A DNA stretch of 64,000 nucleotides, taken from NCBI GenBank assembly GCA_965203325.1, contig OZ241875.1, forward strand, positions 3,072,001 through 3,136,000. Direction: 5' to 3'. A model generated the notes under the pieces. It did no database searches. It was not told the DNA's origin and saw nothing but the letters and a program-made list of their open reading frames with translations. The stretch is from a bacterium (GTDB taxonomy: Bacteria; UBA8248). Shown piece by piece: positions 1 to 64,000 of the stretch. Both the position numbers and the translations under genes were made by a program. The number at the start of each line of letters is the position of its first letter. Within the stretch, counting starts at the first letter, position 1.

Positions 1-40
1 CGCGGAAGGCTTCGGGGTCGTACCCGGATGTTTCATTCAT
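1..40 (-). CDS. 5' fragment of a CDS running off the window (MNETSGYDPEAFR...)
   Basis: ATG at 40 on the minus strand, preceded by GGGAGA, just downstream of rimO; too short to assign. Confidence 0.4.
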   Translation of the reverse strand, partial: MNETSGYDPEAFR

Positions 41-63
41 GCGGTGTCTCCCAGGTTCTCGCT

Positions 64-1467
64 TCACCGGGCGCCGCGCGCGACCAGGTCCACGCCGTCC
101 GTGCCGATGATCTCGCAATCGATGATCTCGCCCGGCTCGGCTTCGGTCTCGTGCAGGAAAACCTCGCCGTCGACTTCCGGGGCCTGGAGCCGCGTCCGTC
201 CGCGCAGGAGTCCCTCGCCCGTCAGGCTCTCGACGAGCACCTGCGTCTTCTGGCCGACCATCGCTTCGTTCTCCTCGGCCATGATGCGTTCCTGAAGCGC
301 GAGCAGGCGCGCCATGCGCTCGCGCGCGAGTTCGGCGGGCACCTGATCGGGCAGCCGCGCCGCGATCGAGCGGTCCTCGGGCGAGAAGACGAAGCCGCCC
401 AGCCGGGCGAAGCGCGTCTCCTCGACGAAGCCGAGCAGGCGTTCGAAATCCGCATCCGTCTCCCCCGGAAAGCCGACGAGCATGGTGGTCCTGAGCGCGC
501 AGCCGGGCACTTTTTCCTTGATGCGCGCTACGAGTTCGCGCGTGCCCGCCTCGTCGATACCCCGCCGCATGGCGTCGAGCACGGGCGTGGCGACGTGCTG
601 GAGCGGCATGTCGATGTACTCGCACACCTTGGGGAGGTCGCGGTAGGCGTCGAGCAGTCCGTCCGTCACTCCGCGCGGGTAGTTGTAGAGCACGCGGATC
701 CAGTCGAGGCCGTCCACCTCGTTCAACGCCTCCAGCAGCCTTGCGAGGGAGAAGCCCAATCCTAAGTCGACGCCATAGCTCGTGATCTCCTGGGCGAGCA
801 GGTTCACTTCGCGCACACCCGCCTCGGCCAGCGCGCCCGCTTCTTCCATCACCAGGTCGAGCGGGCGCGAGCGGAACCTGCCGCGGAACCTGGGGATGAC
901 GCAGAAGGTGCAGGGCCTTGAGCAGCCCTCGGCGACTTTGAGATAGGCGCTCGGGCCCGGTTCGGCGAGGATGCGCGGCAGCCTCCTGCCGTAGTCCATC
1001 AGGGTGTCCGAGAACGCCTCGCGCGCGCCGCCGCGTCCTCCGCTCAAGAGTTCCGGCAGCCGGTCGTACTCGCGCGTCCCGATGAAGAGGTCCACCTCGG
1101 GCAGGTCCTGGGCGAGTTCCCCCCGGTAGCGCTCGGCCAGACAGCCCGCCACGACGAGGGTTTCGAGATCGCCCGCAACTTTCAGCTGGGCGACTTCGAG
1201 AATCGTATCGATGGATTCTCGCTTCGCGTCCTCGATGAAGCCGCACGTGTTGACGATGGCGACCTGCGCGTCCTCTGCGTCGCTCACGAGCCGGTAGCCG
1301 GCGCCAGCGAGGGCGGCGAGCATGATCTCCGAATCCACCGTGTTCTTGGCGCAGCCGAGCGATATGAGCGCAGCGCCGGGCGCATCCGGCCCCATGGGAA
1401 CAGGTGCGTCGCGCCGCACGAGGGGCATCTCGGAGATGGGCTTGATCTGCAGGAGGTTCTCGCTCAC
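64..1467 (-). CDS. rimO: Ribosomal protein S12 methylthiotransferase RimO
   Basis: SLGCAKNTVDSE, VNTCGFIE, radical SAM CSRPCTFC, C-terminal TRAM-like QAPEVDG; GTG start at 1467 overlaps the upstream stop (GTGA). Confidence 0.93.
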   Translation of the reverse strand: MSENLLQIKPISEMPLVRRDAPVPMGPDAPGAALISLGCAKNTVDSEIMLAALAGAGYRLVSDAEDAQVAIVNTCGFIEDAKRESIDTILEVAQLKVAGDLETLVVAGCLAERYRGELAQDLPEVDLFIGTREYDRLPELLSGGRGGAREAFSDTLMDYGRRLPRILAEPGPSAYLKVAEGCSRPCTFCVIPRFRGRFRSRPLDLVMEEAGALAEAGVREVNLLAQEITSYGVDLGLGFSLARLLEALNEVDGLDWIRVLYNYPRGVTDGLLDAYRDLPKVCEYIDMPLQHVATPVLDAMRRGIDEAGTRELVARIKEKVPGCALRTTMLVGFPGETDADFERLLGFVEETRFARLGGFVFSPEDRSIAARLPDQVPAELARERMARLLALQERIMAEENEAMVGQKTQVLVESLTGEGLLRGRTRLQAPEVDGEVFLHETEAEPGEIIDCEIIGTDGVDLVARGAR

Positions 1468-2789
1468 CGGGCGGCCCCCGCTTTCGAACCCTTGGGATCG
1501 ATGTGCCATTCCTCCCTGGGCCGGTTGAAATAGCGGATGGCCACGTCGGGCAGTTCCTCCTGGTAGACCTCCAGCATACGCGCCATGCCCATCGCCTCGC
1601 CCATGTCGCCGATATCGGGCAGGGTATCGAGATAGAGTGCGGGGTCGATGCAGAGGTTTTTCATCTGGATGACGTGCAGGCCCGTTCGCGCCGCGAAAGC
1701 GAGGGTCGCCTCGACCTCGGCTTCGAGGTCCGTGACGCCGGGGAAGACCAGGTAGTTGATCTGCGTGTAGAGGCCTGCGTCGACGGCGGCCTTCACGCAG
1801 TCTTCCACGTGCGTGAAATCATACGTCTCGGGCCGGTAATAGGCGTGGTGCCACTCGGGCGTCGCGCTGTTCGTGCTGACTCGGATGCTCTCCAGGCCCG
1901 CATGGGCCAGGCGCTCCATCCATTCGGGCCGGCTGCCGTTCGTGTTCAGGTGCAGGGTGCCGCGCTCCGTGCGCTCGCGGGTGAGGCGGCAGGCGCGCTC
2001 GATGACGCCCGCCTGGAGAAGCGGCTCGCCCTCGCAGCCCTGGCCGAAGCTCGCGACGGCCATTTCGGCATCTTCGAAGTGGGGGACGGCGATCTCGCAA
2101 AGTTCCTCCGGCGTCGGGACGATCTCGATGCGCCGGTGGCTCGCCGGGAACAGGTCATCCGTCTGGAGCGATATGCACCCCCGGCAGTCCGCGTTGCAGA
2201 GCGGGGCGATGGGAAGCCCCATCTCCCACCGGCGGGCGAAGAAGTTTTTCGCCGCGAAGCAGTGGAACTCACGCGCGCAGCGCGCGAGGTGGGGGATCAT
2301 CCGGTTTTCGGGGTTGGCGTCGCGCATCCGCTCGATTCGTTCGGGCAGGCCCGTGTCGTCGTATTCCTCGGGCTCCCAGCGCGGGCAGTCGTCGACCTGC
2401 ACGGCGGCGCAGACGAATTCTTCTGTCTCTTCATCGAAGCCGAGCGCGGTGTAGGCCCAAAGTGGGAGCACCGGCGCGCCGGGGGTTCTTTCGGCGAAGG
2501 GGAGCAGGGTGCGCATCCAGCCCGGCGAGGGGAACGTGCAGGCGGCCTGTAAGGCAACCGGGCCGTCGCCCCAGTCCGCTTCTGCCACGCTCACGAGCGC
2601 ATCCTCTCCCGCGTCGCCGCCGATGGGAACGCTGTCCGGGATGGTGAAGAACTTGCTCCCCGCCGGCAGGGGGGAGAGTTCAGAGGGATCGGGCGCCACG
2701 GGTTCGGCCCCCTGTGCGCCCACCATCTCGAACTCCGGGTGTTCGAACAGGTTGCCCTCGGCGTCCGCGACCACCATCAACGGGCGCAT
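1464..2789 (-). CDS. Radical SAM protein of unknown function
   Basis: CNADCRGC motif, SFGQGCEGEP, LNTNGS; start placed at MRPLMVV (2789), uncertain. Confidence 0.85.
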   Translation of the reverse strand: MRPLMVVADAEGNLFEHPEFEMVGAQGAEPVAPDPSELSPLPAGSKFFTIPDSVPIGGDAGEDALVSVAEADWGDGPVALQAACTFPSPGWMRTLLPFAERTPGAPVLPLWAYTALGFDEETEEFVCAAVQVDDCPRWEPEEYDDTGLPERIERMRDANPENRMIPHLARCAREFHCFAAKNFFARRWEMGLPIAPLCNADCRGCISLQTDDLFPASHRRIEIVPTPEELCEIAVPHFEDAEMAVASFGQGCEGEPLLQAGVIERACRLTRERTERGTLHLNTNGSRPEWMERLAHAGLESIRVSTNSATPEWHHAYYRPETYDFTHVEDCVKAAVDAGLYTQINYLVFPGVTDLEAEVEATLAFAARTGLHVIQMKNLCIDPALYLDTLPDIGDMGEAMGMARMLEVYQEELPDVAIRYFNRPREEWHIDPKGSKAGAAR

Positions 2790-3083
2790 GAGCGGGGTGC
2801 TCCGGGCATTGGGCGCGGAGTCCGCCCGTGAGTTTGGGTTGCCGGAACGGTAGCGCCTGAATAAAGCATGGGTTTCCGTCTCCTGAAAAGAGGAGCGCTT
2901 ATGTGAGATTCCGCCTCCTCGACACGAGGCCATAACCTAGCAGAACTCGCCCACCCGCCGCCAGCTTGCGGCCCTTGCCAGCGGCCCTTGGTTTCGCAAT
3001 ACTTGAGGCCTCTCCCCGTTCATGGGTCGGGGAATTCTTCTTCAAAGACATATCGCGATTCCGCGAGACGGAGGTGCGCCCAC

Positions 3084-3914
3084 GTGAGTCCCGAAGAACA
3101 ACTTTCCCGAGTCGCCCTGGTGAAATCGGAAACCGAGCGCTTATCAAGCTACTGGCGCGGTTTTTCGGAGGCCCGCTGGGAGGTGGAGACGTTCTGCCCC
3201 GGTTGGGAGGCGCAGCACGCCGTCTCCCATCTGGCGACGGGGGCGGATTTTTACACGAACTCGATACGCCGGGCGCTGGAGGGCCTGCCGCCCGAACCGC
3301 CCTACGGCAGCAACGTGAAGGAGTTCTTCGCCATCCGCGCCGCCAAGGGCGAGGAACTCATGGCCCTGCCGCGCGATGAGATGATGGACGCGTTCGACGC
3401 CTCGGCCGCCGGGGTGAACGACGCGCTCGCGGAGGTCACGGCGGACGACATCGGCAAGCTCGGCTTTCACCCCCGGGGGCTGACGCGGCTCGACGCCTGG
3501 ATCGGGCTGCGTCTGGTCGAACTCGTGGCGCACGACTGGGACATCCGGTACGGGGAAGACGCGGAAGCATGCGTCTCCCAGGACGTCCTGGAGGGCGTCA
3601 TGAGCTTTCTCCCCGCGAGCCAGAGCCGCCTGTTCGGCGTCCGGGAGAACCCGCCGTTCGACGGGCGCTTTCTCTTCCGCTCGAAGACGCCGGACCGGGA
3701 GTGGACCATCACCGTCGCCGGTGAGAAGGCGGAGGAATCCGCCCACACGTCCGGCGCGCACGACGCCGTCATCACCGCGGACGCAGAGGCGCACTTTCTC
3801 TTGCTCTACGGGCGCGCGAAGCGCGGCGCCATGGAGGACGCGGGCCGCCTCGAAGTCGAGGGGAACGCGGATCTGGCGAACCAGCTTTTATGCGTTTTAT
3901 ATACGAATTATTGA
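3084..3914 (+). CDS. Maleylpyruvate isomerase (MDMPI)/DinB-superfamily protein with C-terminal SCP2-like domain
   Basis: TFCPGWEAQHAVSHL and ELVAHDWDI motifs; GTG at 3084 after GGAGGTG. Confidence 0.75.
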   Translation: MSPEEQLSRVALVKSETERLSSYWRGFSEARWEVETFCPGWEAQHAVSHLATGADFYTNSIRRALEGLPPEPPYGSNVKEFFAIRAAKGEELMALPRDEMMDAFDASAAGVNDALAEVTADDIGKLGFHPRGLTRLDAWIGLRLVELVAHDWDIRYGEDAEACVSQDVLEGVMSFLPASQSRLFGVRENPPFDGRFLFRSKTPDREWTITVAGEKAEESAHTSGAHDAVITADAEAHFLLLYGRAKRGAMEDAGRLEVEGNADLANQLLCVLYTNY

Positions 3915-3935
3915 TTCCAAAGGAGCAAACCCTTC

Positions 3936-4829
3936 ATGCCACCGATCACGAAAGTAGACGGATACGTTTATTACCCCGGCAGCAAGACGCGCATCGACGC
4001 GATGCGCCCCGCCGATCCGGCCAAAACGCCGTGGACGCCGCTGCCGAAGCCGCTATCCGAGTGCAAGGTCACCCTCGTCTCCACGGCGGGCATCTTCATG
4101 AAAGGAGACGTTTCCTTCGACTACGAGCGCGAGTGGCGCGAGCCGCACTGGGGGGACCCCACCCACCGCGAGATTCCCAGGACGGCCGCCCAGGATGATT
4201 GCGAATACTCGCACCTGCACATCAACACCGAATACCTGGAACGCGACAGGAACGTCTCGTTCCCCGTCGATATCTTCCTGGACTACGAGCGCGAGGGGAA
4301 GATCGGCGCGCTCGCCGACACCCTCTACTCCACGATGGGCTATACGCCCAACTTTCATCCCCTGCTGAAGAAGACGGCCCCCCTGATGGCCGAGAAGATG
4401 CGCGCGGAGGGCGTGGACGCGGCGTTTCTCATCCCCGTCTGACCGCTTTGCATGCGGTCCGTGAGCCTGCTGCAGAGAAGACTGGAAGAGTTGGGAATCG
4501 CCACCGTCTCGATATGCAACCAGCCGGACGTGTCCGAGAAAGTCTGCGTGCCGAGGGCGGTCTTCATCCAGTATCCCTTCGGGCGCATGCTGGGGGACGT
4601 GGGCGACAGAATTGGCCAGCGCGCGGTGTGCGATGACGTGTGCGCGCATCTGGAATCCGCAAATGGCCCGAATGCCTATAAGCATCTATCCCACGAGTGG
4701 CCCGAACCGCCCGAAGAGACCCAGTGGAAGCCGCTCACGCCCGCGCCCATGCACGTGCTTCGCAACAACGGCACGGCGCCCAAGGGCCTCGCGCACTACC
4801 AGGACGACGAGCGGCCCGATTTGAGTTAA
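3936..4829 (+). CDS. PrdB/GrdB-like selenoprotein, 297 aa, Sec169 (TGA 4440-4442, motif UPLC)
   Basis: ORFs 3936-4442 and 4452-4829 are in one frame; read-through gives GVDAAFLIPV-U-PLCMRSVSLLQRRLEELGIATV, matching the PrdB/GrdB UxxC region; N-terminal half has VSTAG..GDPTHREIP..DRNVSFP; hairpin downstream of TGA. Confidence 0.85.
4446..4477 (+). promoter_or_regulatory. Candidate bacterial SECIS hairpin
   Basis: CTTTGCA pairs with TGCAGAG (one G-U); bulged upper stem closes on a CCGTGA apex about 17-22 nt after TGA. Confidence 0.55.
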
Positions 4830-4854
4830 GCGTCTCGGTTCCGGCGCGGATGAA

Positions 4855-5320
4855 ATTGCAGGGACAGGTCGCGACCTGTCCCTGCGGGAATCCTCCCTAC
4901 CCGGTTGGGGTTCACCCGTAGGGACAACCCCCTGTGGTTGTCCTTTGTCAGAGTGTCGGACAGGCACAGGGGCCTGTCCCTACGCCGATTGCGGTTTTGG
5001 CCGTCATTCCGGCGAAAGCCGGAATCCATTTTCGCCTTTGCCTTTTCGCCTCCCTGTTCGGACGTATTCGCTCCCGGGCCGGTAGCATCGGAATCGAACC
5101 CAAAAACGAAAAGCGAATTCTCTGGATTCCTGCATCCGGACGCCGCGCATCAACAAGGTCGTGGCCGCCCTGCCCGGTGAAAAGTCAAAATGGATTCCGG
5201 CTTTCGCCGGAATGACGGCGTTGTGGACGGCCTCGACCCATGCGGGAGGGATTGTGGGTGGCATCGCTTTTACCCCCCTGACAAGGGGGGGTAGGGGGGG
5301 TTGCCTTTATCCCCTGAGGA
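4855..5320. repeat. Cluster of GTAG-type and CGTC-type palindromic (REP-like) repeats
   Basis: GGGACAGGTCGCGACCTGTCCC, GTAGGGACAACC..GGTTGTCC, GGACAGGC..GCCTGTCCCTAC; inverted pair CCGTCATTCCGGCGAAAGCCGGAATCCA at 5001-5028 and 5191-5218. Confidence 0.85.
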
Positions 5321-5359
5321 GGGAGGCTTTTTTTAAGAGCGCGTTATTTCCGAATCATT

Positions 5360-5701
5360 CTAAAACAACCGCCCGCCTAACACCGCGCCCTTCTCATCCG
5401 GCGCGATGAGCACCACCTCGCCCCGCTCATCCGGCACGCCGAGCGTGAGGACTTCGGACATGAAGGGGCCGATCTGCCTCGGCGGGAAGTTCACCACGGC
5501 GAGAACGAGCCTGCCTTCGAGCTCTTCCTTCGTATAGAGCGCTGTGAGCTGGGCGGATGATTTCCTGACCCCCAGTTCCTCGCCGAAATCGATCCAGAGC
5601 TTATAAGCCGGTTTTCGCGCCTCGGGGAAATCCGCCGCCTCGACCACGCGCCCCAAGCGGATGTCCAACTCCTCAAAATCCTCCATCGTCGCCATTTTCA
5701 T
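5360..5701 (-). CDS. csaA: tRNA-binding/export chaperone CsaA
   Basis: FPEARKPAYKLWIDFG, SSAQLT, VNFPPRQIGPFMSEVLTLG. Confidence 0.9.
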   Translation of the reverse strand: MKMATMEDFEELDIRLGRVVEAADFPEARKPAYKLWIDFGEELGVRKSSAQLTALYTKEELEGRLVLAVVNFPPRQIGPFMSEVLTLGVPDERGEVVLIAPDEKGAVLGGRLF

Positions 5702-5782
5702 ACTTCTCCCGTTTCATGGGCCATGCGCGTCCGGCGCGCCGGAATCCGGGGGTGGTTTCCCGCACGGGCGTAGGGGAGCGCT

Positions 5783-6664
5783 TCAGTCTATCGGCTCGCC
5801 CTGCGTTCTTTCCATCTCGAGGATATCGGCGCGCAGCCTTGTCGTTATCGGGCCGGGGGCGGGAATGGATCGCCCGTCCACCTCGGCCACCGCGTGCACC
5901 CGGCTGAAGGATGACGTGAGGAAACACTCATCCGCCGTGTAGAGGTCATATAGCGTCAAGTCGGCTTCTTCCGCCGGAATGCCCTCTTGCTCGGCAATCT
6001 CCATCACGACCTTCCGCGTGATGCCGTCGAGGACGTTGTGGGCTTTCGGTGTCTTGAGCGCGCCGTCCTTCACGACGAATATGTTCTCTCCCGGTGCCTC
6101 CGCCACGAAGCCGCGAATATCGAGCAGAATCGCCTCATCGAAGCCCGATTCGACGGCTTCGATCCTCGCCATCACGTTGTTGAGATAGTTGAGCGATTTC
6201 ACGCGCGCCTCGAAGGATTCGGAAGGCACCTTGCGCACCCCCGCCGTCTTGAGCCTCAAGCCCGCTCCTTTCGCCTTGTAACTCGAACCCGTCTCGGCGG
6301 GCGGGGCGGGGTCGTGTAAGAGCACGGCGAGCGTCGCCTTATCCGTTACCCTCGGGTCGAGCAGGGGATAGCCCGCGCCGCGCGATACCACGACGCGAAG
6401 GTAGACGTCGTCCACGCCGGAGCGACGGACGCATTCCTTGACGATCTCCGCGATTCGCTCGCGCGATTCGGGCAGCGTGAGCTTGAGCGCGCGCGCCGAT
6501 CGCTCCATGCGGTCGAGGTGTTCGGAGAACTTGAATATCCGCCGGTTCGTCACCGTCATGGACTCGAACAGGCCGTCCCCGTAGAGAAACCCGTGGTCGA
6601 AGGCGGAGACTTTGGCCTCTTCTGCGGTGACGTATTCGCCGTTCACATAGCAGGTATAGGACAC
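5783..6664 (-). CDS. Class IV PLP aminotransferase (IlvE-like)
   Basis: DHGFLYGDGLFE, KSLNYLNN, EAPGENIF, LDGITR. Confidence 0.88.
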   Translation of the reverse strand: MSYTCYVNGEYVTAEEAKVSAFDHGFLYGDGLFESMTVTNRRIFKFSEHLDRMERSARALKLTLPESRERIAEIVKECVRRSGVDDVYLRVVVSRGAGYPLLDPRVTDKATLAVLLHDPAPPAETGSSYKAKGAGLRLKTAGVRKVPSESFEARVKSLNYLNNVMARIEAVESGFDEAILLDIRGFVAEAPGENIFVVKDGALKTPKAHNVLDGITRKVVMEIAEQEGIPAEEADLTLYDLYTADECFLTSSFSRVHAVAEVDGRSIPAPGPITTRLRADILEMERTQGEPID

Positions 6665-6667
6665 GCG

Positions 6668-7564
6668 CTATCCATCCCTTCTCAAGGTTTCGAGAATCGC
6701 GTCGGCGAAGGCTTCCGGCTTCTCGCGCTGGGCGAAGTGGCCGGCGCCCTCCACGAGAATCCTTTGATAGCCGCCCGTGAAATGCCCCTCCTTGCCTTCG
6801 GAACTCTCGGGACGCGACGCCCCGTCCTCGGCGCCTTGCACGAGAACCGTCGGCACGGAGATGTCCGGCAGACCCGCCATGAAACTCTCCGCGTCCTCGA
6901 ATTTTGGATCCGGCGTTTCATACCCCCACCGGTAGCGGTAGGAGTGCATGACGATATCCACGAAGTCGGGGTTCTCGAAAGAGCGCGCGGTGGCCTCGTA
7001 TTCCGCGTCCGGGAAATCCCAGCCTGGGGACCATACACGCCAGAGTTCGCGGCAAAAACCCGCGGCGTCCGCCCCCAGCGCATCGCGGCCCCTCTCGGTG
7101 CAGAAAAACCACTGGTACCAGTAGGCGCGCGCCTGATCGACCGACATCCGCTGCTGCGGGCGGCCCGTGCCGTAGCCCGCGGGACTGACGATTAAGGCGT
7201 TCAACCGCGCAGGCCGCATGGCGGCTACGCAATAAGAAGCCCGCGCGCCCCAGTCGTGGCCCACCAGTGTGAAGCGATCGAGTTCCAGCGCGTCGGCGAA
7301 AGCGGTGAGGTCGGACGCCAGCGCCGTGTACTGGGCGCTTCTGGGGGTCTCAGGGTTCAGAAAGCGCGTAGGCCCGTAGCCGCGCACGTAGGGGCAAAGC
7401 GTCCTTAGGCCCGCATCATTCAGGATGGGAGTGACGCGGTCCCACGTTCTCGCGTCGTCCGGGAAGCCGTGGACGAGAACCACGGGCGGCGCGGTTTCAT
7501 CGCCCGCCTCCAGATAGCCGATTTCGAGCGCGGGGGTCGTGATGGATTTGAGCGCGCCGGGCAT
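6668..7564 (-). CDS. Alpha/beta hydrolase (epoxide hydrolase-like)
   Basis: HGFPD, GHDWGA, GAGHF. Confidence 0.85.
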   Translation of the reverse strand: MPGALKSITTPALEIGYLEAGDETAPPVVLVHGFPDDARTWDRVTPILNDAGLRTLCPYVRGYGPTRFLNPETPRSAQYTALASDLTAFADALELDRFTLVGHDWGARASYCVAAMRPARLNALIVSPAGYGTGRPQQRMSVDQARAYWYQWFFCTERGRDALGADAAGFCRELWRVWSPGWDFPDAEYEATARSFENPDFVDIVMHSYRYRWGYETPDPKFEDAESFMAGLPDISVPTVLVQGAEDGASRPESSEGKEGHFTGGYQRILVEGAGHFAQREKPEAFADAILETLRRDG

Positions 7565-7584
7565 ATCGGTTGTTCAGTCCGCGA

Positions 7585-8328
7585 TCAGATCGCGCACCAG
7601 CCGTCGTCGACGATGAGGTCCAGGCCGTGCACCGCGCTCGCATCGTCAGACGCCAGGAACACCGCGGCGCCCGCCATCTCCGCCGTGGTGATGTAGGCCC
7701 GGCCGGTGGGGGTGTAGCTCGCCATGAGCTTCACGAACTCGGGATCGTCCTGTAAGTGCTGGTTGAGCGGCGTGGCCGTGTTGCCCGGCGAGATGCAGTT
7801 CACGTTGATGCCGCACTTCGATATCTCCGCCGCCAGCGCGCGCGTGATCATGTAGACCCCGCCCTTGCTCGCGCAGTAGGGCACCGCGTTGGGAAAGGCG
7901 TGCGTCGCGGCGATGGAGGCCATGAAGATGATCTTCCCGTAGCTCTTCTCCTTCATGATGGGCACGATGGCCTGCGAGAGCAGGAAGTTGCCCTTGAGAT
8001 TAATGTCGATGATGTCGTCCCACTCCTGCTCGGAGTAGGCCTCGAGTTCCTTGTTGATCATGATGCCGTGGTTGCCGACGAGGATGTCCACCGTGCCGAA
8101 CGCGCTCACCACGTCCGCCACCATGGCGTCCACCGCCGACTTCTTCGATACGTCGCACGGAAACGCGCGGGCCGCATCGCCGATCTCGGCGGCGAGCGCC
8201 TCTCCCGTTTCCGCCGTGCGGTTCACGACCGCGACCTTGGCGCCCTCTTCCGCGAAGCGGCGGCAGATGGCCTCGCCGATTCCCTGCGAGCCGCCCGTGA
8301 CGATGGCGACCTTGTCCTTGAGCTTCAT
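7585..8328 (-). CDS. Short-chain dehydrogenase/reductase
   Basis: TGGSQGIG, YCASK, NCISPG. Confidence 0.92.
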   Translation of the reverse strand: MKLKDKVAIVTGGSQGIGEAICRRFAEEGAKVAVVNRTAETGEALAAEIGDAARAFPCDVSKKSAVDAMVADVVSAFGTVDILVGNHGIMINKELEAYSEQEWDDIIDINLKGNFLLSQAIVPIMKEKSYGKIIFMASIAATHAFPNAVPYCASKGGVYMITRALAAEISKCGINVNCISPGNTATPLNQHLQDDPEFVKLMASYTPTGRAYITTAEMAGAAVFLASDDASAVHGLDLIVDDGWCAI

Positions 8329-8456
8329 GGATGTTTCCTCCCTGCGGCGCTCCCGGATCGCCCCGAAAGCGAAAAGTCCCCGGTAAAAGATTCCGTCTCG
8401 ATTTTTGCGGGCATGATACCGCCCTTTGGTTCAAGGGGGAAGGGGGAGTGAGATGT

Positions 8457-8590
8457 GTGTAGGGGGCGCATATATGCGCCCCTTACGGTGACGTTGCAGG
8501 ATTTCGTAGCCGGACAGGCGCAGGAGCCTGTCCGGGGACCCGTGTGTCCGCCCGCTTGATTTGGTAGGGGTCGTTCGCGAACCGCCCTCG
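8457..8590. repeat. GTAG-type REP-like cluster
   Basis: GTAGGGGCGCATATATGCGCCCC; GTAGGGGTCGTTCGCGAACCGCCCT. Confidence 0.75.
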
Positions 8591-8605
8591 CCCTCTGCGC
8601 GGCGG

Positions 8606-8896
8606 CTAAAGATACCGCTCCACATCCATGCTTTGGTGCAGGATTCGGATGATTTCCACCACGCCGGATCCCATGCGGAAAAACATCACGTGCGAGCCCA
8701 CCGCGACCTTGCGGTATCCGGCGCGAATTTCCTCGGCCGAGCGACTGATCATCGTACCTTCGCTCAACGCCTCGCACGCCGCCTGAATGTTGCGCGTGTA
8801 GTCCTCGGCTTGCGCCTCGCCCCAACGCTCGACGGTATAATTCCAGATGCTTTCCAGATCGGCTTGGGCCGCGGGCGACAGCGTATAGCGCCCCAT
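8606..8896 (-). CDS. parE: Type II toxin, ParE/RelE family
   Basis: YTLSPAAQADLESIWNYT..WGEAQA..IIRILHQSMD. Confidence 0.9.
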   Translation of the reverse strand: MGRYTLSPAAQADLESIWNYTVERWGEAQAEDYTRNIQAACEALSEGTMISRSAEEIRAGYRKVAVGSHVMFFRMGSGVVEIIRILHQSMDVERYL

Positions 8897-8901
8897 GCGG
8901 C

Positions 8902-9138
8902 TCAGGTGGATTTCTTGCTAGCGATGAACGCGTCGAAATCAAACGGCGTCGCCCGGCCGGACTCCTCGCCTTCGATGAGCGCCTCGCGCAGGGCTTCCAC
9001 CCTGGCTTCGTGTTCTTCGAGCAGGCGCAGTCCGGCGCGCACCACGTCGCTTGCCGAGTTGTAGCGGCCCGACGCGACCCGTTCGTCGATGAAACCCACG
9101 AAGTGCTCTCCGAGTGAAACCGACGTATTTCTCGGCAT
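8902..9138 (-). CDS. parD: Type II antitoxin ParD (ribbon-helix-helix)
   Basis: NTSVSLG..GRYNSASDVVRAGLRLLE..GEESG; AGGAGG upstream of ATG 9138. Confidence 0.9.
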   Translation of the reverse strand: MPRNTSVSLGEHFVGFIDERVASGRYNSASDVVRAGLRLLEEHEARVEALREALIEGEESGRATPFDFDAFIASKKST

Positions 9139-9241
9139 GATAGTTCCTCCTTCGCACACACTATACCAGAAATTGGTATTCGCGCAAAGGTTTCAGGTGG
9201 CGCGAGGTGGAAGAGGAGCGCGCACGAAGGGGACGCACGAA

Positions 9242-9318
9242 AAGTGGGCGGACACACGGGTCCGCCCCTACGGTGATATTACAGGAATTCGTAGGGGCGG
9301 TTCGCGAACCGCCCCTGT
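9242..9318. repeat. GTAG-type REP-like doublet
   Basis: GGGCGGACACACGGGTCCGCCCCTAC and GTAGGGGCGGTTCGCGAACCGCCCCT. Confidence 0.78.
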
Positions 9319-9336
9319 CATGTCAATCGAATTTCT

Positions 9337-11139
9337 CTACTTGTTACTCAACCGCTTCCGTCTCCGTCTGGTTCTGGCCGCATCCACCTGGCCCTGCTCG
9401 TCGACCGCGACGCCGTAGACCTTCCAGGCGCGCTCCTTGGTGATCCACTTCTCCTCCACGTCCTCGCGCACCTTCTCGACGGGCCGCTCGTGCGGCGGGC
9501 CGTAGCCGCCCCCGCCTGTGCAGTAGGACGCCACGTTCTCGCCGGGTTTGAGGATGATGTCCGCACAGGCGGGCAGGTCTTCCAGAGAGCCGTCCTCACG
9601 CATGAGGAAGTTCTTGCACGCCGCCCCGTTCAGCCCGCCGAGCGTGCCTTTCGAAGCGTTTATCGCGCCGTCGGAGACGTAGACGACCTCGAGATCCCCC
9701 CCGCCCACGGGGCCGTATTCGCAATAGCCAGAAGGCGCGCCTATCGTCCGGCCCGCGCCCTCGGTGTCGGGCATGAGCCGCCTCGTCTTGATGTAGATGG
9801 GGAAGTGGAGCTCGTCCAGTTCGATGCTGTCCACGAAGCACATGCCGGCGTTGCCCGCGTGGAGGATGGTGAGCCAGGCGTCGGTCTTGCCCGCGCCCGC
9901 GCCGCCGGTGACCATTAAAAAGAGGTGGTTCACGAAGGGTTCGTTGTCGTTCCTGGGGTCGAAGCCGGAGATGACGCCCATCGACGCCGGGAAAATCGGC
10001 CCGCATTCCGCCAGGCCGATGCCGTCCTGAATCTTCGAGAACGCGCGCTGCACGGGGTTCGTCACGCGGTCGGCGAGGTTGGTGGTGGCCACGGACATCG
10101 AGGTAGGGTGCTTGCCCCCGCCCGCGACCGAGCCATCGCGGATGAGCACGTTTACGCGCCGGAAGCTGCCCGCGTTCGTGGGCACGATGTCGTCGATGCT
10201 GTTGAACACGCCTATCATCGCGCCCGTGCGCGCGCAGGCCTCGCTCAGGTTCAGGCCGCAGGGCATGGCGTCGGGGTTGTCCCTCAAATCCACCTCGATG
10301 GTGGCCTTTTTGTTATCGATCCGCACGTGCGCGGTGATGGGGATGCCTTCCTCCGGTGTGCCGGGTACGGGGTCGTGCGTGCTGTGGGCCGTGGCCTCGC
10401 CCGTGGGGAGTTTTTTGATGGCGGAGACCATGAGCTTCTCGCTGTAGTCGAACCACTCTTTCGAGAAGTTGTGCAGCGTCTCCCAGCCGTATTCATCCCC
10501 CATGGCGAGCACCTCGCGCTCGCCGATTCTGGCCGCGCCAATCATCGCGAGGTAGTCGCCGTACCACTGCTCGGGCACGCGGATACGCATCCGGCAGAAG
10601 TTGATAAAGTCCTCGTTGTCCTCGTAGTTGGTCTGCACCTTGGTGGGCGGGAAGATGAGCGCGCCTTCTTCGTATACGTCGCGCGCGTGGCCCATGTAGG
10701 TGGTGGGCTGGCTGCACCCGCAATCCGCCTGGTGGGCCTTCACCCACACCGTGAACTGGTGCTCGCCCCGCTTGTCGATGACGGGCACGAGGATGGTGTG
10801 GTCCGCCGGGTGCGAGCAGCCGTGGTAGGGCGAGTTGTGGAGATAGGCGTCGCCGCGCTTGAGGTCGGGATGCAAATCCATCATCGAGCGGGCCATCAGG
10901 TCCGCCCCGCTCAGGTGGTGGATGGGGAGCGATTCCGCGCCGGTCAGGAGTTCGCATTCGCGTGTCACGACGGAAGTCGAAAAATCGCGCGCGAGGTTCA
11001 GCACGCCCGAGCGGCCCGTGCGCAGGAGCGTGTTCGCCATCTTGGTCGTCACGGCGTCGAAGCGCTTGTGCAGCACGGCCAGGGTGATGGGGTCCAGTTT
11101 CGTCTTTCGCTTCGCGCGTCTGGTTGTTGCTCTCGCCAT
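9337..11139 (-). CDS. Hydantoinase B/oxoprolinase family protein
   Basis: HNSPYHGCSHPAD, KAHQAD, EEGALIFP, TGGGGYG. Confidence 0.9.
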   Translation of the reverse strand: MARATTRRAKRKTKLDPITLAVLHKRFDAVTTKMANTLLRTGRSGVLNLARDFSTSVVTRECELLTGAESLPIHHLSGADLMARSMMDLHPDLKRGDAYLHNSPYHGCSHPADHTILVPVIDKRGEHQFTVWVKAHQADCGCSQPTTYMGHARDVYEEGALIFPPTKVQTNYEDNEDFINFCRMRIRVPEQWYGDYLAMIGAARIGEREVLAMGDEYGWETLHNFSKEWFDYSEKLMVSAIKKLPTGEATAHSTHDPVPGTPEEGIPITAHVRIDNKKATIEVDLRDNPDAMPCGLNLSEACARTGAMIGVFNSIDDIVPTNAGSFRRVNVLIRDGSVAGGGKHPTSMSVATTNLADRVTNPVQRAFSKIQDGIGLAECGPIFPASMGVISGFDPRNDNEPFVNHLFLMVTGGAGAGKTDAWLTILHAGNAGMCFVDSIELDELHFPIYIKTRRLMPDTEGAGRTIGAPSGYCEYGPVGGGDLEVVYVSDGAINASKGTLGGLNGAACKNFLMREDGSLEDLPACADIILKPGENVASYCTGGGGYGPPHERPVEKVREDVEEKWITKERAWKVYGVAVDEQGQVDAARTRRRRKRLSNK

Positions 11140-11143
11140 ATCC

Positions 11144-13216
11144 TTACTCCTGGAGCGTAATGAACAGACTGCCGCTTCTCGTGCGCTCGGCCCTGGCGCC
11201 GGGGTCGATGACCACCGTCGTGAACGGCGACTCGATGATGGCGGGACCTCGCATCGCCTCGCCCGGCTTCATGGAATCGAACGCCGCCACGCGGGCGTTG
11301 ACGAGTCCCTTGCCCGCGAAATAGGCTTCGCGCCGCTTGGGGAGCGTCGTCTCGTGGATAGCCTCGCGGACAAGCCTGCCGAAGCGGCCCTTTCTCAGCT
11401 TGCACCGCGCCACGGCGCGCCAGCCGACGAACTCGACCTCGGACGACGGGTCGCGGAAGGCGAACACCTCCTCGTGCACCTCGTCGAACGCCGCCCGCGC
11501 GCGCTCCACGTCTTTTTTCGAGCGGAAGCGGTTGATGGGCAGGCCCAGATCGATCTCCCAAATCTGGTGCTTGTAGCGCGCCTCGACGTAGAACTCCGTC
11601 GCACTCTCCACCGCCCCCTTGCCGGGACCCCTGATGAACGCGCGGCATCTGTCGCCGAGCGACTTCAGGGTCGCGTTCGCCCCCTTGAAGTCGAAGCGGT
11701 CCGTTACGGTGAAGAACATCGAGCGGTAATCGGCGTGCAAGTCGCTCATCATCGCGCCCGCCGCCGAGAGCGCGGCGCCGACTTCCGGAATCACGAGGCC
11801 CTGGCAGCCGAGGCGCTTGGCGATGGCGACCGAGTTGAGACCCGCCGCGCCGCCTCCGCCGATCAGCACCGCGCCCCTGGGGTCGATGCCTTGGTGGATG
11901 GTGATTTCTTCAATCGCGCCCACCATGTTCTCCGTCGCGAGCCTGAGAATAGCCGAGGCCGCCTCCTGAAGAGAAAGCCCCAGCGGTTCGGCCACGTCTT
12001 TCAATATGGCCTTCTCGGCTTCGGAAGTGTTGAGCGTCATTGCGCCGCCGAGGAAATAATCCGGGTCGATGTGGCCGAGCACCAAAGATGCGTCCGTGAG
12101 CGTGGGCCGCGCGCCGCCCCGGCCGTAGCAGGCGGGCCCCGGTTCGGCGCCCGCGCTCTGGGGGCCGACGTGTAAGAGTCCGCCCTCGTCCACCCAGGCG
12201 ATGCTGCCCCCGCCCGCGCCGATGCTCTTCACGTCCACGGAGGGGAAGCCCAGAATGTGCCCCCGGTAGCGCTGGCCGAGCCAGGTTTCGGGCGACATGG
12301 GAATCTCGCCGCGGCGCACGAGGCTCACGTCGTAGGTGGTGCCGCCGGTGTCGGCCACAATCGCCGTCGCGGCCTTGGCGTCGGCGCGGGAGAAATGCCT
12401 GCCCGCGATGGGCGCCATCGAAGGCCCCGAACCCACCGAGTGGATGGGCGCATCAGCCAGTTCGCCCGCGTCCATCACACCGCCCTTCGACGTCAGCATC
12501 AGGAGCCGCCCGCCGAAGCCCGCCGCGGCCAGCCGCTCCTGCAGTCCGCCGATATAGCGCGACATCAGTGGCTTGAGAGAAGCGTCGATGCAGGTGGAGG
12601 ACGCACGGCGGTATTCGCGGAGAATCGGATTCAGGACATGGGATAAGGTGTATGGCACGCCCTTCAAGTGTTTTTTCAGCAGGCGTCCCACACCGATTTC
12701 ATGCGCTGGATTCACTGTGGACCACAAGAGGGAGACGGCCACGGCCTCCACCCCTTTTTCTTTGAGCTCCTTGATGATCCCGATGACGCCCGCCTCATCG
12801 AGCGGCTCGTACACGCCCCCGTCGGCGCCGATACGCTCGGGCACCTCGTAGGTGAGTGCGCGCGGGATGTAGGGCTTGGGAAACGGCACCAGGAAGTTGA
12901 ACGGCTCCATGCGCCCGCCCTCGCGCAGCACGAGAATGTCGGGGTGTCCCTTCGTGGTGAGGAAGGCGGTCTTCGCGGTGTTTCCCGTCACGATGGCGTT
13001 GGTGGCGTGTGTGGTGCCGTGGATGAACAGCTCGCCCTGGGCGAGGAGTTCTTCGGTGGTCGTCGAAAGCGCTTCGGCCGCCGACTCGATGGCCGCGAGG
13101 ATGCCCTCCACCGGGTCCTGGGGCGTCGTGGGGGCCTTGAACATGTGGAGGCGGCCCCGGTTGTCCTCGAGCACCAAATCGGTGAAGGTCCCGCCCGTAT
13201 CGACCGCGAATCGCAT
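11144..13216 (-). CDS. Hydantoinase A/oxoprolinase family protein
   Basis: DTGGTFTD, HGTTHATNA, SIGAGGGSIA, GPQSAGAEPGPACYGRGG. Confidence 0.92.
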   Translation of the reverse strand: MRFAVDTGGTFTDLVLEDNRGRLHMFKAPTTPQDPVEGILAAIESAAEALSTTTEELLAQGELFIHGTTHATNAIVTGNTAKTAFLTTKGHPDILVLREGGRMEPFNFLVPFPKPYIPRALTYEVPERIGADGGVYEPLDEAGVIGIIKELKEKGVEAVAVSLLWSTVNPAHEIGVGRLLKKHLKGVPYTLSHVLNPILREYRRASSTCIDASLKPLMSRYIGGLQERLAAAGFGGRLLMLTSKGGVMDAGELADAPIHSVGSGPSMAPIAGRHFSRADAKAATAIVADTGGTTYDVSLVRRGEIPMSPETWLGQRYRGHILGFPSVDVKSIGAGGGSIAWVDEGGLLHVGPQSAGAEPGPACYGRGGARPTLTDASLVLGHIDPDYFLGGAMTLNTSEAEKAILKDVAEPLGLSLQEAASAILRLATENMVGAIEEITIHQGIDPRGAVLIGGGGAAGLNSVAIAKRLGCQGLVIPEVGAALSAAGAMMSDLHADYRSMFFTVTDRFDFKGANATLKSLGDRCRAFIRGPGKGAVESATEFYVEARYKHQIWEIDLGLPINRFRSKKDVERARAAFDEVHEEVFAFRDPSSEVEFVGWRAVARCKLRKGRFGRLVREAIHETTLPKRREAYFAGKGLVNARVAAFDSMKPGEAMRGPAIIESPFTTVVIDPGARAERTRSGSLFITLQE

Positions 13217-13359
13217 TCCTCGCCTCCCGTGCTCATCCGCGCTCTAACCCCTGCGGATGAGGTTTTCGAATCGCTATCTGCCAATGGGTGATGATTTCAG
13301 GCGCAATATATCACTTTCCGGGCGGTGGGATGCAAGGAGGCCGCAGGTGAAAATGCGCG

Positions 13360-14040
13360 TCACGCATCGCGCACGTGGGCGTAATACCGGGCGAGGCGCT
13401 CGGCGGAGACGCCCAGGGCGAAGAGGATGCTCAGCCCCCACCAGATGACGAGGCACTTGGGCTTGCCCCATACGTCGATGCGCCGCCCGCTGGTGACTAC
13501 GGGCGTCTCGATGACGGCCACCCGCCCGAACGCGCGCATCCTGCGGCTCAGGTCCCAGTCTTCGAACAGGGGCATGTCGGCGTAGCCGCCCATGCGCTCG
13601 AAGGCCTCGCGCCGGATGAAGATGCACTGATCGCCCAGGAAGCGTTTCGCGATTTTCGCGCGCGCGTTGGCGCTGAAGCTGATGAAGCGGCTGAAGCGGT
13701 CCTCGCGATCGAAGCTGTGGAGAAAGCCTCCGCCCGCCACGTCGCCCGCGCGCATGACGTCCTCGATTTCCCTGAAAGCTCCAGGCGGCAGCTCCGTGTC
13801 GCAGTGAAGAAACAGGATCGTCTCGCCTTCGGCCAGTGCCGCGCCCGCGTTCATCTGGCGCGCGCGGCCCGGTTCGGACTCGACGAGCAGGGCGCGCCCG
13901 TCCGCCACGGCGCGCGTGTCGTCCGCGCTGCCCCCGTCGGCGAGGATGATCTGCTTCTCCCCCGGCTGGGCGTCGAGCATGTCGAACATGGCGGACAGCC
14001 TGGGCGCTTCGTTCAGCACGGGCACGACGATGGAGATCAT
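13360..14040 (-). CDS. Family 2 glycosyltransferase (TIGR04283-like)
   Basis: ISIVVPVLNE, DGGSAD, GRARQMNAGA, LFLHCD, GDQCIF, FEDWD. Confidence 0.85.
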   Translation of the reverse strand: MISIVVPVLNEAPRLSAMFDMLDAQPGEKQIILADGGSADDTRAVADGRALLVESEPGRARQMNAGAALAEGETILFLHCDTELPPGAFREIEDVMRAGDVAGGGFLHSFDREDRFSRFISFSANARAKIAKRFLGDQCIFIRREAFERMGGYADMPLFEDWDLSRRMRAFGRVAVIETPVVTSGRRIDVWGKPKCLVIWWGLSILFALGVSAERLARYYAHVRDA

Positions 14041-14161
14041 CGCAGAATCCCTCTCTGGAACCGGCATTACTCTAATAAGCGTGGGGGCGATACATTCCAC
14101 GGGCTGTGCTATGATGCCCCATGCGAAGCCATCCGATGAACCCTAACCATTGGAACGGCCC

Positions 14162-15739
14162 ATGTCGATAAGGCGCATCCGTATTTTCCGTCTTCTCCGC
14201 TCGCGCGCACCGGGCGTACGGCGCGCGAAGCATCTCACGATATGTCTCACTCTATTGGCTGCGGTGCTCTCCGCGAGCCTCGTCTTTTCGCTCTCAAGCG
14301 ATCAGGAAGAGGCCATCGCCCTCCTGTATGAGGTCATGGAGAAAGTCGACAATAGTTACACGCGCACCCCCGATTTCCGGAAAATGTACGTCGCGGGTCT
14401 GGAGGGCCTCAAGAAAAGCGCGGGTAAGGAGCGCTTCGATTTCGAGGAGAAGGCGGGAGACGAGGTTCTCCTCAAGGCGGGGGAGAGGGAGTTGCTCGTT
14501 CGCCTCCGGGGAGACACCGTCGGCGGGCTGGGCGGGTTCGAGCGCGCCTACCGGTTCGCCATGGCGAACGCCGGGGATTCGGAGAAGAAAAAAGGCGGGT
14601 TGAGCGTCATGTACGCTGCGCTTTCTTCCATGCTGCGTTCTCTCGACCCTTTCAGCACGTTCGTCACGCCCGAGTCCTACAGGCAGATGCGGGTGGAGCA
14701 CACGGGCCGCTACGGTGGAGTGGGCGTCATCATCACGGTGCGGGAGAAGAGACTCACCATCGTATCGCCCATCGATGACACGCCCGCGCATCGGGCGGGC
14801 CTCAAATCCGAGGACGTGATTCTGGAAATCGACGGCGCCTCTACGGCGGACATGCCGCTCTCAGAAGTTGTGCGCCGCATGAGAGGGCCCGCGGGCAAGA
14901 CGGTGGATTTGCTGATTTCGCGCGTGGATTGGCCCGAGCCCCGCAACGTGACGCTTCGCCGCGCCATCATCAGCATCAAAAGCGTGAAGACGGAGGTGAA
15001 AGAGGGCGGGATCGGCTATTTGCGGGTCACGGCCTTTCATGGCCGTACGACGCGGGAACTCGACGTAGCGCTCAACGATTTGATTCAAAAGAAAGTGCGG
15101 GGGATCGTGCTGGACCTGCGCGACAACCCCGGTGGTTTTCTCCGCCAGTCCGTCCAGGTCTCCGAACGATTCCTGCCCGATGGCAGCATGGTCGTCTTCA
15201 CACGTGGGCGGAGGCGCAGCGAGACGGCCTATTTCCGCTCTAGCGGCACCGGCGTATGGGTGGGGAAGCCTCTGGTCGTGCTGATCAACAAGGGCAGCGC
15301 GAGCGCGTCCGAAATCGTGGCCGGCGCCCTGCAGGATCTGGACCGCGCCCTCATCATCGGCCGGACGAGTTTCGGCAAAGGGTCCGTTCAGGCCATCATC
15401 CCCACGAGGGGCGAGGCGGCAGTCCGGCTGACGACGTCGAAATACTACACCCCGCTCGGCCGCCTGATTCACGAGAAAGGCATTCAGCCCGACGTCGAGG
15501 CGGGGCCTCAGCCGCTCACCAAAAAGGAGATCCGCGAGCGGAGGAGAGAGATGAGGACTTCGCTCTATAAGAAAGAGGAAAAGACGGAGGAGAAGAAAAA
15601 AGACTCCGTCCTCGAACTGGCGTTGGGCGTGTTGAGGGACGCCAAGAGTGCGAACGTGGAAGCGCTTCGCCGGGCGGCGCTTGATGCGCAGCGCCTGATG
15701 CGCAGCGCCGAAGCGGTATCTTCCACAGCTTCTCCCTGA
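14162..15739 (+). CDS. S41 family C-terminal processing peptidase (CtpA-like)
   Basis: LDPFS, PDZ region, DLRDNPGG, SASASEIVAGALQD, FGKGSVQ; start uncertain. Confidence 0.9.
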   Translation: MSIRRIRIFRLLRSRAPGVRRAKHLTICLTLLAAVLSASLVFSLSSDQEEAIALLYEVMEKVDNSYTRTPDFRKMYVAGLEGLKKSAGKERFDFEEKAGDEVLLKAGERELLVRLRGDTVGGLGGFERAYRFAMANAGDSEKKKGGLSVMYAALSSMLRSLDPFSTFVTPESYRQMRVEHTGRYGGVGVIITVREKRLTIVSPIDDTPAHRAGLKSEDVILEIDGASTADMPLSEVVRRMRGPAGKTVDLLISRVDWPEPRNVTLRRAIISIKSVKTEVKEGGIGYLRVTAFHGRTTRELDVALNDLIQKKVRGIVLDLRDNPGGFLRQSVQVSERFLPDGSMVVFTRGRRRSETAYFRSSGTGVWVGKPLVVLINKGSASASEIVAGALQDLDRALIIGRTSFGKGSVQAIIPTRGEAAVRLTTSKYYTPLGRLIHEKGIQPDVEAGPQPLTKKEIRERRREMRTSLYKKEEKTEEKKKDSVLELALGVLRDAKSANVEALRRAALDAQRLMRSAEAVSSTASP

Positions 15740-15787
15740 ACCTCCTCGCATCCCCCGCTGGAATAAAGGAAACGTCGGTTTTTCGCG

Positions 15788-16636
15788 TTATTGTGTGAAC
15801 GCGACGATGGTTCCCACCGCGGCGGCCAGCCCCAGAAGCTTTCTCGCAGTCATCTTTTCGGACAGCCGCCAGGTGGCTAGGATTGTGGTCACGATGAAGC
15901 TCAATTGCACGATCGGCGAGACGATGGTGGCCTCACCCTCCCGGAACGCGGCCAGCAGCGAGGTGTTCCCGAATATGAAGCAGACGGCGGTCGCGAGTCC
16001 GTGCGCCCAGCCTTTTTTCGAGAATTTCGGCCCCCCCTGCACGGCGAATGAGTAGATGTACGCGGTGGTGATGAAGAAAACCGCCTGGCTGTGCAGAAAC
16101 ATGATCGGCGCCACCCCGCCCGAGACGCCGAGCTTGTAGATGAAGTTCACGAGGCCGACGGCCACCATCGCCACGACGGCCCACAGGACGGAGGCAAGCT
16201 TGTCGGCGGAGAAACTCCCCCGGTGAAAATCCGAGAACAGGAAAATGGCGCAGCCGGTGAGGATGAGGCCTGCGATTTTCGGGAGCGTGATGGATTCACT
16301 CAGAAACCAGACGGCGAGCATGGCGGTGACGACGAAACTCATCCGGTAGATGGGCGTGCTGGCGCTCGTCTCTCCGAGCTCCACGCTTCTCATGAAGCTC
16401 CAAAAGCCGATGAATGTAAAAAAAGCGGCGCCGATGCCCAGAAAGGCGGGAGGCGTCCAGACGTAGCTGCCCTCGTAATACGCCCAGATCCACGTGACGG
16501 GAACGACGATGCTCGACTGCGAGGCCGTGATCGTGCCGGGCAATATCTTGTTCCTGACAGCGCGTCCATATACGTAGTCCGCCACCCCGATGAGGAACAA
16601 CGCAAAAAGCGCGAATATGATGAACCTTGGAAGCAA
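15788..16636 (-). CDS. DMT/EamA family transporter
   Basis: About 10 hydrophobic segments in two repeats ending FLSESIT / RLSEKMT. Confidence 0.8.
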   Translation of the reverse strand: MLPRFIIFALFALFLIGVADYVYGRAVRNKILPGTITASQSSIVVPVTWIWAYYEGSYVWTPPAFLGIGAAFFTFIGFWSFMRSVELGETSASTPIYRMSFVVTAMLAVWFLSESITLPKIAGLILTGCAIFLFSDFHRGSFSADKLASVLWAVVAMVAVGLVNFIYKLGVSGGVAPIMFLHSQAVFFITTAYIYSFAVQGGPKFSKKGWAHGLATAVCFIFGNTSLLAAFREGEATIVSPIVQLSFIVTTILATWRLSEKMTARKLLGLAAAVGTIVAFTQ

Positions 16637-17040
16637 CTCGAATTTCTCCCTGGCAAATGCTTCTGGCCGGAATCCGTTTCAGGTGTCATACCCGTTTTCG
16701 GCGGGCGCGTTTCGTCGGTTCAGGAAGATTACGCCGAAACGACCCTCCATTCATAGCGCTGCACCCGCTCGTTTCGCCTGCTCACGCATCCTCGGCCGGA
16801 CCCGCCGTGTGGAGGACAAGGCGCACCGAGCGTGCCCGGGCCTCGTTTTTTTGCTTGTTGTGCAGGCAGGGGCCATCCTGTATATTGCGGCTATATATCT
16901 CGCCATGTTGCTTACGTGAACCGCACCGGAATCAATCCGGGGGAAGGTTCAATCTTTCTTCTCTTGTACGTGCGGAAACGGGTACGTCCCTGCGTCCGCA
17001 CTCTGAGTCCACGGAATCGGAAGCCAGGGAGGATCATGTA

Positions 17041-18297
17041 ATGGCAACGAGATCGACGGATACCCGAAAGCGATGGTTCAGCGTTTCTCGTCCGGCGGTG
17101 ATAATGACGGTGACGGTTTTCGCCCTGATCGCCGCCTTCAGTTCCCCCGCCTTCGCCGCGAAGAAAGACCCCATCAAAATCGGGGTGCTGTCGTTTCTGA
17201 GCGGAAAGCTCAAGCCAATCGGCGATGAGATCACCACGGGCATCCAGACGGCCGTGAAGATGCACGGACCCGTCCTGGGCCGCTCCATCGAGTTGATCCT
17301 CGAGGACAGCCTGGTGAACGCGCAGGTGGCGGTCACCAAAGCGACCAAGCTCGTCCAGAAAAACCAGGTGACGGCGATTCTGGGAACGAGCACGCTGGAG
17401 GCGCTCGCGCTGCTGCCCGTGGCGAATCGCCTGCGCGTGCCCATCATCACCTCGAACAGCGGTTCGGCCGTCATCACGGGCAGCAAGTGCAACTACTGGG
17501 TGTTCCAGACGAACCCCACCCCCCAGATGGCCGTCGTGGCGATGGACTCGCTCATCAACGACACCCCGAAGTTCAAGGCCGCGAAGTGGTTCACGATGGG
17601 CCACGACTACCCCTGGAGCCGCCGGGTGGCGCGCTCGGTCAAGATCGTCAAGGGCGTGAATTACGTCGGTGAGGCGTATGCGCCGCTCGACACCACGGAC
17701 TGGGCGCCGTTCATCGCGAAGGTCCGCGCGTCGGGCGCGACGGCGGTGGTCATTCCGGTCACCCTGGGCACGCCGCTCGTGCAGTTCATCCAGCAGGCCA
17801 ACGAGTTCGGCCTGACCAAGCAGGCGACCCTGGTGGCGCCCATCGGACTGCCGGACTGGCTCATCGCCAAGCTGGGCGAGTTGTCGACCCATATCGTCTC
17901 GGCGGGCGCGTGGAGCGCGTGGCGTCTCGAGGACACGATTCCCACGACCAAGAAGTTCAACGAGCTCTACTACAAGATGCACGGCCGCGTAGCCGGGATG
18001 CAGGCCATCCAGGCGGGCACGGCGGCCCAGCTTCTGTTCAACGCCATCACGAAAGCGGGCTCGACGGACGGCAAGGCCATCATCGCGGCGCTCGAGAAGC
18101 TCGACGTGGAGGCTCCCGCGGGGAGAATGCGCTTCCAGAAGGACGGACGCATGGCGGAGGTTGCGCTGATACTCGGGCGGATCGAGAAGCTCAAGAAGCC
18201 GAAGTACGGCGCCATGTATGCGCAGTCCGTCAATGCGCTTCCCGCGTCCAAGACGCTCGAGCCGGCGAAGAAGCTCGGCTGTAATTTGAAGAAATAG
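17041..18297 (+). CDS. Branched-chain amino acid-type ABC substrate-binding protein
   Basis: Signal peptide ending AFA, PIKIGVL, HDYPWS, PLDTTDWAPFI; GGAGG upstream of 17041. Confidence 0.85.
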   Translation: MATRSTDTRKRWFSVSRPAVIMTVTVFALIAAFSSPAFAAKKDPIKIGVLSFLSGKLKPIGDEITTGIQTAVKMHGPVLGRSIELILEDSLVNAQVAVTKATKLVQKNQVTAILGTSTLEALALLPVANRLRVPIITSNSGSAVITGSKCNYWVFQTNPTPQMAVVAMDSLINDTPKFKAAKWFTMGHDYPWSRRVARSVKIVKGVNYVGEAYAPLDTTDWAPFIAKVRASGATAVVIPVTLGTPLVQFIQQANEFGLTKQATLVAPIGLPDWLIAKLGELSTHIVSAGAWSAWRLEDTIPTTKKFNELYYKMHGRVAGMQAIQAGTAAQLLFNAITKAGSTDGKAIIAALEKLDVEAPAGRMRFQKDGRMAEVALILGRIEKLKKPKYGAMYAQSVNALPASKTLEPAKKLGCNLKK

Positions 18298-18305
18298 CGG
18301 TTGGA

Positions 18306-19172
18306 ATGGATTGGAATTTCTTGTTCGTCAATTCGCTGAACGGGATCATCTACGGATCGTTCCTGGCGCTGACGAGTCTCGGCCTGAGCCTGGTGTTCGG
18401 CTTGGGCCGAGTCGTCAACTTCGCCCACGGGGTGCTGTACGCCCTGGGGGGATATTTCTTCATCATCCTCCTGCCCTCGCTGGGCTGGGGGGCGATGGTG
18501 TTCGCCCCGCTGGTGGTGGTGCCCCTCGCCATCGCGATGGAATGGCTGACGATCGCCCCCATCCGGAACCGGGATGAAATCTACACCCTGCTCGTGACGT
18601 TTGGTCTTTCCTTCATGATCACGGGCGCGATTGAATATCTCTGGGGCACCGAGACGACCCTGATCAAGCCGCCCGTCATCTTCCAGGGGACGGTGGACAT
18701 CCTCGGCAATCAGTTCCCCGTCTACAGGCTCTTCGCGTCGACGCTATCGTTGTTGGTGACGGGGCTGGTCTTCGTCTTCATCCAGTTTACGCCGGTGGGC
18801 CTCAAGATTCGCGCCATCACCGATGACAGCGAAATGGCCGAAGCGCTCGGCATCAACACGCGGTGGCTGCTCACGAGCATCTTCGGGGGCGCGGCCGGGT
18901 TCGCGGCGTTCGCCGGCGCGCTGGGCGCTCCCATCTTTTCCGTCGAACCGGAGATGGGAATGGGCATCATCATCGACTCGTTCCTGGCGGTGATCCTGGG
19001 CGGCCTCGGCCATCTGCCGGGGACGGCCGTGGGGGCGTTCATCGTGGCGCTCGCGAAATCCATCGGCGGGGGCTACATCGCGGAGTGGGCCATCGCGGTC
19101 TTGTTCCTGGTCGTGGCCGCGATCATGGTGCTTCGGCCCAGAGGAGTTTTCGGTCGTGGCCGCATCGCCTGA
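18306..19172 (+). CDS. ABC permease, LivH-like
   Basis: GLSLVFGLGRVVNFAHG, VILGGLG. Confidence 0.9.
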   Translation: MDWNFLFVNSLNGIIYGSFLALTSLGLSLVFGLGRVVNFAHGVLYALGGYFFIILLPSLGWGAMVFAPLVVVPLAIAMEWLTIAPIRNRDEIYTLLVTFGLSFMITGAIEYLWGTETTLIKPPVIFQGTVDILGNQFPVYRLFASTLSLLVTGLVFVFIQFTPVGLKIRAITDDSEMAEALGINTRWLLTSIFGGAAGFAAFAGALGAPIFSVEPEMGMGIIIDSFLAVILGGLGHLPGTAVGAFIVALAKSIGGGYIAEWAIAVLFLVVAAIMVLRPRGVFGRGRIA

Positions 19173-20160
19173 GGTGGAAAACCTGGTGGAAGACGCCTCG
19201 AGGCTCCGTTCGCGGGAAGTGGCGACGCGGGTGCTGCTCGCCGGCTCCGCACTCCTGGTGCTGGCGGTTCCGTTTCTGGGCGCGAGTCCGTTTTTCATCA
19301 CCCTGCTCACCGAGGCCCTGATCTTCGGCATCTGGGCGATGAGCCTCGATTTGCTGGTGGGCTACACGGGTCTCGTCTCGTTCGGCCACGCCGCGAGTTT
19401 CGGTTTCGCGACCTATGCCGCGGGCATATTCGCCATGAACATATCCGCGGATTTTTTCCTCTCGACCATCATGGCCATCGTCGCCGCCGCCGCGGTGGCG
19501 TTTCTGACCGGCCTGGTGGTGACGCGCCTCTCGGGAATCGCCTTCGCCATCCTCACGCTCTGCATCTGCCAGGTCCTGTTTCAGGTATCCGTCGTGTGGC
19601 GCTCGTTCACCGGCGGGCTGGACGGCTTGATCGGCGTTCCGCTGCCCACGCTCTTCGGCCGGGAGGTGGAGCCCGGCGAGGAGTTCTACCTCCTCACCGC
19701 GGTTACGCTCATCGTCTGCTATCTTCTGCTGAGGAGGGTGGTGGAGTCTCCCTTCGGGAAAACCCTGCTGGCGATTCGCGCGAACGAGGACAGGGCGGCC
19801 GCCATCGGCATCGACGTGAGACGGCACAAGCTGGTGATTCTCGTCATCTCCTGGATGACGGGCGGCGTGGCGGGAACGCTCTTCGTCTTCCTGAAGGCGG
19901 GCGCGAACCCGATGACGCTCTACTGGATCGAATCGGGCAACATACTGGCCATCACGATTCTGGGCGGCATCGGAACGCTGTTCGGCCCGATCATCGGGGC
20001 GATCGGCTTCATATTCATCCGCGATCAGGTGACGACGATGTACCGGGCGTGGCAGTTTTCCTTCGGGCTCGCTTTCGTGCTCGCCGTCTTGTTCATGCCC
20101 TCGGGAATCGCGGGCATCGCCGAGAGAATCTGGAGACGACTGTGGCCGGCGCGTTCGTAG
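19156..20160 (+). CDS. ABC permease, LivM-like
   Basis: GYTGLVSFGHAA, SPFGKTLLAIRANE, LGGIGTLFGP. Confidence 0.9.
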   Translation: MAASPEVENLVEDASRLRSREVATRVLLAGSALLVLAVPFLGASPFFITLLTEALIFGIWAMSLDLLVGYTGLVSFGHAASFGFATYAAGIFAMNISADFFLSTIMAIVAAAAVAFLTGLVVTRLSGIAFAILTLCICQVLFQVSVVWRSFTGGLDGLIGVPLPTLFGREVEPGEEFYLLTAVTLIVCYLLLRRVVESPFGKTLLAIRANEDRAAAIGIDVRRHKLVILVISWMTGGVAGTLFVFLKAGANPMTLYWIESGNILAITILGGIGTLFGPIIGAIGFIFIRDQVTTMYRAWQFSFGLAFVLAVLFMPSGIAGIAERIWRRLWPARS

Positions 20161-20900
20161 TAGAAGGCCTCCACAAGTCCTTCGGCGCCCTGCACGCCGT
20201 GAACGACGTGTCCCTGGACATCGAAGCCGGGCAGGTCCACGCGCTCATCGGCCCGAACGGCGCCGGCAAGACGACGCTGTTCAACTGCATCACCGGATTC
20301 CTCCGTCCCGACGCCGGCAAGGTGTTGTTGAACGGGAGCGACGTTACGCATCTGCCTTCCCACAAGCTGGTGAAGACGGGGATCGTCCGCACCTTCCAGA
20401 TCACCCAGGTCTTCGGCGAATTGAGCGCGCGCGAGAACGTCGAGCTTGCGGCGCGCTCCCGCGAGGGGCTGAATTTCGATTTCTTCCGAAAGGCCAGCGC
20501 CTGCCGCGAGGCCCGCGAAGACGCGGAGGAATCGCTGGAGGTGGTCGGGCTGATCGAGAAGGCGCATCTGCGGCCCGAGGAGCTGGGACACGGGGACAAG
20601 CGCGTGCTCGAGGTGGCGATCGGGCTTGCGCTCAACCCTGAAGTCTTGCTGCTCGATGAACCGACGGCGGGCATGTCCCGAACGGAGACCGAGCGCATCG
20701 CCCGCCTGGTGCGGCAAATCGCGGAGCGCACGAGCGTCCTCCTGGTCGAGCACGACACGGAGGTGGTTCTCTCGATCTCGGATAAGATCACCGTGATGAC
20801 GCAGGGCCGGGTGATCGCCCAGGGACCGCCCGAGCAGATCAGCCGGGACCCCCAGGTGCAGGACGCTTACCTGGGCGCCGTCGAAGTGGGAGAGGATTGA
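20142..20900 (+). CDS. ABC ATPase, LivG-like
   Basis: GPNGAGKTT, LLLDEPTAG, LVEHD; GTG start at 20142. Confidence 0.9.
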   Translation: MAGAFVVEGLHKSFGALHAVNDVSLDIEAGQVHALIGPNGAGKTTLFNCITGFLRPDAGKVLLNGSDVTHLPSHKLVKTGIVRTFQITQVFGELSARENVELAARSREGLNFDFFRKASACREAREDAEESLEVVGLIEKAHLRPEELGHGDKRVLEVAIGLALNPEVLLLDEPTAGMSRTETERIARLVRQIAERTSVLLVEHDTEVVLSISDKITVMTQGRVIAQGPPEQISRDPQVQDAYLGAVEVGED

Positions 20901-21631
20901 TGCTCAAAGTCTCCTCACTACACGTTCATTACGGGAGCGCCCACGTTCTCCACGGCGTGGATCTCGAGGTGGGCGCAGGCAAAATCGTCTGCCTCATCGG
21001 GCGCAACGGCGCGGGCAAGAGCACGACGCTCAAGTCCATCATGGGTCTCGTGCCCGCCACTTCAGGCGAAATCCTCTTCGAGGAGCAGCGCATCGAAGCG
21101 ATGGCGGCCCACCGGGTCGCCCGCATGGGAGTCGCCTACGTGCCCGAGGACAGGCGGCCCTTTGGCTCCTTGAGCGTGGAGGAGAACATCCGCGTGGCGG
21201 CGCAGGCCAGCCCGAACTCCGACGCAAACGGCGTCAGCGAGGCGTTGGCGTTTTTCCCTGTCCTGGAAGAGCGCGCCAGACAACTGGCGGGGAGCCTGAG
21301 CGGCGGCGAGCAGCAGATGCTCGTGATCGCGCGCGCCCTGGTGGCGCGTCCAAGGCTGATTCTGCTCGATGAGCCGACCGAAGGGCTCGCGCCCAGTCTC
21401 GTCCGCTCCATCAGGGACGGAATCATGAAGACCCGCACGCACGGCCTTTCCATCCTCCTCGTGGAGCAGAACCTCTCCCTGGCGCTGGAGGTGGGCGATT
21501 ATTTCTACGTGCTGAGCCGTGGTTTCGTCGCCTTCGAGGGAACGAGCGAAGAGCTCCTTGCGCGGGAGGACGTAATCGCCGAACATCTGGGAGTCGGCCG
21601 CGTGAAGGAGGCCTTGAGAGCGCGCGAATAA
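20900..21631 (+). CDS. ABC ATPase, LivF-like
   Basis: GRNGAGKST, LSGGEQQML, LDEPTEGLAP, VEQN. Confidence 0.92.
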   Translation: MLKVSSLHVHYGSAHVLHGVDLEVGAGKIVCLIGRNGAGKSTTLKSIMGLVPATSGEILFEEQRIEAMAAHRVARMGVAYVPEDRRPFGSLSVEENIRVAAQASPNSDANGVSEALAFFPVLEERARQLAGSLSGGEQQMLVIARALVARPRLILLDEPTEGLAPSLVRSIRDGIMKTRTHGLSILLVEQNLSLALEVGDYFYVLSRGFVAFEGTSEELLAREDVIAEHLGVGRVKEALRARE

Positions 21632-21702
21632 ATGGCTGCGCCGCGCCGAGAAAATCCCGAACCGCTCCGAGCCGCCCTGAACCCCGTAAAAGAGATCACC
21701 CG

Positions 21703-22665
21703 TTGCTTGCCTACGTGCTGGAGGAGAACGGCCCCTCTTTGAAAGAGGTAGCGCGTCCCGAGCCCCTCGCGGATGAAGCCCTCATCCGGGTGAGTCTTGC
21801 AGGCATTTGCGCCACGGACCTGGAGCTCATTCGCGGGTACATGAATTTCCGGGGCGTGCTCGGCCATGAGTTTGTCGGCGTGGTGGCGGGGCCGGAGGCG
21901 CACCCGCTTTTGGGACGCAGGGTGGTGGGCGAGATCAACTGCGGATGCGGGGATTGCCCTTGGTGTGCCCGCGGTATGGAACGGCATTGTCCCGAGAGAA
22001 GCGTCCTGGGCATTCTCGATCGCCCCGGCGCTTTTGCGGAATACACCTGCCTGCCGAGTCGGAACCTGCACGTTCTTCCCGACGCCGTGGAAGATGAGGC
22101 GGCCGTTTTCTGTGAGCCTCTGGCCGCCTGTTTCGAGGTGATCGAGCAGTTCCCCGAGATCGTGGAGCGCGAGGTCCTGGTGATCGGAGACGGGAGGCTC
22201 GGTCTCTTGCAGACCCAGGTGTTGCACGCCGAAGGATCGAGGGTGAGTCTGCTGGGCCGCCACCCGGAAAAAATGGCGCTGCTCGCTTCACGTAAGATTC
22301 CCGTTTGGAGCGATCCCGCGCAGGCCGTCTGCTCCGAAGGAGAGAAATGGCCCGTCGTGGTCGAGGCCACAGGCGCTGCGGAGGGCTTCTCCCTCGCCGT
22401 TTCGAAGACGAAGCCTGGAGGCGTGCTGGTGCTCAAGAGCACGGTGGCCTCCGAAGCTCGCCTGAATCTCTCCGCCGTCGTGGTGGATGAAATCACGGTA
22501 CTGGGTTCGCGCTGCGGCCTTTTCTCGCCCGCGATTCGAGCGCTGGAGACGGGCGCGGTTCGCACGTCCTTGATGGTTCATGGCCGCTTCTCCCTGCGAA
22601 ACGCGCCCGAAGCATTTGAAAGAGCCCGCGAAAAGGGCATAATCAAGGTGCTGCTCCGGCCCTAG
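21703..22665 (+). CDS. Zinc-dependent medium-chain alcohol dehydrogenase
   Basis: GICATD, GHEFVG, CGDCPWC..HC. Confidence 0.88.
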   Translation: MLAYVLEENGPSLKEVARPEPLADEALIRVSLAGICATDLELIRGYMNFRGVLGHEFVGVVAGPEAHPLLGRRVVGEINCGCGDCPWCARGMERHCPERSVLGILDRPGAFAEYTCLPSRNLHVLPDAVEDEAAVFCEPLAACFEVIEQFPEIVEREVLVIGDGRLGLLQTQVLHAEGSRVSLLGRHPEKMALLASRKIPVWSDPAQAVCSEGEKWPVVVEATGAAEGFSLAVSKTKPGGVLVLKSTVASEARLNLSAVVVDEITVLGSRCGLFSPAIRALETGAVRTSLMVHGRFSLRNAPEAFERAREKGIIKVLLRP

Positions 22666-22739
22666 GTATTATTTGTATTTTAGTGTAGAATGGTAAGTCG
22701 ATATTGCTTCATAGGGTGTTGCTCGTTAAGGAGCATGCG

Positions 22740-23636
22740 ATGAGAGGCCTCATGGGGATGGCCTTGATGGTATGGCTCCTTGCTTCGGCTTGGAGCATGG
22801 AGGCGTTTGCGGCCGCGCCGGAGACTCCCGAGGCGATAGAGCAAAGACGCATTTCCCGCCTCGTCTCCCATCTCAGGCGACTGGAAAAGCCTAAAGATTG
22901 GCTGCTGGTCCGCAAACTCTTCTCCTCGGATTCGAACGTCCAGCTCAACGCCCTGTCGAACTGTCCGCTGCCGGAAAATGAATGGCCCTGGTATCTATCC
23001 TCCGATCATCTGAAGAATTACGCTTTTTCAGTGGATTTCATCCCGCTCAACATGGATGCGGACAAGCGCCTCGAAACCCTCATGGTCATCCAGTCGGATC
23101 ACGCCAAGGACCACTACATCACCTTTTGCCTGATGGATGACGACAAGAGCGCCCGCAAGCCGCTCGCCTCCTACAGCGACATGAGCCGTGGGCGGGAGAT
23201 CACCTACCAGGTAGCCGATCTGACGGCGGACGGGTCGTATGAGTTGATCGTCAATACCCGCGAGGGTTCGGACGGCCGCTATTCCGACGCCGTGCGAGTC
23301 ATCAAGCCGACTTCGGAGAACCGCTTCGATCTCATGTGGTTCGCACGCCTGCAAGATGAGTTGAAATGGCCGAAAACGTACGTGGACGACGCGAGAAGCC
23401 GGGCTGTCCAACGGCGTGAAGATCTGCGGGCCAAGGTTCGTTTTCGCTTTAACGGACCGGGAAACCCCGTCACCCTCATTCTCAAGGGGGAGAGGAAATA
23501 TGAGGAGCAGATTTCCAGCCTCAAGGGTGGAAAAGATAAAAACGAGATACTAATCGAACGTTTTCCCATCGAGGAATTCTGGCGGTGGGATAAAGCGAAG
23601 CTGCGATTCGTCCGTGTTTTCGACTCCAGACAATAG
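22740..23636 (+). CDS. Exported hypothetical protein
   Basis: Signal peptide; DLTADGSYELIV and NMDADKRLE resemble DxDxDG calcium-binding loops. Confidence 0.6.
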   Translation: MRGLMGMALMVWLLASAWSMEAFAAAPETPEAIEQRRISRLVSHLRRLEKPKDWLLVRKLFSSDSNVQLNALSNCPLPENEWPWYLSSDHLKNYAFSVDFIPLNMDADKRLETLMVIQSDHAKDHYITFCLMDDDKSARKPLASYSDMSRGREITYQVADLTADGSYELIVNTREGSDGRYSDAVRVIKPTSENRFDLMWFARLQDELKWPKTYVDDARSRAVQRREDLRAKVRFRFNGPGNPVTLILKGERKYEEQISSLKGGKDKNEILIERFPIEEFWRWDKAKLRFVRVFDSRQ

Positions 23637-23668
23637 AAAAAGTATATCCGCTTTTCCGGAAAGGTCGT

Positions 23669-25216
23669 GTGAAACCCTTGAACCCACCTTGCCCGGTCAT
23701 GCTCATCGTTCTGGATGGATGGGGATTATCCGATGAGCGCGCGCACAACGCCGTCGCATTGGCCGATACCCCGACCATGGATGCCCTGCTCGCGAGCCGT
23801 CCCCACACCCGCCTGGTCACTTCGGGACGCGCCGTGGGACTTCCCGACGGCCAAATGGGCAATTCCGAGGTGGGTCATCTGAACCTCGGCGCGGGCCGTG
23901 TGGTGGATCAGGACATCGTTCGCATCGACCGCTCCATCGAGAGCGGCGATTTTTTTGAGCTCCCCCCGCTCGTCGATTGCGTTCAAAAGGCCAAAGAGAG
24001 AGGCGGCGCCCTGCACATCATCGGCCTCGTATCGGACGGCGGCGTGCACAGCCTCCAGGATCACGGGGTGGCGCTGGCGCGGCTGGGGAGAAAAACCGGT
24101 GTCGAGCGCATCTTCGCGCACGCCTTCACCGACGGGAGGGATACGCCGCCGCGCTCGGGACTGGAATTCGTCCGCCGCTACGAGGAGAGCTTGAGCCGGG
24201 AGGCAGGGGCCCGACTCGCCACCGTCATTGGGCGTTACTACGCGATGGACCGGGACAGGCGATGGGAGAGAAACGAGCGCGCCTACAGGGCCATGGCCGC
24301 AGGAGAAGGCATTCATGCTCCGAGCGCCGCCGGGGCGATAGAGGCTTCCTATGCGCAAGGCGTGACGGATGAGTTCATCGAACCGGTGGTGCTCACCGAC
24401 AGCGGGCGTCCGGTGGGCTTGATTCGAGACGGCGACGCCGTGATCTGTATGAACTTCCGCGCGGACAGGGTGCGGCAAATCACCAGCGCCTTCACCGATG
24501 AAGGGTTCGACGGCTTCGACGTCTCGGGCGGACCCGCGGTCCATTACGCCTGCATGACGGAATACGACGAGCGCTTCACGCTGCCCGTCGCGTTTCCTCC
24601 CCTGAGGATGGAGGGCCTGTTCCGCCACGCCCTGGCCGACGCGGGGCGGACGTGCCTGAGAGTCGCCGAGACGGAGAAATATCCCCACGTCACGTATTTC
24701 TTTAACGGCGGCGAGGAGGAGCCGTCCCCCGGCGAGAGGCGGCACATGGTTCCTTCGCCCAAAGTGGCTACTTACGATCTAAAGCCCGAGATGAGCGCAG
24801 AAGGAGTAACGGAAGTGGTACTGGACGCCATCGGGCGGGGTGAGGATGACGCTATCGTATTGAACTACGCCAACCCGGACATGGTGGGACACACGGGTGT
24901 CGAGAGCGCCGCCGTCCAGGCCGCCGGTTTCGTGGACGCTTGTCTCGGGCGCGTTCTCGAAGCGCTGGAGGGCGCGGGCGGGGCGGCGGTGGTGACGGCG
25001 GACCACGGGAATTGCGAGACGATGTGGGATGCCGGGAACGATTGTCCGCACACCGCGCACACGCTGAACGAGACGCCCTGCATCGTCGTCGCCCCCGGAT
25101 TCGAGGGTCCTCTCAGAGCGGGCGGCGCGCTTTGCGACGTGGCGCCCACCCTGCTGGGGTTGATGGGGGTCACCCCGCCTCCCCAGATGACGGGTGTGGA
25201 TTTGAGGATTCTCTAG
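23669..25216 (+). CDS. gpmI: 2,3-bisphosphoglycerate-independent phosphoglycerate mutase
   Basis: LDGWG, QMGNSEVGH, AETEKYPHVT, ANPDMVGHTG, TADHGN. Confidence 0.96.
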   Translation: MKPLNPPCPVMLIVLDGWGLSDERAHNAVALADTPTMDALLASRPHTRLVTSGRAVGLPDGQMGNSEVGHLNLGAGRVVDQDIVRIDRSIESGDFFELPPLVDCVQKAKERGGALHIIGLVSDGGVHSLQDHGVALARLGRKTGVERIFAHAFTDGRDTPPRSGLEFVRRYEESLSREAGARLATVIGRYYAMDRDRRWERNERAYRAMAAGEGIHAPSAAGAIEASYAQGVTDEFIEPVVLTDSGRPVGLIRDGDAVICMNFRADRVRQITSAFTDEGFDGFDVSGGPAVHYACMTEYDERFTLPVAFPPLRMEGLFRHALADAGRTCLRVAETEKYPHVTYFFNGGEEEPSPGERRHMVPSPKVATYDLKPEMSAEGVTEVVLDAIGRGEDDAIVLNYANPDMVGHTGVESAAVQAAGFVDACLGRVLEALEGAGGAAVVTADHGNCETMWDAGNDCPHTAHTLNETPCIVVAPGFEGPLRAGGALCDVAPTLLGLMGVTPPPQMTGVDLRIL

Positions 25217-25318
25217 CGTCCCGGCGTTGCCCCTCTCGCCCCGTTCGGCGAGTATGGAGAGCGGCGGGGAATTTGGCGGTTTCATGGTGAGGAAACACTC
25301 ATTCGGGAGGAGACGGGC

Positions 25319-25999
25319 GTGAGTGAAGGAGTCCCCGATTTTCAGGCGTTGCGCGCGATGTATCACCAGGAAGTGGAAGGGCTGAGCGACGCCCGGCTCG
25401 ACTGGGAAGACCCGTCAGAGGAATGGTCGCGCTGGAGCATCAGGCGGCAGGTAAGCCACGTTGCGCTCGCCTATTTCTTCTGGTGGGTGAAGATGTGGGG
25501 CAAAACCCTCTGGCCGGAGAACCCGCCGGAAGACCCGGTGGATTTCACGAAAGCGGCTCCCAATCAGTACGACCGCAGGCTGGATGAGGAGAAATACTGG
25601 CGGCTCGAGGATTTGCTGCCCAAGTTCGATGAGGCGATTCATTTCGCCGAACGCGCCGCCCAAGGAAAGACGGAAGATGAGTTGAAATCGCTCTCCATCA
25701 CCCGCTCGTTCAAGCCCGAATTGCTGATGGGCGATACGGACCTGCCGGTCTATCGGTTCTGGATGCACGTCTCCACGTTTCACGACGAGGGCCTCGCACA
25801 AGACCCCGAGGATGAGACGAAATTCACCTACACGCTGGCGGGGATGCTCCGGCAGATGTATTGGGAGGCGCTCGTACATTTGCGGACGATTCATCGCCTG
25901 AAGCTCAAACAGGGGCTCACGCCCGTCGCGCAGATACCGCGCGAGGGCTTGTTGCTCGATCCATTCTTCTGGGGACCCGAGGATGAACCCAAGATGTGA
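25319..25999 (+). CDS. Hypothetical protein, DinB-like
   Basis: WSIRRQVSHVA and EALVHLRTI resemble DinB helices; GGAGG upstream. Confidence 0.55.
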   Translation: MSEGVPDFQALRAMYHQEVEGLSDARLDWEDPSEEWSRWSIRRQVSHVALAYFFWWVKMWGKTLWPENPPEDPVDFTKAAPNQYDRRLDEEKYWRLEDLLPKFDEAIHFAERAAQGKTEDELKSLSITRSFKPELLMGDTDLPVYRFWMHVSTFHDEGLAQDPEDETKFTYTLAGMLRQMYWEALVHLRTIHRLKLKQGLTPVAQIPREGLLLDPFFWGPEDEPKM

Positions 26000-26034
26000 G
26001 GGCGCGCGCCGCCCGCTTATTTGAGGACCTTCCC

Positions 26035-26835
26035 ATGCCGTTCGTAACGCTGGAATCAGGCGTAGAGATTTTCTATGAGGCCCAGGGAGAGGGGCCGCCT
26101 CTCCTGCTGGTGAGCGGAACGGGCCATGACCACACCTTCTGGTCGGCGCAACTGCCCTTGCTGAGCGCGGATTACCGCTATATCGTCTTCGACAACCGGG
26201 GGGTGGGCAAGAGCACGGCGCCCCCTCCGGGATATTCCCTGGCGGACATGGCGGATGACGCCGCGGGCGTTCTGGACGCAGTAGGGGTCGAGCGCGCCCA
26301 TGTGATGGGTTTTTCGATGGGGGGTCACATTTCCACCGAGCTCACGCTTCGCCACCCCGGGCGCGTCGTCAGCCTGGGGCTCCATCACACCTGGGCGAGG
26401 AACTGCCCGCGCCTGGGTTCTTTTCAGCGCGCCCGCATGCGCTTCGCCGCACGCGGGGAGCGCGAGGCGCTCGTGGAACTGAGCCTCCTGGGGCTTTATT
26501 CCCATGAATTCTACGATCGGAATGCCGAGCTTATGGAGCAGAAAAGGCAGTGGCTCACCGAGCAATCCGGCGTCGACCTCGGCTGGGAGGGGCAACTGCG
26601 CGCCTGCCTGGAGGGGGACACACTCGAGCGGCTTCACCGGATACGGGTTCCCACGCTCGTCACCTGTTCGGATCGCGACCTTATCGTCGACACCCACCAC
26701 GCGAAGGAAATCCACGAGCGCATCGAGGGGTCGAAGCTCATCATCATGGAGGGGACGGGTCACGTGGCGCTCATCGAGCGGCCCGACGAATTCGCGCGCA
26801 TCTGCCATGATTTCCTGGCCTCTTTGCCGCCGTAA
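26035..26835 (+). CDS. Alpha/beta hydrolase
   Basis: FDNRGVGKS, GFSMGG, GTGH. Confidence 0.88.
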   Translation: MPFVTLESGVEIFYEAQGEGPPLLLVSGTGHDHTFWSAQLPLLSADYRYIVFDNRGVGKSTAPPPGYSLADMADDAAGVLDAVGVERAHVMGFSMGGHISTELTLRHPGRVVSLGLHHTWARNCPRLGSFQRARMRFAARGEREALVELSLLGLYSHEFYDRNAELMEQKRQWLTEQSGVDLGWEGQLRACLEGDTLERLHRIRVPTLVTCSDRDLIVDTHHAKEIHERIEGSKLIIMEGTGHVALIERPDEFARICHDFLASLPP

Positions 26836-26992
26836 TAAGGGATCAGCCGAGCCGCCTTGCCCGGCTCCCGGAAAGTGCCTGAAGCCGCCGCCTGTTTGAC
26901 AAACGGCTTGGGCTTGAGGCAAGAAAAAACCGGTTTTATCCTCATGACTCATCGAACCGTACGGTCTTGGTATTCGGAAAGCGAGGTGCGCC

Positions 26993-27643
26993 ATCCTCAG
27001 GAAGATTTTCGGCTGGTTCACGCAAAAGGACGACCCCCCCTCCGGGGGTGGGCCTCCTCCTGGGGGCGGCGGCTTCGGTTTGCCCATGGCCCCCGACCAG
27101 GTGGAGCAGGAGGCCCTTTTCGCCGAAAAAATCGAAGCCCACGGCAAGTGGCTGCAGAGTTCGGGCGCGCGCGGGGAGCGCGCGGATTTTGCAGGCGCGA
27201 ATCTCGAAATCATCAGCCTTTTCATGGTGAATCTCACCAAAGCGGATTTGCGCGAAGCGCGTCTCGCGGGCGCCAATGCGCAATGGGCGAACCTGGACGG
27301 TGCGGACTTAACGGGCGCCAATCTCGAAGGAGCCGATCTGTTCCAGTCCAGCCTCGAGGGCGCGAACCTCACCGGCGCGCGGATGGCCGGGGCGAACATG
27401 ATGTCGGCGGGTCTCAAGTTCGCGGATTTGACGGGCGCAGACTTGAGCGGAGCCGACCTGCGCGGCGCCTCGCTTCAGCGGGCGAAACTCGGGGGCGCGA
27501 ACCTGGCGGACGCGCTCATCGACGACGCCGATCTGGAGCTTGCCGACATCCGGGGCGTCGACCTCTCGGGCGTGAAGGGGCTGACGCCCGAGCAGGCCGA
27601 AGGCGCGCTCAAGGACGGGGAGACGCTCTTTCCGGATGTGTAA
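26993..27643 (+). CDS. Pentapeptide repeat protein (start ATC 26993, or 27080/27086)
   Basis: Tandem A(D/N)Lxx repeats, HGKWLQSSGARGERAD. Confidence 0.85.
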   Translation: MLRKIFGWFTQKDDPPSGGGPPPGGGGFGLPMAPDQVEQEALFAEKIEAHGKWLQSSGARGERADFAGANLEIISLFMVNLTKADLREARLAGANAQWANLDGADLTGANLEGADLFQSSLEGANLTGARMAGANMMSAGLKFADLTGADLSGADLRGASLQRAKLGGANLADALIDDADLELADIRGVDLSGVKGLTPEQAEGALKDGETLFPDV

Positions 27644-27710
27644 GGCCTATCTCCGGGATATTTCCTTGCGGCCGTAATGGAAGTGAAATGCTGAAAAGGC
27701 GTTGATTACA

Positions 27711-28142
27711 TCATGTGAGCAGAGGCTCGACTTCTGAAGAAGATACGAGTTCTTTAATCAGCCCGTAATTGAGGCGCTGGTTCTCCCGCTTGAGATTTGG
27801 GATTTCTTTTTCGACGAACTCATTGATTTCAATGGGGATTCGTTGAGGATTCTTATCCCCGTAATTTATCAGAAGCCCCATGAGTTTTCCGCTGTTCTCC
27901 CCGACGAATATACTTGTCGTATCGTTGCGCTTTTGCTCTATGGCTTTTTCGTTGTCGATGTAATGGAACGTGAGCTTCATTTTTTCTTGTTCTTCATCGG
28001 TATTCACTGTGAGTGATTTCGGAATATCGAACACGGACAGTGAAATAGATATTTTGACGCCGTTGATGTTTTTTTTCACTTCCTGCGCTTCAAGGAGATG
28101 ATGGAAGTTTTCTGAATCGAGTATGATGGTTTTTTCCGTCAT
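27711..28142 (-). CDS. Low-GC hypothetical protein (143 aa)
   Basis: Open frame from MTEKTIILD; visibly AT-richer than neighbours. Confidence 0.6.
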   Translation of the reverse strand: MTEKTIILDSENFHHLLEAQEVKKNINGVKISISLSVFDIPKSLTVNTDEEQEKMKLTFHYIDNEKAIEQKRNDTTSIFVGENSGKLMGLLINYGDKNPQRIPIEINEFVEKEIPNLKRENQRLNYGLIKELVSSSEVEPLLT

Positions 28143-28252
28143 TGGGTTTTCTTCCCTTTCCGGGCCCTCAATACGCAGGCAAGCTATATTCTGAATGTAT
28201 ATGTGGGGCATAAAGAAAACAATGGTAGCTGCAAGAGGTGGTGCGGTTTTGT

Positions 28253-28441
28253 CCGTCATTCCGGCGAAAGCCGGAATCCATTTGTTTTGTCTTTTGTTTT
28301 TTTATTTTTCTGATTGGTTTCCGCGAATGACGAGGAGATGAAAAGCTGGCGTATTGTCATTCTGCTTGAAAATGGATTCCGGCTTTCGCCGGAATGACGG
28401 TGGTGGTGAATTCCGAGCGAGGAGGGGTTTTTCAACAACCC
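28253..28441. repeat. Inverted CGTC-type REP-like pair plus TTTTTCAACAACCC motif
   Basis: 28-bp unit at 28253-28280, reverse complement at 28373-28400. Confidence 0.88.
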
Positions 28442-28548
28442 TGCATTTGAAGGTATTGTTGCCTTCTTTCCATTCTCCCATCTTTTTCTTTTACAAGATT
28501 CGGTTTATGATAAATTTTTTGGGAAATAACGAGCAGGAGTGATTCGGC

Positions 28549-29643
28549 ATGCCGCAGACGACGCAAACCGTGGATCAGGAAGTCGATTTGGTGGAGTACT
28601 ATTTTGAGGAGGGATTCTCGGACGGGCTTCCCGTCGTCCCGCCCACGCCCGAGAAGATAGACGCCGCCGTCGCGGCCCTGGGCGGAGATAAAGACTACAT
28701 TGAGTGCCGCGTGCCCCCGCGATGGGGTAACCTCACGAGAGAGGTTCTGGCGATCAACATGGTGATGGCGGGGTGTAAGACGGAATACGCGCCCGTGGTC
28801 CGCGCGGCGATGTCGGCGCTTTGCGACCCACACTTCAACCTGAACGGGGTGCAGGCCACCACCCACATGGCGTGCCCGCTCGTCGTGGTGAACGGCCCGG
28901 TTCGCGGCGAGATCGGCATGAACGCGGGCTGCAACGTATTCGGCTCAGGCAACCGCGCGAACGCGACGATAGGCCGCGCGGTGCGGATGATGCTCTTGAA
29001 CGTGGGCGGCGCGTGGCCGGGCGATCTGGACAAGAGCACGCTGGGCTGTCCCACCAAATACACCTACTGCATCGCGGAGAACGAAGAAGCCAGCCCCTGG
29101 GCGCCCTATCACGTGGAACAGGGCTACGCGCCCGAGGATTCCACGGTCTTCGCCATCGCGGCCGAAGCGCCCCACAGCGTGACGAACCACATCTCCGATG
29201 ATCCCGAGGGGGTCCTCGACAGCATCTGCTCGGCGATGAGCACGATCGCGCACAACAATTCGGTGAGCAGCGGCTCGTGCGCCGTCGTCATCAGCCCCGA
29301 GCACGGGGCGACCATCAGTGCGAAAAACTGGACGCGAAACGACGTGAAGAGCTATCTGTGGATGCACACCAGGAACACGTTCGCCGATATCTCGTTCAAC
29401 CACCGCTACGGGAAGGTCTACAACCGCAACATCCCCAAGTGGTACAGGCGCGAGCCGGACGAGAGAATCCCCATCGTTCCCAGTCCCGAGAACATCCACC
29501 TGTTCGTGGCGGGCGGGGATGCGGGCCGTTTTTCCGCCTTCATTCCCGGCTGGGGCCACATGACGAACCCGGTGCTTCGCGCAATCGACGGCAAGACGCT
29601 CGAAGGCGGACCCGTCTGCGTGGACGGCACCTGTCTGCTATAG
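28549..29643 (+). CDS. Conserved hypothetical protein of the type that accompanies UGSC (seleno)proteins
   Basis: SDGLPVVPPT, AINMVMAGC, GNRANATIGRAVR, AENEEASPW; C-terminal CVDGTC. Confidence 0.75.
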   Translation: MPQTTQTVDQEVDLVEYYFEEGFSDGLPVVPPTPEKIDAAVAALGGDKDYIECRVPPRWGNLTREVLAINMVMAGCKTEYAPVVRAAMSALCDPHFNLNGVQATTHMACPLVVVNGPVRGEIGMNAGCNVFGSGNRANATIGRAVRMMLLNVGGAWPGDLDKSTLGCPTKYTYCIAENEEASPWAPYHVEQGYAPEDSTVFAIAAEAPHSVTNHISDDPEGVLDSICSAMSTIAHNNSVSSGSCAVVISPEHGATISAKNWTRNDVKSYLWMHTRNTFADISFNHRYGKVYNRNIPKWYRREPDERIPIVPSPENIHLFVAGGDAGRFSAFIPGWGHMTNPVLRAIDGKTLEGGPVCVDGTCLL

Positions 29644-29669
29644 AGATTTGGAGAAAACGGGAGGAAACC

Positions 29670-30212
29670 ATGAGTGACGTCATCACCGGCCAGGTCGTCT
29701 ACGACCCCCGAGGGGTGGTCGAGGCAGCGGCCCAACCCACCGCGCAGCGCGTCCGGGATTTGAAGGGTCTCAAGCTCGGCGTCCTGGACAACACGAAGTG
29801 GAACGGGCGCAGGCTGCTCGAAAAAACCACGGCGCTGATGGAGGCGGAAGGCCCCTTCGCCGAGGTGCGCTACTACAAGAAAGAGAGCTTTTCCAAGAAC
29901 GCGGCGCCCGAGTTGATCGCGCAAATCGCGGAGGAGAACGACGTCGTCCTGACGGCGATCGGCGACTGAGGCTCCTGCACTTCGTGCTGTATGCACGATG
30001 CGATCTCCCTGGAAGAAAAAGGGGTGCCCACCGCCGTGGTGGTGACGGAGGTCTTCCTGCACGAAGCCCATGTGCAAAGGGCGGCTTTGGGCATGAACGG
30101 CCTCGACCCGGTGGTCATCCAGCACCCCCTGAGCACGCTCTCGGATGAGGAAATCTCCGCGCGCGCGGGCGATGCGGCTCGCCAGGCGGTGAAGATTCTG
30201 CTCGAAGGCTAA
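29670..30212 (+). CDS. UGSC-family selenoprotein, 180 aa, Sec100 (TGA 29967-29969)
   Basis: GGGAGG then ATG 29670; read-through gives VLTAIGD-U-GSCTSCCMHDAISLEEKGVPT, in frame with ORF 29991-30212; hairpin follows. Confidence 0.9.
29976..30002 (+). promoter_or_regulatory. Candidate bacterial SECIS hairpin
   Basis: TGCA-ct-TCGTGC[TGTAT]GCACGA-TGCG; loop starts 19 nt after TGA with G second. Confidence 0.75.
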
Positions 30213-30223
30213 TTCGGCTTTTC

Positions 30224-31456
30224 ATGACGAAGCCATTAGAAGGCATCCGCGTCCTCGACCTGACGCAGTTTCTCTCGGGTCCGCAGGCCACGCTTTTTCT
30301 GGCGGGGATGGGGGCCGAGGTCATCCGAATCGACAATCCGGCCACGGGCGACCCGGTGGCCTATTCTCCTCCCTACATCGGCGAGAAGGGCGTCTCCTAC
30401 CATCCCCAGACAGATGAAGACCTGGGAATGGCTTACTTGAAGCGTACGCGCGCCAAAAAGGCGATTACCTTGAACATCAAGGACCCCCGGGGTCTCGAGA
30501 TGTTCTACGGGCTCGTGGATCAATCCGACATCCTGGTGGAGAATTTCTCCGTCGGCGTCACGAAAAGGCTCAAGATCGACTACGAGACGCTTCACGCGCG
30601 GAAACCCTCCCTGGTCTACTGCTCCATCACGGGCTACGGCCAGACGGGGCCGGATGCGGGCCTCAAGGGCTACGACGCCGTCTCCCAGGCGGCCTCGGGA
30701 CTCATGAACCTCACGGGATTCCCCGACGGCCCGCCCACCAAGGCGGGCTCCGCGCTCGGTGATAGCGTGGGCGGCACGTTCGCCTTCGGTGCCATCATGA
30801 CGGCGCTCTTTCACCGCGAGCGCACCGGGGAGGGCCAGCAGGTCGACATTTCGATGATCGACTGCATCTTTTCCCTGATCTTCGATGAGCCGATGGATTT
30901 TTACGAACAACTGGGCCTCCCGCCGCGCATCGGCAACCGCATCATGCGGCTCGCCCCGTTCAACGCCTATGAGACGAAAGACGGTTGGGTCATCATCGCC
31001 TCGGGCACCAACGCGCATTGGCACAACATACTGCGCGGCATCGAGCGCGCCGATCTGATCGGCGATGAACGATACGAGGACATGAGCCGGCGCGTGAGCA
31101 GAGTCGCGGAGGTTGACGCCATCATCACCGAATGGACGAAGCGCCGCGAGGCGAAAGAAGCGGTCTCCTCCCTGCGCGCGCAAGACGTCATCTGCGGGCC
31201 GGTGAACACCATCGAGGACATCCTCGCCTGGCCCCACATGCAGGAACGCGGGATGATAGTCGACATCGAACACCCCACCCTGGGAACCCTCAAAAGCGCG
31301 AAAGCCCCCGGTTTTCCCTTCAAGTTCAGCGAGATGGAGGGCGGCTACGCTGCCCCCGCCCCGCTCGTGGGCCAGCACAACGCGGAGATCCTCGGCGGTC
31401 TTCTCGGCGTATCGGACGCGGAGTTGAAAGAGCTGGCGGATGAGGGTGTGGTCTAG
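30224..31456 (+). CDS. Family III CoA-transferase (CaiB/BaiF)
   Basis: PLEGIRVLDLTQFLSGP, VENF, ITGYGQTGP, ALGDSVGG, GEGQQVDISM. Confidence 0.92.
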   Translation: MTKPLEGIRVLDLTQFLSGPQATLFLAGMGAEVIRIDNPATGDPVAYSPPYIGEKGVSYHPQTDEDLGMAYLKRTRAKKAITLNIKDPRGLEMFYGLVDQSDILVENFSVGVTKRLKIDYETLHARKPSLVYCSITGYGQTGPDAGLKGYDAVSQAASGLMNLTGFPDGPPTKAGSALGDSVGGTFAFGAIMTALFHRERTGEGQQVDISMIDCIFSLIFDEPMDFYEQLGLPPRIGNRIMRLAPFNAYETKDGWVIIASGTNAHWHNILRGIERADLIGDERYEDMSRRVSRVAEVDAIITEWTKRREAKEAVSSLRAQDVICGPVNTIEDILAWPHMQERGMIVDIEHPTLGTLKSAKAPGFPFKFSEMEGGYAAPAPLVGQHNAEILGGLLGVSDAELKELADEGVV

Positions 31457-31527
31457 GGGGTCGATTCCGAGCGAGAAGCGAGGAATTGCGAACCGATGCG
31501 TTTCTCATCCGCAGCAAACGCTCTTTC

Positions 31528-31916
31528 CCCGGGGTTGTCGAAAAACCTCCCTCTTCGGCGGGGGCATCGCCTTTATCCCCTTGAGGGGGGTTGTTGAAAA
31601 AGCCCCTCGATGTGGGAAAACCACCGTCATTCCGGCGAAAGCCGGAATCCATTATATGATTTTTGTTTTCGTTTTCGCTTTTGACTCCGGCTCGAGGGAA
31701 GGAGCGCCGCGCCCGAATTCGGAACGGATGAGGCGAATTTATATGGCGGCGTCCAAATCTTCCCCGGTCGGGAGAGAGAGCGTCCGGGCGAAAGGCCAAA
31801 GACAAAGCCGAAAATGGATTCCGGCTTTCGCCGGAATGACGAACAAAGGCGAAGGTTAATCTCAATCGAAGCGAGGCTATTTCAGTAAGCCCCTCAAGGG
31901 GTTGTTGAAAAACTCC
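31528..31916. repeat. Composite repeat cluster: CGTC inverted pair and three GGGGTTGT(T/C)GAAAAA motifs
   Basis: CGTC units at 31624-31651 and 31815-31841; motifs near 31531, 31587 and 31897. Confidence 0.85.
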
Positions 31917-32166
31917 GAAAAGAAGAGGTTGACCTGACGGAACAGGCCCGCCGATTCTTGCCTGCGCAAGGCCAGGGCGCGGGGCGTGAACATGGAGTTT
32001 CACCTCTTCGAGGGCCGGGCGCACAACCTCTCGCGCAAGGAGAGGGCGCGGCGGCTGATTCTCGATTTTCTCAGCCGTCACCATAGGGCCGAATAAAGGC
32101 GGCATCGCCCGTACCCCTGTGATAGGATGCTCGATATCGCAAACTTGAAGCTGGAGGCTCATCTTC

Positions 32167-33153
32167 ATGCGGATCTGTACGTTCAGCCTGGCGGGCGAGG
32201 CGCGCATCGGCGTGTTGTTCGGGGAGAAAATCGCCGATCTGAAACTGGCCTGCGCCCTGTCGCTGGATGAGGAAACAGCGGCGGAGGCCATGGATCGCGT
32301 CGAGGCCGAGGTTCCCGATGATTGCGAGGAGTTCATCGAGGATCTGGAACTGAACCGCCCTCTCGCCGAGGAGGCTCTCGAAGCGATCGAGGCGCATTCG
32401 GGCAAAAAAGACCCGATCCGCTTCGACGGGATGCAGGTGGTCTATGAACCCGATGAAGTCGAGATTCTCCCTCCCGTCGTGCCGGACACGCTGTTTTGCA
32501 TGGCGAGGAACTACGTGGCCCATGCCGCCGAGATGGCGCGCACCGAAGTGGATGATTTCAAGGAGGAACTCCCGCTTTATTGTTTCCTGAAGCCCGCCAC
32601 CTGCGTGAGCGGCCCGTATGAGGACGTGCCCGTCTATCCCTCGATGGAAAAGCTCGACTACGAACTCGAACTCGGCGTGCTCATCGGCCAGGGCGGCAAG
32701 AACATTCCGGTGGAAAGGGCCATGGACCACGTGGGCGGCTACACCCTGTTCAACGACATGAGCGACCGCACGAGCCTCAACATGGGCAAGTTCATCGACT
32801 GGTACGCCATGAAGGCCCCGGACGGCTTCGCCCCCATCGGCCCCTATATCCTGCTCCCCGAAGAGGGGCTCGACCCCCACGATTTGAGGCTCAAGCTCTG
32901 GGTGAACGGCGAACTGAGGCAAGACGCCACCACGGGCGACATGGTCTGGCGGGTCGCCGAGCAGGTATCGTATCTCTCGGGGATAGCGACCTTGCGGACG
33001 GGCGACATCATCGGCACCGGCTCTCCTGCCGGCAACGCCGCCTCGTGGGGGGAATATCTCCAGGCGGGCGACCTGATAGAGGGCGAAATCGAGGGTATCG
33101 GGCGCCAGGCTTTTCGAATCAAGAGTGAAAGCCCCGAATATACGCCGGGCTAG
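32167..33153 (+). CDS. Fumarylacetoacetate hydrolase family protein
   Basis: RNYVAHAAE, LDYELELG, NDMSDR, GDIIGTGSPAG. Confidence 0.9.
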   Translation: MRICTFSLAGEARIGVLFGEKIADLKLACALSLDEETAAEAMDRVEAEVPDDCEEFIEDLELNRPLAEEALEAIEAHSGKKDPIRFDGMQVVYEPDEVEILPPVVPDTLFCMARNYVAHAAEMARTEVDDFKEELPLYCFLKPATCVSGPYEDVPVYPSMEKLDYELELGVLIGQGGKNIPVERAMDHVGGYTLFNDMSDRTSLNMGKFIDWYAMKAPDGFAPIGPYILLPEEGLDPHDLRLKLWVNGELRQDATTGDMVWRVAEQVSYLSGIATLRTGDIIGTGSPAGNAASWGEYLQAGDLIEGEIEGIGRQAFRIKSESPEYTPG

Positions 33154-33247
33154 TTCTCCTGGCGGTTGATTCGCATCCGTTTGCGCATTAAGATTTTCGC
33201 ATCGATCAATGGAATTCCGAATCGCTGAAACCCGAGAGGGGACCCTC

Positions 33248-34615
33248 ATGAATCCAGCCATAGCCGAAGCCGAATCCCTGCGGACGATGGACAAGGAACA
33301 CGTCTGGCATCCGCTCATGAACCATTCCGGGATGGAGGAAAATCCCCTCGACGTCGTGGTCAAGGCCAGGGGTTCGACCATCCAGGACGCCTCGGGCAAG
33401 GAATACATCGACGCCATGGCGGGGCTTTGGTGCGTGAACATCGGCTACGGGCGCGACGAGGTGGCCAAGGCGGCCTACGAGCAGATGTTGGAATTGGCCT
33501 ATTACCCGCTGACGCAGGTGAACCCGCCCGCGGCGAGGCTTGGCCAAAGGCTCGCTTCCTTGCTGCCCGAGGGCGTCGAGCGCGTCTGGTTCGTCAATTC
33601 CGGCTCAGAAGCCGTGGACACGGCCATCAAGATCGCCCGCGCCTATGGACGCTTAAACGGCGGGAGGCGATACAAGGTCATCGCCCGCCACCAAGGCTAT
33701 CACGGGGCGACCATCGGAGGCGCCAGCCTCACCGGCCAGACGCTCCGGCGCGCGATGTTCGAGCCGCTGCTCCCGGGCGTGATTCACGTGAGCGCGCCCT
33801 ATTTCTACCGAAGCAACGCGGATACCGAGGAAGAACTCGCCCGCCGGTGCGCGGACGAGTTGGATGAGGTCATCCGCTACGAAGACCCCGAGACCGTGGC
33901 GGCGTTCATCGCGGAGCCCGTCATCGGCGGCGGCGGGGTGATTCCCCCGCCAGCGGATTACCTGAAGCGCATGCGCGAGGTGTGCCGGAACCACGGCGTG
34001 TTGTTCATCGCCGATGAGGTCATCACAGGATTCGGGCGGACGGGGCAGCTCTTCGCCTCGGACCTCTACGAGATCGAGCCGGACATCATGACGATGGCCA
34101 AGGGGCTGAGCAGCGCCTATCTGCCCATCGGGGCGACGGCGACCACGAACGAGATATTCGAGGCCTTAAACGCCGAGGGCGACACCGGGTTCCTGCAGAT
34201 AAACACCTACGGCGGGCACCCCGTCGCCTGCGCGGCGTCGCTCAAGAACCTCGAGATCATGATGGACGAGGAATTGCCCGCGCGCGGCGCCAAGGTGGGC
34301 GCATATCTCGGCGGGCTTTTGGGCAAGCTCTCCGACATCCCCTGCGTGGGCGACGTGCGGGGCGTGGGCCTTATCTGGGGCGTGGAGTTGATAGAAGAGA
34401 GCGGCGCGCCGCTCTCCACGGCGGCCACGGCGAAGGTGCTGGCATACGCGAAGGAGCAAGGCGTGATCTTCGGCAAGAACGCCGGCATCGCGGCGGGCCC
34501 TTCGAACACCGTCACCATCAGCCCGCCGCTGGTCTTGACCGAAGAGGAAGCCGAGCGCGCCGCCTCCGCTCTCGACACCGCCCTGCGCCGCGTTCAGGCG
34601 GAGAGCGGAGCCTGA
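33248..34615 (+). CDS. Class III PLP aminotransferase (omega-amino acid type)
   Basis: DAMAGLWCVNIGYG, SGSEA, YHG, DEVITGFGRTG, AKGLSSAYLP. Confidence 0.92.
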   Translation: MNPAIAEAESLRTMDKEHVWHPLMNHSGMEENPLDVVVKARGSTIQDASGKEYIDAMAGLWCVNIGYGRDEVAKAAYEQMLELAYYPLTQVNPPAARLGQRLASLLPEGVERVWFVNSGSEAVDTAIKIARAYGRLNGGRRYKVIARHQGYHGATIGGASLTGQTLRRAMFEPLLPGVIHVSAPYFYRSNADTEEELARRCADELDEVIRYEDPETVAAFIAEPVIGGGGVIPPPADYLKRMREVCRNHGVLFIADEVITGFGRTGQLFASDLYEIEPDIMTMAKGLSSAYLPIGATATTNEIFEALNAEGDTGFLQINTYGGHPVACAASLKNLEIMMDEELPARGAKVGAYLGGLLGKLSDIPCVGDVRGVGLIWGVELIEESGAPLSTAATAKVLAYAKEQGVIFGKNAGIAAGPSNTVTISPPLVLTEEEAERAASALDTALRRVQAESGA

Positions 34616-34666
34616 TGCGATAGCCGATAATCCGGTCTTATTCGCTATCCTTTTGGGAGATTTCAT

Positions 34667-35338
34667 ATGTCCAACATCACGATGCTCGACATCGAGGATC
34701 TGAAGAAGACGAAGCTGGCGCCGTTCGTGAACAAGGCGCTCAAACACCGCGCGCCCGACCCCGCCTTTCACGCCATGCAGGGCCACAACGAGGATTTGGC
34801 GAAGTCGATGTACCTCGCGTGGGGTACGGTGTTCAACACCGGCGTCATCGACCACAAGCTCAAGGAGATCATCCGCGTTCAGCTCTCGCGCCGCGCCTTT
34901 TGCAACTACTGAGGGAACGTGCGCTCTGCTTCGGCGAAGCAGGCCGGCCTGACGGAAGAGATGATAGACGAGGGCATCGACAACTGGCGCGAGAGTGAGC
35001 TTTTCACCGAAGCCGAAAAACTCGCGCTCGAATACAGCGAACTCATGGATTCGGAACCCGAGAAGATTGACGAGGCCTTCTACGCGAGGCTTCGCGAGCA
35101 CTACTCGGATGAGGAGATCGTGGAACTCGGCTCCTTCATCGGCTTCAACGTGGGCTACCACACCTTTTTCAGGACGCTCGATTTCTACCCCATGTTCACC
35201 CCCGACGGGCGGCTGGTGAGTCAGGAGGAATCGCGCCGCGTCTACGGCGATTGCCCCGTCTCGCACATGAGCGGGCCGCTTGAGCGCGCGCTCGAAGAGG
35301 GCGAGGCGCAACAGGCAGGCGGAAGCCAGGAGGGGTAG
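34667..35338 (+). CDS. AhpD/carboxymuconolactone decarboxylase-like selenoprotein, 223 aa, CxxU (Sec82, TGA 34910-34912)
   Basis: ORFs 34667-34912 and 34919-35338 share a frame; LKEIIRVQLSRRAFCNY-U-GNVR aligns without gaps to the adjacent paralog; perfect hairpin follows. Confidence 0.92.
34926..34942 (+). promoter_or_regulatory. Candidate bacterial SECIS hairpin
   Basis: CTGCTTC[GGC]GAAGCAG, perfect 7-bp stem; G-initiated loop 21 nt after TGA. Confidence 0.75.
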
Positions 35339-35340
35339 CC

Positions 35341-35946
35341 ATGCCGATCATCGAGCCGCTCGAACCCGAAGGAATTGAAGAGAAGAACTGGAAGCGCGTC
35401 ATGGAGCGCACCGCCGAGACCCAGGCGCCCGATGCGCTTTTCTCGCGCGTGATGGCGCATGCGCCCGGTTACGCCGGACCCCTGCACGACGCCATGCACC
35501 GCTCCCACGCCATGGGCGGGGTGGAGCACAAGCTCAAGGAGATGATTCGCATCCAGCTCGCCAGGACCGCGCAGGACACCTACTTCGCGAACCTGCGCTC
35601 CGAGCAGGCGAAAAAAGAAGGTCTGACGGAAGAACGCATCGAGGCCGCCTGCGGCGATTTCGAGAACGACCCGCAGTTCACCGAAGCCGAGAAGTGGGCG
35701 CTCCGCTATTCCTACTGGATGTACCGGGACGCCGCGAAGCTCGACAAGGAATTCTACGACGAAGGCAAGAAGCACTTTTCAGAAGCCCAGATCATGGAGA
35801 TCGGCGCGATGGTGGCGATTCACTATGGTTTCCAGGTCTTCATGCGCACGCTCAAGGCTTATCCCTTGCACGATCCCGAGGGAAACCCGGTGACGCAGGC
35901 GCAGTCCGAGCAGATTTACGGTGAAGACGTGCCCCTGCCTTCTTGA
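35341..35946 (+). CDS. AhpD/CMD-like paralog lacking the redox motif (DTYF in place of CNYU)
   Basis: HKLKEMIRIQLAR, FTEAEKWALRYS, HFSEAQIMEIG, colinear with the upstream gene; GGAGGGG upstream. Confidence 0.85.
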   Translation: MPIIEPLEPEGIEEKNWKRVMERTAETQAPDALFSRVMAHAPGYAGPLHDAMHRSHAMGGVEHKLKEMIRIQLARTAQDTYFANLRSEQAKKEGLTEERIEAACGDFENDPQFTEAEKWALRYSYWMYRDAAKLDKEFYDEGKKHFSEAQIMEIGAMVAIHYGFQVFMRTLKAYPLHDPEGNPVTQAQSEQIYGEDVPLPS

Positions 35947-36000
35947 GTTTTTCTGTTGAGCGGAAAGTCCCCATGAATCGATGGAGGTGCGATGGTTTTG

Positions 36001-36270
36001 CAGGGGGTAAATGCGATGCCACCCGCAATCCCTCCCGCATGGGTTGAGGCCGTCCATAACACCGTCATTCCGGCATGCGCCGGAATGACGATCCGAGGCG
36101 AATGACGTGTATGCCTGTAGGGGCCGTTCGTGAACGGCCCTTGCCGGAGAAACGGGCGCTTCACGAAGCGCCCCTACGGGTTCGTTTCCAAACGCAAGAG
36201 ATGCGTAGGAGCGGGTTTTCTCCCACCCGGGCATCGCTTTGGAGTCGGACACCGAGGGTGGCCGGAATGA
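36001..36270. repeat. Repeat cluster: about 75-bp copy of 5207-5280, a collapsed CGTC palindrome and a GTAG doublet
   Basis: CGTCATTCCGGCATGCGCCGGAATGACG; GTAGGGGCCGTTCGTGAACGGCCCT; GGGCGCTTCACGAAGCGCCCCTAC. Confidence 0.8.
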
Positions 36271-36550
36271 TCGAATCGATGCGGTGAAGCCGGATCGCGC
36301 CGAACTCGTCAGTATCTCCGGTGAAAAAAATTCTTGAATCCCTCCCTCTCTCCATGCTCTAATGAGTGCGTCAGCACCACGACAGCGAACGTCCATGCCC
36401 GGAGGCGCGTATGCAGACCCACATTCCGCCTCGAACCGACCGCCATCTCGCGCGTCATGTTCCGCCCGCCTCCGTTGCAGCCCTACCCCCCGGCGCCATA
36501 GAAAATGCCTTTGAAAAACAAGCGGATTTCACCAGAATTGGAGCGAACCC

Positions 36551-37957
<1,407 letters not shown>

Positions 37958-38029
37958 GGCGGGAGAGTTGCCGACTATGGAGCTCTTGATTCTTGAAGCG
38001 TGATTCTTTCGTCGGGTACTCAGAAAGAT

Positions 38030-38059
38030 AAAAGCGCCCGCCGTCCCGCGGGCGTTTTT
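38030..38059. terminator. Probable bidirectional intrinsic terminator
   Basis: AAAAGCGCCCGC..GCGGGCGTTTTT between convergent genes. Confidence 0.65.
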
Positions 38060-38481
38060 CATGCGTGGGAATACAGAGTGAAATCCCTGTCGAGCCATAA
38101 GACATGGAACGTGGTTCTGTCTCGATATCCCACCATGGGGCGTCTGCCGAAAAAACGGAAAGCAAGGAGGTTCACCTCGTCCGTGATGTGTGGCGGCATC
38201 GATGCCTTGATTTGATTTCGAGGTATCTTTTCATATCCGGTTGCGTGTCTGTTCGAGCTCGCGATCTGATTCCAGGTCAATCGACTCAATTTGTCGAGGG
38301 TGTCGGCGAAGGCGGCTTTTTCGTCTCTTTGACAATTTTTCAGGGAATGTTCCCTTTGACTCAAATAGCGAAGCGAAAACTTGGGCGGGAGCGTTTGCGG
38401 GGAAACGCCGCGAGAAGAACCGGGTTTTATTCTCTCCCCTTTGTTCCTTCTGTCTTTGGGCCTAATCCGTCTCTTCCCCAT
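38059..38481 (-). CDS. Putative toxin (RelE-like), partner of the Panacea antitoxin
   Basis: Basic 140 aa protein with LTWNQI, GYEKI, AFRF..MVGYR..FHVLWLDRDFTLYSH; overlaps the upstream antitoxin. Confidence 0.65.
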   Translation of the reverse strand: MGKRRIRPKDRRNKGERIKPGSSRGVSPQTLPPKFSLRYLSQREHSLKNCQRDEKAAFADTLDKLSRLTWNQIASSNRHATGYEKIPRNQIKASMPPHITDEVNLLAFRFFGRRPMVGYRDRTTFHVLWLDRDFTLYSHA

Positions 38482-38914
38482 TTTCCATCTGGGCCTTGAA
38501 ATACGTTTTCATGGATCGGTTCGAGATGGCTTCCCTTTTCTCGGAAGCGACTCGCCAAGGCGCATCTTCGTGCGTCATGTTTCTCAGCTTCCAGGCCGAA
38601 AATTGTCCGTAGACGTCATAGACCTCATCGAGAAATTCCTTTTCTTCGTCGTTGAATTTGCTGAAATCCATGTTTTCGGGGTTCGGAATCGGAGCGGAGC
38701 CGTATTCCTTGTATTCCCGGAACAGGTTCGGGATGACGGGACCATACAGCCATGCCTCGATGCGGTCCTCGAACAGCGGCTCGTCATAAAGCGCCAGATG
38801 ATAGCCCTGCGCATAGTAGACGAGCTTTTGCAATTTCATGTTCGAGATCAGATCGCCCGCGTCCTCATCCTGAAGCGAGAGAAAATACTCGGCTACGTCT
38901 TTGCAGGTAAGCAA
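38462..38914 (-). CDS. Panacea-domain (DUF4065/GepA/SocA-like) antitoxin
   Basis: ISNMKLQKLVYYAQG, IEAWLYGPV, YGQFSAWKLRNMTHEDAPW; TTG start after GAGGA. Confidence 0.88.
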   Translation of the reverse strand: MLTCKDVAEYFLSLQDEDAGDLISNMKLQKLVYYAQGYHLALYDEPLFEDRIEAWLYGPVIPNLFREYKEYGSAPIPNPENMDFSKFNDEEKEFLDEVYDVYGQFSAWKLRNMTHEDAPWRVASEKREAISNRSMKTYFKAQMENGEETD

Positions 38915-38983
38915 TGGAGTTCCTCGAAAGAAAACAAGCATGGAATGAGGGGCGGTGTCCGCCCGGCGCGTATACGTCTGAAA

Positions 38984-39013
38984 ATTGTATATACCGCAAA
39001 AACGCCTTGTCAA
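38984..39013 (-). promoter_or_regulatory. Sigma70-type promoter of the Panacea TA operon
   Basis: TTGACA-18 nt-TACAAT on the minus strand. Confidence 0.6.
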
Positions 39014-39075
39014 CGAAAAGCGGAGGCGTTTCGTCGAACGCCCTCGCCGATGGTTTCCGAGCGGCTTTCTTCTCC

Positions 39076-39828
39076 TCACCCCAACCCGAAATACGCCTGG
39101 ATGCGTCGGGCCGCTTCCTGGGAGACGCCCGTCATCACCTCAGCCACGCGCTCGGGCGAAGTGTCCTCAATCACGCCGTACCAGCCCGATTCGTACATGT
39201 CGCGCACGTCCCTGGGGATGTAGTAGACCGCCGGGTCGCGCCGGGCCGCGTCGCTCTTGGCTCCGTGGTCCATGGGGGATGCGTCCGTGGCGAGTTCCAG
39301 GTGCGCGAGTTCGGGTCTGTCGGCGAGCACAGGCAGGACTTCGAGTTCTCCGCCGTGGGTGAGGCCCACCTTCTCTCCGTAGAGGTTCTTGGCGATGAAG
39401 TGCGCGTGAACGATGAGTATCCGCAAACCCTCGTGTGCGTTCTGGGCGTCTTCGGCGGCGATTTCCATCGCCGGCAGGTTGCGCTCGTGCCAGTTCAGGA
39501 ACACTACCTTCCGCGCCCCGTGCTGGTGGAGACTGCCGACGACGTCGCGCATCAGGCGGATCATGGTCTCGGAGCGAAGCGACACCGTGCCGCCGAAGCC
39601 CATGTGCAGGGGGGTGACGCCGAAGGGGCAGAAATCGACCAACAATCCGCCCGTGATGGCCGCGACCCGCCTCGCGAAAGATTCCGCCGCATAGTAGTCC
39701 GTCCCCATCGGCAGGTGGGCGCCGTGCTGCTCCACACTGCCCAAGGGAATGATGGCGAGGCCGGTTTCCTCCAAAATCTTCTCGGCCTCGGGGTTCGTCA
39801 TCTCCATCAGCGTGCGCGCTTTTTCCAT
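39076..39828 (-). CDS. Creatininase family amidohydrolase
   Basis: PLGSVEQHGAHLPMGTD, HMGFGGTVSL, HGGELE. Confidence 0.88.
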   Translation of the reverse strand: MEKARTLMEMTNPEAEKILEETGLAIIPLGSVEQHGAHLPMGTDYYAAESFARRVAAITGGLLVDFCPFGVTPLHMGFGGTVSLRSETMIRLMRDVVGSLHQHGARKVVFLNWHERNLPAMEIAAEDAQNAHEGLRILIVHAHFIAKNLYGEKVGLTHGGELEVLPVLADRPELAHLELATDASPMDHGAKSDAARRDPAVYYIPRDVRDMYESGWYGVIEDTSPERVAEVMTGVSQEAARRIQAYFGLG

Positions 39829-39832
39829 CGTT

Positions 39833-40258
39833 CTATGGCTCCTCGTCTTGCTCCTGAGCCGATGCGGGAAGCGGCCCTTTGGTTTCCATGAGTTCGATCA
39901 CCACCCCGTCGGGCCCCTGGAAGTAGAGGTATTTGAGGTGCGGCATGTCGTCTTCCTCGATGATGGGAACGCCGCGCCCGGTGAGGGTCGCGCGGGCGGC
40001 CTCGAGTTCTCCCTCGCCCACGTAGAAGCCGATGTGGTCGACGCCCAGCCGGGGGGTGCGGCCCGGCGGGTCGGGATTTTCTCCGGGCCGGACGCCCCGA
40101 ACGATGAGCATCCCGCCGCCGATCATGAGCTTGGTCTGGGGCGCTCCTTTGCGCTCGCGCGAGTCGACGACGCGCGCCCCCAGGATTTCGCGGTAGAAGC
40201 GCACCGCCTCGTCGTGGTCCGTATGGAGGATGTGCGCGTGCTCGTAGATGAGTTTCAT
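39833..40258 (-). CDS. VOC/glyoxalase family protein
   Basis: HAHI..AVRFYREILG, GVDHIGF, FQGPDGVVIELM. Confidence 0.85.
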   Translation of the reverse strand: MKLIYEHAHILHTDHDEAVRFYREILGARVVDSRERKGAPQTKLMIGGGMLIVRGVRPGENPDPPGRTPRLGVDHIGFYVGEGELEAARATLTGRGVPIIEEDDMPHLKYLYFQGPDGVVIELMETKGPLPASAQEQDEEP

Positions 40259-40593
40259 GGCGGTTCTTCTTTCAGGCGCGCCGGGAGGGCGCGCGCTCGA
40301 TAAAATTTTCCCGTTCGTGACTGAAGCCGGACGACCCGCATTCTGGCGCAAAAGACCCTTTTTTTGAAGAGAGGGCCGCGAATTTCGCCTCCCCTGGAGG
40401 CGGTGAAGCCCTGGAAGCGAGGCCGGTGGGACGTCGTCGCCGCACGCCGGGGAACGCCCGGTGCTTTGCGAATCGGGGCGAATCGTTGTATACACACTTC
40501 TTCCAACCCAACCCGGCCGCCAATGCGGGAAGGCTCGAGGAGGAGCCGGGCGGAGGGGTTTGGATGATCAACATCCCGCTGGAGGCAATTCCT

Positions 40594-55097: not shown

Positions 55098-55854
55098 ATT
55101 CGCACCATTCGCCTGGCAATATCCGCAGAGATTGATCTTCTTCTGACTGTAGGGGCGGTTCGCGAGCCGCCTCTGCACCTTTGCCTCCCTCGCCGAATCG
55201 GGACGTCTCCGCCCTGTGGGTTGATGCGGGCGCAATTCGTCTCCCCCCAAAAAATATTGACAATCCTGCGCCTCCCACTTACCAATAACCAGCAGACATA
55301 TAGCCTGGTATCCACACGGGGAGGGGGCCGTGCGCGTGAGCCGAAAACACGTCTTTTATGCAGTCTTGCCAGCATTTTTTCTGGCGGTTTTCCTGTCAGG
55401 GACGATAGAAGTCTCGGCGCAGTAGAAAGCTGCGGGGACCTCGGTACCCGTTCGCCAGTGGGGTGATGGAGCGTACCACGGATTCTCTTGGGTGAGTGTC
55501 AACAACGCGGGCCGATGTCTCCCACGGTCAGTGAGAATGCTGCTGATTCACCGGGACCACCTGAATCTCCTGCCACTGCCGAAGTGGTGAGGGGGCTGGT
55601 CTGACTTCCTTCGGACAATACTTCATGCAGCCGCCGGTTTCAGCGCGGCCATCACCCTGCCACCGAATCGTTGCCGTGTCGTGACCGCTGCCCCTCGCCC
55701 GGCTCCGGGATCGTGTAGCCGAGCGCCGCGCACAGCCGCGAGACGCGCCCCTTCTCTTTGCTTCGGTTCCTCGTTCATGCCTCCCGGAAGCGGGAAAAAA
55801 GAAGAAAAACCCAAAAATACACGTTAATGGCATGAACATGAAGATATACATTTC

Positions 55855-55899
55855 TGGTATGATCAGTCAAATATTTATGGTATGATCGGTTAAATATTT
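55855..55899 (+). repeat. Tandem 22-bp direct repeat (period 23), probably regulatory
   Basis: TGGTATGATCAGTCAAATATTT / TGGTATGATCGGTTAAATATTT. Confidence 0.7.
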
Positions 55900-56080
55900 T
55901 GCGGGCGTTCCATCCTGAGGGGAACTGGACGCAACGAGTCGTCCCGCTCCTTCACGAGCAACCGAAATACGGGAGAGGAGAACCCGAAAAATGAGTCAGG
56001 ACGTGGAGAGGTTCACGAGGGCTTGCAACCGGAGTTGGCACCCGCCGCACTCCGTCATTCGTCATCCGGAAGAGGGCGGC

Positions 56081-59000
56081 ATGAGCGCGCAGCGCCCGGC
56101 CGGAACGCGCAAGCCGGCTTCCCAAACCTCGGCTGAGCCCGTCCCGAGTTCATCGAGGGGCTCCCTGCGGCCTGGCGCCCGCACCGGACGCTCCCGCGCC
56201 CGCCGCTTCACCCTCCTCCTTCCCGTCCTCGCGCTGCTGCTCGGCGCGCTCGGCCTGTTCCACGGCGCGCCCGCCGAGGCGCAGACCACCGTCTGGTCCG
56301 CCACGCTGACGGTGGCGGAGAACGGTTCGAACCCTGGCTGCGACAACAACGTGACAGGCGCCGAGTGCAGCTCGGCCTCGGTGCTGACGGACGACGACTT
56401 CACGATCTCGGGCACGGACTGGCAGATAACGACCATATCTGGAATCAGTACTGGCTTTGGGGTTATATTCAACCGTGACGTGTGGACCGCGCTGGACAAC
56501 TACAGCTTCTGCATCGGCACGACGGCGCTGGCGTTCTCGTCCGCCACTCACCCCGGAAGCAACAATTTCGCCATCTGGTCCACCACGGCCGCGTGGTGGA
56601 ACGTCGGCGACACGGTTTCGCTGAGCATCGGCACGTCCTGCGCGCAGCACGACGCGACCCTGTCCGGCCTGGCGGCGTCGAGCAGCACGAGCGCCACGGG
56701 CACGTTCACGGCGCTGGACATCGGCACGTTCGGCGCGTCCACCACGTCCTACGCGGCGTCGGTGGCCAATTCCGTCACCCACGTGAAGCTGACCCCGACG
56801 GCCAGCCACTCTGGCGCCACGGTGGAGGTGGGCAAGGGGTCGAGCCTGACGGCGGTCACGAGCGGCTCGGCGAGCGACGCCATCGCGCTCTCGGTGGGCT
56901 CGAACGAGATCACGGTCGAGGTCACCGCCGCGGACGGCGCCACGAAGAAGACCTACACGGTGACGGTCACGCGGGGGGCAGCGGTGCCCGTCCCGCCGGG
57001 TGACACGACCCTCACGCCGGTGGAGTCAGGTGACAACGCGCCGACGGCGACGACGCTGAGCTTTACGATTGAGTGCGCGGTGGCAGGCTCCGGCAGGCCG
57101 ATCACCGATTACCAAGTGCGCGCGGTGGCCCAGGGCGTCGCGTCGCTGGAGCGCACGTATTACTTCCCGTCGGATAAGTGCGGTTCCAACGGTCCGGTGA
57201 CGCTGACGGGCCTGCCGCTGCGCCCGACGGCGACGATGTGGCGGGTCCGGGCCCGGGCGCGGGCCATACGCGGACACAGAGGGGTTTGGTCGCAAACGGT
57301 CGACTTGGCGACAGTGGCCGACCCGGTGCAGCAGAACGCCGCGCCGCTGACGGCGTCGTTCGCGGGGGTGCCCTCGGAGCATACGGGCAACGGCCGCACG
57401 TTCAGCTTCACGGTGAACTTCAGCGTGTCGCTGGACGGCGGCCAGGCGCCGACCAGACGGTCGTTCGAGACCTCGCACGGCGCGGTCATGCGACTGGTGA
57501 AGGTCTCGGCGATGAAGTGGACGGTGCATGTCCGGCCGATCACGTGGCGCAAGGTCGGGATTGCCCTGCGGGGCGGGCGGAGATGTGACGACCCGCGCGC
57601 GGTGTGCGCGACCGGCGGGCGGGCGCTGGCGAACAGCCCGCAGGCGAGCGTCGGCGGCGCGGCGCGGATCCGGGTGAGCAGCCATTGGGCCCGGGAGGGC
57701 AGAGAAACGCCGGTCCGCTTCGACGTGAAGCTGAGCCGCGTGGTGTCGCACGAGGTGCGGGTGGACTACGCGACGAAGGACGGCGAGGGCATGCTCGGGG
57801 GCAATGCGCCGGCGACGGCGGGTGCGGACTACACCGCGGCCTCCGGCACGCTGGTGTTCGAGGCGGGCGAGACGGCGAAGACGGTCTCGGTGCCGGTGCT
57901 CGACGACGCCATAGGCGAGGGCGCCGAGTATTTCCTGCTGGCGCTGTCGAACCCGCAGGGCGCCCATCTGCCGTTTCGGCAGGTCGAGAAGCCGGGCCTC
58001 ATCACGAACGACGACCCGCTGCAAAGGATGTGGCTCGCGCGCTTCGGGCGCGCGGCGGCGGGCCACGTCGCCGGGGCGATTGACGGGCGCCTGTCGGGCG
58101 GCGCCGCCGCGGGCGTCGTGCTGGGCGGCCACAGCCTCTCAGGCGGCGGGGCGGAGCGCGAGGACCTCGAGTCGCGCCTCGCCGAGGCCCTGATGAAGGA
58201 GAGGGAGGCCCGGCTTGGGCGCGGCGGGGAGGCGCCGGCGTCTTCGGTGCGCGAGGTCGCGATGTCCGATCTCCTCCTCGCGAGTTCGTTTCATATGGCC
58301 TCGGCCAGCGGCGGGGACGCGTCGGGGGGGCGCTGGTCGCTTTGGGGCCGGGGCGCGCGCTCCTCGTTCGAGGGCGCCGAGGGCGATCTCTCGCTGGATG
58401 GCGACGTGACGACGGCGACCGTGGGCTTCGACTACGAGCGGGCGCGCTGGCTGGTGGGCGTGGCGCTCTCGCGAAGCGCGGGCGACGGGTCGTACAAGGC
58501 GGGCGGTGCCTGCGATACGGGCTGCGCGGGCGAGGTGGAGAGCACGCTTACGGGTGTCTACCCCTACGCGCGCTACCGTGTGAGCGGGACGTTCTCGCTC
58601 TGGGGCGCGGTGGGCCACGGGCAGGGGGAGATGACGCTCACGCCCGGGGGGTCGTCCCCGGTGGAGGCCGACGTCGCGATGGGCATGGCGGCGGCCGGGG
58701 CGCGCGGGGTCGTTCTGCCCGCGCGCGAGGCGGGCGGGTTCGAGCTCGCGCTTCGCGCGGACGTCCTGGTGACGAACACGCGCTCGGACGCTGCAGCGGG
58801 CCTGGCGGAGACCGAGGCGCAGACGAGCCGCGTGCGCCTCGTGCTGGAGGGTTCGCGCTCGCTCAGGTTCGGCGATGCGGTGCTGACGCCCTCGCTGGAG
58901 ATAGGGTTCCGGAACGATTCGGGCGACGCGGAGACGGGCGGCGGGGTGGAGGCCGGCGGCTCGGTCCGCTGGACCTCGGGGGCCCTGACGACGCAGGTGC

Positions 59001-59428
59001 GCGCGCGCGGCCTGCTCTCCCACGGCGCCGGCGGTTATGAGGAATGGGGCGTGAGCGCCTCGGTGGCGTACGCTCCCGGCTCCGGGGGACGGGGTCTCAC
59101 GCTTCGGGCGGGCTCCTCGTGGGGCGCGGCCGCGGGCGGTGCGGAGCGGCTCTGGTCGCAGGCGGCGGGCCTGGCGCCTGCCGGTGCGTTCGAGCCGGGC
59201 GTTGCGGGCTTCGAGGCCGAGGCGGCCTGGGGCCTCGACGCCCCGCGCGGGCTGCTGACGCCCTATACGGGCGTGGCGGTCTCGGGGAACGGGGAGACCT
59301 GGCGCGCGGGCGCGCGGTGGAAGCCCGGGGCGGCCACGGAGGTGAGCCTCGAGGCGAGGCTCACCGAACAGGCGGGCGGCGGGAGACCAGAAGGCGGCCT
59401 CCTGCTCAGAGGCTCGAAGCGGTGGTAG
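56081..59428 (+). CDS. Modular autotransporter-like surface adhesin (cadherin-like beta-sandwich, FN3/Ig-like, Calx-beta, C-terminal beta-barrel)
   Basis: Signal ending AEA-Q; DATLSGL..ITVEVTAADG..KTYTVTVTR; VDYAT.DG..ATAGADY..GTLVFEAGETAKTVSVPVLDD; WLARFGR; terminal Trp; start 56081 or 55991. Confidence 0.82.
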   Translation: MSAQRPAGTRKPASQTSAEPVPSSSRGSLRPGARTGRSRARRFTLLLPVLALLLGALGLFHGAPAEAQTTVWSATLTVAENGSNPGCDNNVTGAECSSASVLTDDDFTISGTDWQITTISGISTGFGVIFNRDVWTALDNYSFCIGTTALAFSSATHPGSNNFAIWSTTAAWWNVGDTVSLSIGTSCAQHDATLSGLAASSSTSATGTFTALDIGTFGASTTSYAASVANSVTHVKLTPTASHSGATVEVGKGSSLTAVTSGSASDAIALSVGSNEITVEVTAADGATKKTYTVTVTRGAAVPVPPGDTTLTPVESGDNAPTATTLSFTIECAVAGSGRPITDYQVRAVAQGVASLERTYYFPSDKCGSNGPVTLTGLPLRPTATMWRVRARARAIRGHRGVWSQTVDLATVADPVQQNAAPLTASFAGVPSEHTGNGRTFSFTVNFSVSLDGGQAPTRRSFETSHGAVMRLVKVSAMKWTVHVRPITWRKVGIALRGGRRCDDPRAVCATGGRALANSPQASVGGAARIRVSSHWAREGRETPVRFDVKLSRVVSHEVRVDYATKDGEGMLGGNAPATAGADYTAASGTLVFEAGETAKTVSVPVLDDAIGEGAEYFLLALSNPQGAHLPFRQVEKPGLITNDDPLQRMWLARFGRAAAGHVAGAIDGRLSGGAAAGVVLGGHSLSGGGAEREDLESRLAEALMKEREARLGRGGEAPASSVREVAMSDLLLASSFHMASASGGDASGGRWSLWGRGARSSFEGAEGDLSLDGDVTTATVGFDYERARWLVGVALSRSAGDGSYKAGGACDTGCAGEVESTLTGVYPYARYRVSGTFSLWGAVGHGQGEMTLTPGGSSPVEADVAMGMAAAGARGVVLPAREAGGFELALRADVLVTNTRSDAAAGLAETEAQTSRVRLVLEGSRSLRFGDAVLTPSLEIGFRNDSGDAETGGGVEAGGSVRWTSGALTTQVRARGLLSHGAGGYEEWGVSASVAYAPGSGGRGLTLRAGSSWGAAAGGAERLWSQAAGLAPAGAFEPGVAGFEAEAAWGLDAPRGLLTPYTGVAVSGNGETWRAGARWKPGAATEVSLEARLTEQAGGGRPEGGLLLRGSKRW

Positions 59429-59636
59429 GGGCGGACCCGGGGGTAGCGCAGGCCGTTCCTCCCGGCCCGCTTCATCGCTATCCCCCTCCCGGCGGGTCGT
59501 CTCGCCGGCGGGCGGCGGGAGGGGGCGCGCATCCCGCTCTCCCGCCCGTTTTCAGACGGCGGTGGTGCTTTCCCTTCTCTGCCGGGTGTGGCAGGCTTGG
59601 AGAAGCTTGCTACCGCCCGCAAGGAGCGAACCCCTC

Positions 59637-60353
59637 ATGCGCAAGTGGCACCTCGTGCGCAAATGGCCCCGGCCCCCGGAGAAACCCGCTCCGGTTCCCT
59701 TGAACCCCGATGCGATGGACGAGGTCTGCTCGATCCTGGCGGAGGAGTTCGACGAACCCGGCGTGGTACTCGCCCGGTACACGGTGCATTTCCCCGGCTG
59801 GGCGCGGCGCGAGTTCGAGAGCGTGGAGAGCATAATCCAGGAGATGAAGCGCAAACATGCGCCCCTGCTTGACGTGATCAGAAGCTACCATGTGCGGATT
59901 TATGACGGGAGACAGCACATCGATATCGAGTACCGCCGCCTGTGGTTGTTCGACTTCCTGCGCACAGGAGCGGAGGGAGGGGATAAAGCGTGGCGTGCCC
60001 GTGCGGCCGCGGCTGCGTCGCACGCGCTGGAGGGCCGCGGCGAGCGCTACCTGGAAGGGGATTTCCCTGTCTTGCTCCAGGGGACGTTCTGGCTGGCGTT
60101 CCAGGCGTTTTCGGGAATAACCCTGCTGTATCTGTGGGCCGGCGGCGGGGCGGACGCGTGGCTCCTGTGGATGGGCGCCGCTGCCTTCGCACTGGCGGCG
60201 GCCACGTTCGCGCCCGGCCTGACAAGCCGCATGTTCCCTTCCGGAAGCGGCCGGGGGACAGGCGTTTTTCTACGCCGCCTCTGCGGCGTGGTGACAGTGC
60301 TTTCGAGCATCTTTGCGGCGGCCCTGGCGATGTACGGCCTCTCGGGCCTTTGA
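59637..60353 (+). CDS. Hypothetical membrane protein
   Basis: AAGGAG upstream of ATG; three C-terminal hydrophobic segments. Confidence 0.6.
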   Translation: MRKWHLVRKWPRPPEKPAPVPLNPDAMDEVCSILAEEFDEPGVVLARYTVHFPGWARREFESVESIIQEMKRKHAPLLDVIRSYHVRIYDGRQHIDIEYRRLWLFDFLRTGAEGGDKAWRARAAAAASHALEGRGERYLEGDFPVLLQGTFWLAFQAFSGITLLYLWAGGGADAWLLWMGAAAFALAAATFAPGLTSRMFPSGSGRGTGVFLRRLCGVVTVLSSIFAAALAMYGLSGL

Positions 60354-60414
60354 GCGCATCGTCGGGCGGGACGCCGCCTCGCAAATCGCATCCGCATCGG
60401 TCGCATCGTTCTTC

Positions 60415-60623
60415 TGACGCTTGACGAAGCGCCCCTACGCCATCCTTTCGGAGAGATCACAACACTCGTCATTCCGGCCACCGACCCCGTAGGGACAGGT
60501 CGCGGCCTCGGACAGGCGCAGGGCCCCGTCCGCGACAGATGCGATTCGGCTTTGTTCGTCATTCCGGCTTTCGCCGGAATGACGGTGGTTTTCCCACATC
60601 GGGGGGCTTTTCCAACACCCCCC
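60415..60623. repeat. GTAG/CGTC repeat cluster with a TTTTCCAACACCCC motif
   Basis: 60561-60621 is a near reverse complement of 31587-31648. Confidence 0.8.
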
Positions 60624-60716
60624 GCATCCGTCCCCGCGTTGCCGCTCTTATCTTGAAGAGCGTATAATCGCGCCCCATCAAGCGGACTTCACCGCCCCCT
60701 CACCGAAGGAAATCCC

Positions 60717-61568
60717 TTGGCATCCGACTACGCCCTCTCCGCACATCTGTTCGCCTACGAGGCGCTCCGCTTCGGGCACTTGAAAGAAGCGGCCGAGGCC
60801 GGTTTCGGGAAAATCGAGTTGTGGGCGATGACGCCCAATTTCGACGTGGGAGATGAGGCCAAGATCAAGGCCCTCAAAGGCTGGATGACGGATCTCTCCC
60901 TCTCGACACCCTCCTTCCATGCGCCTTTTTACGCGGATTTAAGCGATGCCAGAGCCGGACGCTGGCTCTCTCTCGCCGCTCCCGATGCAGATGCACGCGC
61001 AGAAGCGCTTCAGAAAACGATTCAGGCCCTGCGCACCTCCCGTCCCCTAGGGGCGAGAATCGCCGTCATCCACCCGAGCGCGCCGGGCAAAGCGGGGGAC
61101 GGGGACACCTGCGAGGCGTTGGAAGCGAGCATCGAACGGCTCCTGCCCCTGGCGGAGGAGACCGACGCCGTCCTGGCGCTTGAGAACATTCCCTCCGCTC
61201 TGGGCCGCGCGGAGCCGCTCGCCGATTTCGTCTCCCGCATCGACCACCCGAGGCTCAAAATCTGCATCGACACCGGCCACGCCCTCATCACCGAGGGAGA
61301 TGAGACCCAAAAGGCCGTCGAGCGGCTGGCGCCCATGTGCATCGCGACGCATCTGCATGACAACGACGGGCGAAACGACGCGCACCTGATACCCGGCGAG
61401 GGCGCGTTCGAGTGGCCCTCTTTCTTCGCGGCGCTCGACGCCCGAGGCTACTCGGGAACGCTCGCGCTCGAACTCAGAAGAAAAGACGAACCTTACGCCG
61501 AGACGCTGGCCGACGCAGCGCGCGCCATGAAGACGCTCACTCCACATATCAAGCCGAGTCCCGCATGA
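60717..61568 (+). CDS. Sugar phosphate isomerase/epimerase (xylose isomerase-like TIM barrel)
   Basis: SFHAPF, LALEN, CIDTGH, HLHDNDG..DAHLIPGEG. Confidence 0.85.
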   Translation: MASDYALSAHLFAYEALRFGHLKEAAEAGFGKIELWAMTPNFDVGDEAKIKALKGWMTDLSLSTPSFHAPFYADLSDARAGRWLSLAAPDADARAEALQKTIQALRTSRPLGARIAVIHPSAPGKAGDGDTCEALEASIERLLPLAEETDAVLALENIPSALGRAEPLADFVSRIDHPRLKICIDTGHALITEGDETQKAVERLAPMCIATHLHDNDGRNDAHLIPGEGAFEWPSFFAALDARGYSGTLALELRRKDEPYAETLADAARAMKTLTPHIKPSPA

Positions 61569-62581
61569 AGGCGAACCTCGTGGAGCAGACGCATGAGCGA
61601 CTGAAAACACTGGCGCGCGATTATTTCGGCGCCGGGGTCTCCTCTCTCACGCCGCTTCAAGGGGACGCCTCGACGCGCGACTACGTCCGCCTCACGCACC
61701 CTGGCGGCGCACGCCTAAGTTCGGTCGGCATGATTATGCCGGAACCTTTCTCGAAAGAGACGCTCCCATTCATCGACGTGTGCGCGCATTTTGGTGAGAT
61801 CGGCGTCAGGGTCCCTGAGATTTTCGGGATGGACGAGGAGTCGGGCGTCATCCTTTTAGAGGACTGCGGCGATGAATCGCTCGAAGACGCATGGCGGCGC
61901 GGCGAATGGGAGGAAGCCGGGCCGCATTACGACGCCGCGCTCGACATGATGGCCGCCATGCAGGAAGCCCCGGTCGCGCCCGCAGGCGGGAGAATCGCGC
62001 TCGCGCGGCGCTTCGACGCGGCGTTTTTCACGAACGAACTCCACCACACGCGCAAATACGCCTTCGAGAGCCTCCTGGGGATGGCGACGGATGAGCGCGC
62101 GTTGGATTCGGCGTTCCGCTCATTGTGCGAAGAAATCTGCCGGATTCCCTTTCGCCTCACGCACCGCGACTACCACAGCAGGAACCTGATGGTGCTGGAT
62201 GATGCGGTGATCGCCATCGATTTTCAGGACGCGCGCATGGGACCGGTCACCTACGATCTGGCCTCTCTCGTCTTCGACAGCTACGTCGATTTGGAAGCCG
62301 GCGCACGGGAATACCTCATCACGCGCTACTGGGAGACTTGCGGCCAACGCCTCTTCTCGGCTAAAGAAGAATACGAACGCGCCCTGCGCGGGACAGCCAT
62401 ACAACGAAACCTGAAGGCCATCGGCACGTTCGCCTATCAGAAGGCGGCCCGCGGGGCGGAACGCTATCTGGAGAGCATTCCGCATACCGTCCGGATGGTG
62501 GAGAGACATTTCGAAAAAAGGAGGGACTTGGGGCCTCTTCATGCTTCGCTCAAGCCCTTCCTGGACGCGCTTCTCAAGTAA
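61565..62581 (+). CDS. Aminoglycoside phosphotransferase family kinase (AmgK-like)
   Basis: GDASTRDYVR, LLEDCGD, HRDYHSRNLM, IDFQDARMGP..YDLASL. Confidence 0.88.
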   Translation: MKANLVEQTHERLKTLARDYFGAGVSSLTPLQGDASTRDYVRLTHPGGARLSSVGMIMPEPFSKETLPFIDVCAHFGEIGVRVPEIFGMDEESGVILLEDCGDESLEDAWRRGEWEEAGPHYDAALDMMAAMQEAPVAPAGGRIALARRFDAAFFTNELHHTRKYAFESLLGMATDERALDSAFRSLCEEICRIPFRLTHRDYHSRNLMVLDDAVIAIDFQDARMGPVTYDLASLVFDSYVDLEAGAREYLITRYWETCGQRLFSAKEEYERALRGTAIQRNLKAIGTFAYQKAARGAERYLESIPHTVRMVERHFEKRRDLGPLHASLKPFLDALLK

Positions 62582-62596
62582 AGGAGTCATCCCCTT

Positions 62597-63190
62597 TTGG
62601 ATTTCCTCAAAAACACGTTCCTCACGTCGGTGGAGCTTTGTCTCTACGACTTTCTGCACACAGAAGAAATACCGCCGAGCGAGGCGAGGATCGAGGTGGA
62701 GCACATCATCCTCGAAGCCGCGTCGGAGAACCGCCACCTCATCACCGACGTCCAGGGCGAGAGCCTGACGGCGCGGCGCTTCGAGCGGGGCGAGAAGTGC
62801 TTCGTCGCACTCGAAGACGGCAAGGCGGTGAGCTACATCTGGGGTGCGCGCGGCGTGGTGGGCGTGGAGGAGATCGACAAGGCCGTGAAGCCCGAGCCTA
62901 AGGAAATCTATCTCTACGACGCCTTCACGCTGGAGCCCTGGCGGGGGCGGAACCTCTACCCCGCCGTGCTCCGGCGCGCGCTCGAATACGCCGAGGGGCT
63001 GGGCCTCATACGCTCTCTCATCTTCGTGGAGGCGAGCAACACGGCTTCGAGGCGCGGCGTGGACAAGGCGGGCTTCATCCAGTTTCAGACGCTCTACTAC
63101 AACCGGTTTTTCGTCTTCGGCCGCTCGAACCTCTCGGACCCCCTGGAGGGACACCCGACGGCCACGTTCGTCGGGCTGGAGTTCGCGTAG
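62597..63190 (+). CDS. GNAT acetyltransferase
   Basis: YLYDAFTLEPWRGRNL, NTASRR..KAGF. Confidence 0.8.
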   Translation: MDFLKNTFLTSVELCLYDFLHTEEIPPSEARIEVEHIILEAASENRHLITDVQGESLTARRFERGEKCFVALEDGKAVSYIWGARGVVGVEEIDKAVKPEPKEIYLYDAFTLEPWRGRNLYPAVLRRALEYAEGLGLIRSLIFVEASNTASRRGVDKAGFIQFQTLYYNRFFVFGRSNLSDPLEGHPTATFVGLEFA

Positions 63191-63240
63191 CGGCGGAATC
63201 AGCGCGCGCCCACGGGCGCGATGGATGCGAAGGAATCCCG

Positions 63241-64000
63241 ATGTCGCAAAGCTCATGCTCCTCATTGCAGATAGAAGCCTTCACGTCTCCCGAGGCGTTC
63301 AAAGAGCTCGAATCCGAGTGGCGTGCGCTGATGGCGCGCTCCGCCCACGCGCACCCGTTCTACGACCCCGCGTGGCACGCCGCGTGGTGGCGGAACTTCG
63401 GCGCGGGCGAGCTGCGCGTCTACACCCTGCGCGATGAGAACGGCGCGCTCACGGGCGTGGCCCCCTTCGTCCTGAGCGAGGGCGGGCGCCTGCGCCTGAC
63501 GGGCGGGGATGACCTCTCTGATTACCTCGACATCATCGCCGCGGACGGGGCGCACCTCGCCTGCTGGCGGGCGGTTCTCGCCGCCCTGGACGAGCCGGAC
63601 GCGCCCGAATGGCGCGAACTCTCCCTGCGCGGAATTCCCGAAGCCTCCCCCACCGTCGCGGCGATAGAGGAGTTGGCGGGCGGGGCGGTTTCGATATCCG
63701 AAGAAGAAGTCTGTCCCGTCATCGCGCTTCCCGACTCGTGGGATGAATACACCGGTATGCTCGCGCCGCGGGACGAACGCGACCTGAGGCGGAAGATTCG
63801 CAAGGCCAACATGGAGGCGGGGCTGGAATATGAGCGGACGGAATCGGCGGACACCCTCGCCTCCAATCTGGAAGACTTCATCACCCTTCACGCGCTGAGC
63901 CAGCCGGAGAAGGCGGATTTCTGGAACGCGGACAGGAGGGCTTTTTTTGAGGACGTGACCCGGGCGATGCTCGAACTCGGCTGTCTGGAACTCTCGATCA
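63241..64000 (+). CDS. GNAT family (CelD/BcsL-like) protein, truncated by the window end and absent from the ORF track
   Basis: Open frame: LESEWRALM..HPFYDPAWHAAWW..TGVAPF..SDYLDII..LPDSWDEY. Confidence 0.8.
   Translation, partial: MSQSSCSSLQIEAFTSPEAFKELESEWRALMARSAHAHPFYDPAWHAAWWRNFGAGELRVYTLRDENGALTGVAPFVLSEGGRLRLTGGDDLSDYLDIIAADGAHLACWRAVLAALDEPDAPEWRELSLRGIPEASPTVAAIEELAGGAVSISEEEVCPVIALPDSWDEYTGMLAPRDERDLRRKIRKANMEAGLEYERTESADTLASNLEDFITLHALSQPEKADFWNADRRAFFEDVTRAMLELGCLELSI

What the first reader, a model, noticed from the sequence alone, without database searches (positions are those of the whole stretch)
3936..35338. Three unrelated UGA-recoded genes within 32 kb, each with a SECIS-like hairpin
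Seen: in-frame TGAs at 4440, 29967 and 34910, each three codons from a Cys (UPLC, UGSC, CNYU). Each is followed by a stem-loop whose apex starts about 17-21 nt downstream with an early G (CCGTGA, TGTAT, GGC). The stems use codons rare in this G/C-ending gene set (CTT, TCT GCT, AGA; ACT and TGT in bulge/loop), suggesting selection on RNA structure. Known: bacterial Sec insertion needs a SECIS just 3' of UGA, typically with a G early in a small apical loop. Inference: three in one window suggests an unusually large selenoproteome that standard gene callers would fragment.
Basis: partly seen in the sequence, partly recalled or inferred. Interest (0 to 1): 0.82.

Follow-up and report, generated by a model that had tools for sequence, protein, structure and literature searches.

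The report
Three known-type selenoprotein genes
Three genes that look broken by a stop codon almost certainly use that codon for the rare amino acid selenocysteine; they belong to protein families already known to do this, in a bacterial lineage already listed among the richest in such genes.

Summary
TGA codons at 4440, 29967 and 34910 lie in frame inside single genes with the motifs UPLC, UGSC and CNYU.

All three genes belong to catalogued selenoprotein families: GrdB/PrdB-like, UGSC and AhpD-like. The closed 4.39 Mb genome carries selA, selB, a Sec-containing selD and tRNA-Sec (anticodon TCA).

The TGA is kept in 30 of 30, 30 of 30 and 29 of 29 orthologues.

They are nevertheless the least synonymously variable stretch of each gene, and they carry compensatory base changes. 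They also fit a hairpin shape found at 42 of 55 Sec sites against 248 of 1500 control sites.

I count at least 55 selenoprotein genes genome-wide, plus a probable 56th. Three within 32 kb is what that density gives by chance.

Public gene calls do hold all six halves as separate proteins.

The lineage is already in print: BSepDB 2026 lists three UBA8248 genomes with 48 to 54 selenoprotein genes in its top ten.

Two of the "unrelated" genes, G1 and G2, are remote homologues.

This scan had already noted UGSC with its partner, PrdB-like genes and a Sec CoA-transferase-like gene on other DNA.

Verdict: correct but ordinary.

The parts
3936..4829 (+). G1: GrdB/PrdB-like selenoprotein gene, 297 aa, U169 in a V-U-P-L-C motif
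   Evidence: Single frame with one TGA. PF07355 scores 42 bits, above its cut-off of 22. TIGR04483 PrdB gives E 1.7e-33 and spans the U, but is below the equivalog cut-off. Three U-aligned paralogues in the genome. TGA kept in 30 of 30 orthologue loci.
4440..4442 (+). Sec codon of G1
4446..4477 (+). SECIS-like hairpin of G1: 12 pairs with two bulges, loop CCGUGA starting 19 nt from the U
   Evidence: Fold. 220 of 252 pair cells kept in 21 unique orthologue sequences, against 76-135 when the 3' partner is slid. Pair 8-35 occurs as U-G, C-G and U-A. The 8-codon window from U+3 is the least synonymously variable of 230 windows. More distant orthologues shift to a GUC or GUG triloop.
2988..3914 (+). 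Upstream neighbour of G1: MDMPI_N / DinB-type (mycothiol maleylpyruvate isomerase-like) protein with an SCP2-like tail
   Evidence: Pfam and NCBIfam. Present next to the orthologue in 22 of 30 loci, all within the same genus.
28549..29643 (+). Unnamed 364-aa partner of the UGSC protein
   Evidence: No Pfam or NCBIfam hit. Upstream of the orthologue in 29 of 30 loci. The genome has 15 copies. One lies within 450 nt of 7 of the 8 UGSC Sec codons, and the eighth has one within 3 kb. One natural UGSC-partner fusion ORF exists.
29670..30212 (+). G2: UGSC-family selenoprotein gene, 180 aa, U100
   Evidence: NF041046 scores 160 bits (cut-off 125). PF24696 scores 198 bits and spans the U. TGA kept in 30 of 30 orthologue loci.
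29967..29969 (+). Sec codon of G2
29976..30002 (+). SECIS-like hairpin of G2: core UCGUGC / GCACGA at 29982-29998, loop UGUAU
   Evidence: Fold. Codons U+5 to U+9 (TCG TGC TGT ATG CAC) are identical in 30 of 30 orthologues at 68-99% protein identity, including the minor codon TGT. 253 of 270 pair cells kept. The 6-codon window ranks 2 of 145.
30224..31456 (+). Family III CoA-transferase, 11 nt downstream of G2
   Evidence: PF02515, 384 bits. Present downstream in 27 of 30 orthologue loci.
34667..35338 (+). G3: AhpD-like (carboxymuconolactone decarboxylase family) selenoprotein gene, 223 aa, C79-x-x-U82
   Evidence: PF02627 scores 29.9 bits (cut-off 23) and spans the U. U82 aligns with the second Cys of CxxC in the solved CMD protein 7xw1. 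13 further CxxU paralogues in the genome. TGA kept in 29 of 29 orthologue loci.
34910..34912 (+). Sec codon of G3
34926..34942 (+). SECIS-like hairpin of G3: 7-bp stem CUGCUUC / GAAGCAG, triloop GGC
   Evidence: Fold. 154 of 154 pair cells kept in 22 unique sequences. Two pairs show compensatory double changes: U-A to C-G in 5 sequences and C-G to U-A in 1. The 6-codon window ranks 1 of 210.
35341..35946 (+). Tandem paralogue of G3 without the CxxU motif
   Evidence: 36% identical to G3 (E 1e-43). D..F stands where G3 has C..U. Present downstream in 29 of 29 orthologue loci.

Best explanation
The three TGAs are selenocysteine codons in three intact genes. Each mRNA forms a small hairpin inside the coding sequence, with its apical loop starting 19-23 nt from the U of UGA. 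By the established bacterial mechanism, SelB carrying Sec-tRNA(Sec) binds such a hairpin and delivers selenocysteine to the ribosome in place of termination.

The products are redox proteins with a selenol-thiol pair:
- a PrdB/GrdB-like protein (UxxC);
- a UGSC-family protein (UxxC), which most likely works with, or as a subunit of, the unnamed 364-aa protein encoded just upstream;
- an AhpD-like protein (CxxU), paired with an inactive-looking paralogue.

Shown here: frames, family membership, machinery, conservation of the TGA and the hairpin, and gene neighbourhood. Inferred: actual Sec insertion, SelB binding, the redox chemistry and the partnerships.

The window is an ordinary sample of a genome that uses Sec in at least 55 genes.
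For: Machinery in the same single-contig genome:
- selA 571 bits, selB 393 bits, and selD 333 bits with its own in-frame TGA (GGUGSK).
- tRNA-Sec 75.9 bits with anticodon TCA.

Family models span the TGA.

The TGA is kept in 30 of 30, 30 of 30 and 29 of 29 orthologue loci, down to 43-68% protein identity.

Synonymous diversity in the six codons U+5 to U+10 ranks 3 of 262, 2 of 145 and 1 of 210 windows in the three genes.

Stem pairs are kept in 87%, 94% and 100% of cells, against 12-68% with slid partners. G3 and G1 show compensatory changes.

Across the genome, a hairpin with at least 6 bp, a loop of 3-8 nt with G among its first three bases, and a loop start 15-26 nt from the U occurs at 42 of 55 Sec sites. 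It occurs at 248 of 1500 in-frame Cys codons (Fisher p 2.7e-21).

TGA is otherwise the commonest ordinary stop. It ends 1005 of 2234 confident long ORFs, and coding potential falls after it as it does after TAA and TAG.

U82 of G3 aligns with a catalytic-motif Cys of solved AhpD/CMD proteins.
Against: - Raw folding energy of TGA plus 42-54 nt is no better than synonymous recodings (z -0.86 to +0.23). Stability alone therefore gives no support.
- The minimum-energy loop of G1 (CCGUGA) has its first G only at the third position.
- The hairpin criteria and the window were fixed after I had seen the three sites.
- G1 and G3 fall below the curated cut-offs of the selenoprotein-specific NCBIfam models: TIGR04483 116 of 300, TIGR01918 52.5 of 65.45, NF053654 71 of 310.
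- The Rfam gathering scan of the window found only rRNA and tRNA.
- There are no selenium-labelling or peptide data.
- Orthologues are mostly from one genus and are not independent.
Confidence: 0.95

Rival explanations
1. The TGAs are nonsense mutations or sequencing errors, and the genes are pseudogenes.
For: Each gene is called as two pieces in public records. Elsewhere in the genome some Pfam domains are interrupted by a TGA with no paralogue support and may be pseudogenes: HSDR_N, SOUL with two TGAs, and an IS3 integrase.
Against: The same TGA is kept in 30 of 30, 30 of 30 and 29 of 29 orthologue loci from about 30 genomes. The flanks are under purifying selection and there are no further stops or frameshifts. 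Coding potential is high on both sides.
Confidence: 0.01
2. Each locus is two separate adjacent genes in the same frame, and the TGA is a true stop.
For: About 190 of the 249 TGA sites with coding potential on both sides are of this kind. They show two different Pfam domains, one on each side.
Against: Here a single family model runs across the TGA. The TGA sits at the family's known Sec/Cys position (UGSC, UxxC, CxxU). No start codon with a ribosome-binding site is needed to explain the downstream half.
Confidence: 0.01
3. The UGA is read through as another amino acid (Trp, Cys or Gly), by a reassigned code or by a near-cognate tRNA, without selenium.
For: No tool here can show which residue is inserted. 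Low-level Cys or Trp insertion at Sec codons is known under selenium limitation (recalled, not from a call).
Against: TGA ends 45% of confident long ORFs, so there is no genome-wide reassignment. The complete Sec pathway is present. In-frame TGAs are confined to positions where homologues have Cys and are followed by a conserved hairpin.
Confidence: 0.03

Closest known systems
UGSC-containing / UGSC family (seleno)protein (NCBIfam NF041046, Pfam PF24696). It is one of the major families of the Global Ocean Sampling selenoproteome (PMC2398784, passages read).
   Same: G2 scores above both curated cut-offs, has the U-G-S-C motif and is of typical length. As in that paper's note of a fusion to a domain 'Unknown_1', one paralogue here is fused to the 364-aa partner type.
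   Different: Nothing that sets it apart from the family. The function of the family is unknown. The remote homology of its Sec region to GrdB/PrdB is not in the passages I read, where a Trx-like fold is suggested.
D-proline reductase PrdB and glycine reductase GrdB (TIGR04483, PF07355). 'Proline reductase PrdB' is a major marine selenoprotein family in PMC2398784.
   Same: UxxC motif at the aligned position. PF07355 is above its cut-off. The best NCBIfam hit is PrdB (E 1.7e-33).
   Different: G1 is below the PrdB and selenoprotein-B cut-offs (116 of 300, 52.5 of 65.45). No PrdA or PrdC-type neighbour was seen: the upstream gene is MDMPI/DinB-like and the downstream genes lie on the other strand. 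A true GrdA-GrdB cluster lies elsewhere in the genome (proteins 20-22). So G1 is PrdB-like, not PrdB.
AhpD-like selenoproteins (CxxU; COG2128 / PF02627), first listed from the Sargasso Sea and GOS data (PMC1088965, PMC2398784, passages read). Solved Cys relatives include PA0269/7xw1, AhpD 6k40 and the debrominase Bmp8 6ohi.
   Same: CMD domain above its cut-off. CxxU aligns with the CxxC of solved members.
   Different: G3 is below the cut-offs of NF053654 (YciW-related selenoprotein) and TIGR01926. It always sits in tandem with a paralogue that lacks both redox residues. The genome holds 14 CxxU copies.
Sec-rich bacterial genomes in BSepDB Table 2 (PMC13326102). Three UBA8248-lineage genomes labelled Nitrospinota/Nitrospinaceae hold 54, 50 and 48 selenoprotein genes. 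The top entry holds 63.
   Same: Relatives of this genome carry Nitrospinota/Nitrospinaceae titles, and one of them is the 54-gene entry's contig set (L251). My count of at least 55 falls in the same range.
   Different: This genome is a single 4.39 Mb contig, so co-assembly of strains is less of a worry. My count uses a different, home-made method and is a lower bound.

Membership tests
Bacterial selenoprotein gene (SelB/SECIS-dependent UGA recoding) | In-frame UGA inside one conserved coding frame, kept in orthologues | tested here: met
   TGA kept in 30 of 30, 30 of 30 and 29 of 29 loci.
Bacterial selenoprotein gene (SelB/SECIS-dependent UGA recoding) | Homologues with Cys at the UGA position | tested here: met
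   G3: Cys in solved CMD proteins. For G1 and G2 every relative examined here had TGA. Cys forms of both families are reported in PMC2398784 (110 and 21 Cys homologues, table passage read).
Bacterial selenoprotein gene (SelB/SECIS-dependent UGA recoding) | Stem-loop just 3' of UGA with a small apical loop containing G (feature as worded in PMC1088965) | tested here: met
   Not distinguished by raw energy.
Bacterial selenoprotein gene (SelB/SECIS-dependent UGA recoding) | selA, selB, selD and tRNA-Sec in the genome | tested here: met
   All are above the curated cut-offs.
Bacterial selenoprotein gene (SelB/SECIS-dependent UGA recoding) | Selenium actually present in the protein | not testable with these tools
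   Needs labelling or mass spectrometry.
UGSC family (NF041046 / PF24696) | Score above the curated cut-off, and the U/C-G-S-C motif | tested here: met
   160 bits against 125, and 198 bits against 25. Motif seen.
D-proline reductase PrdB (TIGR04483 equivalog) | Score above the equivalog cut-off | tested here: not met
   116 bits against 300. Also TIGR01918, 52.5 against 65.45.
D-proline reductase PrdB (TIGR04483 equivalog) | Proline-reductase partner genes nearby | tested here: not met
   No such Pfam family among the seven flanking genes scanned. PrdA and PrdC models were not searched genome-wide.
GRDB superfamily (PF07355) | Domain above the gathering score, with UxxC at its C-terminal end | tested here: met
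   42 bits against 22.
AhpD-like / CMD (PF02627) | Domain above the gathering score, with CxxC/U in the conserved helix | tested here: met
   29.9 bits against 23. Alignment.
YciW-related (seleno)protein NF053654 | Score above the equivalog cut-off | tested here: not met
   71 bits against 310.

The most novel reading that the evidence does not exclude
This closed genome holds one of the five or so largest bacterial selenoproteomes yet counted, at least 56 genes. It includes Sec forms of families that I could not find in the catalogues I could read.

- A family I CoA-transferase alpha-subunit-like protein (genome C1:3929687-3930451, minus strand). Its TGA is kept in 23 of 23 orthologues, a paralogue has Cys at that position, and 23 nt downstream are invariant and able to form an 8-bp stem with a GGC triloop.
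- Two DUF442 proteins.

In addition, the UGSC protein would be the selenium-bearing part of a two-part enzyme with the unnamed 364-aa partner, and its Sec domain would be homologous to that of GrdB/PrdB.
Probability: 0.5. Interest if true: 0.55.

Novelty: new member of a known kind. Interest (0 to 1): 0.3.

Why it matters
For annotation. At least 55 genes of this genome, and the same genes in its relatives, are cut in two or truncated in public protein sets. The active-site halves of a large set of redox enzymes are therefore missing from any functional reading of this lineage.

For biology. The count confirms on a closed chromosome that a Nitrospinota-labelled (UBA8248) lineage rivals the Sec-rich sulfate reducers. 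Its content looks heterotrophic: many luciferase-like monooxygenases, CoA-transferases and acyl-CoA dehydrogenases. Its Sec set is almost wholly thiol-oxidoreductase-like, with no Sec formate dehydrogenase.

The three window genes themselves add nothing new in kind.

Tried and rejected
- **Raw MFE against synonymous-codon recodings.** No signal. I dropped it as a discriminator and replaced it with comparative tests.
- **A start-codon and Shine-Dalgarno filter to thin the 249 candidates.** It threw out G2 and G3, so I abandoned it and scanned all 249 against Pfam.
- **The window as a selenoprotein island.** Rejected. There are 3 triples of Sec sites within 31.4 kb, against 3.3 expected for 56 random sites.
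- **Genetic-code reassignment.** Rejected.
- **Sec formate dehydrogenase.** None of the 9 molybdopterin-domain matches carries a stop.
- **SelW-like family search.** It failed because the accession is not in the library, so that family was not tested.
- **Rfam at gathering thresholds.** Only rRNA and tRNA in the window.
- **PDB by sequence.** Nothing usable for G1 or G2.
- **Second in-frame TGA in the PrdB-like paralogue at genome 2499214.** I read it as the true stop, because the homologous position is near the C-terminus of G1. However, many relatives show '2 TGA' inside the match, so this stays open.
- **One Pfam call.** It failed on a mistyped frame and was not repeated.
- **Structure prediction and complex prediction.** Not run.
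- **BSepDB's list of its 111 families.** It was not visible. The held supplement is a species table, cut when stored. I therefore cannot say whether the CoA-transferase-like or DUF442 forms are in that database.
Full report
**What is in the sequence**

The three TGAs are at 4440, 29967 and 34910, as stated. With TGA read through, each lies inside one open frame:
- G1, 3936-4829, 297 aa...FLIPV-U-PLCMR....
- G2, 29670-30212, 180 aa...TAIGD-U-GSCTS....
- G3, 34667-35338, 223 aa...AFCNY-U-GNVRS....

**What the genes are**

G2 is a full member of the UGSC family: NF041046 160 bits against a cut-off of 125, and PF24696 198 bits.

G1 carries the GRDB domain (PF07355, 42 bits against 22). Its best match is D-proline reductase PrdB (TIGR04483, E 1.7e-33, spanning the U). 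That match is far below the equivalog cut-off, so G1 is PrdB-like, not PrdB.

G3 is a carboxymuconolactone-decarboxylase/AhpD-type protein (PF02627, 29.9 bits against 23). It is below the cut-offs of the more specific (seleno)protein models. Its C79-x-x-U82 aligns with the CxxC of solved family members.

All three families have been listed as selenoprotein families for years. 'AhpD-like', 'UGSC-containing' and 'Proline reductase PrdB' are among the major families of the Global Ocean Sampling selenoproteome (PMC2398784, table and text passages read). They also appear in the 2026 review table (PMC13188914, passages read).

**The machinery**

The window lies in a single-contig genome of 4,392,711 bases (completeness 95.5%). 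It has:
- selA, 571 bits;
- selB, 393 bits, about 1 kb downstream of selA;
- selD, 333 bits, itself with an in-frame TGA in GGUGSK;
- a tRNA-Sec, 75.9 bits, with anticodon TCA.

TGA is otherwise the commonest ordinary stop. It ends 1005 of 2234 confident long ORFs, and coding potential falls after it as it does after TAA and TAG. The code is therefore not reassigned.

**The hairpins**

Against 1000 synonymous recodings drawn from this genome's codon usage, the minimum free energy gives z between -0.86 and +0.23. In a 62% G+C genome almost any coding stretch folds this well.

The comparative evidence is what marks the hairpins. I fetched 30, 30 and 29 orthologue loci from related genomes. Most are from the same genus, and some reach down to 43-68% protein identity.

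- The TGA is kept in every one.
- The six codons U+5 to U+10, which hold the hairpin cores, are among the least synonymously variable windows of each gene: rank 3 of 262, 2 of 145 and 1 of 210.
- In G2, TCG TGC TGT ATG CAC is identical in 30 of 30, including the minor codon TGT.
- In G3, GCT is identical in 29 of 29.
- Stem pairs hold in 220 of 252, 253 of 270 and 154 of 154 cells. With the 3' partner slid by 1-3 columns the figure is 12-68%.
- G3 has two compensatory double changes: U-A to C-G in five unique sequences and C-G to U-A in one.
- Pair 8-35 of G1 occurs as U-G, C-G and U-A.

Two caveats apply. The window and the structures were chosen after I had seen the data, and the orthologues are kin.

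**The genome-wide count**

I scored every in-frame TGA by dicodon coding potential on both sides. This gave 249 candidates, including all three window genes. I translated 150 residues on each side of each and scanned all 249 against Pfam.

- 37 have a domain running across the TGA.
- 7 more align U to U with those in all-against-all BLAST. Together these make 44.
- Searching read-through frames with these 44 added 7 paralogues that the first scan had missed.
- Family searches added SelD, an ArsC-like protein and two glutaredoxins, each with UxxC or the SelD motif.

Total, as a lower bound: 55.

| Family | Genes |
|---|---|
| AhpD-like | 14 |
| UGSC | 8 (also counted as 8 matches) |
| OsmC-like | 5 |
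| DsbA-like | 5 |
| GrdB/PrdB-like | 4 |
| AhpC/Prx-like | 4 |
| Deiodinase-like | 3 |
| Rhodanese | 2 |
| DUF442 | 2 |
| Glutaredoxin | 2 |
| GrdA, DUF3179, thioredoxin, DsrE, ArsC, SelD | 1 each |

About 190 candidates were ordinary same-frame neighbours. Four are ambiguous: HSDR_N, a SOUL gene with two TGAs, an IS3 integrase, and the CoA-transferase-like gene described below.

No molybdopterin enzyme carries a stop (0 of 9 matches). SelW-like proteins could not be searched.

Across the 55 sites, 42 have a hairpin with at least 6 bp, a 3-8 nt loop with G among its first three bases, and a loop start 15-26 nt from the U. Among in-frame Cys codons of confident genes, 248 of 1500 do (p 2.7e-21). 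Mean energy differs only modestly: -15.4 against -13.6 kcal/mol, p 0.003. Typical loops are GUA, GUG, GGUC, GGC and GGG at +19 to +24. The three window sites fit this house style.

**Is the window special?**

No. With 56 sites on 4.39 Mb, triples within 31.4 kb are expected 3.3 times by chance, and 3 are seen. There is no island.

**Is the size news?**

No. Relatives' records are titled Nitrospinota or Nitrospinaceae metagenome-assembled genomes, with Tectomicrobia next.

BSepDB (PMC13326102, abstract and 'Content' passages including Table 2 read) lists three genomes of GTDB lineage UBA8248 in its top ten, with 54, 50 and 48 selenoprotein genes. One of them is among the relatives found. The top entry has 63.

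The 2026 review gives 57 and 63 as the earlier and the current records.

My count of at least 55 on a closed chromosome fits that picture and adds a cleaner genome.

**Fragmentation**

All six halves (N- and C-terminal pieces of the three genes) exist as separately called proteins in public collections. Their names include 'hypothetical protein [Nitrospinota bacterium]' and a 168-aa 'selenoprotein B family protein'.

**Relationships and context**

G1 and G2 are not unrelated. Profiles built from their orthologues and paralogues align over 108 columns with probability 87.6% and E 3.5e-6, U on U, followed by a shared LE..G(I/V)(A/P)T stretch. G3 aligns with neither, at probability below 3%.

G2 sits 26 nt behind an unnamed 364-aa gene with no Pfam or NCBIfam match. 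It sits 11 nt ahead of a family III CoA-transferase.
- The partner is upstream in 29 of 30 orthologue loci, and the transferase is downstream in 27 of 30.
- The genome has 15 partner copies. One lies within 450 nt of 7 of the 8 UGSC Sec codons, and the eighth has one within 3 kb.
- One locus is a natural UGSC-partner fusion in a single frame.

It also matches the 'Unknown_1' fusion mentioned in PMC2398784.

G3 is followed, in 29 of 29 loci, by a 36%-identical paralogue that has D and F where G3 has C and U. This suggests a mixed assembly with one redox-active subunit.

G1 follows an MDMPI/DinB-type gene, but only within the genus (22 of 30 loci).

**A lead outside the window**

A family I CoA-transferase alpha-subunit-like gene (genome 3929687-3930451, minus strand, with a beta-like gene next to it) has an in-frame TGA in ...LTEHA-U-ASVLAGLRA...
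- The TGA is kept in 23 of 23 orthologues at 70% identity or more, while more distant homologues have no stop.
- A 48%-identical paralogue in the same genome has Cys there.
- In 12 of 12 loci, nucleotides 18-40 after the TGA are invariant, synonymous sites included. They can form an 8-bp stem with a GGC triloop at +26.

I found no CoA-transferase, PF01144 or DUF442 term in the 2026 review or in the deep-Sep paper. None of the 15 listed titles in a full-text search (48 papers held the terms) describes one. BSepDB's family list was not visible to me.

This scan has noted the same kind of gene in other genomes (e1-6442844, e1-2132436, e1-1250186, e1-4656320).

**Verdict**

But the three genes are new members of long-known selenoprotein families, in a lineage already published as Sec-rich. 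The finding is correct and well read, useful for annotation, and of low surprise to a specialist.

Noticed in passing
Genome C1:3929687-3930451 (minus strand), outside the window; locus L318:1432-2256: Family I CoA-transferase alpha-subunit-like gene with an in-frame TGA (EHA-U-AS). The TGA is kept in 23 of 23 orthologues, a paralogue has Cys there, and an invariant downstream hairpin is present. I did not find it in the selenoprotein catalogues I could read. This scan has seen the same kind of gene before in other genomes.
   Followed up: partly
Genome C1 around 2370730; locus L090:1-1800: A natural fusion, in one reading frame, of a UGSC selenoprotein domain with the unnamed 360-aa partner domain. 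A tandem array of four partner paralogues lies at genome 2772668-2776774.
   Followed up: partly
Window 35341-35946: Tandem paralogue of the AhpD-like selenoprotein, 36% identical, that lacks both the Cys and the Sec of the CxxU motif. It is conserved next to it in 29 of 29 loci.
   Followed up: partly
Genome C1: 1376791 (HSDR_N), 2436964 and 2437063 (SOUL, two TGAs), 3852765 (IS3 integrase, TGA at the position of a conserved Cys): Pfam domains interrupted by in-frame TGAs with no paralogue support and weak or no SECIS-like hairpin. They could be pseudogenes or further Sec genes.
   Followed up: no
Genome C1: 522636-525894 (locus L034): A glycine reductase cluster. GrdB (Sec) and GrdA (Sec, CFVU motif) lie with a GrdE-type component B gene between them, in a genome otherwise rich in oxygen-dependent monooxygenase families.
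   Followed up: no
Genome C1: 3187109, 3967837, 4201869: Three iodothyronine-deiodinase-like selenoproteins (PF00837, motif ITUPP[FY]RR). Among the solved relatives of the 14 AhpD-like selenoproteins is the debrominase Bmp8. A role in reductive dehalogenation is conceivable but untested.
   Followed up: no
Window 43719-49211: Complete rRNA operon: 16S, tRNA-Ile(GAT), tRNA-Ala(TGC), 23S, 5S.
   Followed up: yes
Window 55991-59428: A 1145-aa ORF with Cadherin-like and Calx-beta domains, in a stretch whose G+C rises to 0.75-0.78 against about 0.62 for the window.
   Followed up: partly
Genome C1 near 4249.8 kb (locus L144:11913-12602): A regularly repeated unit that translates as ILADRCLPAIHN with variable spacers. 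It looks like a CRISPR array.
   Followed up: no
Genome C1: 981268/4238058, 983095/1836281, 1839996/3844346, 985988/3339629: Pairs of segments 94-97% identical, carrying SSB, relaxase and restriction-type genes. They are probably duplicated mobile elements. Their TGAs were not counted as Sec.
   Followed up: no

What the first reader, a model, noticed from the sequence alone, without database searches (positions are those of the whole stretch)
34667..35946. Hidden CxxU AhpD-like selenoprotein paired with a motif-less twin: candidate active/inactive heteromeric selenoenzyme
Seen: two short ORFs join through TGA 34910 into one 223-aa frame. The next gene starts 2 nt after its stop and aligns without gaps across the TGA (HKLKEIIRVQLSRRAFCNY-U-GNVRSASAKQAGLTEE vs HKLKEMIRIQLARTAQDTY-F-ANLRSEQAKKEGLTEE), with similarity continuing to the C-terminus. 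This is internal evidence that the TGA is a sense codon. A perfect 7-bp hairpin follows the TGA in gene 1 and is absent from gene 2. Both proteins have Arg where AhpD normally has His (CxxCxxxH). Known: AhpD/CMD-like selenoproteins exist and AhpD folds oligomerise. Inference: the intact twin is a conserved non-redox subunit (scaffold or substrate binding), and the pair is not a standard peroxidase reductant. I do not recall this arrangement being described.
Basis: partly seen in the sequence, partly recalled or inferred. Interest (0 to 1): 0.88.

Follow-up and report, generated by a model that had tools for sequence, protein, structure and literature searches.

The report
Selenoprotein gene with inactive twin partner
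Two short reading frames are really one gene for a selenium-containing redox protein of a known kind, and it is always followed by a sister gene that has lost the redox residues and probably serves as its fixed partner subunit.

Summary
Gene 1 (34667-35338) reads through TGA 34910-34912 to a 223-aa CMD/AhpD-fold protein with C79-N-Y-U82. Gene 2 (35341-35946) is a 36%-identical paralog with D-T-Y-F at that place.

The TGA is a selenocysteine codon. It is kept in all 146 orthologs examined (114 distinct). A hairpin 14 nt downstream shows compensatory changes and frozen synonymous sites. The genome has selA, selB, selD and tRNA-Sec, and distant relatives carry Cys there.

The twin follows gene 1 wherever the contig allows, in Nitrospinota, Alpha- and Betaproteobacteria and Acidimicrobiia. 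It is often translationally coupled and is under purifying selection. Nine protein-database clusters hold the two fused in one ORF. Gene 2 was never seen without gene 1 (39 of 39 genomes).

An obligate active/inactive heteromer is therefore likely but not shown. A thioredoxin gene directly upstream in 15 of 57 loci points to thiol/selenol redox chemistry.

CxxU AhpD-like selenoproteins have been known since 2005. I found no paper on the conserved dead-paralog partner. This scan noted the same pair earlier on other DNA (e1-1110118, e1-2372917).

The parts
34655..34659 (+). GGGAG, likely ribosome-binding site of gene 1
   Evidence: Read directly; it lies 7 nt before ATG 34667.
34667..35338 (+). 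Gene 1: 223-aa CMD/AhpD-fold selenoprotein (C79-N-Y-U82-G-N-V-R86), stop TAG 35336-35338
   Evidence: (PF02627, 29.9 bits against cut-off 23). Orthologs.
34901..34903 (+). Cys79 codon (TGC), first residue of the CxxU motif
   Evidence: Cys in 116 of 116 distinct orthologs. Aligns with Cys48 of PA0269.
34910..34912 (+). In-frame TGA, the selenocysteine codon (U82)
   Evidence: TGA in all 146 orthologous segments examined, 114 of them distinct. Aligns with Cys51 of PA0269. Distant relatives have Cys here.
34926..34942 (+). SECIS-type hairpin: 7-bp stem, loop GGC; the first stem base is column 17 counted from the T of TGA (13 nt lie between the TGA and the stem)
   Evidence: CG 72 / UA 34 / UG 8 at pair 2; 0 of 500 shuffles reach this; third-position entropy 0.26 bit against 1.35.
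35328..35333 (+). AGGAGG, ribosome-binding site of gene 2, inside the end of gene 1
   Evidence: In other lineages the two genes overlap by 1 or 4 nt.
35341..35946 (+). Gene 2: 201-aa paralog without redox residues (D79-T-Y-F82-A-N-L-R86), stop TGA 35944-35946
   Evidence: AF2 model pLDDT 91.6. AhpD-like fold by Foldseek. dN/dS 0.15.
35575..35586 (+). Codons D79-T-Y-F82 of gene 2, at the place of CxxU
   Evidence: D79, Y81 and F82 are each kept in at least 95% of 131 distinct twins.

Best explanation
Gene 1 encodes a genuine selenoprotein of the CMD/AhpD fold. UGA 34910 is decoded as selenocysteine by SelB with the hairpin at 34926-34942. This gives a C79-x-x-U82 thiol/selenol redox centre in the helix-hairpin that carries the CxxC of AhpD, together with Glu67 and Tyr81 and with Arg86 where AhpD has its relay His. 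Gene 2 arose from one old duplication of that gene and lost both redox residues (Cys to Asp, Sec to Phe), but it kept the fold and most surrounding residues. I infer that the two products assemble into a fixed heteromer. By analogy with the trimer-of-dimers rings of PA0269-type proteins this would most likely be a (gene1.gene2)3 ring, with only the gene 1 subunits doing redox chemistry and gene 2 acting as a structural or substrate-binding partner. I infer that the centre cycles between selenol/thiol and selenenylsulfide and is re-reduced by a thioredoxin. The oxidant or substrate is unknown. Shown: the Sec codon, the SECIS constraint, the conservation and co-inheritance of the pair, the fusions and the fold of gene 2. 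Inferred: physical binding, stoichiometry, the reductant and the chemistry.
For: Sec decoding:
- TGA is kept in 146 of 146 orthologous segments (114 distinct).
- The hairpin pairs in 98.5% of cells, with double changes at 3 of 7 pairs and 0 of 500 shuffles as good; slid controls pair in 29-62%.
- Synonymous sites of hairpin codons 87-92 are nearly frozen, 0.26 against 1.35 bit.
- selB scores 392.8 bits, selA 571.4, selD 333.2, and tRNA-SeC is present.
- Cys stands at the same place in 7 distant relatives.
- The alignment to PA0269 puts E67, C79, Y81, U82 and R86 on its Glu, Cys48, Tyr, Cys51 and His55. Relay residues are from PMC3141380, passages read.

Partner:
- The twin is adjacent in 27 of 27 related genomes, in 56 of 57 genome loci (the 57th contig ends) and in 66 of 66 metagenome loci that show the TGA.
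- Gene 2 has gene 1 directly upstream in 39 of 39 genomes of the phylum sample.
- The order is always gene 1 then gene 2, with spacing from -4 to +127 nt in all but one locus.
- Nine database clusters are single ORFs made of the gene 1 C-part, a linker and gene 2. In P0009, residues 1-115 match gene 1 85-199 at 71% and residues 163-342 match gene 2 at 58%. The P0016 form is seen at full length (352 aa) in 6 of the 15 listed cluster members, on separate contigs.
- In the tree gene 2 is one clade (SH-aLRT 100), gene 1 is one clade (81), and the subtrees are congruent (quick tree).
- dN/dS is 0.077 for gene 1 and 0.151 for gene 2 (184 pairs).
- D79, Y81, F82, R86 and S87 are each kept in at least 95% of 131 twins.
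- The gene 2 model has pLDDT 91.6 and matches PA0269, Bmp8 and DrAhpD.

Redox link: a thioredoxin gene (PF00085, 67.7 and 76.5 bits in the two copies scanned) lies directly upstream in 15 of 57 loci.

Expression hint: two sponge metatranscriptome contigs bridge the TGA and the gene junction.
Against:
- Fusions are rare: 0 of 57 genome loci, 0 of 80 metagenome loci, and none among proteins longer than 391 aa.
- Sec-bearing singletons without a twin exist (G025, G029), so the fold can work alone.
- The hairpin is no more stable than shuffled sequence (z +0.65 over 48 nt; z +1.54 over 91 nt).
- Other neighbours are not conserved across phyla, and the thioredoxin is absent from the Nitrospinota loci, this window included.
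- RNA-library contigs may contain DNA and do not prove one transcript.
- The careful tree search did not finish.
Confidence: 0.6

Rival explanations
1. The twin is an independent enzyme or binding protein. It is a tandem paralog that took on a non-redox task, is co-transcribed with gene 1 in the same pathway, and does not form a stable complex with it.
For: The twin keeps its own conserved pocket residues (H63, E67, R70, D79, Y81, F82, R86). It evolves 2-3 times faster than gene 1. CMD-fold proteins include non-redox enzymes and are described as having structurally independent sites (PMC3141380). In one locus a 390-aa Meth_synt_2 gene separates the pair (L089).
Against: Gene 2 was never found without gene 1 (39 of 39 genomes). 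The order is fixed, start and stop often overlap, and the two recur fused in one polypeptide. Taken together these features are typical of subunits rather than pathway neighbours.
Confidence: 0.2
2. The twin is a transient helper rather than a permanent subunit. It could be an assembly or protection factor that shields the reactive selenol, or a docking adaptor that hands gene 1 to its reductant or substrate.
For: The same co-occurrence data apply. Asp and Phe at the former redox positions are conserved rather than decayed. M. tuberculosis AhpD itself is described as an adaptor between proteins (PMC3141380, Background).
Against: Covalent fusion in nine clusters argues for permanent 1:1 proximity. 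No direct evidence exists for a chaperone-like role.
Confidence: 0.12
3. The TGA is a true stop. Gene 1 is then a split or decaying gene, or the TGA is an assembly error, and only fragments are made.
For: Gene callers annotate it that way: most database hits are 123-144-aa products called after the TGA.
Against: TGA is at the same codon in 146 of 146 orthologs across four phylum-level groups, with purifying selection on both sides of it (dN/dS 0.077). The hairpin covaries and the Sec machinery is complete. A DNA contig identical over 34682-35448 exists in run X1, which may be the source sample.
Confidence: 0.01

Closest known systems
AhpD-like CxxU selenoproteins of marine metagenomes ('AhpD-like protein', COG2128: 27 sequences in the Sargasso Sea, PMC1088965; 'AhpD-like 1', 299 sequences in GOS, PMC2398784 Table 2; listed in the review PMC13188914)
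   Same: CMD/AhpD fold, CxxU motif with Sec at the second position, and a SECIS hairpin with G in the apical loop just downstream. Gene callers routinely cut the gene in two. JGI names some homologs 'alkylhydroperoxidase family enzyme'.
   Different: The passages I read in those papers do not mention a conserved motif-less paralog next to the gene. I could not test COG2128 membership because no COG library is held. Gene 1 falls below the cut-offs of the NCBIfam models tied to that family (TIGR01926: 37.2 against 81.8).
P. aeruginosa PA0269 (2O4D/2IJC/7XW1) and M. tuberculosis AhpD
   Same: PA0269 is the best solved relative of gene 1 by sequence (E 2.8e-9) and of the gene 2 model by fold (E 3.7e-5, TM 0.79 on the target). 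The same helix-hairpin carries Glu, Cys-x-Tyr-Cys. PA0269 forms a planar hexameric ring of 2-fold dimers (PMC3141380).
   Different: These proteins are homo-oligomers with CxxC in every subunit and His at +4. Here there is Sec in place of the second Cys, Arg in place of His, extra N- and C-terminal segments, and a second, inactive subunit type. No AhpC gene is seen among the annotated neighbours.
NCBIfam NF053654 'YciW-related (seleno)protein' (GroundWater_YciW)
   Same: Best NCBIfam hit of both genes (71.2 and 41.1 bits). It is a CMD-type family that includes selenoprotein members.
   Different: Both scores are far below the 310-bit cut-off, so neither gene is a member. No specific curated model covers either gene.
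Debrominase Bmp8 (6OHI/6OHJ), a CMD-fold cysteine-dependent reductive dehalogenase
   Same: Whole-length fold match to the gene 2 model (TMq 0.70) and a sequence match to gene 1 (E 4.6e-5). It shows that this fold can do thiol-based chemistry other than peroxide reduction.
   Different: Only 20% identity. No halogenation genes are seen nearby. The link to dehalogenation is a lead only. The Bmp8 paper was not found in the library.

Membership tests
Bacterial selenoprotein gene (SelB/SECIS-decoded UGA) | In-frame UGA conserved at one codon among orthologs, with coding conservation on both sides | tested here: met
   TGA at codon 82 in 146 of 146 segments, 114 distinct. dN/dS 0.077 over the whole gene.
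Bacterial selenoprotein gene (SelB/SECIS-decoded UGA) | Stem-loop shortly downstream of the UGA with G in the apical loop, under RNA-level constraint | tested here: met
   7-bp stem at columns 17-23/27-33 with invariant loop GGC. 3 of 7 pairs have compensatory changes and 0 of 500 shuffles reach this. Synonymous sites are frozen. The distance and loop rule is recalled from bSECISearch. The figure legend of PMC1088965 mentions conserved apical guanosines. The folding energy is not exceptional.
Bacterial selenoprotein gene (SelB/SECIS-decoded UGA) | Genome encodes selA, selB, selD and tRNA-Sec | tested here: met
   selB 392.8 bits (cut-off 242.25), selA 571.4 (267.9), selD 333.2 (125; itself with 1 TGA), and tRNA-SeC(tca) at 1876711-1876807.
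Bacterial selenoprotein gene (SelB/SECIS-decoded UGA) | Cys-containing homologs at the Sec position | tested here: met
   7 distant relatives (30-37% identity) have C-x-x-C there: L103, L104, L107, L108, L110, L117, L118. No Cys form occurs among orthologs at 58% identity or more.
Bacterial selenoprotein gene (SelB/SECIS-decoded UGA) | Selenium actually incorporated into the protein | not testable with these tools
   Needs 75Se labelling or mass spectrometry.
CMD / AhpD-like superfamily (Pfam PF02627) | Match to the family profile above the gathering score, or the fold | tested here: met
   Gene 1 scores 29.9 bits against 23. Gene 2 scores 21.9, just below, but its model (pLDDT 91.6) matches PA0269, Bmp8, 2PRR and 6K40 at Foldseek probability 1.00.
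AhpD proper (alkylhydroperoxidase D, partner of AhpC) | Proton relay Glu118, Cys130, His132, Cys133, His137 (PMC3141380) | tested here: not met
   Glu67, Cys79 and U82 (for Cys133) are present. Tyr81 stands for His132, as in PA0269. Arg86 replaces His137 in both genes.
AhpD proper (alkylhydroperoxidase D, partner of AhpC) | Genetic link to ahpC or a peroxiredoxin | tested here: not met
   None among the 15 ORFs annotated at 23.7-43.2 kb of the window, nor among recurrent neighbours in 57 loci. The recurrent neighbour is a thioredoxin.
NCBIfam TIGR01926 (peroxidase-related enzyme) and NF053654 (YciW-related (seleno)protein) | Score above the curated cut-off | tested here: not met
   Gene 1 scores 37.2 against 81.8 and 71.2 against 310. 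Gene 2 scores 41.1 against 310.
Obligate heteromer of an active and an inactive paralog | Strict co-occurrence, fixed order, translational coupling, natural fusion | tested here: met
   27 of 27, 56 of 57, 66 of 66 and 39 of 39. Overlaps of 1 or 4 nt are common. Nine fused clusters.
Obligate heteromer of an active and an inactive paralog | Physical association of the two proteins | not tested

The most novel reading that the evidence does not exclude
The pair is an obligate (alpha-beta)3 hetero-hexameric selenoenzyme. It would be the first heteromeric enzyme of the AhpD fold and the first selenoprotein with a dedicated, catalytically dead paralog as a fixed subunit. No Cys ortholog was found among 146 genes in four phylum-level groups, which would mean the chemistry truly needs selenium. 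That chemistry could be reduction of a substrate that thiols handle poorly, possibly a dehalogenation-like or organo-chalcogen reaction rather than peroxide removal. It would be fed by a dedicated thioredoxin. The same active-plus-dead design appears to have arisen a second time in Gaiellaceae- and Chloroflexi-type genomes.
Probability: 0.35. Interest if true: 0.65.

Novelty: new variant of a known kind. Interest (0 to 1): 0.5.

Why it matters
AhpD-like CxxU proteins are among the most frequent selenoproteins in ocean metagenomes (299 of the 'AhpD-like 1' type in GOS, PMC2398784), yet none has a known substrate or solved assembly. If one widespread clade works only together with an inactive sister subunit, expression and assay attempts with gene 1 alone would fail or mislead. 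Annotation pipelines should then join the two gene 1 ORFs and name gene 2 as its partner. The pair also offers a clean natural case of a pseudoenzyme subunit retained for a very long time beside a selenoenzyme, with fused and unfused forms available for comparison.

Tried and rejected
- A search for fused forms longer than 391 aa found none. The tool itself calls this weak evidence.
- None of the 80 metagenome loci fetched with the fused protein P0009 is fused.
- No neighbour is conserved across phyla beyond the thioredoxin. A recurrent short-chain-dehydrogenase-like cluster sits at varying distance and on varying strands. CoA-transferase, FAA hydrolase and class-III aminotransferase recur in only 6-8 of the 57 neighbourhoods clustered, all with gene 1 at 94-97% identity to the window's.
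- The Rfam scan of 34000-37000 at E up to 1 gave no match.
- The promoter and terminator scan gave nothing above shuffles.
- Hairpin stability against shuffles was not significant.
- Cys104 of gene 2 as a resolving thiol is rejected. It is Cys in only 76 of 131 twins and Ser in 37, and 25 twins have no Cys at all.
- First dN/dS run with dS up to 1.5 gave 0.22 and 0.32. I replaced it with the less saturated set.
- The careful tree search did not finish in 288 s, so the quick tree is used.
- Literature: searches found no paper on the pairing, and one search found no Bmp8 paper. Haft and Tolstoy 2025 (mSystems, 'Novel selenoprotein neighborhoods') is not held, and one search found only papers that cite it. 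It could bear on the novelty claim.
- Depth or absence in the sequencing runs is not used as evidence.
Full report
**1. What is in the window**

ORF 34667-34912 (81 aa) and ORF 34919-35338 (139 aa) share a frame and are separated only by TGA 34910-34912. Read through, they give a 223-aa protein with the motif C79-N-Y-U82-G-N-V-R86. Gene 2 (35341-35946, 201 aa) starts 2 nt after the TAG of gene 1, with AGGAGG at 35328-35333.

The two proteins are 36% identical over 199 residues (E 1e-43), with no gap near the TGA. Gene 2 has D-T-Y-F where gene 1 has C-N-Y-U. Both hit Pfam CMD (PF02627): 29.9 bits for gene 1 and 21.9 for gene 2, against a cut-off of 23.

The best NCBIfam hit of both genes is the YciW-related (seleno)protein model NF053654. 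The scores are 71.2 and 41.1 bits against a cut-off of 310. TIGR01926 gives 37.2 against 81.8 for gene 1. So no specific curated model covers either gene.

**2. Is the TGA a selenocysteine codon?**

The genome is one contig of 4.39 Mb. Its nearest named relatives are Nitrospinota MAGs at 97% identity, and sponge metagenomes hold the stretch. It has:
- selB, 392.8 bits, and selA, 571.4 bits, with overlapping match coordinates;
- selD, 333.2 bits, itself with an in-frame TGA;
- tRNA-SeC.

I collected orthologs from three sources:
- 41 related genomes;
- 80 loci of named species genomes, the best 80 of 306 relatives;
- 80 metagenome loci.

Every gene 1 ortholog of 58% identity or more carries TGA at codon 82. 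The counts are 57 genome loci, 66 metagenome loci and 23 loci from related genomes, two of them singletons. That makes 146 segments, of which 114 are distinct. Some loci come from the same genomes, so these are not 146 independent observations. No ortholog has Cys. Cys stands at this position only in 7 distant relatives of 30-37% identity.

The hairpin occupies columns 17-23 and 27-33 counted from the T of TGA. Its loop GGC is invariant. Of 798 cells, 98.5% pair. Pair 2 is C-G in 72 sequences, U-A in 34 and U-G in 8, and two further pairs each show one double change. None of 500 shuffles reaches the observed values, and slid partners pair in only 29-62% of cells.

Third codon positions inside the hairpin (codons 87-92) have 0.26 bit of entropy, against 1.35 bit for comparable codons elsewhere in the gene. 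This shows an RNA-level constraint directly. Against it, the hairpin is no more stable than shuffled sequence, so the case rests on comparison and not on energy. Gene 2 has no such hairpin at the same place.

A DNA contig of run X1 is identical over 34682-35448. That run may be the source sample. Two contigs from sponge metatranscriptome libraries, about 95% identical, span both the TGA and the gene junction. This is a hint of expression, not proof.

**3. The twin**

Gene 2 follows gene 1 wherever the contig allows:
- in 27 of 27 related genomes that hold gene 1;
- in 56 of 57 genome loci, where the contig of L043 ends;
- in 66 of 66 metagenome loci that show the TGA.

Of the other 14 metagenome loci, 12 start inside the C-terminal part of gene 1 and then show the twin. 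The remaining 2 start inside the twin.

In a sample of 51 genomes of the phylum, gene 2 is present in 39, always with a TGA-bearing gene 1 directly upstream. Four more genomes have only a gene 1-like match: two are singletons and two lie at contig ends. Eight genomes have neither gene.

The pair occurs in MAGs labelled Nitrospinota, Rhodospirillales and other Alphaproteobacteria, Burkholderiales and Betaproteobacteria, and Acidimicrobiia. Spacing runs from a 4-nt overlap to +127 nt. The exception is L089, where a Meth_synt_2 gene lies between the two.

A quick maximum-likelihood tree gives these results (the careful search did not finish):
- gene 2 forms one clade (SH-aLRT 100);
- gene 1 forms one clade (81);
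- two twin-less Sec singletons are their neighbour (95 for the three together);
- the two subtrees are largely congruent;
- gene 2 branches are 2-3 times longer.

Both genes are under purifying selection. The median Nei-Gojobori dN/dS is 0.077 for gene 1 and 0.151 for gene 2. This uses 184 pairs from 32 loci with dS between 0.05 and 0.6.

In 131 distinct twins, H63, K66, E67, R70, D79, Y81, F82, R86 and S87 are each kept in at least 95%. The former site has therefore been remodelled, not left to decay. The only frequent Cys of the twin (position 104) is Cys in 76, Ser in 37 and Leu in 7 of 131, and 25 twins have no Cys at all. The twin is thus redox-inert as a class.

**4. Fusions**

Among database homologs, nine clusters of 313-371 aa are single ORFs. 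Each holds the part of gene 1 after the TGA, a linker of about 50-90 low-complexity residues, and a gene 2-type domain with D-x-Y-F. The callers started these ORFs after the TGA.

In P0009, from a SAR324 MAG contig of 314 kb, residues 1-115 match gene 1 85-199 at 71% and residues 163-342 match gene 2 3-182 at 58%. The P0016 cluster has six listed full-length (352 aa) members on separate contigs of up to 47.7 kb, so this form is not a one-off error.

Fusions are nevertheless rare. There are none in the 57 and 80 loci examined. A search of proteins longer than 391 aa also found none, which is weak evidence.

**5. Fold and mechanism**

The AlphaFold2 model of gene 2 was built from a 33-sequence alignment. 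It is all-helical, with pLDDT 91.6 and pTM 0.88. Foldseek matches it to:
- PA0269 (2O4D/2IJC), E 3.7e-5;
- debrominase Bmp8 (6OHI/6OHJ), TMq 0.70;
- 2PRR, 2PFX, 2GMY, 2OYO and 3C1L;
- D. radiodurans AhpD (6K40), TMq 0.72.

By sequence, gene 1 aligns to PA0269 with E67, C79, Y81, U82 and R86 on its Glu, Cys48, Tyr, Cys51 and His55. PMC3141380 (passages read) gives the AhpD relay as Glu118, Cys130, His132, Cys133 and His137 plus a water molecule. It describes PA0269 as a planar hexameric ring built from 2-fold dimers, and 2OYO as hexameric too.

From this I infer a thiol/selenol centre in gene 1 with Sec at the position of AhpD Cys133. I recall, but did not check here, that Cys133 is the attacking nucleophile. 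I also infer a ring in which gene 2 takes every second place. Arg86 in place of the relay His is also found in the Cys-containing relatives, so it is a trait of the wider subfamily. A selenol needs no base to be deprotonated, and Arg could stabilise the selenolate; this is inference.

A thioredoxin gene (PF00085, 67.7 and 76.5 bits in the two copies scanned, motif C-V/S-P-C) ends within 60 nt of the start of gene 1 in 15 of 57 loci. All 15 are labelled Alpha- or Betaproteobacteria or Burkholderiales, or simply proteobacterium, and none is Nitrospinota. This fits thioredoxin as the reductant. The substrate remains unknown.

The window's own neighbours are CoA-transferase III, FAA hydrolase, class-III aminotransferase and an ammonium transporter. 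The first three recur in only 6-8 of the neighbourhoods clustered, all close relatives of the window.

**6. What is known and what is new**

CxxU AhpD-like and CMD-domain selenoproteins were predicted from the Sargasso Sea in 2005 (PMC1088965, passages and tables) and counted in GOS (PMC2398784, Table 2 and passages). They are listed in a 2026 review (PMC13188914, passages and section 9) and in BSepDB (PMC13326102, passages). None of the parts I read mentions a motif-less paralog partner.

Full-text searches for the arrangement found nothing relevant. Haft and Tolstoy 2025 on selenoprotein neighbourhoods is not held and could bear on this.

Earlier notes of this scan (e1-1110118, e1-2372917) reported the same pair on other genomes, with the same verdict on the selenoprotein.

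**7. Verdict**

Gene 1 is a real but already known kind of selenoprotein (about 0.95). That gene 2 is its fixed, inactive partner subunit is the best reading (about 0.6), but it rests on comparative genomics only. I rate it a new variant of a known kind, interest 0.5.

Noticed in passing
G000:C1 1754388-1754903(-), 280590-280976(-), 1653368-1653805(+), 2407346-2407723(-); Cys form at 3930769-3931200(+) (outside the window): Four more CMD/AhpD-like ORFs in the same genome have a stop at the second position of C-x-x-C, and one paralog has Cys there. This Nitrospinota genome probably encodes at least five AhpD-like selenoproteins. None of the others has an adjacent twin among the tblastn hits.
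   Followed up: partly
G000:C1:1726679-1727641(-) (outside the window): The selD match (333.2 bits) contains one in-frame TGA, so SelD itself is probably a selenoprotein here.
   Followed up: no
L086, L091, L093, L095, L099 (e.g. L099:6001-6561 and 6568-6939): In MAGs labelled Gaiellaceae, Actinomycetes or Chloroflexi, a distantly related C-x-Y-U protein of about 186 aa is followed directly by a 123-aa helical ORF. That ORF resembles the C-terminal half of the fold, lacks the motif region and has no Pfam hit. This looks like a second selenoprotein-plus-dead-paralog pair.
   Followed up: partly
L082:5995-7890: One MarineAlpha12 MAG has thioredoxin, gene 1, gene 2 and then a second TGA-bearing copy of gene 1 (58% identity) in a row.
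   Followed up: no
L089:5460-6632: In one Burkholderiales MAG a 390-aa cobalamin-independent methionine-synthase-type gene (Meth_synt_2, 105.5 bits) sits between gene 1 and gene 2. This is the only locus where the pair is split.
   Followed up: partly
P0063 (database protein, 181 aa): This single protein has a gene 1-like N-terminus, a D-S-Y-F motif and a gene 2-like C-terminus. It sits at the base of the gene 2 clade on a very short branch. It could be a recombinant between the twins or an assembly chimera.
   Followed up: no
window 35950-36550: The 600-nt gap between gene 2 and the ammonium transporter gene holds several GC-rich inverted repeats. Contigs of three runs (X1, X4, X15) leave the window sequence exactly at 35950. 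This suggests a strain-variable insert of repeat elements.
   Followed up: no
window 30224-34615: CoA-transferase III, FAA hydrolase and class-III aminotransferase genes precede the pair. They recur with it in only 6-8 of the neighbourhoods clustered, all with gene 1 at 94-97% identity to the window's, so no general functional link is apparent.
   Followed up: partly
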